Source of the DNA: Octopus sinensis
Lineage: Eukaryota
NCBI RefSeq assembly: GCF_006345805.1
Contig: NC_043014.1
Span: forward strand, 18,166,001-18,230,000
Direction of reading: 5' to 3'
DNA length: 64,000 nucleotides
A model generated the notes under the pieces. It ran no database searches and had not been told where the DNA came from. It was given only the letters and a program-made list of their open reading frames with translations. Shown here piece after piece: positions 1 to 64,000 of this stretch. The position numbers and the translations under genes were made by a program. Position 1 is the stretch's first letter; the number at the start of each line of letters is the position of its first letter.

Positions 1-1583
1 CTGTAGAATTTTTTGGCATTGGACGTGAACAGCTTATTTTGCTTGTAAAACTTGTTTCTCTTCTCAAATCCTCGTATTCTTTGGGCTTCTGCTTGGACTT
101 TTTGTTTCAGCGTTTCTTTTATTGATATCAGTTCTTCTCTTGGTGAGGATCCAAATTTTCTCTTCATCTTTCTTCTTGTTCTGGATCTTACATCATTTCC
201 ACATATTAGTTCATTTAATATTGATATTCCCACTCTCATAAATTCAATCTCTTTTTCAATTTTACTTCTCCAGGTTTGATTTCTTCCCAGGTTTGGTTTT
301 CTTTGTTTTTTTCGGGGGCGTACAGCTGGTTTTAATTGCCCTAGCAGAAGCGTAAATAATTTCATTTAATTCAGTAAAATCAGGTTTTAATTCTTGTATT
401 ATTTCATTTGTTACATAGTTGCCAATTTTGATTTCTTCTTTATTTTGGTTTGTATTTGAGAGTTTATGAAGTGGTTCTCTATCATTCATACTTGTATGTC
501 TTACAACTTCAAGCGTATTCAGGATTTTCTGCCTCATTTCTGCCATAGACTCTCTGTGTTCTTCAGCAAATGCGAGATTTTCAGTTACTGTTGTTTTATA
601 ATTTTCCTGGCTATCTTTAACAGGTTCAATAGAATTTCTTGTATCTTCAGGCCTTTGCGTACTTTGGTCAGATGGCAGTCTTTCAATTAAGCCTCGTTGC
701 GGGCTATACTGTTCATCTGATTCTTCATTTCCTTTGTGTCTTATATTTATGTCACTTTCCGTTGCATGCTTGATCGCGCTTATTTCACTGTCTGTGAGTC
801 TGTTATTTCTAAGGATATCCCTCCTTACATTTGCCAATTTGTTCTCGTCCAAATAGGGCCTACTGTCTTGATTCCGTGTTCTCCACTTACTGTAAGAGTT
901 TGCGGTGTGTCTCTCTTGAGATGGCCTACCTAATGCATAGTAATAAGCGTATATTACTTCTTTATACTCTTCTCGGGTCCATTTGTTCCGCTTACATTTT
1001 TCTTTCTGTGGTGGTTGTGGTGGTGAACTTGGAGGGCTCGAGTTGGGGGATTTCCCGTTCAAGTGACCATCCATGTCCGTATTCGGAGAAGAATTTGTGC
1101 CAGTTGATGACTTTTCGATCCCAGGCTGGCTCTTCCCTGGGGGACGCGCTTCCAGATTAACCATAGGACAAGCGATTTGGTATACTGATTTAGTTTTCCT
1201 TTTAGTTTCCAAAAACATTTTGGTGCTACGATAATGTTATCATTTTTGAGCTTTGATTGGCTCGTGGGGAGACGGCCATCATTGCCGTTACAATTATAAT
1301 CGTACTATTATAGCAGCCGTAGTCGGCTTATTATTGTTATTATCCTCACCATTATTATCACTATTATCATTATTACCACTATTACTATCATCATTATCAT
1401 CATCACCATCACCATCACCATCACCATCATCATCATCATCAATGTCTGTTTCGTTGGCTGGCTGGGTGGTTGGCTGGCTGGCTGTCTTCAACTTCAGAAT
1501 TCTTGCCTGTCAAATAATACTTTCATATTTGGTTAACATCTAAAGAGCCGAGGTGAGGTTTGTGTTGGCTGAACTCTAAATTA
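1..1583 (-). mobile_element. R4/Dong-clade non-LTR retrotransposon, 5' portion (runs off the window start)
   Basis: ORF 1218->262 has a Myb-like KRNKWTREEYKEVIYAYY...LANVRRDILRNNRL N-terminus. After a frameshift near 270-290 it reads WRSKIEKEI...LKQKVQAEAQRIRGFEKRNKFYKQNKLFTSNAKKFY, typical of R4/Dong upstream of the RT. The 5' side abuts a (TAA)n tract at ~1585-1638; the exact 5' boundary is uncertain. Confidence 0.8.
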
Positions 1584-1584
1584 A

Positions 1585-1638
<54 letters not shown>

Positions 1639-2054
1639 CATCATCATCATCACCCATAGAGACTGGTGGATTGGAAGACTTATTAGAACATTGGCTAAAT
1701 GCATTGCATATTTTGTTCTGGATTTTTACATTCTGACTTCAAAACATACTGGGAACAACTTTGCCTTTTATCCTTCTAGCAACAGAAACCATAGTCAAGT
1801 ACTGGAGATAAATATCAATGGAATGTCTCCACCAACTTTCTGACATTTCCCTATGTTAGAGACAAATATTATAATCACTTAAACACTCACCCACCGCAAA
1901 GGAAACTAATAGATGGTAGAATTGAGTGGAGCTAAATTACTTTTTAGTATTTAGTTTCCTCTCTTTATATCCTGAGTTCAAACTTCGCCAGCATCGGTTT
2001 TATGAATGTACCTTCTCGTTACTTTCTGAATTGATAGTTTAAAGAACTACTCAT

Positions 2055-3126
2055 ATGGAAAATAAATCGACTAAATCCAAGAATGAAACACATTTTTTAG
2101 TATCACTTCGAGATTTTAAAATACCCAATCCTCAAGTCATCAGTAGGTTGTATGCAGGGACTTTAAGATGATCAATTTTCTCTTGGGGCAACAAAGTAGA
2201 TACACCAAATATCCATACTTTATTGGGTGATGAAAGAATGACTGCAGCGAACATTAGTTTTAGAGTATTTTAATGTGGTTGAACAGCCTTTAGTTTAACT
2301 AGAAAAAAAAACGTCTCCACTCCATATCAAACTTGGCATTATGAAGCAGCTTATCTAAAGGTGGGCCATGCTTTCACTACATCTGCAGTGGAAAAATAAA
2401 AGATTGTGTATTTGATGGGCTTCAGATGAGAAAATTGATGCAAGATAGGAACTTTGTAAATTCAATGAATTGCACTTAATTAGCTGCATGGAATTAACTT
2501 GTAATAGATATAAAATGAATTTCTGGGCAGCAAGAAAGCAGCCAGCTATGCCGAAATAGTCGATAACATGCTGGAGAATTTTCAGAAGTTGAGAAAAAAT
2601 ATGAGCATAAAGCTGTACTATCTCCAGAGTCACCTTCATAAATCAATTGAAAAACTTGGCGACACAAGTGACGAGCAGGGAGAAAGTTTCCTCCAGGAGG
2701 TAAAAATCAATGAAACAAACGTATCAAGACAACTGGGACTTACATATGATGGCGGACTATTGTTGGAACTTGTCTCGTAATCTTGCTGAGGTTCAACGTA
2801 AAGGAAAAATCATCCAAACGCAAATTCATGGGATATTAGGCATAAACAATGATGTAATTTGTCTGTTGGAATTTTTGATTTTTATTAGTTTTCGAAAAAC
2901 ATTTTGGTTTTGAAAAAAAAAACAATTTCTATGTATGTTTGTATGTCTTTTCCTTGATAAGCTGTTTTATTGAAAAGTACAATGAAATTGTATGAATGCA
3001 GTATATAAAAATATTTACAAGATGGTAATAAATAGCTGTCATTTTTGGATTCTATGTGTCAAATATACCTTAATCCAGGTCCAAAGTTTTGATAATAGAG
3101 AAAAGAAGTAATTTTATTGGCCTGTA
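2055..3126 (+). mobile_element. Internally deleted, degenerate Chapaev-3-like DNA transposon
   Basis: Broken frames give DFKMINFLLGQQSRYTKYP, PLHIKLGIMKQ, MSIKLYYLQSHL..LGDTSDEQGE and YQDNWDLHMMADYCWNL. TIR-like remnants lie at both ends (aatccaagaatga / tcatttttggatt). Confidence 0.75.
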
Positions 3127-3140
3127 TTACTATTACTGAT

Positions 3141-3300
3141 AAGGCGGCAATCTGACAGAATTATTAGAGCATCGGGATAAAAATATTTTGTGGAATTTGT
3201 TTCGACTCTTTGCGTATTAAGTGAGGATGGGGCTGATGTAATCGGCCATTCATTCTCCTAAAATTGCTAGCCTCGAGCCAAAATTTGAAACCGTTAATTG
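3141..3300 (+). mobile_element. Degenerate SINE (aaggcggcgagctggcagaa-headed family)
   Basis: Similar to the better-preserved copy at 39334. Confidence 0.55.
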
Positions 3301-6300
3301 TTAATATTTTTTCGTCTTTCTCACGGTGGACAATTAGATTTACAGTGCCTTACTCTATTAGTTCGAATAACTCCAATGTGAACTGTATCTTACATCTTTC
3401 CAGAGATCAGAACAAATTGTACATGTATATACTGATGATCGATAAAAACCAACAAAATCCCACCTTAATAAAATTTGAGGTCTTCTAAGTTGCCTTCTAA
3501 GTTAAAAACCAGTAGACTTATTTTCGTTTGGCTCCTGTGAGGTTAGTAGGTAGCAGAAATGGTAGACTGAAGGACGAAATATGCAGCTATTGTTAACATT
3601 TGTTTCGTAGCACCCTTCGTTTATGCCTTGTGTAAGCTTCATCTTTCATCCATCTTGAATCATTACAATAAATATGAGTAAATGTAATCGATAATTCCCC
3701 AAATAAGTCATTCGATTTCCCCTCAATCTTTTAACCATGAACTAATAAGAAAGCCTGAGGGTGGTTACACAAACTGCCAGAAGAACAGCCAACATTTTGC
3801 TCAAACCAAAAGACGTGATGGTCACAAGTACGCAGATATTTCATTACAAGATTCTGTTAGCAGATCATTCAACTCTTATCCATTACTGGAAAAAATAACG
3901 TCGCCAATATCTGAGAGAGAGAAGAACGCTTCCAGTACTTGAATGATACATTATTTATCCAAGCTGAAATGAAAAAAGACAAAATTGACCTCGTGGGAGG
4001 GGGGCTTGATTTCTGAATGAAGAGAGCCAGCACAAATACTACAAAGCATTATGTCCGACGTTCTAACAACTCTACTAATTCTTTGCCATCATTAATACAT
4101 GAAAAGGCCGCATTCTACACCATGCCATTCCTCTACCGCTATTGCATGATATCTTGGCAGACGATAAAAAAAATAGAAGAAAGAATCACAAAATGTTTAA
4201 AATAATTGATACAAATTGAATAAATACAACATGAGGTTTGGCTCTTTGAAAAGTTTCTTGAAATAGAAAAATCTGGAATCAGACATTCAGAACATTAAAT
4301 GGTAAATTGTACAACTTTATTTGATCTTCGTTTTTTTTTATATATAAAAAAAATCTTAATGATGTATATGGGTATTCGTGTGCACATATGTGTCTATAAA
4401 TTATACGAGTTTAAGCGTATGCCAGTGTGCATGCATACGTTTACGAGTGCGTGTACATACAGACACACGCTCGCGCGCGCGTGCGACACAGTGTATATTT
4501 GCGTGCATCTTTGTATGTGTTGGATAGATTTCGCGGCAGGCTTCAATATGAAACAAAATGAAATTTTCGACGAAAATTGAGAAAGATATGAAAAAGAAAA
4601 AAAAATTCATTAATTTTTTAAATTTGAAAATCTTTCAATTAGAAAAAAGAAATTAGGGAATAATACTAATACTACTACAAATAATAATAGTAAACCTAAA
4701 AGAAATGTTATTTTATGTTTTGTTCTTTTTCCACTTCCTTTCGTTTTTCGTTAATCAAGGAAACGTAATAGCGAGGTTTAACACCATCTTGTGGCTTTCG
4801 ACTGCCATTACAGGAGCCCACTATATTGGAAATATTATGAGCCAGGTCTCCAGTCAATGGATGCTACATGCATTAAGATCTCTTCCGCCTATTACTCCCA
4901 TCCCTCTAGATTCGGATGCCCTGTTATAAGATAATTGGTATTTCTCTATCACCCTTCTCGCTTCTGTCTTATGGGTAGAAACTTGTAACAGTTGAAAGGA
5001 AAGTTAGGACCATGAACCTTACTAGTCATGGACGGTTTGTGAAATACAACGACGTTGCCACTTCCTACAGACACAGAAGGTAAAAAGAGAAAAAATAAAC
5101 TGAAATATTAAATCAAAGAAAAATGATTTTGTGAATAAATGACAGAAAAATCAGAGAAGCTTTCAGAGCATTTCAAATAAAGAAAAGTTGGTTTCTGTTT
5201 TTCAAACTACGACAAAACATGACACTTTGCAATTTCGAATAAATCTTTAAAGAAAAATAACGAAAGAAAATACTATAAAAGTGACAAACAAAATGCAGAA
5301 ACAATAGTGGGGATGTGATGGAAGGAATAGGCCATTATGGAGAGAGAAGAAACGAAACATTTGAAGAGCATGGAAATACAAGAGCAAAACGTATGTATGC
5401 ACGTCTGTCTCTGTTTCTCTTTCATTATATATATATACATATATATATGTTTGTTTTGTGTGTGTGTGTATATACACACACATAGACGCTCATATGAATA
5501 TATATCTGTATGCCTATATACGCACACAGGCGTGTATATAGGTGTGTATGTATATGGTTTGTTTGTGTGTGTACAGAGTATCAATAAAATAATGGAAGAA
5601 GAGGAAAAGATCAGTAGAACGTAAAACAAGGAGAAACTTAAATTGGTTAACAAGACCGCTTGCTGCTGTCTAGACAACAAGTACAACAACAACAACAACA
5701 AGGAAAGAAAAAGAAAATACCTCGACAATATCCCACATAAAGAGAAAAGAGTTTTGCAAAGCAAAAACAAAAAGAAATATCAAATCAACAAAACATCGGG
5801 AAAATAAAATAAGGTAAAATGAAAAAAACAAAACAGCAAATAATACAAACCAAGACCGTTAGTATTGCTGAAGTAATAAAAAGTGTAAGCGTGTAGGTGG
5901 AAGGCAAAAAATAAAGAAAAAAAGCGGTTGGGATGGGAGGGTGGTGCTGCATATATTTGAAAGAAAGGAAGTTTATAATTCCTTATCACCCAACATACAG
6001 AAGGAAAGCAGCTGGGATGTCACAGCAAAAGGATAAGGTCAAACGAGGGGAAAAGAGTTTCACTTCTTTTTGTTATATATATAATTTTATTTCCTATACG
6101 ACGTAGTTGCTGGACTCACAATTGCTTTTATATGTTTTATTTCATATATTTTATTTCATTTGTTTTTATTACTGATCAGTGAAGGTTTATGTGTTCGAAA
6201 TGTTGTTAACTTTGAAGCTTTGTAATTGCTTTCTGTTGTTTTAATTTTAAATTTTTTTTACTTTGGTTTTTACGTTATTTTGCATATTTTATATTAGTTT

Positions 6301-6615
6301 TGTTGGTGGTGGGAGTGAGAGAATTTTGAGGTTTGTTTTCTGGCTTTGATTTTTTAAAGATATTTTAAGATAGCATTTTACGATTTGTACGTACATATTG
6401 CGTATTACCACTTTCCTCGTTTGTGTCTGTATGTTTGCCACTGGCTTTCTTTGTATAAACACGCTCACACACAAACGTGTGTATGTATGTATGTATGTAT
6501 GTATGTATGTATGTATGTATGTATGTATGTATGTATGTATGTAGGGAGAATTCACAATATATACATACGCACATATGAGCGCGTGCACGTGTGAATATGT
6601 GTGTATATTTATACG

Positions 6616-6895
6616 CTTTTAATTGTTTCAGTCATTTGACTGTGGCCATGCTGGAGCACCGCCTTTAGTCGAGCAAATCGCCCCTAGAACTTATTCTTTG
6701 TCAACCTAGTACGTATTCTATTGGTCTCTTTTGCCGAACCACTAAGTTACTGAGACGTAAACACACCACCATCGGTTGTCAAGCGATGGTGGGGTGACAA
6801 ACACTGACACACAACATACAAACACACACACACACTGACACACAAACATACACACACAGACACACACACACACCACACACACACACATATATATA

Positions 6896-6952
<57 letters not shown>

Positions 6953-7112
6953 TATACGACGGGCTTCTTTCAGTTTCCCTCTACCAAATCCACTCACAAG
7001 GCTTTGGTCGGCCCGAGGCTATAGTAGAAAACACTTGCCCAAGGTGCCACGCAGCGGAACTGAACCCGGGACCATGAGGTTCGTAAGCAAGCTACTTACC
7101 ACACAGCCACTC
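6616..7112 (-). mobile_element. tRNA-derived SINE with CORE-like segment and internal (CA)/(TA) microsatellite (family A)
   Basis: Minus-strand head gtggctgtgtggtaag...gggttcagttcc (A/B boxes), ccttgggcaagtg core, conserved 3' part. More than 10 related copies occur in the window. Confidence 0.85.
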
Positions 7113-7124
7113 TTATATATCACA

Positions 7125-7940
7125 TCTCTTATGATAAAAAGCAGATTTTCTCTGCCTGTTCCCATGTTTCTTTTTAATACAATTCTACAATATAGAATTT
7201 CTTCAATTGGAATTTACCTATGATTTTTCCAAGTAGATTCGATTGGGTCATGGCATGTAAAGTTTTTTCAATTTGACCCCCAATTAAGCAAAAATTCGAG
7301 AAAACTCAATATTTTACGATTTGCCTCTCTCATTTCAAGTGGTTTACTCCTGCTTTTACCACCACACTTTCTCCTACTTTCTCTTTGCAAGTGTGAAAAT
7401 ATTAAAGTGAAAGTATTATATAACAGGGATGAGCCATTAATAGTGGTCATCCTTTTTGCTAGAGGAAGATCCGCTATGGTCTTATATGCTACACCACTGG
7501 TTTTCAATTCATATTAATCAAATTAATATTCAATTTTTCACCCTTATTATGTGTGTGTGTGTGTGTATTGGCAATTCGTATAAAATTGTATCAATGATTT
7601 CAACTTGAATAAGTGGTTTCACATAAATGGGGATAAATTAAAAAGGTTTGTTGTTATTATTATTACTGTTTGACTATTGTAATCACGTTTGTTGGTTCCT
7701 CGTCAGGGAAACGTTGTTGTGTTGCATTTGTTAAATAATTGTAGACCGTAATTGGTTATTGTTTAAAAATTGAATTGTGTCCCTGTTTGGGGAAATTGAC
7801 AATATTTTCACCGTTTTTACGGAAGCATTTTTGTTAAAATGCCTTCGATAGAAGAAAGTCCAAAAATGAATTTCGCTGCAGCCGTACACTTCTATACAAG
7901 AGGGAGGACAAGATCCAATTGGTCGAAATTGCAAGAGACG
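7125..7940 (+). mobile_element. Helitron 5' end and leader
   Basis: A|TC start (atctcttatgataaaaagcagattttctctgcc) matches a second copy at 40338. It may be the 5' end of the helicase-bearing element downstream. Confidence 0.55.
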
Positions 7941-8394
7941 TGCCTACAATTCCAGTCTGTTATATATTTTGAGTATTGTTATCACTAGCGATATCAAGAT
8001 ATAACTTTGTATTTTGTATTTTATGTGTAGATGTATATATATAGATGTACATGTAATATGTACACATATATATATACACATATATACATGCATAATATAT
8101 CTACCCATACACACATACGCACACACACACATAGGGGTAGGTGTGGCTGTGTGGTAACAAACTACGTTCCAAACACATGGTGGTGACTTGGCATGTGTCT
8201 TCTGCTGTAGCTTCAGACCAACAAAAGCCTTCTCAGTGGATTTTGTACATATATACAGGCATACATACACATATATATATATATGTACATGCATACGTAC
8301 ATATTCGGCATAAACACTCTACCACTACAACTAATAACTGTTGGGAACACCTTCAAACCTGCCTTACATTCGAACCGGAATCTCAAAAACATTG

Positions 8395-9934
8395 TCCACT
8401 TCAGCACCAAGCTCAACTGCTCAATCCTGACGTGGAGGGTATCAGCAATGAAATCTATAACAAAACACTTATTGAAGACAGAATTGCTAAACTGGGTGGA
8501 AATGAATTGTCGACGTATGGCCTGCCACAAGCACTCAGGTCAGGGTCAAATAGCCTTCCCACTGCTGTCATTCGTGAAACAACCTACGACACTCAAGCGC
8601 TTTCAAAGTACATTGTTGAAAATGAGCCTAAATTACTTCCGGACCAGCTGCAGGCGTACAGAACTATTCTTAACAGTGTACGCCAACGCGAGGGACGAAT
8701 CTTTTTCCTCGATGCTCCTGGAGGGACAGGAAAAACATTTATTACAAAGCTTCTCCTTGCAGAAGTTAGGTAGCATCAGGACATTGCAGTAGCTGTAGCC
8801 TCCTCTGGTATTGCAGCTACTTTGTTACCTGGTGGCAGGACAGCACACTCAACTTTTTAACTCCCTCTCAATTTAGCAGCATCCGAAATGCCTTCATGCA
8901 ACATCAACAAAAGCTCAGATCAGGAACAAGTACTTAAAATGTGTTATGTAATTGTCTGGGATGAGTGCACTATGGATTACAAGAGAGCTTTGGAAGCATT
9001 AGATAGAGAGCCCTGAAAGACATCCGAGACTGTCAGGCTCCAATGGGAGGTGTAACGCTTCTGTTGTCAGGTGATTTCAGGCAAACTCTTCCTGTCATTC
9101 CGAAAGGCACTAGAGCTGATGAAGTTTAAGCATACCTAAAGTCCTCTACCCAGTGGCATCATGGTACAATCTTTAGTCTCACCACTAACATGAGAGCTCA
9201 GCTACACGGCGACAAAATGTCCACAAAGTTTGCACAGGACATTTTGACACTTGGTGAAGGCAAGATGCCTCTCGATGCTACAGAACAAATGGAAGTGTGG
9301 TCATTTTCCTCTGTTGTTAATTCTGTAGATGACCTCAAAAACAAAGTTTTTCCCAACTTCACACAAAACTACCAAAATCACAATTGGTTGTGTGAAAGAG
9401 CAATATTAGCTCCAAAAAACGTCGTTAACAAAATTAATCAACAGCTAATGCATTCTCTTCCCCTGCACTATACACACTTACAAGTCTGTTGATACAATTC
9501 CAGATATAAATGAAGTTGTGAACTATCCTCCTGAATTTCTCAATTCACTGGAGCTCTCCTCGACTACCTCCACACATATTACCACTTAAAGTTGGAACTC
9601 CTGTAACGCTACTCCGCAATCTGGAACCACCAAGACTTTGCAATGGAACACGACTGGTGATAAAAAAATGATATTACACGTTATCGAGGCGATCATTCTT
9701 TCTGGATGTGGAAAAGGTGATGACGTCTTTATTCCAAGATTTCCTCTTACTCCATCAGGAGCAGAAATTCCATTTACATTCAGAAGACTGCAATTCCCCT
9801 TTCGTGTCAGCTTTGCTATGTCCATTAACAAATCTCAGGGTCAAACCCTCTCTGTAGCTGGTCTTCTCGCATAGGCAACTGTATATGCTCCACAAGGAAA
9901 AATAAGGAACATTGTTTACAACGAGGTGTTATAA
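8395..9934 (+). pseudogene. Helitron RepHel PIF1-type helicase domain, disrupted
   Basis: FFLDAPGGTGKTF (Walker A), [65 protein letters not shown]. Multiple stops and frameshifts. Confidence 0.93.
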
Positions 9935-10024
9935 TCTCAACAGCCAGGAGGTATATACATGATCCCTTTTAACAAACTTCATGTACTTTCATGTATTTAT
10001 ATTAATATACATATATTTGTGTGT

Positions 10025-10060
<36 letters not shown>

Positions 10061-10099
10061 CCATATATATAACAGAAAAGTCTAATTCTTCTATTGAAT

Positions 10100-10130
10100 G
10101 TAACCTTGCAACGTCGGGTATCTCTGCTAG
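10100..10130 (+). mobile_element. Helitron 3' terminus
   Basis: Subterminal imperfect hairpin (accttgcaacgtcgggt) followed by CTAG|T. The same motif ends the elements at 27030 and 42433. Confidence 0.85.
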
Positions 10131-10741
10131 TATATATATATATATATGTGATATACATGCATATATTTAATCGAAACACCCATACACCTATATGTATTTA
10201 TATCTACACGCACATACACTCACACATACACCCATACTCATAGCCGTGCGCAAGCACCCGCTTATACACCTAAGCATAAGTTGCAGAAAATAATAGAATC
10301 AATATATTTAAAATCACATCAAACTACAATAGGATATTGATATCCAATAAAACATATTCTGCTTTAAAACATTAGTCGTTGAAGCCTAAATCTACACATC
10401 TATTGAGCGAAGTGAATTCCTCATAAAACGTGTTTTGAGTTGGACTCGCAACTAAACTGTATAAGCTGTGCGGTCGATTACACACACACGGCATTATATC
10501 CACCCATCCATCTTTACCACCTGCTATTGCTGGAATGGTAGAGTCCTCATGTACCTCCTCAATAGCAAACGCCATTGCTATCAGAAGCAAACGCCATTGC
10601 ACTTTCCAGCTGGATTCCCAAGTGCAACCAACGGAGACTATTGATATTTTCCTGCCATCTACTTCCTAATGTTACTTATTTCAGTAAAAAACAAACAGAA
10701 GAATATTTCGTCGAATGAATCTCCCACCCCCCACCCCAGTG

Positions 10742-11165
<424 letters not shown>

Positions 11166-11253
11166 TTAGGCATACAGTCACACCTGCCCTTCCTGCAGGT
11201 TAGTTCGCTTTGAGCAACCTGTTTTGTGATTCCTTACTTCTATATTCCTAATC

Positions 11254-11637
11254 GGAGGCGCAATGGCCAAGTGGTTAGGGCAGCGGACTCGCGGTCGTAG
11301 GATCGCGGTTTCGATTCCCAGACCGGGCGTTGTGAGTGTTTATTGAGCGAAAACACCTATAGCTCCACGAGGCTGCGGCAGGGATGGTGGTGATCCCTGC
11401 TGTACTCTTTCACCACAACTTTCTCTCACTCTTACTTCCTGTTTCTGTTGTACCTGTATTTCAAAGGGCCGGCCTTGTCACTCTCTGTGTCACGCTGAAT
11501 ATCCCCGAGAACTACGTTAAGGGTACACGTGTCTGTGGAGTGCTCAGCCACTTACACGTTAATTTCACGAGCAGGCTCTTCCGTTGATCGGATCAACCGG
11601 AACCCTCGTCGTCGTAACCGACGGAGTGCTTCCATCC
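11254..11637 (+). mobile_element. Full-length tRNA-derived SINE (family B) with 10-bp target-site duplication
   Basis: A box tggccaagtggttagg and B box ggtttcgattccc. TSD attcctaatc at 11244-11253 and 11638-11647. Confidence 0.92.
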
Positions 11638-12639
11638 ATTCCTAATCACTTGTCTGTAGTATCGAATATGTGACCTCCCAATGCGGGGAAATAGCCGTTC
11701 GACCTGAAGTGGTTCTCTCATCTCCGAGCTGCACAAGCTGTAGAGGTATGTTACTCCAGAGATCCTTTGGATATCATACTACAACCTAATTAGATATTCG
11801 AAATACAATTATTTAATATCAGCCATGAATAGTTATATGTGAATTCTTTATTCAGTTAATAACCATGGCAATTGTAACAATTTGCGCATTTGTTTGTTGC
11901 TGGTTAATTGTATTTTCCTTAACAATGATACTGACCATGAATGTTATAAAATAAAAATCTGTTTTGTGACAATCAGAAATATTGATTCACGATTTATTAA
12001 AATTTAATTGCAATAATGTTGTTTTAAATGAAATACTTGTTCAAACAATGCTTATTATTGGTTTCATAAATATTTATTTTCGATCTTGCATAATCATTTT
12101 AGGCCAATTCTCTAATGCAACGTTCGGTGCTTGACTGCATCTTCCTCAATCAGCCAACCACAAACAATTAACCAATGAAAAACATCCTATCAAATAACTC
12201 AAGAAATGGTCAACATACCAAATATCTAATGAAAATCTAACAAAGAAAGAATCCACCAACTAAAAGAGGCAACAAAACCCCAAAAATACCAAATAGTCGT
12301 CCAACTAACCGCCTAAAATAACTAAGCAACCAACCAACAAACTAACCAATCAATCAACTAATTAGCCAACTAGCCAACCTATTAAACGACAAATTGAACA
12401 AATAATCAACCAGTTGCCAGCCAGCCAGAGAGCCAGCCAGCCAACCAGCCAGCCAGCCAGCCAACCAGCCGACCATCCGTCCGTCCGTCTATTCTTCCAT
12501 CTGTTTAAAGATTAAGCAATTAGCCATTAACTCATTCATCCAGCCGATCACCCAACCAGCAAGATGTTTGTATGTGTGGGGAGTCTATAATTGTTTTCAG
12601 AAAATATAATGTTATTGAAGGATTCATGTGAATGTTACC

Positions 12640-12880
12640 CCATCGGTTACGACGACGCAGGTTCCAGTTGATCTATCAACGAAACAGCCTGCTGGTGAAC
12701 TTAACGTGCAAGTGGCTGAGCACCCCGCAGACACGTGTGCCCTTCACGTAATTCTCATGGAGATTCAGCATCACACAGAGTGTGACACGGCTGGCTCCTT
12801 GAAATACAGATACTATTCAATTTTGCCAGCTGAGTGGACTGAAGCATCGTGAAATAAAAGTATCTTGCTCAAGGACACAA
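12640..12880 (-). mobile_element. SINE fragment sharing the 3' tail of family B
   Basis: Reverse complement of gttgatcggatcaaccggaaccctcgtcgtcgtaaccga, with a ccttgagcaaga core. Confidence 0.7.
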
Positions 12881-12984
12881 AGGGGTCGACTTACTAGAAA
12901 TAACAATCAAATCCCCCTTAAATATCACCAACTGACTGTCTTAAAAAGTAGGTTACATTACAGAATGTTGCCTTAGATTTACTA

Positions 12985-13346
12985 TATTCTTTTACTCTTT
13001 TACTTGTCTCAGTCATTTGACTGTGGCCATACTGGAGCACCGCCTTTTAGTCGAGCAAATCGACCCCAGGACTATGCTTTGTAAACCTAGTACTTATTCT
13101 ATCGGTCTTTTTGAATAAATCTTTCTTTACGATTATCTTTCATTTCAGTCATTGGACTGCCGCCATACTGGAGCGTTTTCGTGAAACAAATTGATCCCCA
13201 AAGTTAAATTTTCTCTTTTAAAAGTTTGATATTTCTATCGTTCACTTTGGCGGCACCACTAGATTACAGGGATATAAACCAACCAACACAGGTTGTGAAC
13301 CGGTGGTGACAAGAGGTGACAAAAGAAAGAGATACGAGCACACATA

Positions 13347-13425
<79 letters not shown>

Positions 13426-13736
13426 TTTTACTTGTTTCAGACCCTTTGTAAGCCTAGAACTTATTCTATCGAAATCTTCTGCCGAACCGCTGATTTACGG
13501 GGATGCAAACATATCAACATCGGTTGCCAAGCGATGGTGGTGGGGTGAACAGATACATAAACATACATATATATACGACGGGTTTCTTTCTGTTTCCTTC
13601 TATCAAATCTACTCACAAGGCTTTGGTTAGCCCGAGGCTACACTACAAGACACTTGCTCAAGGTGCCACGCAATGGGACTGAGCCCGGAACCATGTGGAT
13701 AGAAAGCAAGCTTCTTATCACAGCTACGCCTGCATC
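12985..13736 (-). mobile_element. Cluster of SINE family A copies and fragments
   Basis: 3' segments start at ~12985, ~13135 and ~13425; the head ends at ~13736. Confidence 0.75.
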
Positions 13737-13790
13737 TATCTATCTATCTATCTATCTATCTATATCTATCTATCTATCTATCTATCTATA

Positions 13791-13917
<127 letters not shown>

Positions 13918-14874
13918 AGGCTTCAATACAGTTTCCCTCTATCAAATTTACTTATAAGGCACTGGTCATTCCGGATTTATGGTAAAAACTGAAACCGAAA
14001 CCAAGTGATTGCAAAGCGACCTTCTTAATCTCATCGCCATACTGGACAAAAAATTTTAATGAAAAAGAATGGGATGAAAGACAGAAACAGTATGCCAATT
14101 CCTTGTAGGGTCGATAAAATAAAATATCCTCCCAGATCGATGAGTGGAATTGTTAGAGAGTCTGACAAATTTTCCTCTCAAATGGGTCCACGCTCTCTGT
14201 AATATGAGCCGTGACTCAGTTTAACACAACAAAAGTACACTTTATATTCAAGCTTTCGGGCCAGGTCAGCGAGTTGAAATAACTTCCGCTATTTCTCACA
14301 ACACCTGTAAGCCCCGAAAAATGTATCATGGGGCTTCACTTACTTTCCGACCACCGACAAAAACGGTAGAAAGAATTATGCATATATACACCATCGCACA
14401 TAAACACACAAGTACAGACATTATTTTATACACTCCTCCTTCGTATCATAAGACTGATGAATGGTGATTTTTTTGACAAACGCTCACCCTGAGATAGTTT
14501 TAGGCAGTTTTCAGCAGATGGTATATAGATTGCTTGTCAATTCACCATTTGATGTCATCAGCCCGTTGCTAACGCTGTTTCCAACACCGATATCTGCCCG
14601 AAATGAGTGAATGAGTTGGGCCCTACATGGCCGCTCGACCTGCTACAGGAAGTGTCCACATCTTCCTCGAATCATTACCTACCGTCTAAGAAAAGGATGC
14701 ATTGGAGATGTGGACCTGCGTTCCCTGCATATACGAGTAAGAAAAAGACAAAGTAATAGCGGCTAGAATGCAACGTATATTTTGACAACTAAAATGTCAC
14801 CTCCACCATGAAATCCCTATAATCAATTAAACCCTTTAAAGTAGCGGCCCCACATGACCCATTATTCTATAACT

Positions 14875-15190
14875 AGCACTTCGTCGATTACGATGACGAG
14901 GGTTCCAGTTGATCCGATCAACAGAACAGCCTCATCGTTAAATGTACGTACAAGGGAATGCGCAGACCGCGGACACGCGTACTCTGAACGTAGGGCTCAG
15001 AGAGATTCATCGTGACTCAGAATGTGACGAAGCTGACCTTTTGAAATACGGGTACAACTCCTTTTCGCAAGCTGAGTCGACTGGAGCAGCGTGAAATAAA
15101 AGTGTCTTGCTCAAGGACACAATGAGCCGCCGAGAATCGAACTCACGATCGTTAGATCGTGAACAGAGTATCCTAACCAATACGCTTCCT
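14875..15190 (-). mobile_element. tRNA-derived SINE: different head and core, family-B tail
   Basis: Minus strand has a tggttagg...gagttcgattctc head, tgtgtccttgagcaagacactt core and a tail homologous to 11450-11630. Confidence 0.75.
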
Positions 15191-15898
15191 CAAATTACAA
15201 ACTATCGTCTTTGAATAGGACATCAATGGTAAAACTAGAGTGTGTCGCCGAGGATAGCCATTGTATTTGTTACCGCCTGCCCCTCGATCTATACAAGGTT
15301 TCACAGTAAATGTATAGGTGCCATCCGGGGCGATGTCCCTAATTGCCTCCACTACCCACCTTTCTAGAGAACATATTCAACCATTGATGGAGCTTCCGTG
15401 CAGTCGCCTGAACTAGTAGCAAAAGCAACAAAATCTCCCTCAAGTCACATCGTTGCATCTTGAAATAAAAGTAGCACAGAAAAGAACGAGAAAATACTGG
15501 ATAATGGAACTTAAGATATAAAAGATCTGGCGAAAGAAGGAACGAAAAAGTATGATGGTTACGGTTGGAATGCCTTTGATCGAAGACATGCTGGATCGGG
15601 ACTGATTGAGGACTAAAAAGCAACAATAACAACAAAAATAAAAAGGGAAGCAAAAAATGCATGCAAATAATTAGACGAAATTGTTGGTGAAATGTGAAGG
15701 AAGAAAAAAAATACGGCAAATACGTCTAAGTAAACTATGTGTCGCTTTGTTGTTATAGTAATTGTTTTATATATTTTTTATGATGTTTTAAGTCATTTTT
15801 TTTGTCATTGTTTCTAATTTCGTTGGAAAAATACGGAGGAGTTGGTGGTGCTGGGAGAGGTTAAGAAGAAAGAGGAGAATGGTATAAGTGAGCGAGCG

Positions 15899-15959
<61 letters not shown>

Positions 15960-16476
15960 GATATGACGAAACCTTACAGGATTGAGATCGTCATGTAAGG
16001 AATCGTTATGCCGTGGCTGTGTGGTAAGTAGCTTGCTTCCCAACCATTTAGTTCCGGGTTCTGTCCCACTGCGTGGCACCTTCGCCAAATATCTACTATA
16101 GCCTCACACGCACACATACATATATATATTCAACTGAATAAATAAGTCAAACGAAAACCAACAGTATTACCGTATTTACTATCAAAATACATTACATTTA
16201 TTTTCATTCTTTTATCCTTCAATTTCAACTTTTCTTTTTTCTGGATATGTTTTCTTTTCCTTTCTTGATTTTTTTTTGTGGTGGTGGTGGTGGTGGTGGT
16301 GGTGGGGGTATCTTCGTCTTCTGTGCTTTTTCTCATTCTTTTTTCTTCTAACTTCGTAAGTCTTATATCTTCCTTTCTTTCCATTCTTTTTCTTCTGCAA
16401 TCCCAATTCCTCATTCTGTATTGTAAATTCTGTCTCATTTTTGTCTATATTTTTTCTTTCCGTTCTTTCTTTCTTC

Positions 16477-16519
<43 letters not shown>

Positions 16520-18148
16520 TTTCTTTCTTTCTTTCTTTCTTTCTTTCTCAAGCATGTATCAGTTCTATGCAATATCGACTGAAATACGCAACTGGAAACT
16601 TTTAAAACAACATTGGACTTAATTCAGAAGTTTATTTAATTCTTTATTACTTTTGTGACGACAGCGAAGTATCAAAAACAATAGGGCACCAGAGTAATTC
16701 CTCTCAGAATTCAGTTACTTCCTTTGATATTTTATATTCCAACCCCCAGCTGATGTCGTCTTTTACTTTTCATAATTCCGGGATCGTTCAAATACGTGTA
16801 CCACCAAATTACCGGCAGGTAATGTTTAATCTTATAAATAACTGAATCTGAAATGCATCCATGAGGCACGATTATGGTTATAGCTTTATTTTTATAGCGG
16901 ACCACTAGTTACTCATGCAGCGTCTTTTGTACAGGTTCCTCACGTTGTTTGAGGAAAAAAAAACTAGTGTTGACACGTACTCAGAAGGTAAAGGGGCGAA
17001 ACACGTTGTACAATTCACCCATTCACCGCTCCAGCACTTCCACCAGTTCACCGTCTCAAGATTGGTATTTGATTTTTATTTTAACCGGATGGAAGAAAAG
17101 AAAATTCTGCTCAGTGGGGCCCGATCTTTGAACAAGAGCGGAACTGTATCGCGAAGTATAATATCCTGCGTTCTGACAATCCCGCCTTGCTAGACTGGTT
17201 CTTGAGTTTGTCGGACTCGGAACGATGGATGACAACGAAGAAATACCACAAGATTTGGACACGAGTCGTAAATTCGGAACAAATACCGCAAGAAATTTTG
17301 GTCCGGCAATAAAATAATTCTACCAGTCTACTGTAAAACTCTAGGTGAATTTTACTATTATTGAGTATCAGAGAAATGTTGGAGGTGCTGACATTGCAAC
17401 ACGTACACCCGTCTACGCATTGAAAGGCAAACTTGCTTTTGTCCATCAGTTAATGAGCTACTACAGTTGATTTCGTGAACTGCGCCATTCCTTGCGGTTA
17501 GTGAATGTTAAAATTCATTCTATAATTATGTTGGACAGACATAGTTATTAGAGCGTCCTTTGTATTAACATTATTTCATTACCTTCCGTCTCCAAAGCAG
17601 GTTGACGTCAAGCCTGCCACCTAAACATTTCGGGATTGATAGACAAAGTAGCGTTCAAGTACTTCCGTCGTCCCAAATATCTGGCATTATGTCCGTATAA
17701 GGCATAATAAAAATTTTTCACCATCATCGAAGCGCGAAGCGCCCCGCACGACCGCTGGTTCGTGAGATGGTTGTGATCTGTAAACAGTTTTGAGTAGGAA
17801 CCGGAGAGAGAAGTATGAACACTCAATGCGCATGTATGCACTGAATTCATAAAACGTAAGAGTACAAACACAATGCGTTGTCAAAATAGAACGAAAGAGA
17901 AGAATAAAAACGCAACGTCAAACAGGTTGTATGATGGTCTACATGACACGTCTGACACCACTATAACGCAGCTTCGCTACAGTTACCTTGTTTCTACTAT
18001 AGGCACAATTCCACCCCAATACTTGATGAATAATTTATTTTATACATCCGAAAGAATGAAAGCCAAAGTTGACCACGGAGGCATTCAGCATCAAAACGTT
18101 AAGACGGACGAGATGCCGTTAAGCATATTGTCCAGCGCAGTAACGAAT

Positions 18149-18207
<59 letters not shown>

Positions 18208-18211
<4 letters not shown>

Positions 18212-18772
18212 TTCCCTGATGTATAGTACCAGGCAGTGGCCCTCATGGCTTCTGATCTTAACTGATTGGAAATGTTATCATGAACATTGTTTTGTCTTGG
18301 TATAAAAGATGGGCTACAACAAATAATATTCTGCTCAATATCACAGATTTGCTTGTCAGTAGTTTGACCATAATCAGTTGAGCATGTCCCTTAGTGGCTG
18401 ACGATATCGACATCTCTGACTATGAGCAGAAGTAGTGGGGAGCACCATAGTCATGTATTGAAAGGAATTCTTTGGGGTTTCGATAATTCACCTCTGGAAA
18501 CATGGGTGTTTCGTTCAACATTCTTAAACAACCCTTATTCAGGGATCTTTTGAGCGGGATGGGCTGCTCGACCTGAACAAAATTCTAACTGGGCCCCACC
18601 TGCAAGGTCATGCGCTGTTAATTTTGATATGAGATCACTATGTCACGCTCATATGGTTGCGATGCATTTACCTAGTGTATCCTTATCAGACGGGTAGTCA
18701 AGACGAGTATTCTGGGCTTCGTATATTTTACTCCAGTGTCACTTTAATGGCATTTGCTGCTCTCTCATTAAA
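18208..18772 (+). mobile_element. Retroposon 3' fragment embedded in (TAA)n, copy 1
   Basis: Flanked by (AAT)n on both sides; homologous to 18847-19316; ends ctgctctctca-(aat)n. Confidence 0.75.
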
Positions 18773-18774
18773 TG

Positions 18775-18846
<72 letters not shown>

Positions 18847-19316
18847 TGGTATAAAAGATGGGCTGCAGCAAATATTCTGCTCAGTACCACAGATTTGCTT
18901 GTCAGTTGTTTGACCTTAACCAGTTGAGCATGTCCCTTAGTGGCTGACGATATGCGCATCTCTGATCACGAGCAGAAGTAGTGGGGGAGCATCATAGCCA
19001 TGTGCTGAGAGGGATTCTTTGGGTTTGAATAATTCACCTCTGGAAACATGGGTGGTTCTTTCAACATCCTTAAACAACCCTTATTCAGGGACCTTTTGAG
19101 CGGGATGGGCTACTCAACCTGAAGAAAATTCTAACTGGGCCCCACCTGCAAGGTCATGTGCTGTTTATCTTGATATGAGATCACCATGTCGCGCACATAT
19201 GGTTGTGATGCATGTGCCTGGTGTACCTTTATCAGACGGGTAGTCATGATGGGTATATTGGGCTTCGTATATTTTACCCCAGTGTCACTTTGATGGCATG
19301 CACTGCTCTCTCACTC
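18847..19316 (+). mobile_element. Retroposon 3' fragment embedded in (TAA)n, copy 2 (shorter at 5')
   Basis: Starts at tggtataaaagatgggct, which is internal in copy 1. Same 3' end and (AAT)n tail. Confidence 0.75.
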
Positions 19317-19360
<44 letters not shown>

Positions 19361-20044
19361 CAACAACAACAACAAAATAACAACAATAATAATTCTTCTA
19401 ACTAACGGCACAAGACCTAACATTTTCGGGGAGAGTGCTAGTCGATTTCATAGAACCTTGTACTTGACTGGTACTCATTAAATCGCCCCGTAAAAGGAAT
19501 TTGTACTCCGAGTACAAAGCCGGTTGAATGCCGCTAAGCATTTCGTCCGGTGTTGTCAGCTCGCCGCCTTAACAATAATAAAAATAGCTGTTAAAATTTT
19601 GAAGGAAGATCACCGATTTTTAAGAATGGGAATTTGTCGGTAACACCGATCTTAGTCTTCAACTGGTACTTATTCTTATCGACCAGGAAAAAATGAAATG
19701 CAAGGTTGAACTCCAGAGAAAGTAGAAGACGGTAACATAAAGGGCCAGAACAAGTATTACAAAGCATATTTCCGACGATCTGGTGATTCTATCAGTCCTT
19801 TGTCATGAATTGTTTCTAACTTAGGCACAAGGTCAGAAATATGAGTTCATTTCTGTTTTGTTTTTTTCAATCGGGATCATATTTTTAACCTTTTATTTGT
19901 TACAGTCATTGGACTGCAGCCATGCATGGGCATCACCTTGAAGGGTTTAGCTGAACAAATCCACTGCAGTATTTTAAGTTTTGTAAGCTTCATAATTATA
20001 CTTTCGGTCACTTTTTTGCCGAACCGCTAACCACCACCAGTTGT

Positions 20045-20083
<39 letters not shown>

Positions 20084-20389
20084 ACATACACACTTATTCT
20101 AACACTTTCACACACACATACTCGCACACACACACACACGTACACACTAACACACGTGCACACACAAGTACACACACACGTACACATACTCGCACAGCAC
20201 ACGGACACAAGTGCACACACGCACACTCACACGCACTCGCACTCGCATACACACACACACACACTCACAGAGGGTGCGTAAAATGTTCGAGAGCACCCCT
20301 TTCAAGAGCTCTAACTTTCTTTTAGCTTATTATTTTTTTTTACCTGACTTTTCATACGAATGCTGTCAAGCATCAGGTTGACTCAGCAA

Positions 20390-20680
20390 ATGAAAAGGTG
20401 CGCCGTAATCGTTGCGTTAAATGCGCAGCACAGGGATACAGAGATAGATCACTTCCTGAAATTTGCCCGATCCTTCGTTGTCAAAATTGGAATGGAGCTG
20501 GAAGCTGCTGATGGGGACTAGCATCAACAGCTAAACACAAAACGCATGCACAGGGTCCTATTACCATCAGAACTGTAAAAAATTGTATAATCGATAAAAC
20601 ACCCGAAGAGTCAATCAGAGCCATTGCAAAAGACATCAAGGTTTCAGAATGCACCAGTCGTCTGTGTAGAGATTGGACTT
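20390..20680 (+). pseudogene. Tc1/mariner-superfamily (maT-like) transposase N-terminal fragment
   Basis: MKRCAVIVALNAQHRDTEIDHFLKFARSFVVKI...IIDKTPEESIRAIAKDIKVSECT, a paired HTH-like region. The catalytic domain is absent. Confidence 0.65.
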
Positions 20681-20924
20681 GCTTCAGTGACAAAGAGACA
20701 TAGGAATTCCTCTGCTAGGCCTCGAATGTCTTCCTCAACCATTACATTTTAATATTTATATGTAAAATCACTCTGTATATCATTTCCCTTGTAAAAGCTT
20801 CGTATTTTGTGTACGTGCTGGTAACCAATAAAGGAATCTTCACTGTTATTACTATTATTAATATTATGGTATGAGCTGAAATATACACTTAATTAATATT
20901 ATGGTATAAGCTGAAATATATTCA

Positions 20925-21300
20925 CTTCGCGGCATTTCATCCAATTCTTTACGTTCTGAGTTCATATTCCGCCGAGGTCTACTTTGCCCTTCATCCTTTC
21001 GGGGTCGATAAAATAAGCACCAGGTGAGCACACGTAGCTCAACATTCCAGGCTTTGTACCTTTTGTTGAACAGATTATTAATACCAGTGTGGTGAGCGGG
21101 CAGGATGGCTAGCACGCAGAACAAAATGCTTAGCAGCATTCCGTCCATCTTTACGTTCTGATTTCAAATTTCGTTGACGTCAACTTTGTTTTTTATCCTT
21201 TCGGGGTCGATAAAAGAAGCTGAGGACTGGGATTCGATGCAATCGACTCACACTCCTTCCACGAAATTGCTTGCATTGTACCAAAATGTGAAACCAATAT
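20925..21300 (+). mobile_element. Two Meta-domain-like SINE copies (family C)
   Basis: ttctgagttcaaattccgccgaggtcgactttgcctttcatcctttcggggtcgataaaataag core. Confidence 0.7.
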
Positions 21301-22115
21301 TACGGCGACAAGCAGGCAAAATCATTGTCCAGTACGGTAACGAATCTGCCTGCTGATCGCCCTTTTGGTTTCAATATTTTCGGGTAAAGCCAGCAATTTC
21401 GGTGGAGGGTGGGTGTAAGTCGATTATAGCGACCTTAGTGCTCAACTCGTACTTATTTCATCGGCCCCATAAATACGAATGGCAAAGTCGACCTCGATAG
21501 AATTTGAATCATCATTGTACCGTCATTATTATCATCAATATCATTATTATCATCATCATCAGCAGCAGCAGTTGTAGCAACAACAGTAACACAACTAGTA
21601 CCACCTCCACCGGCACCAGCAGCGACTTAACTATCACCAGCAGCACCCTAACCCTAACTATCACCACAATCACCTCCAGAGTCGTCATCATCATCATCAC
21701 TTCTTTAATTTTGATTTATTTTTTCCAATTTCGCATCGGTTTGAAACGTCGTTAGTTAAACAGGTGACAGGGACTGGTTAAGTTAAGATACTTAAAAAAG
21801 ATTTAAAAAGGTCCTGGCGATAACGATGGCACGATGTTATATATATTATGTTTTCAAATGCCTAACCGTGTGAACGTACATGTGTTAGTGTGTGTATGTG
21901 TATATGTATGTCAGTGTGTGTTTGGTGATGTCAGTTATATTGTTGCTGTTGTTGTGGATGTTGGTGGTCGTAGGCGTATAGGGAAATGTTCTGTAATTTA
22001 GACAATCCAAATGAATAATTCAATTCACAGAAGCTACGTCTGCGGAATAGATTAGTGTGTGCCCATGTGCGCGTGTGTACGTGAATGTGTATTTGTCTTT
22101 AAGTACATACATAAG

Positions 22116-22193
<78 letters not shown>

Positions 22194-22476
22194 GGTGTGT
22201 GTGTATGTGTACTGGCCTAGAGACAGATAGACATCCATAGGTATTAGCATGTTGAAGAATAAATTATCATAAACAGACGATATACGAATACAGTGATAAG
22301 AGTATATAAAGATAAATGTGTCTGTACAACTCTGATATAGCGAGCGTTTCTTGATTAGTGGAGGTGAAACCGAGACGACAGCTATTATCTTTTTAGCCCA
22401 CTCTACCTACTTACTCACAGAAAATTGCAGGAGAGTAGTCGAGTGGTTACAGTAATTATTATTATTAGTATTACTA

Positions 22477-22700
22477 AGGTGGCGAGCTAGGAGAATCGCT
22501 AGAATGCTGGGTGCAAAGCTTAGCGGTATTTCGTCCGTCCTCATGTTCTGAAATCAAATTCAGCCTAGGTCGACTTTGCCTTTCATCCTTTCGGGCTCGA
22601 TTAAATTGAGAACCAGTTGAATACTGGGGTTGATGTAATCCACTAGTCCCCTCCCGCCACGTTTTAGGCCTTGTGCCTTTAGTAGAAAGGATTAGTATTA
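22477..22700 (+). mobile_element. SINE family C
   Basis: Same head and core as 39334, in an (ATT)n context. Confidence 0.8.
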
Positions 22701-23029
22701 CTATGAATTACTATTGCTTCCAGTCATAGGTTCTTGGTCATGCCCTTACCGCATCTCGAATTGTTGGTGTCCGAAAAAAAGTCACAAAAGAACGTTACAG
22801 TTTTAGCTAGGAATAAAAAATGCATTGAGTATGAAGTCACGTTTTATTTAAATACTATACATTATTAAAGTAATGATACAAAAAATATTTAAAACAGGTT
22901 ATTAACTGATGGTACATGATTTGTATATAATTTGTATGATGGCATTACACAGATGAGGAGAAAAACCCTCTTTTATTCAATTTATCTAGCAGTTTCTTGT
23001 TATATGATTCAATTTAATCTGGTCGGAAT

Positions 23030-23760
23030 GTCTGACATAATAAGTTCCCAGACTGACCAAGAAGCTCTTATGAAATGTGACCAAATGAAGCTTATTTTTT
23101 AATATAGTATCTCTTGTAGACCACACACTTCTTCCATCGGTGTTGCAGTGATTTGATCTTATTGGTGAAGAAGCTTTCATCCTAATGGTCGAAAACGTCA
23201 TCAACGGCAGCTGTGATGTCATCATCACTACGATACTGGTTCCCAGCCAAGTATGTTTTGATGCTGGGTAACAGATGATATTCAGATGGAGTCAAATCAG
23301 GAGAATGGGAAGGATGATCAACAGGTTCAAAGCCACAGTCATGCACAGTAACCATTGAAACCAAGGACTTGCGTACTGGAGTATTGTCCTGATGAAACAA
23401 GACCTCTTTCGTTAGTTTTTCTGGGCGTTTGGTCTTGATAATCTTTGGTAACTGCCTCAGAAGTTGACTTAGCACTCTCCATGATGGTGTCGCCCGTCTG
23501 ACGATAGTCAATAAACACGAGGCCTTTTGCATCCAAATAACTGAAACCGTCACCTTCCCTGTACGAGAAACGACGTTGGCCTTCGTTGGAGAAGGTGAGG
23601 AGGGGTGGATTAAAGTGATGGAACCAACACTCATCCTGTGGCATGAAACGGTCATGGAAACCAGCTGGATCTACCTCATACAAAGCCAGATTTTTCTGTG
23701 ATATGATCGGCTTGGTGCGCTTTTTATCAAGTGTCAGAAGATGTGACAACCACTGAGAAA
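23030..23760 (-). pseudogene. mariner transposase C-terminal fragment
   Basis: QDECWFHHF, LFHQDNTPVRK, HPSHSPDLTPSEYHL motifs across frames. Confidence 0.85.
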
Positions 23761-23954
23761 AATCATCGTCATGTCAGCCGACAAGAATGTATCGTAGCTC
23801 TTAGCTCCGACATTCGAAAATCCGAGTACTATAATGACAACCTTTTACTGTTTGTTCTAAATTATAACATATATAAATACTCCTTTATTTCTAACATTGA
23901 GATCTCATTCTTTTGTTGTTACTTTTTATTATACACACACACACACACACACAC

Positions 23955-23987
<33 letters not shown>

Positions 23988-23993
23988 ATATAT

Positions 23994-24085
<92 letters not shown>

Positions 24086-24086
24086 A

Positions 24087-24385
24087 TCACCGCGACCGAC
24101 CAGGCTTTCAGATGTTGCTACACATCGTTGGTCACAATGCGTTTCGCATTGCTTTAGCATTCAAATGACGCCACCCCGCTGGCTAAGCGAGCAGGCCAAC
24201 CGAAGAAAGAGCGACAGAAAGTTGTAGCGAAAGAGTACAGCAGGGATCGCCACCGTGCTGGAGCCTCGTGGAGCTTTAGGTGTTTTCGCTCAATAAACAC
24301 TCACAACAACCGGTCTGGGAATCGAAACCGCGATCCTACAACCGCGAGTCCGCTGTCCTAACCACTGGGCCATTGCGACTCCACA
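24087..24385 (-). mobile_element. tRNA-derived SINE: family-B head with a different 3' tail
   Basis: 24215-24385 matches 11254-11440 in reverse; 24087-24210 is unrelated to the family-B tail. Confidence 0.85.
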
Positions 24386-24398
24386 CACATATATATGT

Positions 24399-24460
<62 letters not shown>

Positions 24461-24464
24461 CTTT

Positions 24465-24871
24465 TACTATTTTATTTGTTTCAGTCATTTGACTGCGGCC
24501 ATGCTGGAGCACCACCTTTAGTCGAGCAAATCGACACCGGGACTTATTCTTTGTAAGCCCAGTACTTATTCTATCGGTCTATTTTGCCGAACCGCTAAGA
24601 GACGGGGACGTAAACACACCAGCATCGGTTGTCAAGCAATGCTAGGGGGACAAACACAGACACACAAACACACACACACAAACACACACTTATATATATA
24701 TATATATACGACAGGCTTTTTTCAGTTTCCGTCTGCCAAATCCACTCACAAGGCATTGGTCGGCCCGGGGCTATAGCAGAAGACACTTGCCCAAGATGCC
24801 ACGCAGTGGGACTGAACCCGGAACCATGTGGTTGGTTAGCAAGCTACTTACCACACAGCCACTCCTGCGCC
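24465..24871 (-). mobile_element. SINE family A, full length
   Basis: Complete head ggcgcaggagtggctgtgtggt through the 3' tail. Confidence 0.9.
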
Positions 24872-24987
<116 letters not shown>

Positions 24988-25339
24988 TTGTGTATGTGTG
25001 TGTGAAGGCACATGGTTAGGGCGTCGCATTCACGATTGCGAGATCATGGGTTCGATTCCAAGACCGCGCGTTGCGTCGTGTTCTTGAGCAAAGCACTTTA
25101 TTTAACGTTGTTCTGCGATCATTTCGTCATCTGACAAGTGACAAATGGTGCACCTGTGCAGGTAATGTCGATTTGGTTGAGGGAGGGAGCTTATGTGAGC
25201 ACAAACATTTGACCACTATAAACAAATCATCTGTATGGTTGTTCGGCCACTAAGGGCTACATGAAGGATAATACATGACAGACAAGCTGAGGCCGTACGT
25301 AGGTACGGCAACAAAGAGAAAAGATCGAATGAATTAAAA

Positions 25340-25780
25340 AAGGTGGTGTATTAAATTTTTTTAATATTACGACAAAATGGGAATGACAAAATGTAGTGTT
25401 GGACGTGGACACCCCACAAGCCACGAGCTACACTTCTCTCATGAGTGAGACTTAGGAGTTCGCGCTCAATTTAAACACATCCATACGCAACAGGCATGGC
25501 ACTTGCATCCAACTAGTCTCATATATCCGCGGTGGCAGTGATTCCCTATCTAGCCTTAGTTTCCTTTTCAGGTGGTAGATGAAATAATTGGATAAACCAA
25601 TGCCAGAGAGAAAGTTGCCTGTCCTCAAACATTTCACTCGCGCCAACCGCAAACCTCTTTCATTATAGCCACCAAGCAGAGAAAAGTTGCCTGCCTCTCT
25701 CGGTTAAAGGAGGGTGGTGAGAAAATCTTGATGATGGACTTAGTTGATAACTGTGCTCTCACATATATGACAGCAGGTGT
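25340..25780 (-). mobile_element. L1/Tx1-type LINE 3' end (ORF2 C-terminus plus UTR)
   Basis: SIIKIFSPPSFNRERQATFLCLVAIMKEV / LARVKCLRTGNFLSGIGLSNYFIYHLKRKLRLDRE; related to the peptide at 28950-29200. Confidence 0.6.
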
Positions 25781-26641
25781 TCGACATAAACCCATAGGCC
25801 CGAATTTAACGGAGACCGTACGATTGCCGAACCCTCATACGTCGTCTAACGACGGAGGAGTACATAATGATGATGATGATGATCGTGATGATATATATAT
25901 ATATATAATTCAACTGTGTGTCTGTGTGTGTATTTGTGTGTGTGTCTGTGTGTGTATTTGTGTGTGTGTCTGTGTGTTTAACTTCCCGGCACATCTCCTC
26001 CTAGCCAACAAATCGTAGAACCACCAAAAATGGGTCACTTAAAGTTTAGGCGAATGAAAATTGAACTGCGCTATTTCTGTTCCGAAATTCATCTCGCAAG
26101 CGCAAAAGTCGATAATGTGTTTGTCTAGGCCTTATCCCATGCATTGAATAGAGAACTTTACTCAGTCAGCTATTTGACGTGAACTGTGTTCACCACGCGT
26201 GCAAGCATGCGTAAATTGCATGAAAAATAAAAAATCAAGATATAAAAACGAATTGCCGTAAACATTGTAGAAATTCGGCAAAGAAATGAATTTTCAGGAT
26301 GTAGCCTGGAGGGTTTTTTCGTATTAATCGTTTGGACTTTGTGAACACATACCAATTGTTTTCATAACATTTTTAACGCTTTGAATTAAATGTGACCATT
26401 TTGCGTTGAGTCTGCAGTTTGAATCACTTTAACCAAATTTTAGCAGGCCGGATTTTTGATCATCCCGATACATCGCCAGCGACTCCCTGAAACTCTCCCC
26501 TGAAATCCCCGTTGAGAAATCTATATATATAAAACTCAACGTGTGTGTCTGTATGTATATCTGTGTGTGTGTGTGTCTGCGTGTTTAACTTTTGGATCTA
26601 CCAAGTTTCATTATTAAGGATGGAAAGTAGTGTGTAGCAAA

Positions 26642-27030
26642 TCTATATATATAAAGCTGAAGTTGTCTGTGTGTGGCAGGTTTGGTAGCCTTCAACTAAC
26701 ACTATCTCCTTCGAGACCCTGCGGCGCAAGTTGACCAAAATTGAGAGTATGATAGAAGAAGGCTTGCTCTTCATTTTGTAGAAGATAAAATTCAAATCGG
26801 ACCATGTTAACACCAAACATTATTTACCTCAAAAAGGTGCTTTTTTTCTATGAAAATCCCTATTTTTTACGATTTTTGACTGCTGTGTCACCTTTTTTCG
26901 GTGTATTTCAACTGGAAAAATGGTTACTTGAAGAGAATAAAAAGTTGCATAATGCAAAATTTTTACTTTTCAAAAATTCTAATTCTAAAGGGTCGAAACA
27001 AACCCAAGCAACACCGGGTGATACTGCTAG
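26642..27030 (+). mobile_element. Non-autonomous Helitron
   Basis: A|TCtatatatataaag start; acccaagcaacaccgggt hairpin followed by CTAG|T at the end. Confidence 0.85.
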
Positions 27031-27099
27031 TATATATATATATAGGCATGTGTAGATAGAAACTAAACTCTTGAACACAGCCGCAATAGACAGAGAAAA

Positions 27100-28850
27100 T
27101 TTGTGACAGAATATCACGATGACATCACTATCATGTCAGTTTATGGGGATTTATGATTGCCTCAGATGTTGAAAGCCAAAGAAAGTAAACTTTAGAATTG
27201 TTGTTCAGTTTTAAATGAACTGTCCATCTCTTGTATGTAATTTTCATTGTTTTATACAGAGCCGATAATTTATAATTTTTCGATAGCATGTACAGCCGTT
27301 CGAAATTTGATTAATTTCTTAGAGTTAAACAGGCAAGCGGAGTGAATAAAGCATCTCTGAAAAATAATCCACGTCTTGTTTAAGGGTTTACGGATGTTTT
27401 GTTTAATCTTTTCTTTATCTTTCAGTTTATTTAAGTTCTTCATTTTAAGATAGAATGGATGATATACTGGCTTAGTATTGGGACAACTTTGTTTATATAC
27501 AATCTCTCCAACAGCCGAGGGCGTTGTATGATATCGATGGCTTTTCAGTAGTCAATATATACCATACAGAGAATTTTGTCTCCTCTAACTGCTCGGTTTA
27601 CCATTTGTGTGTTTTAGTACTTAGGAATTAATATTGTTTTTTTTCTCTCTTGTAACCAATTGGATGCTGATTCTGGTCCCTATAGTAAATTAAAGACTGC
27701 TGCTGATATAGCACCATCATGTGCTGGTTAAATAGCTGAAGCAGAAATCGGGAGCTTTATCAATCCCAGGAGCTTTTCAGATACAAGTAGTCAGGATTTC
27801 CTTGTCAAAAATTTCCCAATAAATAAGATGGGCGATGCTTGTGAATTTTATTGTTTTTTTTCTCCGTCTCTATTTTTTCGTCCATTGAGCATCATTATCC
27901 TGTTGTATATTTTCATTTATATACTTTCTCACTAAGTTTAAATCTCTGTTGTATTTCTTCGCTGTAATGCTTTTCTTTTTCTTTTTCTTATAGATATCAT
28001 TGTAGAATGTTTTATTATTTATTTTAAATGCGTGATTCTGATAGCAAAAAATGCTCACATTTCTGAGTATTTTTGCCTGGAACAGTGGTTTCAGTTTTTT
28101 TCTTTATTTTCAGCATCTATTCTATTTTCATATTATGTTTTCTTAATATTTGTCTAGTTTGTTTGTCTTTTCATACTAAACCTCTATCTGTTTATTTCCA
28201 TATCTTAAGATAGGTTTGATCTATTTTTTGTTGATATTATAATGATTATTTTCTTTCGCCTATTGTTTGATGGGTGTGGGTGAGAAGTAATTTATTCTTT
28301 TACGAACAAACCCACATATTGTTGTATATCCTAAACAAATTATATCTTTTTGTGCAGTGCTGTTCGAGGTTGCTTACGTACAAACAAATATCTTCTTGTT
28401 TAGTTCTAGATAGTGCATATTTATACGCAAAATTGTTCCAACGCCGACCATGCCATCTCTATTTAAACACCCTACATCTCAGGCAGCCTTATTCATTTTA
28501 CTCTGCATTGGTTAAAATGTCAGGGTATGTCGATGGAGGTTATGCTGTTATTTCTATGAAGATGAGGAATCAGATTCAGCTTGCTCTTGATAGCTCACAG
28601 TGCCTGGTTGTGTTTTTTTATATTAGTTTTCGAGGAATATAATTGCTTATACGTAATTTAAAGATTGTTTCTATTGATCTCGGATGATTGATTTTTAAAT
28701 CACACATATAAAATTTACTTTATATGCATAAATGCATATATACATACGTATTTACATAATATATGCATTCGTGGTAATCCTGGTGAGCAGAGTGGAATGG
28801 GATGTATAAGATTCTTTGGTTGCCCTCGGATGTTGTTTATCCCTACAGTT
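27100..28850 (-). mobile_element. Old, deleted R4/Dong LINE copy
   Basis: Minus-strand remnants LFQAKILR..FCYQNHAFKINNKTFY, DNDAQW, KAPGIDK, TILIPK, LCMVYIDY*KAIDII and RRGLFFRDA; collinear with the element at 1-1218. Confidence 0.7.
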
Positions 28851-28949
28851 CGAATTTTCTCGTTGTTGTATTTTATTGTTTCCATTGTATTGCCCTAAAT
28901 TATTTTGCTGCCCTTGTAATCAATAAAAGGATTGTTATTAAATTAGTCG

Positions 28950-29493
28950 AGTACATTCTGAGGATCACCCCACCACACACAGGTTTCCTCTGTCTGGCGA
29001 AAGCGAAGGTGTGGTTGACGAGGTCCAAAGAAAAAAAAGAATAATAAATTGAGGAAATACACCTTTTCCTTTGGTTAAGCCCTCATTAACCTCTTTTAAA
29101 GTTCTAATTGAAAAGAAAAGGGATAATGGGAAGAAAAGTGCTCTCCCAGTAAATTTATGGGAAGGCGGGTGACGTTTTCAAAAATGTAAAAGGTGAATGG
29201 ACCTGCTGCAAGCATATGCATGTTGACTGGAGAACAACAGTTGAGGGTTCGTACTTTTGGTGGTCAGGGTAACCGTGGATATCTGGAGCTCCTTGACTGG
29301 CTCTTGTTTGAGGTTCTCTCGAATAAGAACAGTAGCCTTTATCTGTTGACATATTTTGTATACTCTTCATATAATTGTTATCCCATTTCACTGTTTTTCC
29401 TTTCTTTCCCCTCATATTTTAAGTAGCCTCCACACAAATTGTAGACTATCCTTATGATGTCCTCCTTATCTATATATAACTGTAACATATAAA
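28950..29493 (+). mobile_element. L1/Tx1-type LINE 3' end
   Basis: EYILRITPPHTGFLCLAKAKVWLTR...ALINLF..LKRK.. then a pyrimidine-rich UTR; homologous to 25340-25780 at protein level. Confidence 0.55.
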
Positions 29494-29496
29494 GAC

Positions 29497-29557
<61 letters not shown>

Positions 29558-30182
29558 GTCTTCATTATTGTTGTTGTTTTTGATGATGTTGGCTTTGTTA
29601 AGCCGGTGAGCTGGCAGAATCATTAGTAGACCGGACACATGCTTAGCGGCATTTCGTCCGTCTTTACATTCTGAGTTCAACTTCCATCGAAGTCGAATTT
29701 GCTCTTCCTCTTTTCATGGTTGATAAAATATGTACCTGTCAAGTACTTGGGTCGATGTAATCAATTTCTTCTATTAAAAACTGCTTACACAGTGACAAAA
29801 TTTAAAACCATTTACTATATTATCAAATATTCTGTTATGCTATGTACGACCTCAAGTGTGGCTACTATTTCAAGCATGACAGATGATATAGCATTTATTC
29901 AACAAATTTGGCGTTCCACTACAATTCCAATCTGCTTTCCCCAACAGTGAGCCACAATATGTCATCCCTCACTGCAAGAAATAGCAACGAAATTTCCTTC
30001 ACATAATATATGCCATTGTCTTAAAAATAGAAAATGAAGGGTACACTGGGTGATGTAGTCCAAGATAATCCGAATCAAAAGACTGGAGTAGAAAGTCTTT
30101 CATAACAATTCTTCTGAAACACGGCTGAGTATGGCCAAAAACGCAGGGAAAGATGAACAAGACCAAGAAGAACAACAAAAAC

Positions 30183-30186
30183 AGCA

Positions 30187-30246
<60 letters not shown>

Positions 30247-30304
30247 ACTACTACTACTACTACTACTGCTGCTACAACTGCTACTACTACTGCTACTACT
30301 ACTA

Positions 30305-30339
<35 letters not shown>

Positions 30340-30364
30340 ACTACTTCTACTACTACTACAACTG

Positions 30365-30403
<39 letters not shown>

Positions 30404-30414
30404 TTACTACTACT
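30183..30414. repeat. Compound (CTA)n/(CTG)n trinucleotide microsatellite
   Basis: Direct inspection; source of the poly-L/S/Y pseudo-ORFs. Confidence 0.95.
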
Positions 30415-30582
30415 CATCCAGCCAGTGTATATCTAACCTATAAATGACAAGACTGCGTTATGAAGAAATACGTATGTATATGTGTATGTATGTATGTATG
30501 TGTATATATAATATATGTGTGTGTGTGTGTTTATATATATATATATATATATATAACAAATATATATATATATATGTATATA

Positions 30583-30641
<59 letters not shown>

Positions 30642-31079
30642 TAATATATATATATAAGTGTGTATATATGTACGTATAGTTATACAGACATATCATCATA
30701 CACATATAGTATTGTTGGGTTGTAAAACGTAACAGGCTTCCGCAGAGAAAATGTATGGATTGTTTTGTTGTAACACTTAAACAGGGGGCTGGTTAACTAA
30801 AGCTGGAATCAGTTGTTGTTGATGTTATTTTCCTTTTCTTTTCGTATTGCTTTTGTCTTTGGTCACAGGTTTTACATAAATCAAAGGGTGACTATGGCAG
30901 TTTGAATAAAACAAACTTCACCATCTCCTATATATTTTGTATTCAGCATGCCGCAAAATACCCGAAAGTATTGTTGTAACAGTATCATTTACACCAGATT
31001 TAGTTAAAAGTAGGAAAGCTCTAGAATTTGCCACTCACAATATATCATGTGAGTTTATGTATATGTGTGCGCACCGATG

Positions 31080-31135
<56 letters not shown>

Positions 31136-32280
31136 TATATATAATAATATATATATTATATATATAATATATATAATATATATATATATATATATGTATG
31201 CATGCATGTATGTGTCTGTGTGTGCATATATATATATATATATATATACATATATACACATATACATATATATATCTATTCTTTTATTCTTTTACTTGTT
31301 TTAATCATTTGACTGCGGGCATGCTAGAGCACCGCCTTTTTAGTCGAACAAATCGACCCCAGAACTTATTCTTTGTAAGCCTAGTACTTATTGTATCAGT
31401 CTCCTTTGCCAAACCGCTATGTTGCTGGGACGCAAACACACCAATATTGGGTTTCAAGTGATGGTATGGGGGGGACAAACAAATACACAATCACGCACAC
31501 AGACACACAAACACACACACACACTCACTCACACACAGACAGACACACATACAGACACAGACACACACACATATGATACACTTCTTTCAGTTTAAAAAGC
31601 ACCTAATACACTCTGTGAAGTGGTTGACATTAGAAAAGGCATACAACTCTATAAACCATAAAAAGTAGGTACTGGAGCATATATTAAGTATCATCTTCAT
31701 AATTTTCTCGATTTTTGAGTTGTTTTATTTGTTAGTTTACTTGTTTGTGACGTTCTTGTTTCGCAGAATCGTTGTTGCAGAATCTCTGCTGTTTTTATTT
31801 CAACCAAATCCTGACACTGATCAAGAACAATTTGAGCCAGACAACTCTGAGACAGCATGTGAGTCTCTACACGTATGCTTTACTTGTTAAACATAATATA
31901 TAAATTGACTCCTTATCATCTTAAAAAGGAAAGGCGCTTTGACTATTGTAGATTCAGATATATAAAAAGGTAGGAGGAATGTTAAGTAGAATTACCCTAC
32001 GGGCTAAACACATCCACTACCACCCAAATCTTTTAGCTCCAGCATTTGAAACTCTGAGTTTTCTCATGACAACTTACTGATTGTTCTATACTATATATAA
32101 ATTCCTCTATTTACATAATATCGAGATCTCATTCTTTTGTTGTCATTTTATTATTAGTCATATATATATTTGATTTCAAGTGATGGTATGGAGGACAAAC
32201 AAATACACAATCACGCACACAGACACACACACACGCATACTCACAGACATACAGACATATATGTATATATATATATATAT

Positions 32281-32345
<65 letters not shown>

Positions 32346-32355
32346 CATGCATATA

Positions 32356-33646
32356 TATCAGGTCTTCCCATACGTTCTGTCCAAATTTTGAATAAAGAAA
32401 CTAGTGATCAAATGTTATATTTAATTGAAATTGAATCATCAATGTACTTTCACTGATTATCTATGACTTCCTTCCATGTATTTACAAGCTTTTTAATCCC
32501 ATCAATGTAAAGCTCTTTTCGTTTCAAAAGGAAGAACTCTGAATTGTCAGTTTCGACCTCCTCCTGGCTTGCAAAATTTATGTCCCACAAATGATTCTGT
32601 AAACTACGAAACAAATGGTAATCTGAAGGAGCAAGATCGGGAGAATAAGGTGGGTGAGGAATTTTTTCCCACCAAGCTCTTCGATCTTTTGTGATGTGAT
32701 CTTCGCAGTGTGGGGTCACGCAATGTCCTGATGAAACTTCACTCCTTTTCGATTCTCGAAAGCGGGTCTTTTTTTCTTCAAAGCTTAGTTCAAACGCTCT
32801 AATTGCTGACAGTAGACTTGAACATTGATTGTTGCATTGGGTGGTAACAGTTCAAAGGAAATTACTCTTTGCAATCACACCAGATAGGGAGAAGAATCTT
32901 TTTTTCCATGAAGTTCCCTTCTCGGTTGTGGTTGAGCATTTTCCCTTTTACCAAGCCACTGTTTACGACGTTTAACATTTCGATAGATGATCCATTTTTC
33001 GTCACCAGTCACAAGTCTATCCAAAAAGGGTGAAATGAGTTCGTGAGAATGGAGAGAAGAGCAGATGTCAAATCGGGATTTGCGGTTGCATTCAGACAAT
33101 TCATGAGGCACCCATTTTTCAAGTTTAGGAATATTTCCAAGTTGTTGAAGTTGTATGGTTGAACAGTTGTATGGTTTGAACTAAGCTTTATTGCCAATTC
33201 GCCAACTGATAATGCAGGATTTTCTTCAAGCAATCCTCAAGGAGCTTATCATCAAACTCAACTGGACGTCCTGTCCGATCTTCATCTTCAAGACTGAAAT
33301 CTCCACTTCTGAATTTTGCAAACCATCTTCTGCAAGTTCTTTCATTCAAGCATTCTTTCCCATAAACTGAGTGTATGTTTCGAGTCGCTTCGGCTGCAGA
33401 GTTTCCTTTTTTGAACTCATAAAGCATTATGTGCCTTAAATGCTCTTTGGATACTTCCATGTTAGAAAGGGTTTTAATCAAAGAAAATTTAATTCTCTTA
33501 TTCTGTAAAATAATATTTAATTAGTTTAAATGTACACAAACGCAGAAAAATAATTTTTAATTCCATTAGACATTCTAAAATACTATTAAATTTCATTCAA
33601 ACTTAAAAAGGGTAAAATCGGACAAAACTTATGGGATGACCTGATA
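32356..33646 (-). mobile_element. Full-length (~1.29 kb) mariner element with disrupted DD34D transposase
   Basis: TIRs tatcaggtcttcccatacgttctgtcc / ggacaaaacttatgggatgacctgata in TA context. Motifs HLRHIMLYEFKKG, PHEL, VTGDEKW, HPPYSPDLAPSDYHLF; frameshifted. Confidence 0.95.
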
Positions 33647-34596
33647 TATTTATATATGTATATATGTACGTCTGTGTGCATGTGTGTGTGTGTGTGTGTG
33701 CGCCTATCTGTCTGTGTTTGTTCCCCACCACCGCCCGACAACCGGTGCTGGTGTGTTTATGTCCCCGGTTCGGCAAAAGTGACCAATAGAATAAGTGCGT
33801 GCCATGTTTTAAAAGTAAGCCCTGGTGGCGATTTATTCGATCCAAAATGTAACAAGTAATGGTGGTGAAAGATTGTTTTCACCACTATTACTTGAAGCGA
33901 AATCGAAATGTAGATGGTGAAGCACCTTGTGTCACCAGAGGAGTCACTTGTGCGCTGTGCGTTACATCTGGTGCTATTTCATAGTTCCATGTCCACTAGG
34001 AAGCAGTGCAGTACGAATCTGAAACGATTGTTGTGCTAATAAATGCTTCTTATTTCTTTACTGCCCACAAGGGGCTTATAAATGCTTCTTGTTACACTCC
34101 GTATTCTGTATTTATTTTTATAATATATCCTATGTGCACCTTGGAATTCTGGACGTAGATCCAACAACGAACGCACAGTTTCGCTGATAACGCCTGGTGG
34201 CCATAAGTGGTGAATGTGCTCTGCAGACATTACCCGGGACTTACCCTGAATCTAAGTTTGGATACTGCTTTTAACGTCTACTTTCTAAACCTTAAATCGA
34301 CAGTTTTGTTTAGAATGGAACAAAAATAAGGTTATATGCATAAATATACAATTAGTTTAATAGATACACATTTGAAAGCGGTTTTGTTTCATTGGTCCTT
34401 TCAACTAACGGTCTTTTCCATAACCGGTTGCATGCAGTAATAAATTGCGGTTTAAAAGCATATTATCATAAAAATCGAAGAAAACCTTAAATCAAAAATA
34501 GCTTATAAAGAAGGAAAAGGCCTGAAAACCCAGGGTAGATCATTAGCTGTAAAATATTAATAAATTAATAAATTAAAAGATATAATCCGTTTAAAA

Positions 34597-34659
<63 letters not shown>

Positions 34660-36039
34660 TATATATATATAGATACTAAACATACAGATGCAGGTACATG
34701 GCTACATACATATACAGATATATATATATATGCAAGACATTATATACAAAAGCATATAGATGTACGCACGCACACATACACACGCGCACAAAAAATCTGC
34801 TGGCGTATACTTATACAAGTCATTTGTTACAAGCGAAAGGAAGAGAAAGAAAAAAATCAGATAATAATAAGTAGAGGGAAGAAAGAAAACAGTGGAAAAG
34901 AAAAAAAGAAATAAAAGACAGAAAAACAGAAGATTAGAGAGGAAGGGAAAAATAGATACGAGTAGAGAATGTGAATTGATGGCGTTCGAAAAGTATCTAA
35001 AGAAGATTAGATAATTCATTTAGCTTGCGAAACGAACGCATAAAAGCGCGCACATAAAATTACATGTATATCTACATAAATACAAACATACATACAAACA
35101 CATACACATATAGATACGTATACAAATATGCAAAAATATGTACGTAAATACATCATGCTCACATATTTAAAAGTATACACACACCCACACACACACACAT
35201 ATATATGTATATATGTATATGTAAATATATATATGCATATATATACATATATATACACATGTTCACACACGATATATACGCACACACATACATACATATA
35301 TATACACATACCTACAATACATACATACACAAAAATATATAGACATATCTTCACATCAAGATAAATATACACATCATAACGTACATACGCAAATAATTTT
35401 AAAATTACTGTCTGGTGTATGTAATATTAAAATGTTAAAATAAGGAAATTGCACATTAATTTGATATAACATAATTAAATGCATGAGTAAACAACAAAAT
35501 AAAAATAAACCTCCACTAAGCTTAAGCTTAAATTTGTAAAACAGTCGAAGGCTTTCTTAAAAGTGAAGTCGCAATATGCACTAGCACTGCAAAGCAAAAT
35601 AACTACAACGTGTAAATTCAAATTCAAATGCGACAGTCAAAATTTTCCGAAAGTCATAACATTTTACACATACGGTATTTTATCGTTTGACATTTTAAAC
35701 CTCGCGGCGTACCTGCAGGAATTTAAGAGCTTGCGTCTCTGGTTCAAAGCATGTTTATCCTAGAACAGCATGAAGGACGTTTCTGAGATGCAAAGATTAC
35801 ATTTCATAGACCTTTTATCATCATACGGACATGGAGCTTGTAAATTGCTCGAATATCGCGCTTTGACAGCCCATTTCAGATAATTGTCACAACGATTTCT
35901 TTATTACCCACAAGGGGCTAAACACTGAGGAACAAATACAAACATATAAGTAAGGACTCAACCTACACCGTTGCGAATTCGTTGCGACAAACGAATGGGA
36001 AAATGAAAATAATGAATAATGAAACGGAATGAAGCCACT

Positions 36040-36640
36040 CGACCTCACATCCGAGAGACTTCATTTACACTTTTTAAAACATTTTTTTACAAACTTATAA
36101 TTAAGAAAGTTTAACTTAGGCGGCAACTTAGTCGCGTCCGCAGTCACGCCTATGTCCAATGTTTCTCACCCACAGTTTCCCTTTAAATCAAATCACCTTT
36201 TTGGGTGGTGGTTGGGGAGCTTTGGGCACCTATCTGTGTTATTGTCTGTGTCATAAGGGACAGGGGTAGGATTGATGACTGCAGGGTGAGGGTATAACAG
36301 CATGGGATCGGGTGGGAGTCGGCTGGGAGTCGAGTAGGGTGGTGATTCACATTTTTTCCTCAGACCTTTTCTAGTTTTCCACCTCTTAGCTTGTGTCCAT
36401 TCCTGCTCTTCTTCCTTCCCAGGCTCTTCTTCGCTTATAGACGACTTAGCTAGAGGTGGAGGTGCTCATTTTTCTTTTTGTTCCTTTGCACTGGATAGAG
36501 GGAATTCTGCCTTAATGTGGTCTTTTGCCTTACATTTAAAATACCTAGGCCTCCTGCCCTCCACCATAGCTCTCAGCTTGATGTCGCCGTCGACCGTGAT
36601 GGTCTCCACTACCTTTTCTAGATCTTCCGGGGCGGCACTC
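36040..36640 (-). mobile_element. LINE ORF1 (gag-like zinc knuckle) C-terminal fragment
   Basis: ETITVDGDIKLRAMVEGRRPRYFKCKAKDHIKAEFP is a degenerate CX2CX4HX4C knuckle typical of L1/Tx1 ORF1. Confidence 0.6.
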
Positions 36641-36977
36641 TTGTCGACACTCTCATTTTAACAGCGCTTCCCCCATCAAACAAGGGGGACAGCGTTAACA
36701 GAACTACTGTAAGGCAACAGAAACAAGTGTCTTAAGACACAACAATTAATAACAAATACAACTTTGTCTAACCTTTCACACAAGCAAAATTCACGATCAA
36801 CTCAGAAACAGATTATTGTAACAAAGGTGAAAAGATATCAATGTTAAGTTATTGATGCATTTATGCTATCAGGAAATTGAAAAAAAAAAAAAATAAAATG
36901 CTTAAAAAATTCAAAACGCCGCAAAAATCTTCTTGGTTCAAAACGTTGCTTAGTTTTTACTGAACCTGATATATTTG

Positions 36978-37160
<183 letters not shown>

Positions 37161-37170
37161 TCATGGATTT

Positions 37171-37580
37171 GGTTCAGTCATTTGACTGCCGCCATGCCTG
37201 AAACTGCCTTTAGTCGAACAAATCGACTCCAGGGCTTATTCTTTGTAAGCCTAGTACATATTCTGTCGGTAACTTTTGCCGAACCGGTAAGTTACGGGGA
37301 CGTAAACACACCAACATCAGTTGTCAAGCGATAGTGGAGTGAAAAACACAGACACACAAACAAAAATATACATACATACATATACATTGATTGCTAGCCA
37401 CTAAACCTTTTATTATTTTTTCCTCTCTGTTTATTTATGAGTTCCTTTCTGTTGCAGAGCGTAGGTTCGAAACGTAAAAGACTTTCTCATTCCTCGAACG
37501 TTAAACTAATACATCCGTTTGTTGTTTACACACCCATCTTCGTCTTTTGTTTTGTTTGTTTGTTTTTTTTTGTAAATTCC

Positions 37581-37614
<34 letters not shown>

Positions 37615-37776
37615 GACGGGCTTCTTTCAGTTTCCGCTCACCTAATCTACTCACAAGGCTTTGGTTCGCCCGAAGCTATAATATAAGACACCTGGCCAAA
37701 TTGCCACGTAGTGGGACTGATCCCAGAATCATGTGGCTGAGAAGCAAGCTTCTTACCACACGCCCACACCTGCGCT
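37171..37776 (-). mobile_element. SINE family A interrupted by a ~195-bp insert (37388-37583)
   Basis: 3' part 37171-37370 and 5' part 37612-37776; the insert sits in the internal microsatellite. Confidence 0.8.
37445..37481 (+). ncRNA. Degenerate minimal hammerhead ribozyme motif
   Basis: cttt CTGTTGC A GAGC gtag GTTC GAAAC GTA aaag; same layout as 53083-53117 but the core is mutated. Confidence 0.5.
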
Positions 37777-38024
37777 TATATATACATATACGCAATGTAT
37801 ATTTATGTATCTATATCTATATAAACATACATATATACATATACACAAACATATACCTATACATACATACACATACATATATAAATTATATATATATGCA
37901 TACATATATATATACATATATATATGTGTGTGTATATATATATGTATATGTATACACCCCCCACACATATATATATATATGCTAAATGAAAGACGGAACA
38001 TGGAAGATACGAGCATTTTTATTA

Positions 38025-38127
38025 ATCACGACAATTGTTCCAACATATCTAGTATCAAACCCTCGCGGGTGGAATACTTAACTGGTTCAGAAGTAACCGA
38101 CGTTGCAGATATGTCTCTTGGGGTGAT
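38025..38127 (-). ncRNA. Decayed type I hammerhead with long stem-II insert
   Basis: ATCAC CCCAAGA GACATATCT ... AGATATGTT GGAA CAATTG TC GTGAT: all three stems intact, core mutated. Confidence 0.5.
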
Positions 38128-39333
38128 AAAGAGATATAACTTGTTTAAATAACAGTTCCACAATATATCTTCTCATTTCGTGTGAAGAAAAGCAGCAAAA
38201 GGAGAACTTAATTCATCCATACCTTAAAACAAATTATGTTAACTGTTACTCAAACTCATTCTCAAATGCATTGTGCGAAAGTACATTTACATGAACGTAG
38301 GCATCTTTCAGAAATTCTCTCAATGATCTTCTCATTGGTCCACAGAATAGAAAGGGATTCCTCGGAGCAGAATTGGCATCTCCTGGAAGTGATGTTTTAT
38401 GGTAATGCGTGCCTTATACACTCACACACATATATACCCCTCCCATATATATATATACATACACACATTTTATTGAAGTTTATTGAACAGCAGCTCTTTT
38501 GTCGGTTACATACAGTGAGTGTGTATATTTACGAGCTTGTGCGCGCCTGTGCGTAAATTTTGATTGCAGAAGCCAAAGTTACTACTTACAATTTCACTCC
38601 GTGGAGTTTTGGTTTCAGGCGACTAAATTCAATAACTTCCTAATAGTATTGAGTACAGTTCCTCTCGTTCATTAATTAACCTTGTCGTACACACAGAAAT
38701 AGATTTATAGTCATATATACATATATATATATGTAATATTCCTTGAACAACCTCACATCTGTTTTGTTTTAGAAGACAAGACGAAATCAAAACGTTCAAA
38801 TGTTTAAATGTCTAAGTGTCTAAGTGTCTGCATGTTAGAAGTGAAGAAGTATTTGTTGAAATGGAATGACAATCAAATGTTTGTCGTATCAGAAATAAAC
38901 ATTCACCGGTGTTTTCTCCTGAGGGTTTTGACAGAACAGTCACATACAAACAGTGGTTTGACGTTCAGAAGTTCGCTTTTTTGAAGTTTTTATTTTGATA
39001 TGTTTCGTGTTTTTTCCTTCTTCTTTATGGTTTTGCGTATGTGCAAGAGTATATGCATGTGTGTGTGTGTGTTTGTGTGTGTTTGTATATGTGTATTTGT
39101 ATCTGTGTTTATAAGAACCGTGTGTTTGTGTTTTTGCAGGTATATGCGTGTTTGTTGTGTGTGAACATATGTGTTTGTGTTTATGTATGGTGCAGTTAGT
39201 ACACAAAATTTTAATTTTGTCACTGTATAATCTGAGGCCAGGTTCGATCGAATAGGCCTATGAGCTAAAGCACTCTAGCCGTGACCATCTCATCTTCACA
39301 TACAAGTTTATCTGAGACAATATTATCAAGTTT

Positions 39334-39730
39334 AAGGCGGCGAGGTGGCAGAATCGTTTGCACGCCGGGCGAAATGCTGAGCGGTATTTCGTCTGCCGTT
39401 ACGTTCTGAGTTCAAATTCCGCCGAGGTCGACTTTGCCTTTCATCCTTTCGGGGTCGATTAAAATAAGTACCAGTTACGCACTGGGGTCGATATAATCAA
39501 CTTAATCTGTTTGTCTGTCCTTGTTTGTCCCCTCTGTGTGTAGCCCCTTGTGGGCAGTAAAGAAATAGTTATTTCAGCTGTTTTTACGTTCTGAGTTCAA
39601 ATTCTGCCGAGGTTAATTTTACCTCTCATCTTTTCGGGGTCGATAAATTAAGTACCAGTTACGTACTGGGGTCGATCTAATTGACTGGCCCCTTCCCTCA
39701 AAATTTGGGCCTTGTGCTTAGAGTAGAACA
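39334..39730 (+). mobile_element. SINE family C, well preserved, with duplicated core
   Basis: aaggcggcgaggtggcagaatcg head; the ttctgagttcaaattc...ggggtcgat...taagtaccag core occurs twice. Confidence 0.85.
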
Positions 39731-40337
39731 GTATATCATTAAGTTTTAAATGGAAAAAACCTGTAGAGTTTGATTTTATAAAGCTACAATATTTTTTAAA
39801 GTTTGGGGGACTACCCAGTGGTTAACTTAAGATAAAGAGAAGCAAACTTGTCCTCCAGCAGATATATCTCTTACCACAGGCTCATTCTTTTGACACCCCA
39901 TCCCCATAGTCTCCACTGTCAAAAACGGCGTGTTAGTGGGCACATTTTAATTAAATTTAAATGTATAGGTCCAGCAAACACATTTAGCTGCGTTGTGCCA
40001 AATTATCGAATTTTGTCGAATATCATGGTATCTAGAATTATGAGTAGCGACAAATGGTATATTCATATTTGTGTCTGTATGTATAATTCTAATGATATAT
40101 ACATACATTCATAATACATACATATATACATACATACACACACATATATATATATATGTATGTATGTATGCATGTATGTATGTATGTATGTATGTATGTA
40201 TGTATGTATGTATGTATGTGCATATAGTTACTTGTAACTTCATATGATAAAGTGTTCTCTGAGGATCCGTTGTGGTCGAGTATCTATATGAATTTGGAAC
40301 TTCTATCGCAGGGCTTTAAACCAATATACTTGTGAAA

Positions 40338-40620
40338 TCTCTTATTATAAAAGGCAGATTTTATCTGCCTCCCTTTGGGAGTTATAGAAATCTACAATAT
40401 AGGATTTCTTCAATTACAATTTACCTAGCATTTTTAAGAGTACAATGCATCGCGTCATGCCAGGTCCACTTTTTAAAATTTAAACTCCAATTAAGCAAAA
40501 TTTACAGAAAACTCACATTCTGGTGTTTGTGTCAAATGCTTTTCTTAGTCTGGTTTACACCACACGCAAACGCACACACACAGTGGGCAACGAATAAAAT
40601 GAAAGTAATTCACTTACTGT
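40338..40620 (+). mobile_element. Helitron-like 5' fragment
   Basis: A|TCtcttattataaaaggcagatttt, homologous to 7125. Confidence 0.55.
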
Positions 40621-40844
40621 AGTGAGTGATTCTTTCACTCTGCCTCCCACTTCCTCTTTCCACACATAGACACGCAAATATATAAATAAAATTGTAAGCT
40701 AACGTGCGTGTGTGTGAGTGTGTGTGTGTGTGCGCGTGTGTGTGTGTGTGAGGGTGCGCGTGTGTGTGTGTGTGTGCGTGTGCGTGAGTGTGTGACAGGA
40801 AAGTTTTTACGACGAATATAACACCTATATCCAAGTAGCAGAAA

Positions 40845-41212
40845 AAGACAGTAAGGTGTGATTTGAGGGAGATTTGGTTGCTATTTCTACCATGTCTAGC
40901 TGCCATGTAGGGGTCTCCCTCATAGGCTCATACATACATATATACATAGATAAGACAGTAAGGTGTGATTTTGGGGAAATTTGGCTGCTATTTCTACCAG
41001 GTCTAGCTACCATGTAGAGGTCCCCCTCATTGGCTCATATATATATACATACATAAGACAGTAAGGTGTGATTTTGGGGAAATTTGGCTGCTATTTCTAC
41101 CAGGTCTAGCTACCATGTAGAGGTCCCCCTCATTGGCTCATATATATATACATACATAAGACAGTAACGTGTGATTTGAGGGAGATTTGGCTGCTGTTTC
41201 TCCCAGGTCTGT
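40845..41212. repeat. Tandem array of ~103-bp units derived from a dispersed repeat
   Basis: Units start at 40845, 40952, 41055 and 41158; single copies of the motif occur elsewhere (e.g. ~12895, 14640, 29980). Confidence 0.9.
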
Positions 41213-41571
41213 TAGGCCTTCTCATGTAAACTCAAGCTTTCTCATGCCTTGAACATAAGACCAAAGCAGAGAATGTATTCTTTTATTCTTCTGCTTTTTC
41301 CAGCCATTGGTCTGTGGCCATGCTGGGGCAATGCCTTGAAGAATTGTAGTTTAATGAATCAACTCCAGTTTTATTTTTGTAAGCATTGTACTTATTCTAT
41401 CTGTTTCCTTTGTCAAACCACTAGGTGACAGGGATGTAAACAAACCAACATTCGTTGTCAAGCAGTGGTGGAGGACAATCACAAGCACAGACACGCACAC
41501 GCACATACATGCATACACATATACACACATACATACATACATACATATATATATATGTGCGTATATATATA

Positions 41572-41895
41572 TTGCAGCGTGGAAGGTGTTTGTAAGCCAT
41601 TTAAGAAACACACAAAAACCGTTACATTCACTTCAACATATAAATTTAATTTGCCAAAATATTTTCGTCGCTTTGAGACCGCGACCTGTTCACTGACAAA
41701 AATATCGTGCTAACAGGTCGCGGTCTCAAAGCGACGAAAATATTTTGACAAATTAAATTTAAATGTTGAAGTGAATCTAACGGTTTTTGTGTGTTTCTTA
41801 AATGGCTTATAAACACCTTCAACGCTGCAACTGTTTTCGTTCCAGCACACGATCTCAGATCAAGTGACTTGCTATGCAAGTACATCTCTGTAACT
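41572..41895. mobile_element. Foldback element (119-bp inverted arms), probably derived from a Penelope-like pLTR
   Basis: Arms 41572-41690 and 41712-41830 with 5 mismatches and a 21-nt spacer. The tail has a cacacga motif like the PLE end at 60538. Flanked by (TA)n. Confidence 0.8.
41650..41700 (-). ncRNA. Hammerhead-fold motif with G3:C8 swapped core
   Basis: TTTGTCA GTGAACA G GTCGC ggtctcaaa GCGAC GAA AA TA TT T TGGCAAA. Confidence 0.65.
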
Positions 41896-41902
41896 ATATA
41901 TA

Positions 41903-41975
<73 letters not shown>

Positions 41976-42038
41976 TGGTAAAAACAGTAAGATAACAAAA
42001 GAAAGAAAGAGACCTCAATATTATGTAAATAGAGGAAA

Positions 42039-42433
42039 TCTTTATATATAAAAGTGAGGTTGTGTGTCTGTCTCCTATGATTTAGATTCCTAACTACTCC
42101 CACATTTTGCGGTGCAGTTTGACCAAAACCGGGTATCTTATAGTCGTGATTCATATCGAGACCGTCTGGGTATTAGCGCGCGTCTACGATGAGTCTACGA
42201 TTTAAAAAAAAATTTACCATCAATTTTTCCCATTTTTAATCCATTTTTGACATATATAAGGGAAGTAACTCTCTAAAATTTATTATTAAATCTCAGAACG
42301 TAAAAAGCTACAGTAACACACCTCCCCCTTTGTGGTTAGCCATATTGAGATGGCTATTATACTTTACATCTCTAAAAATGCTTATATAATTATTTCCCTT
42401 ACAAATCCGAGCAACGCCGGGCGATACTGCTAG
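42039..42433 (+). mobile_element. Non-autonomous Helitron
   Basis: A|TCtttatatataaaag start; ccgagcaacgccgg hairpin followed by CTAG|T at the end. Confidence 0.88.
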
Positions 42434-42711
42434 TGCGTAATATAAACTTGTCTTAATTTTCCTATGCACACACACGCACGCACTATCGCGCGCTTGCGCG
42501 CACACACACACACATATACACATATTTTCTTATATGTGCGTATGTGTGCGTGAGTGGAGAGGGTTTTGACAAACATCTATGTTCTGTTGTATAGTTACAG
42601 TCGGAAACCCTATCAACAACTGTATAAGAATTCATCTAGATGGGACCACTTTATTCTCTCATGGCGGCCCTTTTTTCTTTCTTTTATTGATATTCAACAT
42701 TATCATCATAT

Positions 42712-42930
42712 TCTTCTATTCTTTTATTTGTTTCAGTCATTTGCGGCCATACTGGAGCGCCACCTTTAGTCGAAGAAATCGAGTCCAGGACTTATTCTTT
42801 GTAAGCGTAGTACTTATTCTAACGGTCTATTTTGAGGAACAGCTAAGTTACGGGGATGTAAACACCCCACTATCGGTTGTCAAGCGATGTTGGGTGGAGG
42901 ACAAACGCACACACACAAACATACACACAC

Positions 42931-42995
<65 letters not shown>

Positions 42996-43153
42996 CGACA
43001 GGCTTTCAGTTTCCATCTACCAAATTCACTCACAAGTCTTTGGTCGGCCCGAGGCTATGAGAAGACACTTGCCCAAATTGCCACGCAGTGGGACTGAACC
43101 CGGATCCACGTGGTTGGTAAGCAAACTATTTACTACACAGCCACTCCTGCGCC
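42712..43153 (-). mobile_element. SINE family A, full length
   Basis: Homologous to 24465-24871. Confidence 0.88.
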
Positions 43154-43201
43154 TATGATAATATTTTTTATTAACATTTGAAGATAATATGTATATATAT
43201 A

Positions 43202-43271
<70 letters not shown>

Positions 43272-43680
43272 CGTTTAACTTGTCGGAGTACAATAAAGAA
43301 GTAAACCACCCAAATTATCTCTCGTCGGTGAGAAAGTGTCTATGTAATGTATTCGCTTGACCTGCTAAAAACAGCAGCTAGACTGTCGCGAATATCCAAC
43401 AATTATGTTCGATTAGGTGGCCCCGGGTTTTTTGCATATAAGAATAAGTTAGGATGAATATGGTTGAAATAATTTGATCATAGGTGTCCTCCTAATGTTA
43501 GTCCACTGTTTGGCTGCGAGCTACACGACCAATACTTCCCGGTGAGTATTTTCTTTTCCCCTGTACCAGTTTCAATTAAAAATATGTTATTTTTATCGAA
43601 CCGTTTCGAAAGATTTCTGCAAATCCATAACGAATGATATTAATAAAATGCATCGATGGTTTTCAACATTGGGTAGCCAT

Positions 43681-44120
43681 GAAGCAGTGAGTTGGCAGAA
43701 CCATTAGCCCCCCCAGACAAAATGCTTAATGGCATTTCGTCTGATTTCAAATACTGCCGAGGTCGACTTTGCTTTTCATCTTTTCGGGGTCGATAATTTA
43801 ACTACCAATGAAACACTGGTGGTTGATGTTATCGTCTAGTCCCATTCCCGAAAATTTCCGGCCTCGTGCCTTTAGTAGAAATGATTATTATTGTTATTAT
43901 TAAAGCAGCGAGCTGATAGGAGCTGATAGGGCGCCGGGTAAAATTCTTAACGGCATTTCGTCTGTCTTCAAGTACTGTGTTCAAATTCCGCCGGGGTCGA
44001 CTTAGCCCTTCATATTTTGGGGTTTGATAAAATAAGTACCAGCTGAGTACTGGGAGTCGATGTGATCGATTTACCCTCTCCCCCGAAATTTCCCGCCTTC
44101 TGCTAAAATTTGAAATCTTT
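43681..44120 (+). mobile_element. Two head-to-tail SINE family C copies
   Basis: Heads at ~43682 and ~43902, separated by (ATT)n. Confidence 0.78.
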
Positions 44121-44760
44121 AATGGGTTGCCGGAAATTTTCGCTCATTTTTAACAATTTATTTATTTTAATCCTTTTCAATGTTATTTGAATTTTCATGA
44201 AAAATATTTTTATCGCAGTAGTTTACATTTTTCATTTGTAGTTCTTTTCTTACTCTACGATTTTTGTTTATCGTTTCCGAATGTGAATAAATTTTCATTC
44301 TTTTCAGACATATGACGATAGCGTATCAAGTAGAAAAGAAAGGAAAAATCCACCAAAATATCCACCAAAGACGAATGGAATTATCTGACAAACCATTAAA
44401 TATATAGAGTTTTACGAGTAACAGTTTTATTGTCCATACACACACACACACATACGTGTGTGTATATGAAAATAGGTTATAATTCAAAAAGCAATGTAAT
44501 ATATAAAATTCCACCTGCCTACGGTAGTAATTCTCGTATTGTCGCTTGAAGGATCATTCCTGTTACGGAATGAATTACCACCTCCCTACAGACCTTCGAA
44601 CACATGTACATACATGAATATATAAATACATACATGCATATATGTGTGTGTGTGTACATGTATATATATATGCATATATACACACGTGTGTGTACATGTA
44701 TATATGTATACACATATACACACATATATATATACGTATGTAAATACATATATGTGTATT

Positions 44761-44807
<47 letters not shown>

Positions 44808-47740
44808 TGGTATATATATATTTGTATATGTGGGTATATGTGCGTGTATGTAAATATATCAGAGAGAGGGAGATGGCAGAGAGTGAAAGAAAAATATATA
44901 TGTGGATGCATATATACACACATATTCAGAGATGCGTACATTCAGCCTATCTACCTACCTACCTACCTACATACATACATACATACATGTATTCTATCGG
45001 GCATGTATAAAACGTTTGTAATTCAAAACGTTTGAAAGCAAAGGAACAACTCTGTTATTTTCCCATTATCGTGGTTTCGCTTCACTCGCTATTACACCTC
45101 ACATGAAGCAGAAGAAGTCACTAAGAAGACGAGGTACATAAAATATATATTCACTGAATCCTTAACATTTTCACGTTATTTATATAGTTTTATTTATTTG
45201 CTCCCCAAAAGTCATATGACACGCCCCATCGTGTCACATTCCTACTTTAGATGGTAAAATTCTAATTCTCTCACTTCTAAAACATGAGCAAGATACAAAG
45301 GTACGAGTGAGCTTTTATGCGATCGCTCATTTTACTAGAAATACCAGTAAAATTTTCCCGAAACAGAACCCTTCATTCTTAAAAAGGGAAGGACACAGAG
45401 AACAGCGTTGTTCTAGATATGCAAACAAAAGTCACCACTGACCGGTCTTTCGCTCATTGTGCAGGTAAACCATATTTGAATATGTATGTACTAAAACGAC
45501 TGATATAGTTTCCGGAGATAGACCAGTATTTCGTCCTTATATTTTGTTTGCAAAATTCTTGATATGAAATCGTGTGTTGAACTAAATTTTGTTTCATCAC
45601 CGGAGGGTCATTGCATCAAGAGTAAACACACACGGTGGTTCTGTTTAACTTCTTTATTCATTTGTCACTTGGCTAACTCTTTTCTCAATTAACTAATCAA
45701 TTGTTTGATCAATCATTTGGAGCAGAGAGGGCATGCTATTGATTAGGTTGCGAATGAAGATGAAAGGATTTCTGCAAACATGACTGATTGAGTTATTAAC
45801 AGAACGGTTAATCAAACATCGATTAATTGGTTAAATAATAACTAATTGACAAATGATAATGAAGTGAAATTGAATTAGTGTGAGAGAGACCAAGAGAGAC
45901 GGAGAAAAACAGTATTTTATCATGGAATAGATTTGCCCCTATTGCTTCGTGCAGTGTTTTGTTTTAAAGTAGATCGCCTTATCTAACATTGTCTCATGAC
46001 ACGTGATTGTTTTCAGTCCTTAGTCACCAGATTATCTTATGTTACCGGAGACTGACTCTCATTCGTTTAACATAATTGAATTGAAATTAGGCGATTGTCT
46101 TTAGTATTTTCTCATTCCTTAGTAAATATTTATATTAGATTTACAGAACTTCAATGACGTCTCATCACATGCATTTCGAGGTAATAGACATATAATTAAC
46201 TCAGGTATAGTGATGCAAACGGAAAACAAAACTAGGACATAAAATATGAGTGTATGTGTATTTTTATTAATCTTTAGCAGAAGCAGCCGAATGACTCAAG
46301 GGCCGAGAGTTTGGTGCGTTGAGAGTGACTCAAGGGCGAGAGTTTGGTGCGTTGGCACGCTAGTCATAGTGGCTGTTCCAGCGCACCTCCCTTGACACCT
46401 TTTGTCTCCTGGGTCCATGAGGCAGAAAATTGTACGTCTAGTCCTAAAATACTTAGATCCTGTGAGATGCTGTCTTTGTTAATTTTTCTTAAATTCTAGG
46501 CTTTGTTTCTGAAATAATGTATTAAGTTACCTCTCTTGATTTATTAAGTATTGGCTAATGTGGGTTTTTTTCAGTAACACGTATCGAAGATAAACCCGTA
46601 CGCAAGCCACTTATGTTGAATTTTATGACTAGATTTATTTATATTTTTATTATTTGAGACGACGGGAAAACAACTGTTGTTGTATATCTAATGTCATCTT
46701 CCAGTTTACCTTACGTTTATTTATTGATTCATTTACGTTCCACGTCCACCTTTACGCGTTTAATAGTGTTTCCCATTTTACAGTAGGCGGACATATTTCA
46801 TTTACAGAATCCAAAAAGATGGTTAGATGATAAATAATACAAACGAAAATAAAACAGAAAATAATGAAAATAAAAAGAAAGGAAAAAAAAGAAATGTTGA
46901 TTGGTGTCACTGATAATGTTGAGAAAGTTTTGGTGGACACTGATCAACACCAAACAATGATTGCACTGCTCGATCACGCCAGGCGCCATATTATCTGCAA
47001 ATGTCTCCGTAATCGTATATCATAACTATAAGGTGTGTCTTTCTCAAAGATGTCGAACAGTTCTGATCTGGAAAAATCTGAAATGGAATACATTCTGTTT
47101 TATCAACTCAAACATTTCTGAGGTAAAGGAAGAATATACGATAGCATAGATGATGCGATAACAAAAATTGTTTGTTCATTTTTGTCTGTATCCTCTTTGC
47201 TATTCTGATGATCTCAGCTTTGACATGTTGACACAGACAAATGATAAGCTGCTGTCACTCAATCAAATGCAATCCATGTATGAGGATTAACCACTGAGGA
47301 CGCCTCTACATAGACACTCCAAGCGCTAGAAATAGCAGTTAAATGACAGAAGAACTACATATTATCACGTTGGAGAATGACACACCTTGAAAGGATATTT
47401 CGTTAAATTATAGCGCTGGATAAATTATCCGAAGATATGATGGAATGTCGGTGGCTGGAATGTTTGAATAAAGAGGCGCAGGAGGCGAAACAACGAAAAT
47501 AAGTAGGGAGAGAGATTTTTCGATAAAAAGTAAGTTATACACATAAAATGTAGGCTTCAAGAATTTTCCGTAGTACTTTTAAAAATATTACTTACAATGT
47601 GTGCATGTGTGTGTGTGTGCGTGTGTGCGCGTGTGATTGTGGGCGTATATTTGTGTGAGTGTATGTGTGCGTGGGCGCGAGTCTGCACGCATGTATGCGT
47701 CTGTGAGTACATGTTATATTACACACGCACACATTAGAAA

Positions 47741-48223
47741 TAGAAGCAGTATGAGAAGCAAAAAATAGTGTTTATACCCCCACTGTTATGTGGGTGTTGT
47801 CTAAGGGACAGCGGTTCTACAATTTTAACCCCAGGAAGAATCTCCTCCAGATGGTTTATTCAGTACACTTTCCACACGCGATATTTATTGCAAGCGGGAG
47901 ATAACTCTTGCCATCCTAGTTTGAAAACACCAGACCACGTGATTTCGATCTTACTGGATCTCTTCAGTGGTGGGCATTTGTTTGCCAAGCATGGCAGCAG
48001 TTTAACCTCGCTTGCAGTATATAAAAAATACAGTGTTTTAATTACCGATTTTGTATCTTCCTCTAGTCCGTTAGAAAATCTCTGTTTGAGATAGAAGCAG
48101 TACACGAGTCAAAAGGTAGTGTTTATCCCCACTTTAATGTGGGTGTTCTCTAAGAGACGTCGTCGCTGCAGTTTTAACCCGAGGAAGACATCTTCAGCTC
48201 TCGAACAGAAATTTTCTAACGGA
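47741..48223 (-). mobile_element. Retrozyme-like element: 351-bp unit plus partial second unit
   Basis: tagaagcagta...tgtgggtgtt...ttttaaccc.aggaaga repeats at 47741 and 48092. The unit contains a canonical hammerhead and no credible ORF. Confidence 0.65.
47928..47972 (-). ncRNA. Type I hammerhead ribozyme, canonical core
   Basis: CACCA CTGAAGA GATC cagtaa GATC GAA ATCA cg TGGT C TGGTG: stem I 5 bp, stem II 4 bp, stem III 4 bp (one U.G), GUC triplet. Confidence 0.88.
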
Positions 48224-49989
48224 AATTCTTTATTGGAATATCTCGGAGCACAAACATAAAACTACAAATAAATAAATATTTAATGTAAATATTGGGTTAA
48301 GAATATCTTTTAGATAGAAAAACTCAAAGGTTGCCTGTGTGACTTGAACCCACATCTCCTGTAGACATGACTGGCGGTTTGCCATTGTACCCAAGCAATC
48401 CTTCGAATTTCTCTATCCATTTTAAGTGATGTGAGTTCGAGTTCAACTGTCAGCCCTTGACTTTTTCTATCCTAAAGAGATTTTCAGCCCAATATTGAGG
48501 AGTCAGTGGATAGGAAAATTAAAACCTGAAAAGTTAAAGGCTTTTCAAAAGAATCACATGTATATGTATATAAATGAGAAATGGGGATTTTTAGGAGGGA
48601 AACTACGATTGTTAGGTGTCTTCCTTATTCAGTTGCAATTTATCTGCCGCAGGCTACTGCTTGGCACATATCTCTTAACCATGGTTTCACAAATGTGGTA
48701 GTTCATTACTTTCTGGACAACTGCCAAGGCAGGCCGGTTGAAGCGGGTTGAGACATGCCGACGAGATTTAAGCAGTAGACAATTTTTGTAGTGCTAACCA
48801 TCCTGCGCTTGCGAAGACTGGATTTCCAGCAGATCGTACGAAGGAACTCCGACAGTAAGTTTCAAAGGACTGAAAGCAAAGAACAGCAACATCGCAGCGT
48901 GACGCTTTTCTCTGAGTACCGTGAGATACGTTGTTTCTCTTGGTTATTCCATTGCATATCTGGCATAGTTCAGGCATCTCAGTTTCCCTTGCCATTTGTA
49001 CAGGACATCAGAGACAAGAGGAACATTGTTATTCGTGCAGCCTTCAATTACAGTATTCTGATCCCAGTACAATACCCCAATCTTCAACCGGAAAAAAATA
49101 ATTTAGCTGTAATTTGAGTCATTAGAGTGTGCCTGTGTACTTTGATAAAGAACCATTTAAGTCATTAGAGTGTGCTCATTCTGGAGCACACCATCGAAGG
49201 GTTTTAGCTGGTCATATTAACCCAGTACTTACTTTAAAGCCTGACACATATCTGAGTGATCTCTGTTTATCACACTGTAAGTAATGGGATATAAGTACAG
49301 TATTTTCAAGCAGTGTCAACATAAAGACATAAACAAACAGAAATATAGGCACACAGTCACTCACATATACACTTGCACTTGCACGCATACACATATTTCT
49401 ACGGGTTTCAAGAATAAATTTGGTGTGACATTATAAACTACAAAGAAAATTTCTGAGACACATCAATCTGTTATAGCAACACAAAGCGATCGTATGTTGC
49501 GTTGGTCTGGGTATTACACGTATCTGTTCCAAAGGTTTGTCGCTAGTAAGGATACATGTAACATGTAGTACAGGTAATATAGATGGGAGGAGTGCATTTT
49601 GGACCTCATGCACGGCTGCTCCATTAAATGATGGCGAACATGAAACCCTATGTGTGTATGTGTGTGTGTGTGTTGTTTAAAACCATTCCAACTACCACTC
49701 GAAAACGAGTATGACTTAATCAATTGAAGGTGTTTTCTGCGGGAAGATATGCGCGCTCAGTGGAACATCAAAGATATGACAGCATGCGGCCGGCATTCAT
49801 CCCAACCGAGTAGTCGTCGTTGGTCGATAGTATAGCAGAGACAGTGACTTACCCACCTCAACTGCGCCTAGACGCAATTACACTCCGCTCATGAATACAC
49901 CACAAAAGACGGACAAATAGATTCTTTCGCAGCATCCATGGAGCCGCAGGGGTGCTAAATATTTGTTAAATATGATCATACATATCTAC

Positions 49990-50350
49990 ATTAAGCTCCC
50001 TCGTTCCGGATTTCCTGTGGAGGGCTTGCTCCCTTAGCCATTTTATTTAAACGCTCGATAAATTACCCCATAAGACAGCAAAAGTTTATTATTGTAAGTA
50101 TGGTTTGTGCTGAGCCAGCCCCGCTCTCCTGCAACAAGTAACCACGAGCCCAGTAGTCACCAGGATGTAGATTTTATTTAAAGTTCTCTTTTCTTAGGTC
50201 AGCAGCTAAAGAACTGAAAGGCTTCATATGCCCTGGGTCCGTTTGAGTACCTGCGAGTGAGGTTCCTCCGGAAGAAATTTCGTGACGCGCAAATTTAACC
50301 TATTGGTACTACTACTCAGAGTAGACATGAGGAGAGCGGAGTTCAAGAGG
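49990..50350 (-). mobile_element. Possible RTE-type LINE 5' UTR remnant
   Basis: Weak resemblance (tagctgctgacctaagaaaagagaac on the minus strand) to the RTE 5' UTR motif; no ORF. Confidence 0.25.
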
Positions 50351-51351
50351 TAGTTCCATACTTCTCACAACTCTGGAACTTCCGAACCAGATATCCTCTA
50401 CCGGTTTCAGTCTAAAATTATACCCAGGATTTTACTCAACCATAAAACGCACTGGCGACCCAGGAACTGTGCCCACAATCTTATGATCGTTAGTCCAATT
50501 CCCAAACCATAAGGCAGCACAACTTCAAACATATATACACACATACACGCACACAAAGACACTCACAAACATACATACGCATATATATAAATGCGCGCAC
50601 ACAAACACATACAAATAGCTACATATATGCTTATATACATATGTGTACATATGTACGTGTGTATTTGTGTGAATATGTGCGCGCCTGTGTATGTGTATAT
50701 ATGTGTGAAAGCATTTGTATGCATTTTTGCTGAACAACAGAAATAAAACGTAATACTAATGAATAATCCAATGTGAAATTATTGTAATTTCTTTTCTCTA
50801 TTCCCAAATCTTAAAAAGTAGGGCAGCGGGCGAAAGGAAAGGAAATTAGATCAAGGCTACATTTCATATCAGAAGATGAAAGGTAAAAATATATATATAA
50901 AAAACTCCAACAAATTCATAATAATCGTAAATTAAATCAAATCATTATTAAATAATCTTGACTATATCCTTGAACCCCGACCTAACGACCACTTACGCAT
51001 TACCGCAAATTTCTAAACAGAAGCTACTATCACTATTGACTGCGTTTCTACTACATCTACCGCCGACATCACTCTACGAATAATAATAGCAATATCAGCA
51101 AACAGCGAGGCCATTACATCGCCAGCAATATTAACATAATGACGAGTTTAGGTATGTAGTGATGGCAGCATCCGAAGTAGTAAGAGTAGCAACAAGACTA
51201 TTCTCAAGACAAATTTATGTGAAATACGTGATATCCCGCTTCGTTTCTGGCCATTTCAAAATCATTTCAAATCACATATGCGTACATCATTATATATATA
51301 CAGGCCTGCACAAACACACACTCACACGTATACATATATACATACATATAT

Positions 51352-51402
<51 letters not shown>

Positions 51403-52818
51403 TTTCTTGCCAGCAGAGTTGGGGGTCTGAAGATACGCCGTAAGGCTACACCCCTTATGAGCGAGAAAACCCGGGTAAGTCCATAAACCAACCTATATAT
51501 ATATATATATACATGCTTGAGTGAGAAAGGCAAACAGAGCAAGAGCAGACTAGAGAATATGAGGAAAGAGAAGAAAAGAAATATTAGAAAGAGATTGAGC
51601 CCAAAGAGAAATGGGAAAGTGGAAGAGAAAATATTTTACTTGGAAAAGACAACCAATGCTACATTTGAAAATTGTTATTAGCTAATTTCCGCTGTCTGCC
51701 ATATTATTTTGACCATTTTCTATAATCATCTAATCAATTCTTTTACTAATATATAAAATATCATAATTATCTTCCTGTATTTTCCTTCTTTTTCGGGGAA
51801 CATTTTCGTTATTTTTTTCTATCTTATATCTTTATATCTTTACAGTTTTGAAATACATTTTGCTTTCCTTTTCGCCATTTTTATAGGAAAACATTTCATA
51901 TATTTTTCTTTCTTTACGAAGTTATTTCTAAATTTTTGTTCGCAATATTTTTAGCATAAATCCATATTTGCTAATTATTAATTAAACACCACTACTATTA
52001 ATTACTTCTTTCCTAATTTTTTATATTTATATATATTTTTCGTTTCTCGATATGAAAAGAGAAAACAAGATATCTTCAGGAAGGAAATATTATTATTTTT
52101 CAAATGGTTAATGAATCATATTCATTCCATTTATAATCTCATTCGAATTGAAGCTGACCTTCTAATTATCGATATTTATCATATTTCGCTGAGTGATTTG
52201 ATTAGCGACCATTATCCGGCGATAGATATAATAATTGATGTCACTCTTAATAAGTTTCTCACTTGGCTAATATACTACGATTTTCACTGAATATATTGTA
52301 CTGCTTAATAATTTCTTATATTGGAACAAGTTCGTATATGTTCAAGTATTAGTTTGAATGAAATGGCTTCAATGTATGACTGGTACCATTTCTCATTGAT
52401 TCGAGACAATAATTTCAGTTTGATTCGAATCCAAAAGAAGATTTAAATATTATTTGCTTAATCTGATGTTTTATCGTAACAGACAGATAGAGAGAAAGTC
52501 AGACAGACAGATAAATAGATAGAAAAAGAAATAGCGAGAGAGATATGGAGATATGTAGAGAGAGAGAGAGAGAGGGAGAAAGAGAACGTGCGTGTGCATG
52601 CGCGCGTGCCAGGATAAGAAGTGCAGGCGTGATGTACGGTAAAGATGTTGATTTCCAGACAACACGATTTCGAGTTCAGTCACATTGTGTAGCACCTTGT
52701 GAAACGTCTTCTATTGTAAACTTAGCCCACCAAAGTCTTCCGGCTCAAGCCAACAGAGAAAACGTGTTGGCTTGGATTTGATAGATGAAACACACACATA
52801 CACACATACACACGCACA

Positions 52819-52882
<64 letters not shown>

Positions 52883-53082
52883 GTTCAATAAAACCTTGAA
52901 TTGCAGTTAAAAATATAAAATAAAGGAAAATGCGCAGAAATTGTATCTTGGACAATATATATATATATATATATATATAAAGTTAATCCAAACATGAAAA
53001 CACAAAAAGGAAACACAACAACGCGAGGACGTGGAACAAATATAGTGTTATTGGACGCTCAGGAAGGAAGGGAAGAAGGAGG

Positions 53083-53117
53083 GTTTAACGTTTCAAGCAG
53101 AGCTCTTCGTCAGAAAC
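53083..53117 (-). ncRNA. Minimal hammerhead ribozyme in a ~150-bp insert (52979-53132) within (TA)n
   Basis: GTTT CTGACGA A GAGC tct GCTT GAAAC GTT A AAC; palindromic AACGTT stem III. Confidence 0.7.
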
Positions 53118-53143
53118 ATAGGAAAAGGAAAGATATATATATA

Positions 53144-54751
53144 CAGTTGCGGCCAAAATGTTCAGAACGGCATTGTTTTCAGCAGAAAAGTAGGTATAAG
53201 TTTTTATCAAAGTTGTTTTATATTCTATAATTTTCACAGACAATAAATACGAAATTATTTGTTATTGCTGAGATTTTGGTGTAATTTGAGAGGATAGTGC
53301 AAAAGTTATGTATGATTTAGTGATTTACTGCAAAACCAATGGCGGCCAAAATGATCAGAACGGTTGCTTTTACTCCGTGTTTTAGTTTATTTAACCGGCG
53401 AACTCTAATGTTTTGAATTTGTTTACGTGAAGGTTCGTTTACTAAACATTAATAAGAATATCTGCAGTGTATTTTGTTAATATAATGCTACTTACTCCGT
53501 TAGCAATTCGTCAGCAGATTATTAAGCTTCGAAGGAAAGATAATTTAAGTATTGGGTCTATTGCAAAGTTTGTTAACAAGTCAAAAAGTGTTGTTCACGG
53601 TATTCTTAAGGTCTACGATGATTGTGGTTCGTGTGAAACAAGAAAGTTTACAGGTAGGCCAAGAAAAACGACCAAGAGAAAAGATCGTGCTATGGTAAAG
53701 TTGGTTAAAAAGGACAGATTTAAAACTGCTGCTGCTGTTTCTCGGGAAATGAGCATTGTGCTGAAAAACTGTCTCGTCGTTTAGTTGAACATGACCTACA
53801 AGCAAGAGCACCTGCAGTGAAGCCACTGATTAGCTCCAAGAATAAAAAGTGTCGTCTTACCTTTGCAACCGAACATGTGTTGTGGTCTCAAGAAAAATGG
53901 CAAACGGTGCATTTCACTGATGAATCTAAGTTTATGTTATTTGGCTCAGATGGCAAAAGGTACGTTCGTCGAAAAGTAGGTGAAAAATTGTCGCCTAAAT
54001 GCCTTACGACTAGTGTTAAATTCGGTGAAGGAAGTGTCATGGTTTGGGGGATGATATCTGGAGATGGTGTGGGCTCTTTGGTGCGATTACATGGAAAGGT
54101 AACTGCAGTAGTTTATAAACAACTTGTAAAAGATCATGTCTTGCCTGTGCTGAGAAATTCAACTAAGCGACCACCCATATTCATGCAGGACAATGCCCCA
54201 TGTCACAAGGCTAAGGTGGTCATGAACTTCCTCAAGGCTGAAAAGGTTATTGTTATGGATAGGCTTGCTCAAAGCCCAGATCTCAATCCTATTGAAAATG
54301 TGTGGAATATTCTAGGAGACGGTTCGAAAGTCAGAAATCCTAAAAGAACCGAGTAATTATGGAATGCCCTTCAGGAAGAATGAAATAAGATCACCCAGCA
54401 ACAAATTGAAAATTTAATTTCCTCATGCAGTCGAAGATGTCAAAGTGTGATTGAAGCTAAAGGGCTTCACACTAAATATTAAATAATTCCAGTATTCTCT
54501 GTCATTTTTGATTATTTTGTTATATTTCAACCGTTCTGATCATTTTGGCCGCCATGGGTTTTGCAGTAAATCACTAAATCATACGTAACTTTTGTATTAT
54601 CCTCTCAAATTACACCAAGATCTCAGACAATAACAAATAATATTGTATGTATTGTCTGTGAAAATTATAGAATATAAAACAACTTTGATAAAAAAATTAT
54701 ACCTACTTTTCTGACGAAAACAATGCCGTTCTGAACATTTTGGCCGCAACA

Positions 54752-54752
<1 letters not shown>
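53144..54752 (+). mobile_element. Full-length Tc1 (DD34E) element with ~220-bp IR/DR terminal repeats
   Basis: TA-flanked. TIRs 53144-53366 and 54528-54752 each carry outer and inner gcggccaaaatg(t/a)tcagaacgg repeats. Confidence 0.96.
53485..54482 (+). pseudogene. Tc1 transposase, disrupted
   Basis: GRPRKTT, FTDESKF, VMVWG, FMQDNAPCH, SPDLNPIENVW (34 residues between D and E). Frameshift at ~53760-53815 and stops at 54354 and 54381. Confidence 0.95.
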
Positions 54753-54786
<34 letters not shown>

Positions 54787-54979
54787 TACACGACGGGTTT
54801 CTTTCAGTTTCCATCTACCAAATCCACTCACATGAATTTGGTCAGTCCGGAGCTATAGTGGAAGACACTTGGCCAAGGTTCCACGCAGTGAGACTGAACC
54901 CGGAACGATGTGGTTGGAAAGCAAGGTTCTTACCACACACATGCATATATATATATTATATATATATATATAATATATA

Positions 54980-55012
<33 letters not shown>

Positions 55013-55452
55013 CACAAACATATATGCGTGAGTGTGTGTGTGTGTGTGTGTGTATGTGTGCGTGTATGTGTGTGTGTATACCAACCCTGTCTCCATCAAA
55101 TGTAGTTTTGCAGTCAAAGAAATAATAAACACTTTGTGTTGGACTCGTAATATTCTCTCTCTTACCTTAAATACAACAATTAATATTACAGTTTCCCAGG
55201 TAACAAATGTTGTATTGAAGTAAACAGTCCCTCTTCACAATGCAACTTATCGTACTTATATTTTAGTATACATTTAGTGTTTGTTTTACATTGTTGAACT
55301 AAAATGAAATGGGAAAGTACATTTTACACTTGATTTTGTTTGTAGTCCTCAAATTTTACGTTGGTTGAGATTACATGGACTGTGTAATCTATATAAAAAA
55401 CCTGATCTGTTGCACTTGTAGGTCGTAATATATACAGAAGCCACTCATGTAT

Positions 55453-55487
<35 letters not shown>

Positions 55488-55538
55488 AAGACACTGACAC
55501 ATATACATGCAAGATACACTTTCACCCCACCATATATA

Positions 55539-55579
<41 letters not shown>

Positions 55580-55965
55580 AACACACACTCACATATATAT
55601 GTGCTACACAGTGGGACTGAACCCGGAACGATGTGGTTGGAAAGCACGCTTCTTACCACGCTGCCACGTCTGCGCCTATGTATATGTATATGTGTGAATA
55701 TATATATATTATATATATATTGGTATGTATGTATGTATGTATGTATGTATTAAAATGACGATTTAGATAGAACCATGCACTTGAAAATGTATGCACCAGA
55801 TAGGGGGTAATCTCTGTGGTTACGACTTATGGCTAGTGAGAATCAAAGTATCAGATGTACACAGAGAAAACCAACCCAATGAGTATTGAGGCTGGTCCAA
55901 ATCACGCGTTACTTTGAATAGTACGTTGTTGGTATACTCTAAGGTACCCGACAAGTCGTAAATTC

Positions 55966-58310
55966 CACTGTGCATATAAGTAAAATCATTGTATTCTACC
56001 CAGACAAGTTGTACTGTACTTAACTAATTCCAGTATGCTGATTTCAAATCTGAACTCAGAATTGCTATAGCGCATCAGGATTTTGAGTTATACACATAAT
56101 TATATATCAATACTATATTAGTATTAGTTACGTATTAGTTACTAATACTATATTAGTATTAGTATAGTTAAGCTCAAGGTAAATAATCATTATAATAGTA
56201 TATTAGTACTTTATATAGTATATTTACGTTCAAGGCAAATACTACTATAATATAATGGTACATAGTATATTCAGGTTAACGAATAACTCACTTTATTTTT
56301 TATATTCTCAGCTCAAAATATTTGAAACACTTGCTCTTCCGCTTGTGCGTCGTGCTGGTCTCCTGTTGTAAGAACCAGCAGTGGTTACCCATCATGTGTG
56401 GATTGAACCAGCATTGATACTTCGTTTCCATCTCAGATATGTCCTGGTGGTACCTCTCACCATGCCCGTCACTAACGGCACCAAGATTCGTTGAAAAAAA
56501 AATCGAGATGAGAATGCAAGAAGGACATTTTAAGGGACATTCGGCATCCCATTCTTTCATATGCTATTAAATCAGCATATTTTTCAGCTTTATGATTTCA
56601 AAGAAAGTTCTGTACAATGAATGAATCCCATGCCGTCATCTCAACTGGATTCAATTTATCTCTGAATTTGCTATCAGACATCAATTCTCTGATCTGAGAC
56701 CTAATGAAAATGCCTGCTTTCAGTTTTGCGTCACTTTTCTCTGCATCAAATTTTACTTTCAGGTACTGAAAGCCACAACCTGTGTCATTGCTTTTACGAA
56801 GTTTTCCATGAGGCCGAGTTTGATGTGAAGGGGTGGAAGGAAGATCTTTTGTGGGCCTACCAGTAGTATATGTTGCACATTGTACCGACCAACTATGCAC
56901 TCACCTCTTTTAGGCCAATCTTTTACAGTGCAATGATTGCTGCCATCGTGGCTGTTCCAAACACACCAGAAACGCATACTTTTGGTATATCCCAGCTGCA
57001 GTCCCATTAATCATCACAAATATTCCACTTATGAACTGGTTAATTGACTCCTTTCAGAATGGGCTCCATTGATTCATAAGATTCTTCCTTACCGACAACA
57101 TGACCCGCAGGAATAGAAGTTTTTTTTCATTAATATTATGTAACAACATAGCTTTGAGGCTAACCTTGTTCGAGTTTATAAACAGTCTCCATTTGTTAGC
57201 CACATGCACGTATCCTACTTTTTGCATGAGTGCATTAATGTCAGTACAGAAACGAGCATTATTTTCTTGCTTGAGAAAGATAGATAAGCCCCCATGGTGA
57301 GAATAGAAAAGAGAAATGTTCGTAAGGAGATTCTGTTGCTGTAGTCTGGGTCCAAAACTTCTGCTTTCTCCTTTGTCAATGCTAGGCCACTTACTAAATC
57401 ATTAAAATCTTGATTAAACAAGCGTGGCTCATTTTTCTTAGCATCAACTATGTACTCTTCGTGAATAGGAGAATCAGTGTTCATCGTGCGACGTGTCATG
57501 GTCTTCAAGTGAGAGGGGACCTGGGAGAGGGTTCTCGAATTCATGTGGGACCGGATTTAGAGCCGACTTACAATCTGCATACCCAATTTTTTGCTTTCGT
57601 TTTCTTTGAGAAACCGCCATGCAAAAGTAACAATCAGGGACATGATTGGTTGGCTCATGCCATACCATTGGCATTCCCATCCGTTTTCCATTCAGCCACT
57701 GCGTAAACCCCGAGTAACACATGGTGCAGCATATATGAAGTGTTCATCTCTTGTCTTGATCCCCAAATTTACGCCCGAAATAATATTTATAGGCAGTTTT
57801 TAATTTGGTGGTAAGGTTCTTCTGCTGGTTACGCGGGAAAAATTTCCCACAGACATAATAAAAGTTGCCTGGGTGATTCACACTGCCTCTCCTATTCATG
57901 ATCAAACACAATGAACACAGTTAAAACAGTAATCACGCAGAGGAGAGATACACACTCCACACGTGACATCAGCGTAAACGACACTGAGAGTAACCAAGAA
58001 CAAACTCAAGTATTCGGCGCTTGCATACAATATGTCAGTTCCATTTATTGTTAAGCTAAATAGTGAACTTTCTCATCGTTTGTTTTATTGCTGTTATTTC
58101 TTTAATTTTGAATTAAAACCGCTTTCATTTTAGCAAATTTTATCATACGGTCTATATCTATCCTAAAGAATAGTTATGATCTTGCACATACACATAACTC
58201 AAAATCTTGACGTGCTAGACTAATTCTGACTGCGAATTCGGAATCAGCATTCTCGATTTAGTCTGGAGTACATGCTTTTACCCCGGTAGCAAAATCTTTG
58301 TTGTCCAGTG
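55966..58310 (-). mobile_element. Near full-length Chapaev-3-like DNA transposon, disrupted
   Basis: CACTG...CAGTG ends with ~120-bp imperfect TIRs. Transposase 57899->56300: NFYYVCG, PMVWHEPTNHVPDCYFC, PVPH, LQLGYTK, LPPLHIKLGLMENFVKAM, NLGAVSDGHGERYHQDI. Confidence 0.88.
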
Positions 58311-58339
58311 CAATCAAATGAATAACATATGATAGATAA

Positions 58340-58646
58340 AGCTGTTTATTACGTAACTTTTTATAGAAGAATGAGAACATTACTGCATCACAAAACCGTA
58401 ATCATGAGATGAGAAGTAATTTTACAAACAAAAGAATATGCCAACTATAAATTAAAATATGAAATGGGAGAATGCATTCTCCCGTTTCATGGACTCCTGG
58501 CACATTTCATACACTCCAGTTACATCCCGGCTGTATTCCTGGGATATTCTTTTGCTTGTGAATTTACTTCTCATCTAATGATTATGGTCGTTTGTAATGG
58601 AGTAATGTAATCATTATTTTATTAAAAAGTTGCGTAAGAAACAGCT
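58340..58646. mobile_element. Foldback MITE
   Basis: ~100-bp inverted arms (58340-58443 / 58539-58646) plus a 32-bp internal palindrome at 58459-58490. Confidence 0.8.
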
Positions 58647-58691
58647 ACAATGGGCTGACAATTATCCCTCGCATGATATTATTCATTTGAT

Positions 58692-58723
<32 letters not shown>

Positions 58724-59076
58724 CATATATATATATCAATAAGCCTTGGCCTTATGGCCCTAAACGTCTGTCTTCGTCGATCGTTTCCGTACATCCCATC
58801 TGGTGTCGTTTTTTCGTTCACAGCCCTGATTCTCCACAAATTTTATTGTTTTAGTATTTCTGCATGTCTTATGAAGTTTTCCTGTCTTGTCGTTAAAAGC
58901 ACTAAACAGGTAGTAATAAACAGTCGACAACCAAGGAGGAGTTAGACTATTTTGGTATTTTGTCCCGTACTTGACTCCCGTTGTGTGTTTACGTAATTTT
59001 CCCTCGTTGGTGATGTCTTGTACATAATATGCATTTTTCGTTTTCATACATACATACATACATACACACCCGCGCC

Positions 59077-59110
<34 letters not shown>

Positions 59111-59111
59111 A

Positions 59112-60582
59112 ATATTGTTATATTTCGGAATGGTCATTTTGCCAGTTTAGCCAATAAAAACACACGCACTATATATTTGGTGTTATTTTGCTTCAGTGTT
59201 ATTTATTTTTTACATTAATCTTAATCTTATTTCGGCCAGAGTTCTTTCGTCACACTCCTGTGACCGCATCAGTGGTCCTTTGTTTTCTTCTTTCTTATTT
59301 GTGTCTCTCCTTACTAACCGTCAGCCATTTTGTATTTCTATTGTATGTCTTCATTTGCGCATGCTTATATCTCTATGTGCGTTTATGTTTATTTAGTGTG
59401 TGTATGTGGGGGGATGCCTGTAATATTTGTATCTTCTGTTTATATATGTTCATGTAATTTGTAAGCTAAGAATTAAGGTTGTTGAAAAGCCAGGCAACCC
59501 TATCAAATCTATAATTGGTAGAACCTATCCTTTTAGTAGAACCCCCTGTACGGATAAGTACTGTACTGTATGTAGATTTAGCCCACAAACAAACTGTAAA
59601 GCCAGAAATGTAGTACATAGTATAAGATGTATAGAGGGACGATGCAGTAAGAAGACAATGACATACGTAGGGGAAACGGGAAGAAGCATAGGAGAGCGGG
59701 TAAATGAGCATTGGAGACAACTCAAGGAAGGTAAAAGCTCATCGATTCTGTACCAACACGCCGAACAAGAACACGGGGGATCAATCAATAACATAGAAAT
59801 TAAAATATTATCCACACATTGATCAGATGCAACAATTAGACAAATTACAGAAGCTACACACATAATAGAAAATAAACCTAGCCTGAATAGAAAGCTAGAA
59901 TGGAGCACTAACACACACCAAAACATATGACGATAGAGGATCCTGAAAACATAATAACTACACAGATAAATAAACTAATAGAAATAAATAACTATATTAT
60001 ATATATAATATATATATATTCGATTCAATTTATTATTATTATTACTAGTATTGTTGTTATACATACATACATACATACAAGCATATGTAATGATAATAAT
60101 AAGTGGATGTAAACACATGAATAAAATAAGAATAAACAAAAACAAAAACAACAAAAACAAAAAACAAAAAGCAAAATACAAATTACATGAACATATATAA
60201 ACAGAAGATACAAATATTACAGGCATCCCCCCACATACACACACTAAATAAACATAAACGCACATAGAGATATAAGCATGCGCAAATGAAGACATACAAT
60301 AGAAATACAAAATGGCTGACGGTTAGTAAGGAGAGACACAAATAAGAAAGAAGAAAACAAAGGACCATTGATGCGGTCACAGGAGTGTGACGAAAGAACT
60401 CTGGCCGAAATAAGATTAAGATTAATGTAAAAAATAAATAACACTGAAGCAAAATAACACCAAATATATAGTGCGTGTGTTTTTATTGGCTAAACTGGCA
60501 AAATGACCATTCCGAAATATAACAATATCTGTTTCAACACACGACTTCACATAAAATAATCTTGCACAACAAATATTTAAAC
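59112..60582 (+). mobile_element. 5'-truncated Penelope-like element with inverted pseudo-LTR
   Basis: 352-bp inverted repeats 59112-59463 and 60177-60528 flank a GIY-YIG coding fragment; (TA)n on both sides. Confidence 0.9.
59466..59930 (+). pseudogene. PLE linker plus GIY-YIG endonuclease fragment
   Basis: CTDKYCTVC...CKARNVVHSIRC...YVGETGRSIGERVNEH...LYQH...H, one in-frame TGA at 59820, then RQITEATHI..KPSLNRKLEW. Confidence 0.9.
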
Positions 60583-60623
60583 GTATATATATATATATTT
60601 ACATATATATATATATATGTATG

Positions 60624-60654
<31 letters not shown>

Positions 60655-61244
60655 TATATATATTATATATATAATATATAATATATATATATATATAATA
60701 TATATATATATTTATACACATATATATATTTATATATACATATATCTATATATATGTATATATATAGACACACATACACATATAGTGTTTGTGTGTTTGC
60801 GTGCATACATATTTTCACGCACACATATAGACATACACATAAATGTGAGTATGCTTACATATGTATATATGTATGAACATATGTACAAATCTATAATTGT
60901 ATACATGAATGTGTGCATTTACGATAGTATCATATTTCTATATCGATGTTTATGCGTAGCGATGTGTCTATGTACGTGAATAGATAGTATTGACTTTCGC
61001 TGGGGCTCTTTCTTGGTTTCTTGGCCGTTGGAAAGCATTGTCTATCACGTAAAACTAATGTATAAACATAAAACAGTTATATAGGCTTCCAGCATGGCTG
61101 TGAAGTTAAGACGATCGCCTCACAACCATAAGATTTCGTATTCAGAACGACCAGATCGGACGTCAGTAAATCAGTTCCTAATTAAGCCCTAATCCAACCA
61201 GTCTTGTGGACAGAAACTATGTCGTAGATCGCAGTGTGTGTTTG

Positions 61245-61341
<97 letters not shown>

Positions 61342-61750
61342 TGTATGCGTCTGTTTGTGAGTATATATGAGTGTTTCTGAAAGATTTTACGTCGTGCTTG
61401 TATGATTATGAATTTATAGTATGTAGATAGCGTTATAATCGATGTTGTCTTTTTGTGAAGCACATCGGCGTATTCGAGTACCATCGATTTGTATATAGAT
61501 GTTAAAATTGTGTGAGACATGCATAAGAACTAAAGAATAGTGGAAAATAGATGTTTCAAGGTGATGAAATATCACGACAGGAGATAGGGAAAAATATTTT
61601 GACATTATCTATTCACCACTACACATGTTTCATTAGCAAATAGGAGTTACAAAATTGTACAGGAAAAAACATGTAAAATATCTCTTATTCGAAATTCTTC
61701 ATACAAATAAATTTTTCGATTTTTGCCCCCCCCCACACACAACACACACA

Positions 61751-61792
<42 letters not shown>

Positions 61793-63018
61793 CACACACA
61801 CACACACCACACACAACACACACACACACACACACACACAACACACACACACCACACACACAAACACACAAACACTCACAGACACGCACGCTCGCATACA
61901 CACAAACACATACACACACTCACACATATATGTACGTAGGTCCGCACATACATACATATATACATACAGTGGTAAGATTGGAATGGATTAGGTTGAATTT
62001 AATCGTTGGCTTAAGCTGATTAAGTCTCTGCGTGGCTGTGTGAATCAACAAATCGACGAATCGATAAATGGGCTGTAAAAGCAGGGAAAGAAATGAATGA
62101 GCGAATGGAATAGAGGGAATACAAAGGATGGAATAGATACGGGTGTGAATATGGGAGTGAAAACCTCTTTTTATCTTCAATAGAAACCACCCGTTAAAAC
62201 ATTTGTCACAGTATGACAGAAGCTAACAACATATTCGATGTCAGTAATAAAAAAACAACGAAGTTAGACTGATGTTGTTATGGGTGTGGGGAAGGATATA
62301 CATACATATATATATTATTTTGGGGAAGGATATACATACATATATATATTATTTTGACACCCTGACAGTGGAGGAAACCCCTTTCTTTTCGATATTTATT
62401 TTTCGTTCATTTTTTTAAAAAAATTTGATTATTTATTTATATTTCTCTCGCAGTAGCAAGTGGAAAATGATAGGATTTCGTGTTCGCTGTTTTTGTAGAA
62501 TATGAACAGTTCCGTATGAGAGTGTGAATGCACACACACACATACATATACATACCATAGAATTTTAAGTGTACTAGTTTTTAATTAAAACTGCCATCTT
62601 CATGTGCTCAAAAGTTTTTGAAAAAGTAAAATATATACATTTTGATGAATTTTTTAAAATTCTTTTTTTTTTTTATATATACTCCAATTTCTGTGGAAGT
62701 GTATATTTTGTAGATTTCCTCCTATCAGTGATTGTTCTAGTGACTGAAATTACACATATGCCAAGTCCTACTTACTTCCCGGCAAGTATGTTTCCGCCAC
62801 AAGAAACCACACTTGCATGAAAATCAGATAAAAAAGAAAGAAGAGAAATAAAAAGAAAACAAAATAAAAAAAACAAGCACTTACAAAGTTACACGAACAC
62901 GCAAACATTCCCATAGACTGAAACATACATACATACATACATGCAGATACACACGCACACGTACACACATATACATAGAAGAGAAAGAGAAAGTGAGAAA
63001 GTACGAGATAGGTAGATT

Positions 63019-63071
<53 letters not shown>

Positions 63072-63129
63072 TGAGAGAGAGTCGGAATAAAAGTGTGTTC
63101 CATTTTTTAAAAATAAAATTCAAAACTAA

Positions 63130-64000
63130 TATTTAAATATTCGTGCATATCTGTATTGAACCACATGCTTTGTTATATTTCTTTATCTTTCACCATCTTT
63201 GCGGCAGATTCATGATCCCATCTTCCTGGATCACGAACTGATATATGTGGTTTTTATGGCCTTCTAGGAAGTTGAAATTCATCTCATTAGAAAACATTTT
63301 GTGGGGATCGAAATAAACTGTAATCTGAAAGTGTAAGGTCAAGTGAGAGCTATGAGCGTAGTAGGACATCCCAACCAAGCTCTACCAAGGAAATACGCCA
63401 ATTCAGGGCGTTTTTCTTTGATTGCCACCTTTAAACGATTGATTTAATTGAAAGCAATGATATCTGAATTCGGCACCTGATTTTGCTGAAGGAACTCGAA
63501 ATGAACAATGCTCATCAGAATGAAATGAACAATTCCCATCAGATACAAAGCATCCTTCGGATATTGACCGGGTTTTAAAATGAGTACAGGTGGTTCATAT
63601 TGTTTTACCGGGATCTCTTCCACTCCATATTATGTTTGTTCTTTTAAAAAGTGGGACGTTTATGTTGAGTTTAAACATAAATGAAATTGCGGTCCTCTAA
63701 TTTTCTTTTACTGCTTAATGATGAGGCACCCAAAATCACAGTGATTCACATATCCAAGTGTTCTTAAATATCGTATACGCTCATATAAGTTTTGTGTAGT
63801 ATTTCTGTGATATCGCATCGTGTTACTTGGATTACTTTTGATTAGCGCTTCGATCTGGTTATCATCAACGATTGTATGCTTACCGGAACGTTCACCGTAT
63901 TCTAGATCCAAACTTTCACCCCATAACCTTCTTGAGAACCACTTACGAATAGTCTTCTCAGCTCTGGAGCCATCACCATAAACTGCGCATTATTTTTTCC
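63130..64000 (-). pseudogene. Degenerate mariner transposase (runs off the window end)
   Basis: GERSGKHTIVDDNQIEALIKSNP (second HTH) and EDGIMNLPQRW (C-terminus). Confidence 0.7.

What the first reader, a model, noticed from the sequence alone, without database searches (positions are those of the whole stretch)
37388..60582. Six different hammerhead-bearing small elements within ~23 kb, mostly in TA/CA microsatellites
Seen: HHR folds at 37445, 38025, 41650, 47928, 53083 and 59234/60362. Their stems are largely unrelated and their cores differ (canonical, G3:C8, C9, decayed). Most have very short, palindromic stem III. Established: Penelope-like elements and metazoan non-LTR retrozymes carry type I or minimal HHRs. 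Inference: a diverse ribozyme mobilome mobilised by PLE proteins and targeting microsatellites, possibly cleaving or circularising host intronic RNA. I cannot tell whether these families are already catalogued.
Basis: partly seen in the sequence, partly recalled or inferred. Interest (0 to 1): 0.75.

Follow-up and report, generated by a model that had tools for sequence, protein, structure and literature searches.

The report
Penelope retrotransposon ends with variant hammerheads
The six hammerhead-shaped RNA motifs are real and sit in abundant repeats of a known kind (four are cut-off tail ends of protein-coding Penelope-type jumping genes, a fifth likely is, and one is likely a non-coding retrozyme repeat), and the twist is that several families carry unusual core letters in hundreds to thousands of copies, which are predicted to slow self-cutting but are untested.

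Summary
All six folds are at the stated coordinates and each belongs to a repeat family of this octopus-like genome. They are not a new class of small elements. Four are 5'-truncated 3' ends of protein-coding Penelope-like elements (PLEs), traced to RT or GIY-YIG frames; a fifth likely is; the sixth is a 350-nt tandem-unit retrozyme. The 41650 copy did not insert here by itself: it rides inside a 2.1-kb Helitron (492 exact copies of its centre). Density is about what the genome background gives. No host gene was found, and insertions do not start at the cut site, so action on host introns is unsupported. The point of interest is family-wide non-canonical cores: G3:C8 (93 of 100 copies), U6 (100 of 100, with positions 7 and 17 free), C9 (the younger, larger subfamily), and C4 with a 58-nt loop II. 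Within-family covariation does not exceed shuffles. Cleavage is untested. The scan already noted G3:C8 and U6 on other DNA; the key 2017 catalogue of PLE hammerhead variants could not be read.

The parts
37386..37584 (+). Site 1: 3' end (about 200 nt) of a PLE with a Neptune/Nematis-type zinc-finger linker; ends in (TA)n
   Evidence: 40 scored hits at 86-91%; longer copies reach a GIY-YIG-type frame 630 nt upstream of the motif in L238, 30% identical over 77 aa to the site-6 parent endonuclease, E 1.5e-7; no Pfam hit of its own
37445..37480 (+). Minimal type I hammerhead; family core has U at position 6; this copy also has a private A9C
   Evidence: 10,847 exact matches of the 35-letter family pattern; U6 in 100 of the first 100, all four bases at position 7, A or U at 17; A6 form 130 matches; A9 in 26 of 27 aligned copies
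37982..38416 (-). Site 2: 3' end of a Hydra-type PLE with an internal deletion of about 270 nt; includes the C-terminal endonuclease remnant (38205-38416)
   Evidence: CxCX5C linker, CxxC and CxH motifs as described for Hydra; GIY-YIG E 0.02, below cut-off
38025..38127 (-). Type I hammerhead with 9-bp stem II and about 58-nt loop II; family core C3 C4 G5 A6 N7 G8 A9; this copy has lost G5 and A13
   Evidence: 50 aligned copies: position 4 C36/T13/A1, position 7 A22/T14/C12/G2, position 17 C28/A14/T7; 91% of stem cells paired, covariation not above shuffles
40338..42433 (+). Non-autonomous Helitron-type element (2.1 kb) that carries site 3 as cargo
   Evidence: 29 other loci share the span at 90-96%; 3' CTAG followed by T in 30 of 30, 5' TC found in 26 of 30 and preceded by A in 24 of those 26; 492 exact copies of the palindrome centre
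41572..41893 (.). Site 3: head-to-head pair of truncated PLE 3' ends (119-bp arms) with a tail on the right arm only
   Evidence: parent has a 717-aa RT + zinc finger + GIY-YIG frame about 1 kb upstream of the motif (L351)
41650..41700 (-). Minimal type I hammerhead with swapped core pair G3:C8; partner on + strand (41712-41752) is cut inside the core
   Evidence: 6,441 matches, G3:C8 in 93 of the first 100; C3:G8 form in the same context 0 genome-wide; predicted to be buried in a -84 kcal/mol hairpin here
47734..48193 (-). Site 4: non-coding 350-nt unit, 1.3 units long (110-nt direct repeat, 78% identical); retrozyme type; old
   Evidence: 21 of 30 loci show a direct repeat at 335-359 nt spacing; GC 42%, longest frame 82 aa; relatives 73-81% identical
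47928..47972 (-). Type I hammerhead with canonical core, 4-bp stem II and an extended stem I; the best candidate in the window for an active copy
52980..53132 (-). Site 5: 3' end (about 150 nt) of a short repeat built like the site-1 end; abuts a Tc1 transposon (about 53144-54752)
   Evidence: 40 scored hits at 95-97%; 1,142 exact matches of a 21-letter upstream word; no parent reading frame found
53083..53117 (-). Minimal type I hammerhead, canonical core in this copy; family split U4/C4
   Evidence: position 4 T14/C13/G1 in 28 of 30 genome-order copies
59112..60584 (.). Site 6: 5'-truncated PLE (59462-60584, + strand, GIY-YIG remnant 59462-59822, 56-nt tail) preceded by an inverted 352-nt copy of its own end (59112-59463)
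   Evidence: arms 100% complementary; longer copies carry RT + GIY-YIG, 629 aa in L004; tail seen
59234..59278 (-). Minimal type I hammerhead with C at position 9
   Evidence: 2,782 matches; about 83 C9, 16 A9, 1 U9 in the first 100 by hand count; C9 copies younger
60362..60406 (+). Second copy of the C9 hammerhead with a private C3U change

Best explanation
Four of the six motifs lie in 5'-truncated 3' ends of protein-coding Penelope-like retrotransposons, a fifth likely does, and the sixth lies in a likely non-LTR retrozyme; the window copies are likely inert passengers, while in the parent elements the motif is predicted to be a slow, dimer-dependent self-cutter that insertion likely does not need. 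Steps: (1) shown: each motif sits 50-200 nt inside a fixed 3' end that abuts (TA)n, and longer copies extend into RT/GIY-YIG frames; (2) inferred from published PLE biochemistry: the endonuclease nicks (TA)n, reverse transcription starts downstream of the hammerhead and usually stops early, which leaves hammerhead-bearing stubs, inverted pairs and one-sided tails; (3) shown: one inverted stub was captured by a Helitron and multiplied about 500 times as DNA; (4) shown: family cores differ (G3:C8, U6, C9, C4) and these states are family-wide; (5) inferred: selection keeps the fold but tolerates weak cores, with G3:C8 likely still cutting and U6, C9 and C4 likely much slower.
For: Parents: site 6, site 3 (56% identical to the site-6 parent over 630 aa), site 1, site 2. 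Inverted copy plus one-sided tail and (TA)n bias are described PLE traits (PMC8557442 passages). Helitron capture; 4 of 30 genome-order copies are in the Helitron. Fold kept under selection: between the related site-3 and site-6 families the 3:8 pair, one stem I pair and one stem II pair change on both sides; in site 1 the two non-CpG columns that split into subfamilies are positions 7 and 17, the two free core positions; positions 7 and 17 also vary in site 2. Cutting not needed: 5' ends within 2 nt of the predicted cut in 0 of 29, 0 of 30 and 1 of 30 genome-order copies; C9 copies diverge less from their subfamily than A9 copies (median 2.6% for 20 against 6.0% for 13, Mann-Whitney P 0.0006); in a lizard PLE the C3G/G8C double mutant partly restores cleavage and dead mutants still insert in vitro (PMC11167929 passages).
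Against: No cleavage was measured. Within-family covariation is not above shuffles (417 of 500 and 126 of 500 shuffles reach the observed share of paired cells). No parent frame was found for site 5; the GIY-YIG frame upstream in L348 belongs to another PLE with its own end. Pfam scores of the parent frames are below curated cut-offs and the site-1 frame has no Pfam hit. Clade names rest on motifs, not on a tree. 14 of 29 site-3 copies start 55-61 nt upstream of the cut, which could mean a short transcript of its own. The A9/C9 age test used 33 copies from one contig, picked by an exact pattern. One loop-II subtype differs between the window copy and the intact site-3 parents.
Confidence: 0.82

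Rival explanations
1. The U6, C9 and C4 families carry dead ribozyme relics: the motif no longer does anything and the odd letters drifted to high copy number with successful master elements.
For: In a full pairwise scan every single change in the CUGA turn gave low activity and only the G:C swap rescued (PMC9901934 passages); A6C cuts far slower in Mg2+ (PMC7151607 passages); the C9 form is the younger and larger subfamily; no cut-site footprint; no within-family covariation.
Against: In site 1 the rest of the core and both stems stay fixed across subfamilies that differ at positions 7 and 17; G3:C8 needs two matched changes and the single-change forms are rare, 7 of 100; U4C keeps a viroid infectious (PMC3088659 passage).
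Confidence: 0.3
2. The fold is kept for a non-cutting job, such as a binding site for the PLE protein or a translation or packaging signal, so stems and most core letters are held while catalytic quality is free to fall.
For: Conserved fold with weakening core changes in three families; insertion does not need cleavage in vitro; the motif overlaps the start of the reading frame in a lizard PLE.
Against: No binding or translation data here; G12 and G5, the letters that matter for chemistry, stay conserved in all six families, and stems differ freely between families, which fits catalysis as well as binding.
Confidence: 0.2
3. One reading: a set of independent small ribozyme elements, moved in trans by PLE proteins, that cut or circularise host intron RNA.
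For: Site 4 is a non-coding, more-than-unit repeat; site 5 has no traced parent and many copies begin near one point; site-3 5' ends cluster.
Against: Four families extend into coding frames; some site-5 copies extend further upstream; one copy is Helitron cargo; no host gene family among 140 of 204 candidate frames scanned; sites 3 and 6 would be locked in 119-bp and 352-bp duplexes if transcribed through.
Confidence: 0.1
4. The folds are chance matches in AT-rich repeat DNA.
For: Taken alone, four of the seven copies score at chance level or are missed in a loose scan; no Rfam hammerhead row seen.
Against: 4 strict hits against 0.01 in shuffles; each family majority has core, three stems and G10.1:C11.1 in the right order at the place where PLEs carry hammerheads.
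Confidence: 0.02

Closest known systems
Minimal type I hammerheads (min-HHR) in pLTRs of metazoan PLEs (Cervera and de la Pena 2014, PMC4209133; read: main text parts 1-2 of 4, supplement parts 1-2 of 3)
   Same: Type I topology, short or absent palindromic helix III, extra base after position 9, G10.1:C11.1, several unrelated families per genome, mostly single motifs from truncated PLEs, pairs on opposite strands 100-700 bp apart.
   Different: Core rows seen in their Figure S3 read CUGANGA or UUGANAA; none shows G3:C8, U6, C9 or C4. No cephalopod in the rows seen.
EN+ PLEs of the Neptune/Nematis type (Craig et al. 2021, PMC8557442; read: passages, section 11, one supplement part)
   Same: RT followed by CX2-5CxxC linker and GIY-YIG endonuclease, 5' truncation, inverted 5' copy, one-sided tail, (TA)n bias (sites 1, 3, 6).
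   Different: Assigned by motif only; no tree built; families not compared with Repbase or Dfam.
Hydra clade PLEs, including Hydra-1_oBim from Octopus bimaculoides (PMC8557442, section 11 and supplement S1/S2)
   Same: CxCX5C linker, CxxC and CxH motifs around the endonuclease C-terminus, (TA)n target, hammerhead near the 3' end with a longer stem III (site 2).
   Different: The listed Hydra hammerheads, including the octopus one, have canonical cores and loops II of 3-10 nt; site 2 has C4 and a loop II of about 58 nt. Loops II of about 30-35 nt are listed there for two plant PLE-X elements.
Non-LTR retrozymes (Cervera and de la Pena 2020, PMC7229834, passages; Li et al. 2026 preprint 10.64898/2026.07.22.740005, part 1 of 5)
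   Same: Non-coding unit of 350 nt, GC under 45%, type I hammerhead with canonical core, more-than-unit genomic copies; mussel units are 350-390 bp (site 4).
   Different: Mostly 1.1-1.8 units, not arrays; old (73-81% identity); circular RNA not shown; no octopus in the passages searched.
Natural hammerhead core variants U3:A8, A6C, U4C (Perreault et al. 2011, PMC3088659, section 8 and passages; PMC7151607, passages)
   Same: Changes at the same positions 3:8, 4 and 6.
   Different: Those are rare single cases; here G3:C8, U6 and C9 are majority states of repeat families. G3:C8 appears in the papers read only as an engineered mutant (PMC3884650, PMC9901934, PMC11167929).
Lunse, Weinberg and Breaker, small hammerhead variants associated with PLEs that cleave as dimers (PMC5785218; not held, seen only as a reference)
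   Same: By its title, the same class of motif and the dimer mechanism.
   Different: Could not be checked; it may already list some of these core variants.

Membership tests
Type I (minimal) hammerhead ribozyme | Three stems around the core in type I order, G10.1:C11.1, A15.1:U16.1, H17 | tested here: met
   All six family majorities; 86% and 91% of stem cells paired in sites 4 and 2 against 16-48% when partners are slid
Type I (minimal) hammerhead ribozyme | Canonical core CUGANGA / GAAA | tested here: not met
   Met for site 4 and half of site 5; not met for sites 1 (U6), 2 (C4), 3 (G3:C8) and most of 6 (C9)
Type I (minimal) hammerhead ribozyme | Covariation of stems | tested here: inconclusive
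   Not above shuffles within sites 2 and 4; two-sided changes between the related site-3 and site-6 families read by eye
Type I (minimal) hammerhead ribozyme | Self-cleavage after H17 with a cyclic phosphate | not testable with these tools
   No assay; only contigs were available; no genomic footprint
EN+ Penelope-like element | Single frame with RT then GIY-YIG endonuclease upstream of the 3' repeat | tested here: met
   Sites 3 and 6 both domains; site 1 thumb/linker/endonuclease part; site 2 fragments in broken frames; site 5 not found
EN+ Penelope-like element | 5' truncation, inverted 5' copy, one-sided tail, (TA)n target | tested here: met
EN+ Penelope-like element | RT phylogeny within the PLE clades | not tested
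   No reference set on hand; clade names from motifs only
Hydra clade (site 2) | CxCX5C linker; CxxC and CxH near the endonuclease end; no CCHH | tested here: met
   Frames in L163, L156, L151, L164 against the description; DKT and RWK motifs not examined
Non-LTR retrozyme (site 4) | Non-coding 170-400 nt unit, low GC, type I hammerhead, tandem or more-than-unit copies | tested here: met
   350 nt, GC 42%, longest frame 82 aa; 21 of 30 loci with unit-spaced direct repeat; two complete motifs in tandem seen in L123
Non-LTR retrozyme (site 4) | Expressed as circular RNA | tested here: inconclusive
   Four runs guessed to be RNA gave only short pieces of relatives and no joint; contigs cannot show absence
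Helitron (carrier of site 3) | 5' TC, 3' CTAG, insertion between A and T, no target duplication | tested here: met
   (counts under parts); the terminal rule itself is recalled, not from a call
Helitron (carrier of site 3) | Link to an autonomous Rep/helicase partner | not tested
   A PIF1 remnant lies at 8141-8770 but was not linked to this element

The most novel reading that the evidence does not exclude
Octopus PLE lineages have fixed a series of non-canonical hammerhead cores, G3:C8 (over 6,000 copies), U6 with free positions 7 and 17 (over 10,800), a C9 form that overtook its A9 sister, and C4 with a 58-nt loop II, and these remain functional, as slow dimer- or protein-assisted cutters or as structural RNA. 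[quoted passage not shown]
Probability: 0.35. Interest if true: 0.6.

Novelty: new variant of a known kind. Interest (0 to 1): 0.4.

Why it matters
The arrangement itself is ordinary for an animal genome rich in Penelope-like elements. What could matter is the core series. The role of PLE hammerheads is an open question (stated in PMC8557442; dead mutants still insert in vitro, PMC11167929). Here related, recently active families differ at core positions, and one weakening change spread with the youngest subfamily, so a handful of cleavage and retrotransposition assays would show whether cutting is needed. A side lesson for surveys: hammerhead counts in a genome can be inflated by DNA-level hitchhiking, as with about 500 Helitron-borne copies of one stub.

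Tried and rejected
Rfam scan: no hammerhead among the 150 rows shown of 262; the rest were not seen. Loose single-sequence scanner: only 2 sites stood above 12 shuffles. Cut-site footprint in 5' ends: absent in three families. Within-family covariation: not above shuffles; an inner structure for the site-2 loop II (two alternative stems, a small hairpin with a GNRA-like loop) has only one-sided changes and is unresolved. Idea that site 3 is a self-spreading hairpin element: rejected, the 99% identical copies share 2.1 kb of flanks. Idea that sites 3 and 5 have a fixed 5' end: rejected for site 3, weakened for site 5. Parent frame for site 5: not found; the frame in L348/L349 belongs to another PLE. 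Host gene: only transposon domains and two weak hits among 140 of 204 frames; short exons could be missed. tRNA scan: none. Sequencing runs: no RNA holder listed on record; site-4 laying gave short pieces only. Literature on the variants: search for hammerhead with G3-C8, G3 C8, A6U, A9C or U4C (14 of 15 listed), hammerhead + octopus + Penelope (4 of 5), Helitron + hammerhead ribozyme (4 of 4), and searches showed no report of natural G3:C8, U6 or C9 families or of Helitron-borne hammerheads; the library lacks most subscription papers, Lunse et al. was not held, and figure panels and unread supplement parts may bear on this.

Full report
Setting. The window is G000:C18:18166001-18230000 in a 2.72-Gb animal genome. 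It is rich in TA, CA and TATC runs, and 42% of it matches other fetched loci. I call it octopus-like by inference from the repeat make-up and earlier scan notes; no call names it.

Observation. A strict descriptor, written after seeing the sites, gives 4 hits against 0.01 in 100 shuffles; a looser scanner separated only 47928 and 41650 from 12 shuffles. The copies at 37445, 38025 and 60362 are damaged and are recognised through their families. Five of six elements end in (TA)n, while about 5% of window positions are in or beside such a run. The density is near background: after dropping 18 hits from 25 loci chosen for the site-3 family, 16 hits remain in about 504 kb of flanks, some not independent; that predicts 2.0 per 64 kb.

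Site 6 (59112-60584). A truncated GIY-YIG frame is followed by a 3' region with the motif and a 56-nt tail; a perfect inverted 352-nt copy precedes it. Longer copies carry RT and endonuclease in one frame (629 aa in L004; RVT_1 E 2.4e-4, GIY-YIG E 0.004, both under cut-off). This is the layout described for PLE insertions (PMC8557442 passages). Position 9 is C in about 83 and A in 16 of the first 100 of 2,782 matches (hand count). Of 34 fetched copies 33 were usable; C9 copies are closer to their subfamily majority (median 2.6%, n=20) than A9 copies (6.0%, n=13; P 0.0006). The related site-3 family has A9, so C9 is likely derived and spread afterwards.

Site 3 (41572-41893). The best 40 hits were 99% identical over 319 nt, but they share 2.1 kb of flanks with TC and CTAG ends inserted between A and T: a Helitron-type carrier. 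Its palindrome centre occurs 492 times; 4 of 30 genome-order motif copies are in it. Free copies are mostly short, often head-to-head, and the longest reach through a 1-kb CA-rich 3' region into a 717-aa RT-zinc finger-GIY-YIG frame in copies 97-99% alike, 56% identical to the site-6 parent. G3:C8 is present in 93 of the first 100 of 6,441 matches and the C3:G8 form in none genome-wide. Against site 6, the 3:8 pair, one stem I pair and one stem II pair change on both sides. In the window the motif is predicted to be buried in the 119-bp hairpin.

Site 1 (37386-37584). A 3' end whose longer copies lead to a zinc finger-GIY-YIG frame. The family core has U6 in 27 of 27 aligned copies (of 30) and in 100 of the first 100 of 10,847 matches; the A6 form has 130 matches. 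Position 7 takes all four bases and position 17 A or U, while the other core letters stay put: the pattern expected if the fold is selected with U6 in place. The window copy adds a private A9C.

Site 2 (37982-38416). A 3' end of a Hydra-type PLE with a deletion of about 270 nt. The family motif has a 9-bp stem II, a loop II of about 58 nt and a perfect 8-nt palindromic stem III. In 50 copies position 4 is C36/T13 and position 5 G34/A10, the signature of an ancestral CpG, so C4 is the family state. The published octopus Hydra element has a canonical core and an 8-nt loop, so this is a different family. The inner structure of the loop is unresolved.

Site 5 (52980-53132). A young 3' end (95-97%) built like site 1, with a canonical core here and U4/C4 split 14/13 in 28 of 30 copies. 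Some copies extend into a long CA-rich region, but no parent frame was found. PLE origin is inferred.

Site 4 (47734-48193). A 350-nt non-coding unit, 1.3 units long; 21 of 30 loci repeat at unit spacing. Canonical core and extended stem I. It fits non-LTR retrozymes (PMC7229834 passages). It is old, and circular RNA was not shown.

Mechanism. Shown: fixed 3' ends at (TA)n, ragged 5' ends, coding parents, inverted pairs, tails, Helitron capture, family-wide core states. Inferred: nicking at (TA)n, reverse transcription from a site downstream of the motif, early stopping. Published work on a lizard PLE found internal initiation, no need for hammerhead cleavage in vitro, partial rescue by C3G/G8C, and no reads ending at the cut site. 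My genomic test agrees: 0 of 29, 0 of 30 and 1 of 30 copies start within 2 nt of the cut. Minimal PLE hammerheads cut slowly and as dimers (PMC4209133; PMC6765202), so single, damaged or hairpin-locked window copies are unlikely to cut host RNA; site 4 is the one intact candidate. Mutant data predict that G3:C8 works and that other changes in the CUGA turn are weak; I found no data for C9.

Against my reading.

Novelty. PLE hammerheads, their family diversity, opposite-strand pairs and retrozymes are published. Natural G3:C8, U6 or C9 families and Helitron-borne hammerheads did not turn up in my searches (and others listed under Tried and rejected) or in the core rows seen in two supplements, but Lunse et al. 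could not be read. Papers seen: PMC4209133 (text parts 1-2 of 4, supplement parts 1-2 of 3), PMC8557442 (passages, section 11, supplement search and part 2 of 59), PMC3088659 (passages, section 8), PMC6765202 (passages, section 11 part 2), preprint 10.64898/2026.07.22.740005 (part 1 of 5), and passages only of PMC7229834, PMC3884650, PMC13282606, PMC6155905, PMC11167929, PMC7151607, PMC9901934. Hammerhead numbering, the Helitron end rule and the Tc1 label beyond its Pfam hits are recalled.

Verdict. Observation confirmed, interpretation partly supported; a known kind of system with variant cores. Interest 0.4.

Noticed in passing
window 60230-60530, run X2: A run guessed to be RNA shows 19 A>G places on the site-6 repeat against 4-5 in three other runs, as A-to-I editing of double-stranded inverted ends would give. 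The runs are from different organisms and only contigs were laid, so this is a weak hint.
   Followed up: no
window 60374: The A9 form makes up 65% of depth in X2 but 7-15% in the three other runs; C9 is present in all four coded organisms. It may reflect the organism or preferential expression; no DNA run of the same organism was laid.
   Followed up: no
L348 about 700 nt after its frame; L243 and L381 flanks: Further PLE-type hammerheads with a U3:A8 core, so C3:G8, G3:C8 and U3:A8 all occur in this genome.
   Followed up: no
window 42039-42433: The 3' 395 nt of the Helitron begins with its own TC start resembling the outer 5' end, so the 2.1-kb element looks like a composite that captured 1.7 kb of upstream DNA, including a 103-nt tandem repeat (40845-41210), a SINE-like piece and the PLE stub.
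   Followed up: partly
window 53144-54752: Tc1-type transposon with about 230-nt inverted ends (94%) and a broken DDE transposase, directly beside the 5' end of site 5.
   Followed up: partly
window 8141-9871 and 32450-33520: Remnants of a PIF1-type helicase (Helitron-like) and of a mariner transposase.
   Followed up: no
window 47817-47856 and 47928-47969: Contigs in four runs match only these two blocks of site 4 and then diverge, pointing to other retrozyme-like families that share a conserved block besides the hammerhead.
   Followed up: no
L201-L230, 55-61 nt upstream of the predicted cut: 14 of 29 site-3 copies start in this 7-nt interval, just upstream of stem I; cause unexplained (transcript start or a stop for reverse transcription).
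   Followed up: partly
L038, L323, L348: Site-5 ends sit in the (TA)n tails of other PLE ends, i.e. nested insertion at the shared target.
   Followed up: no
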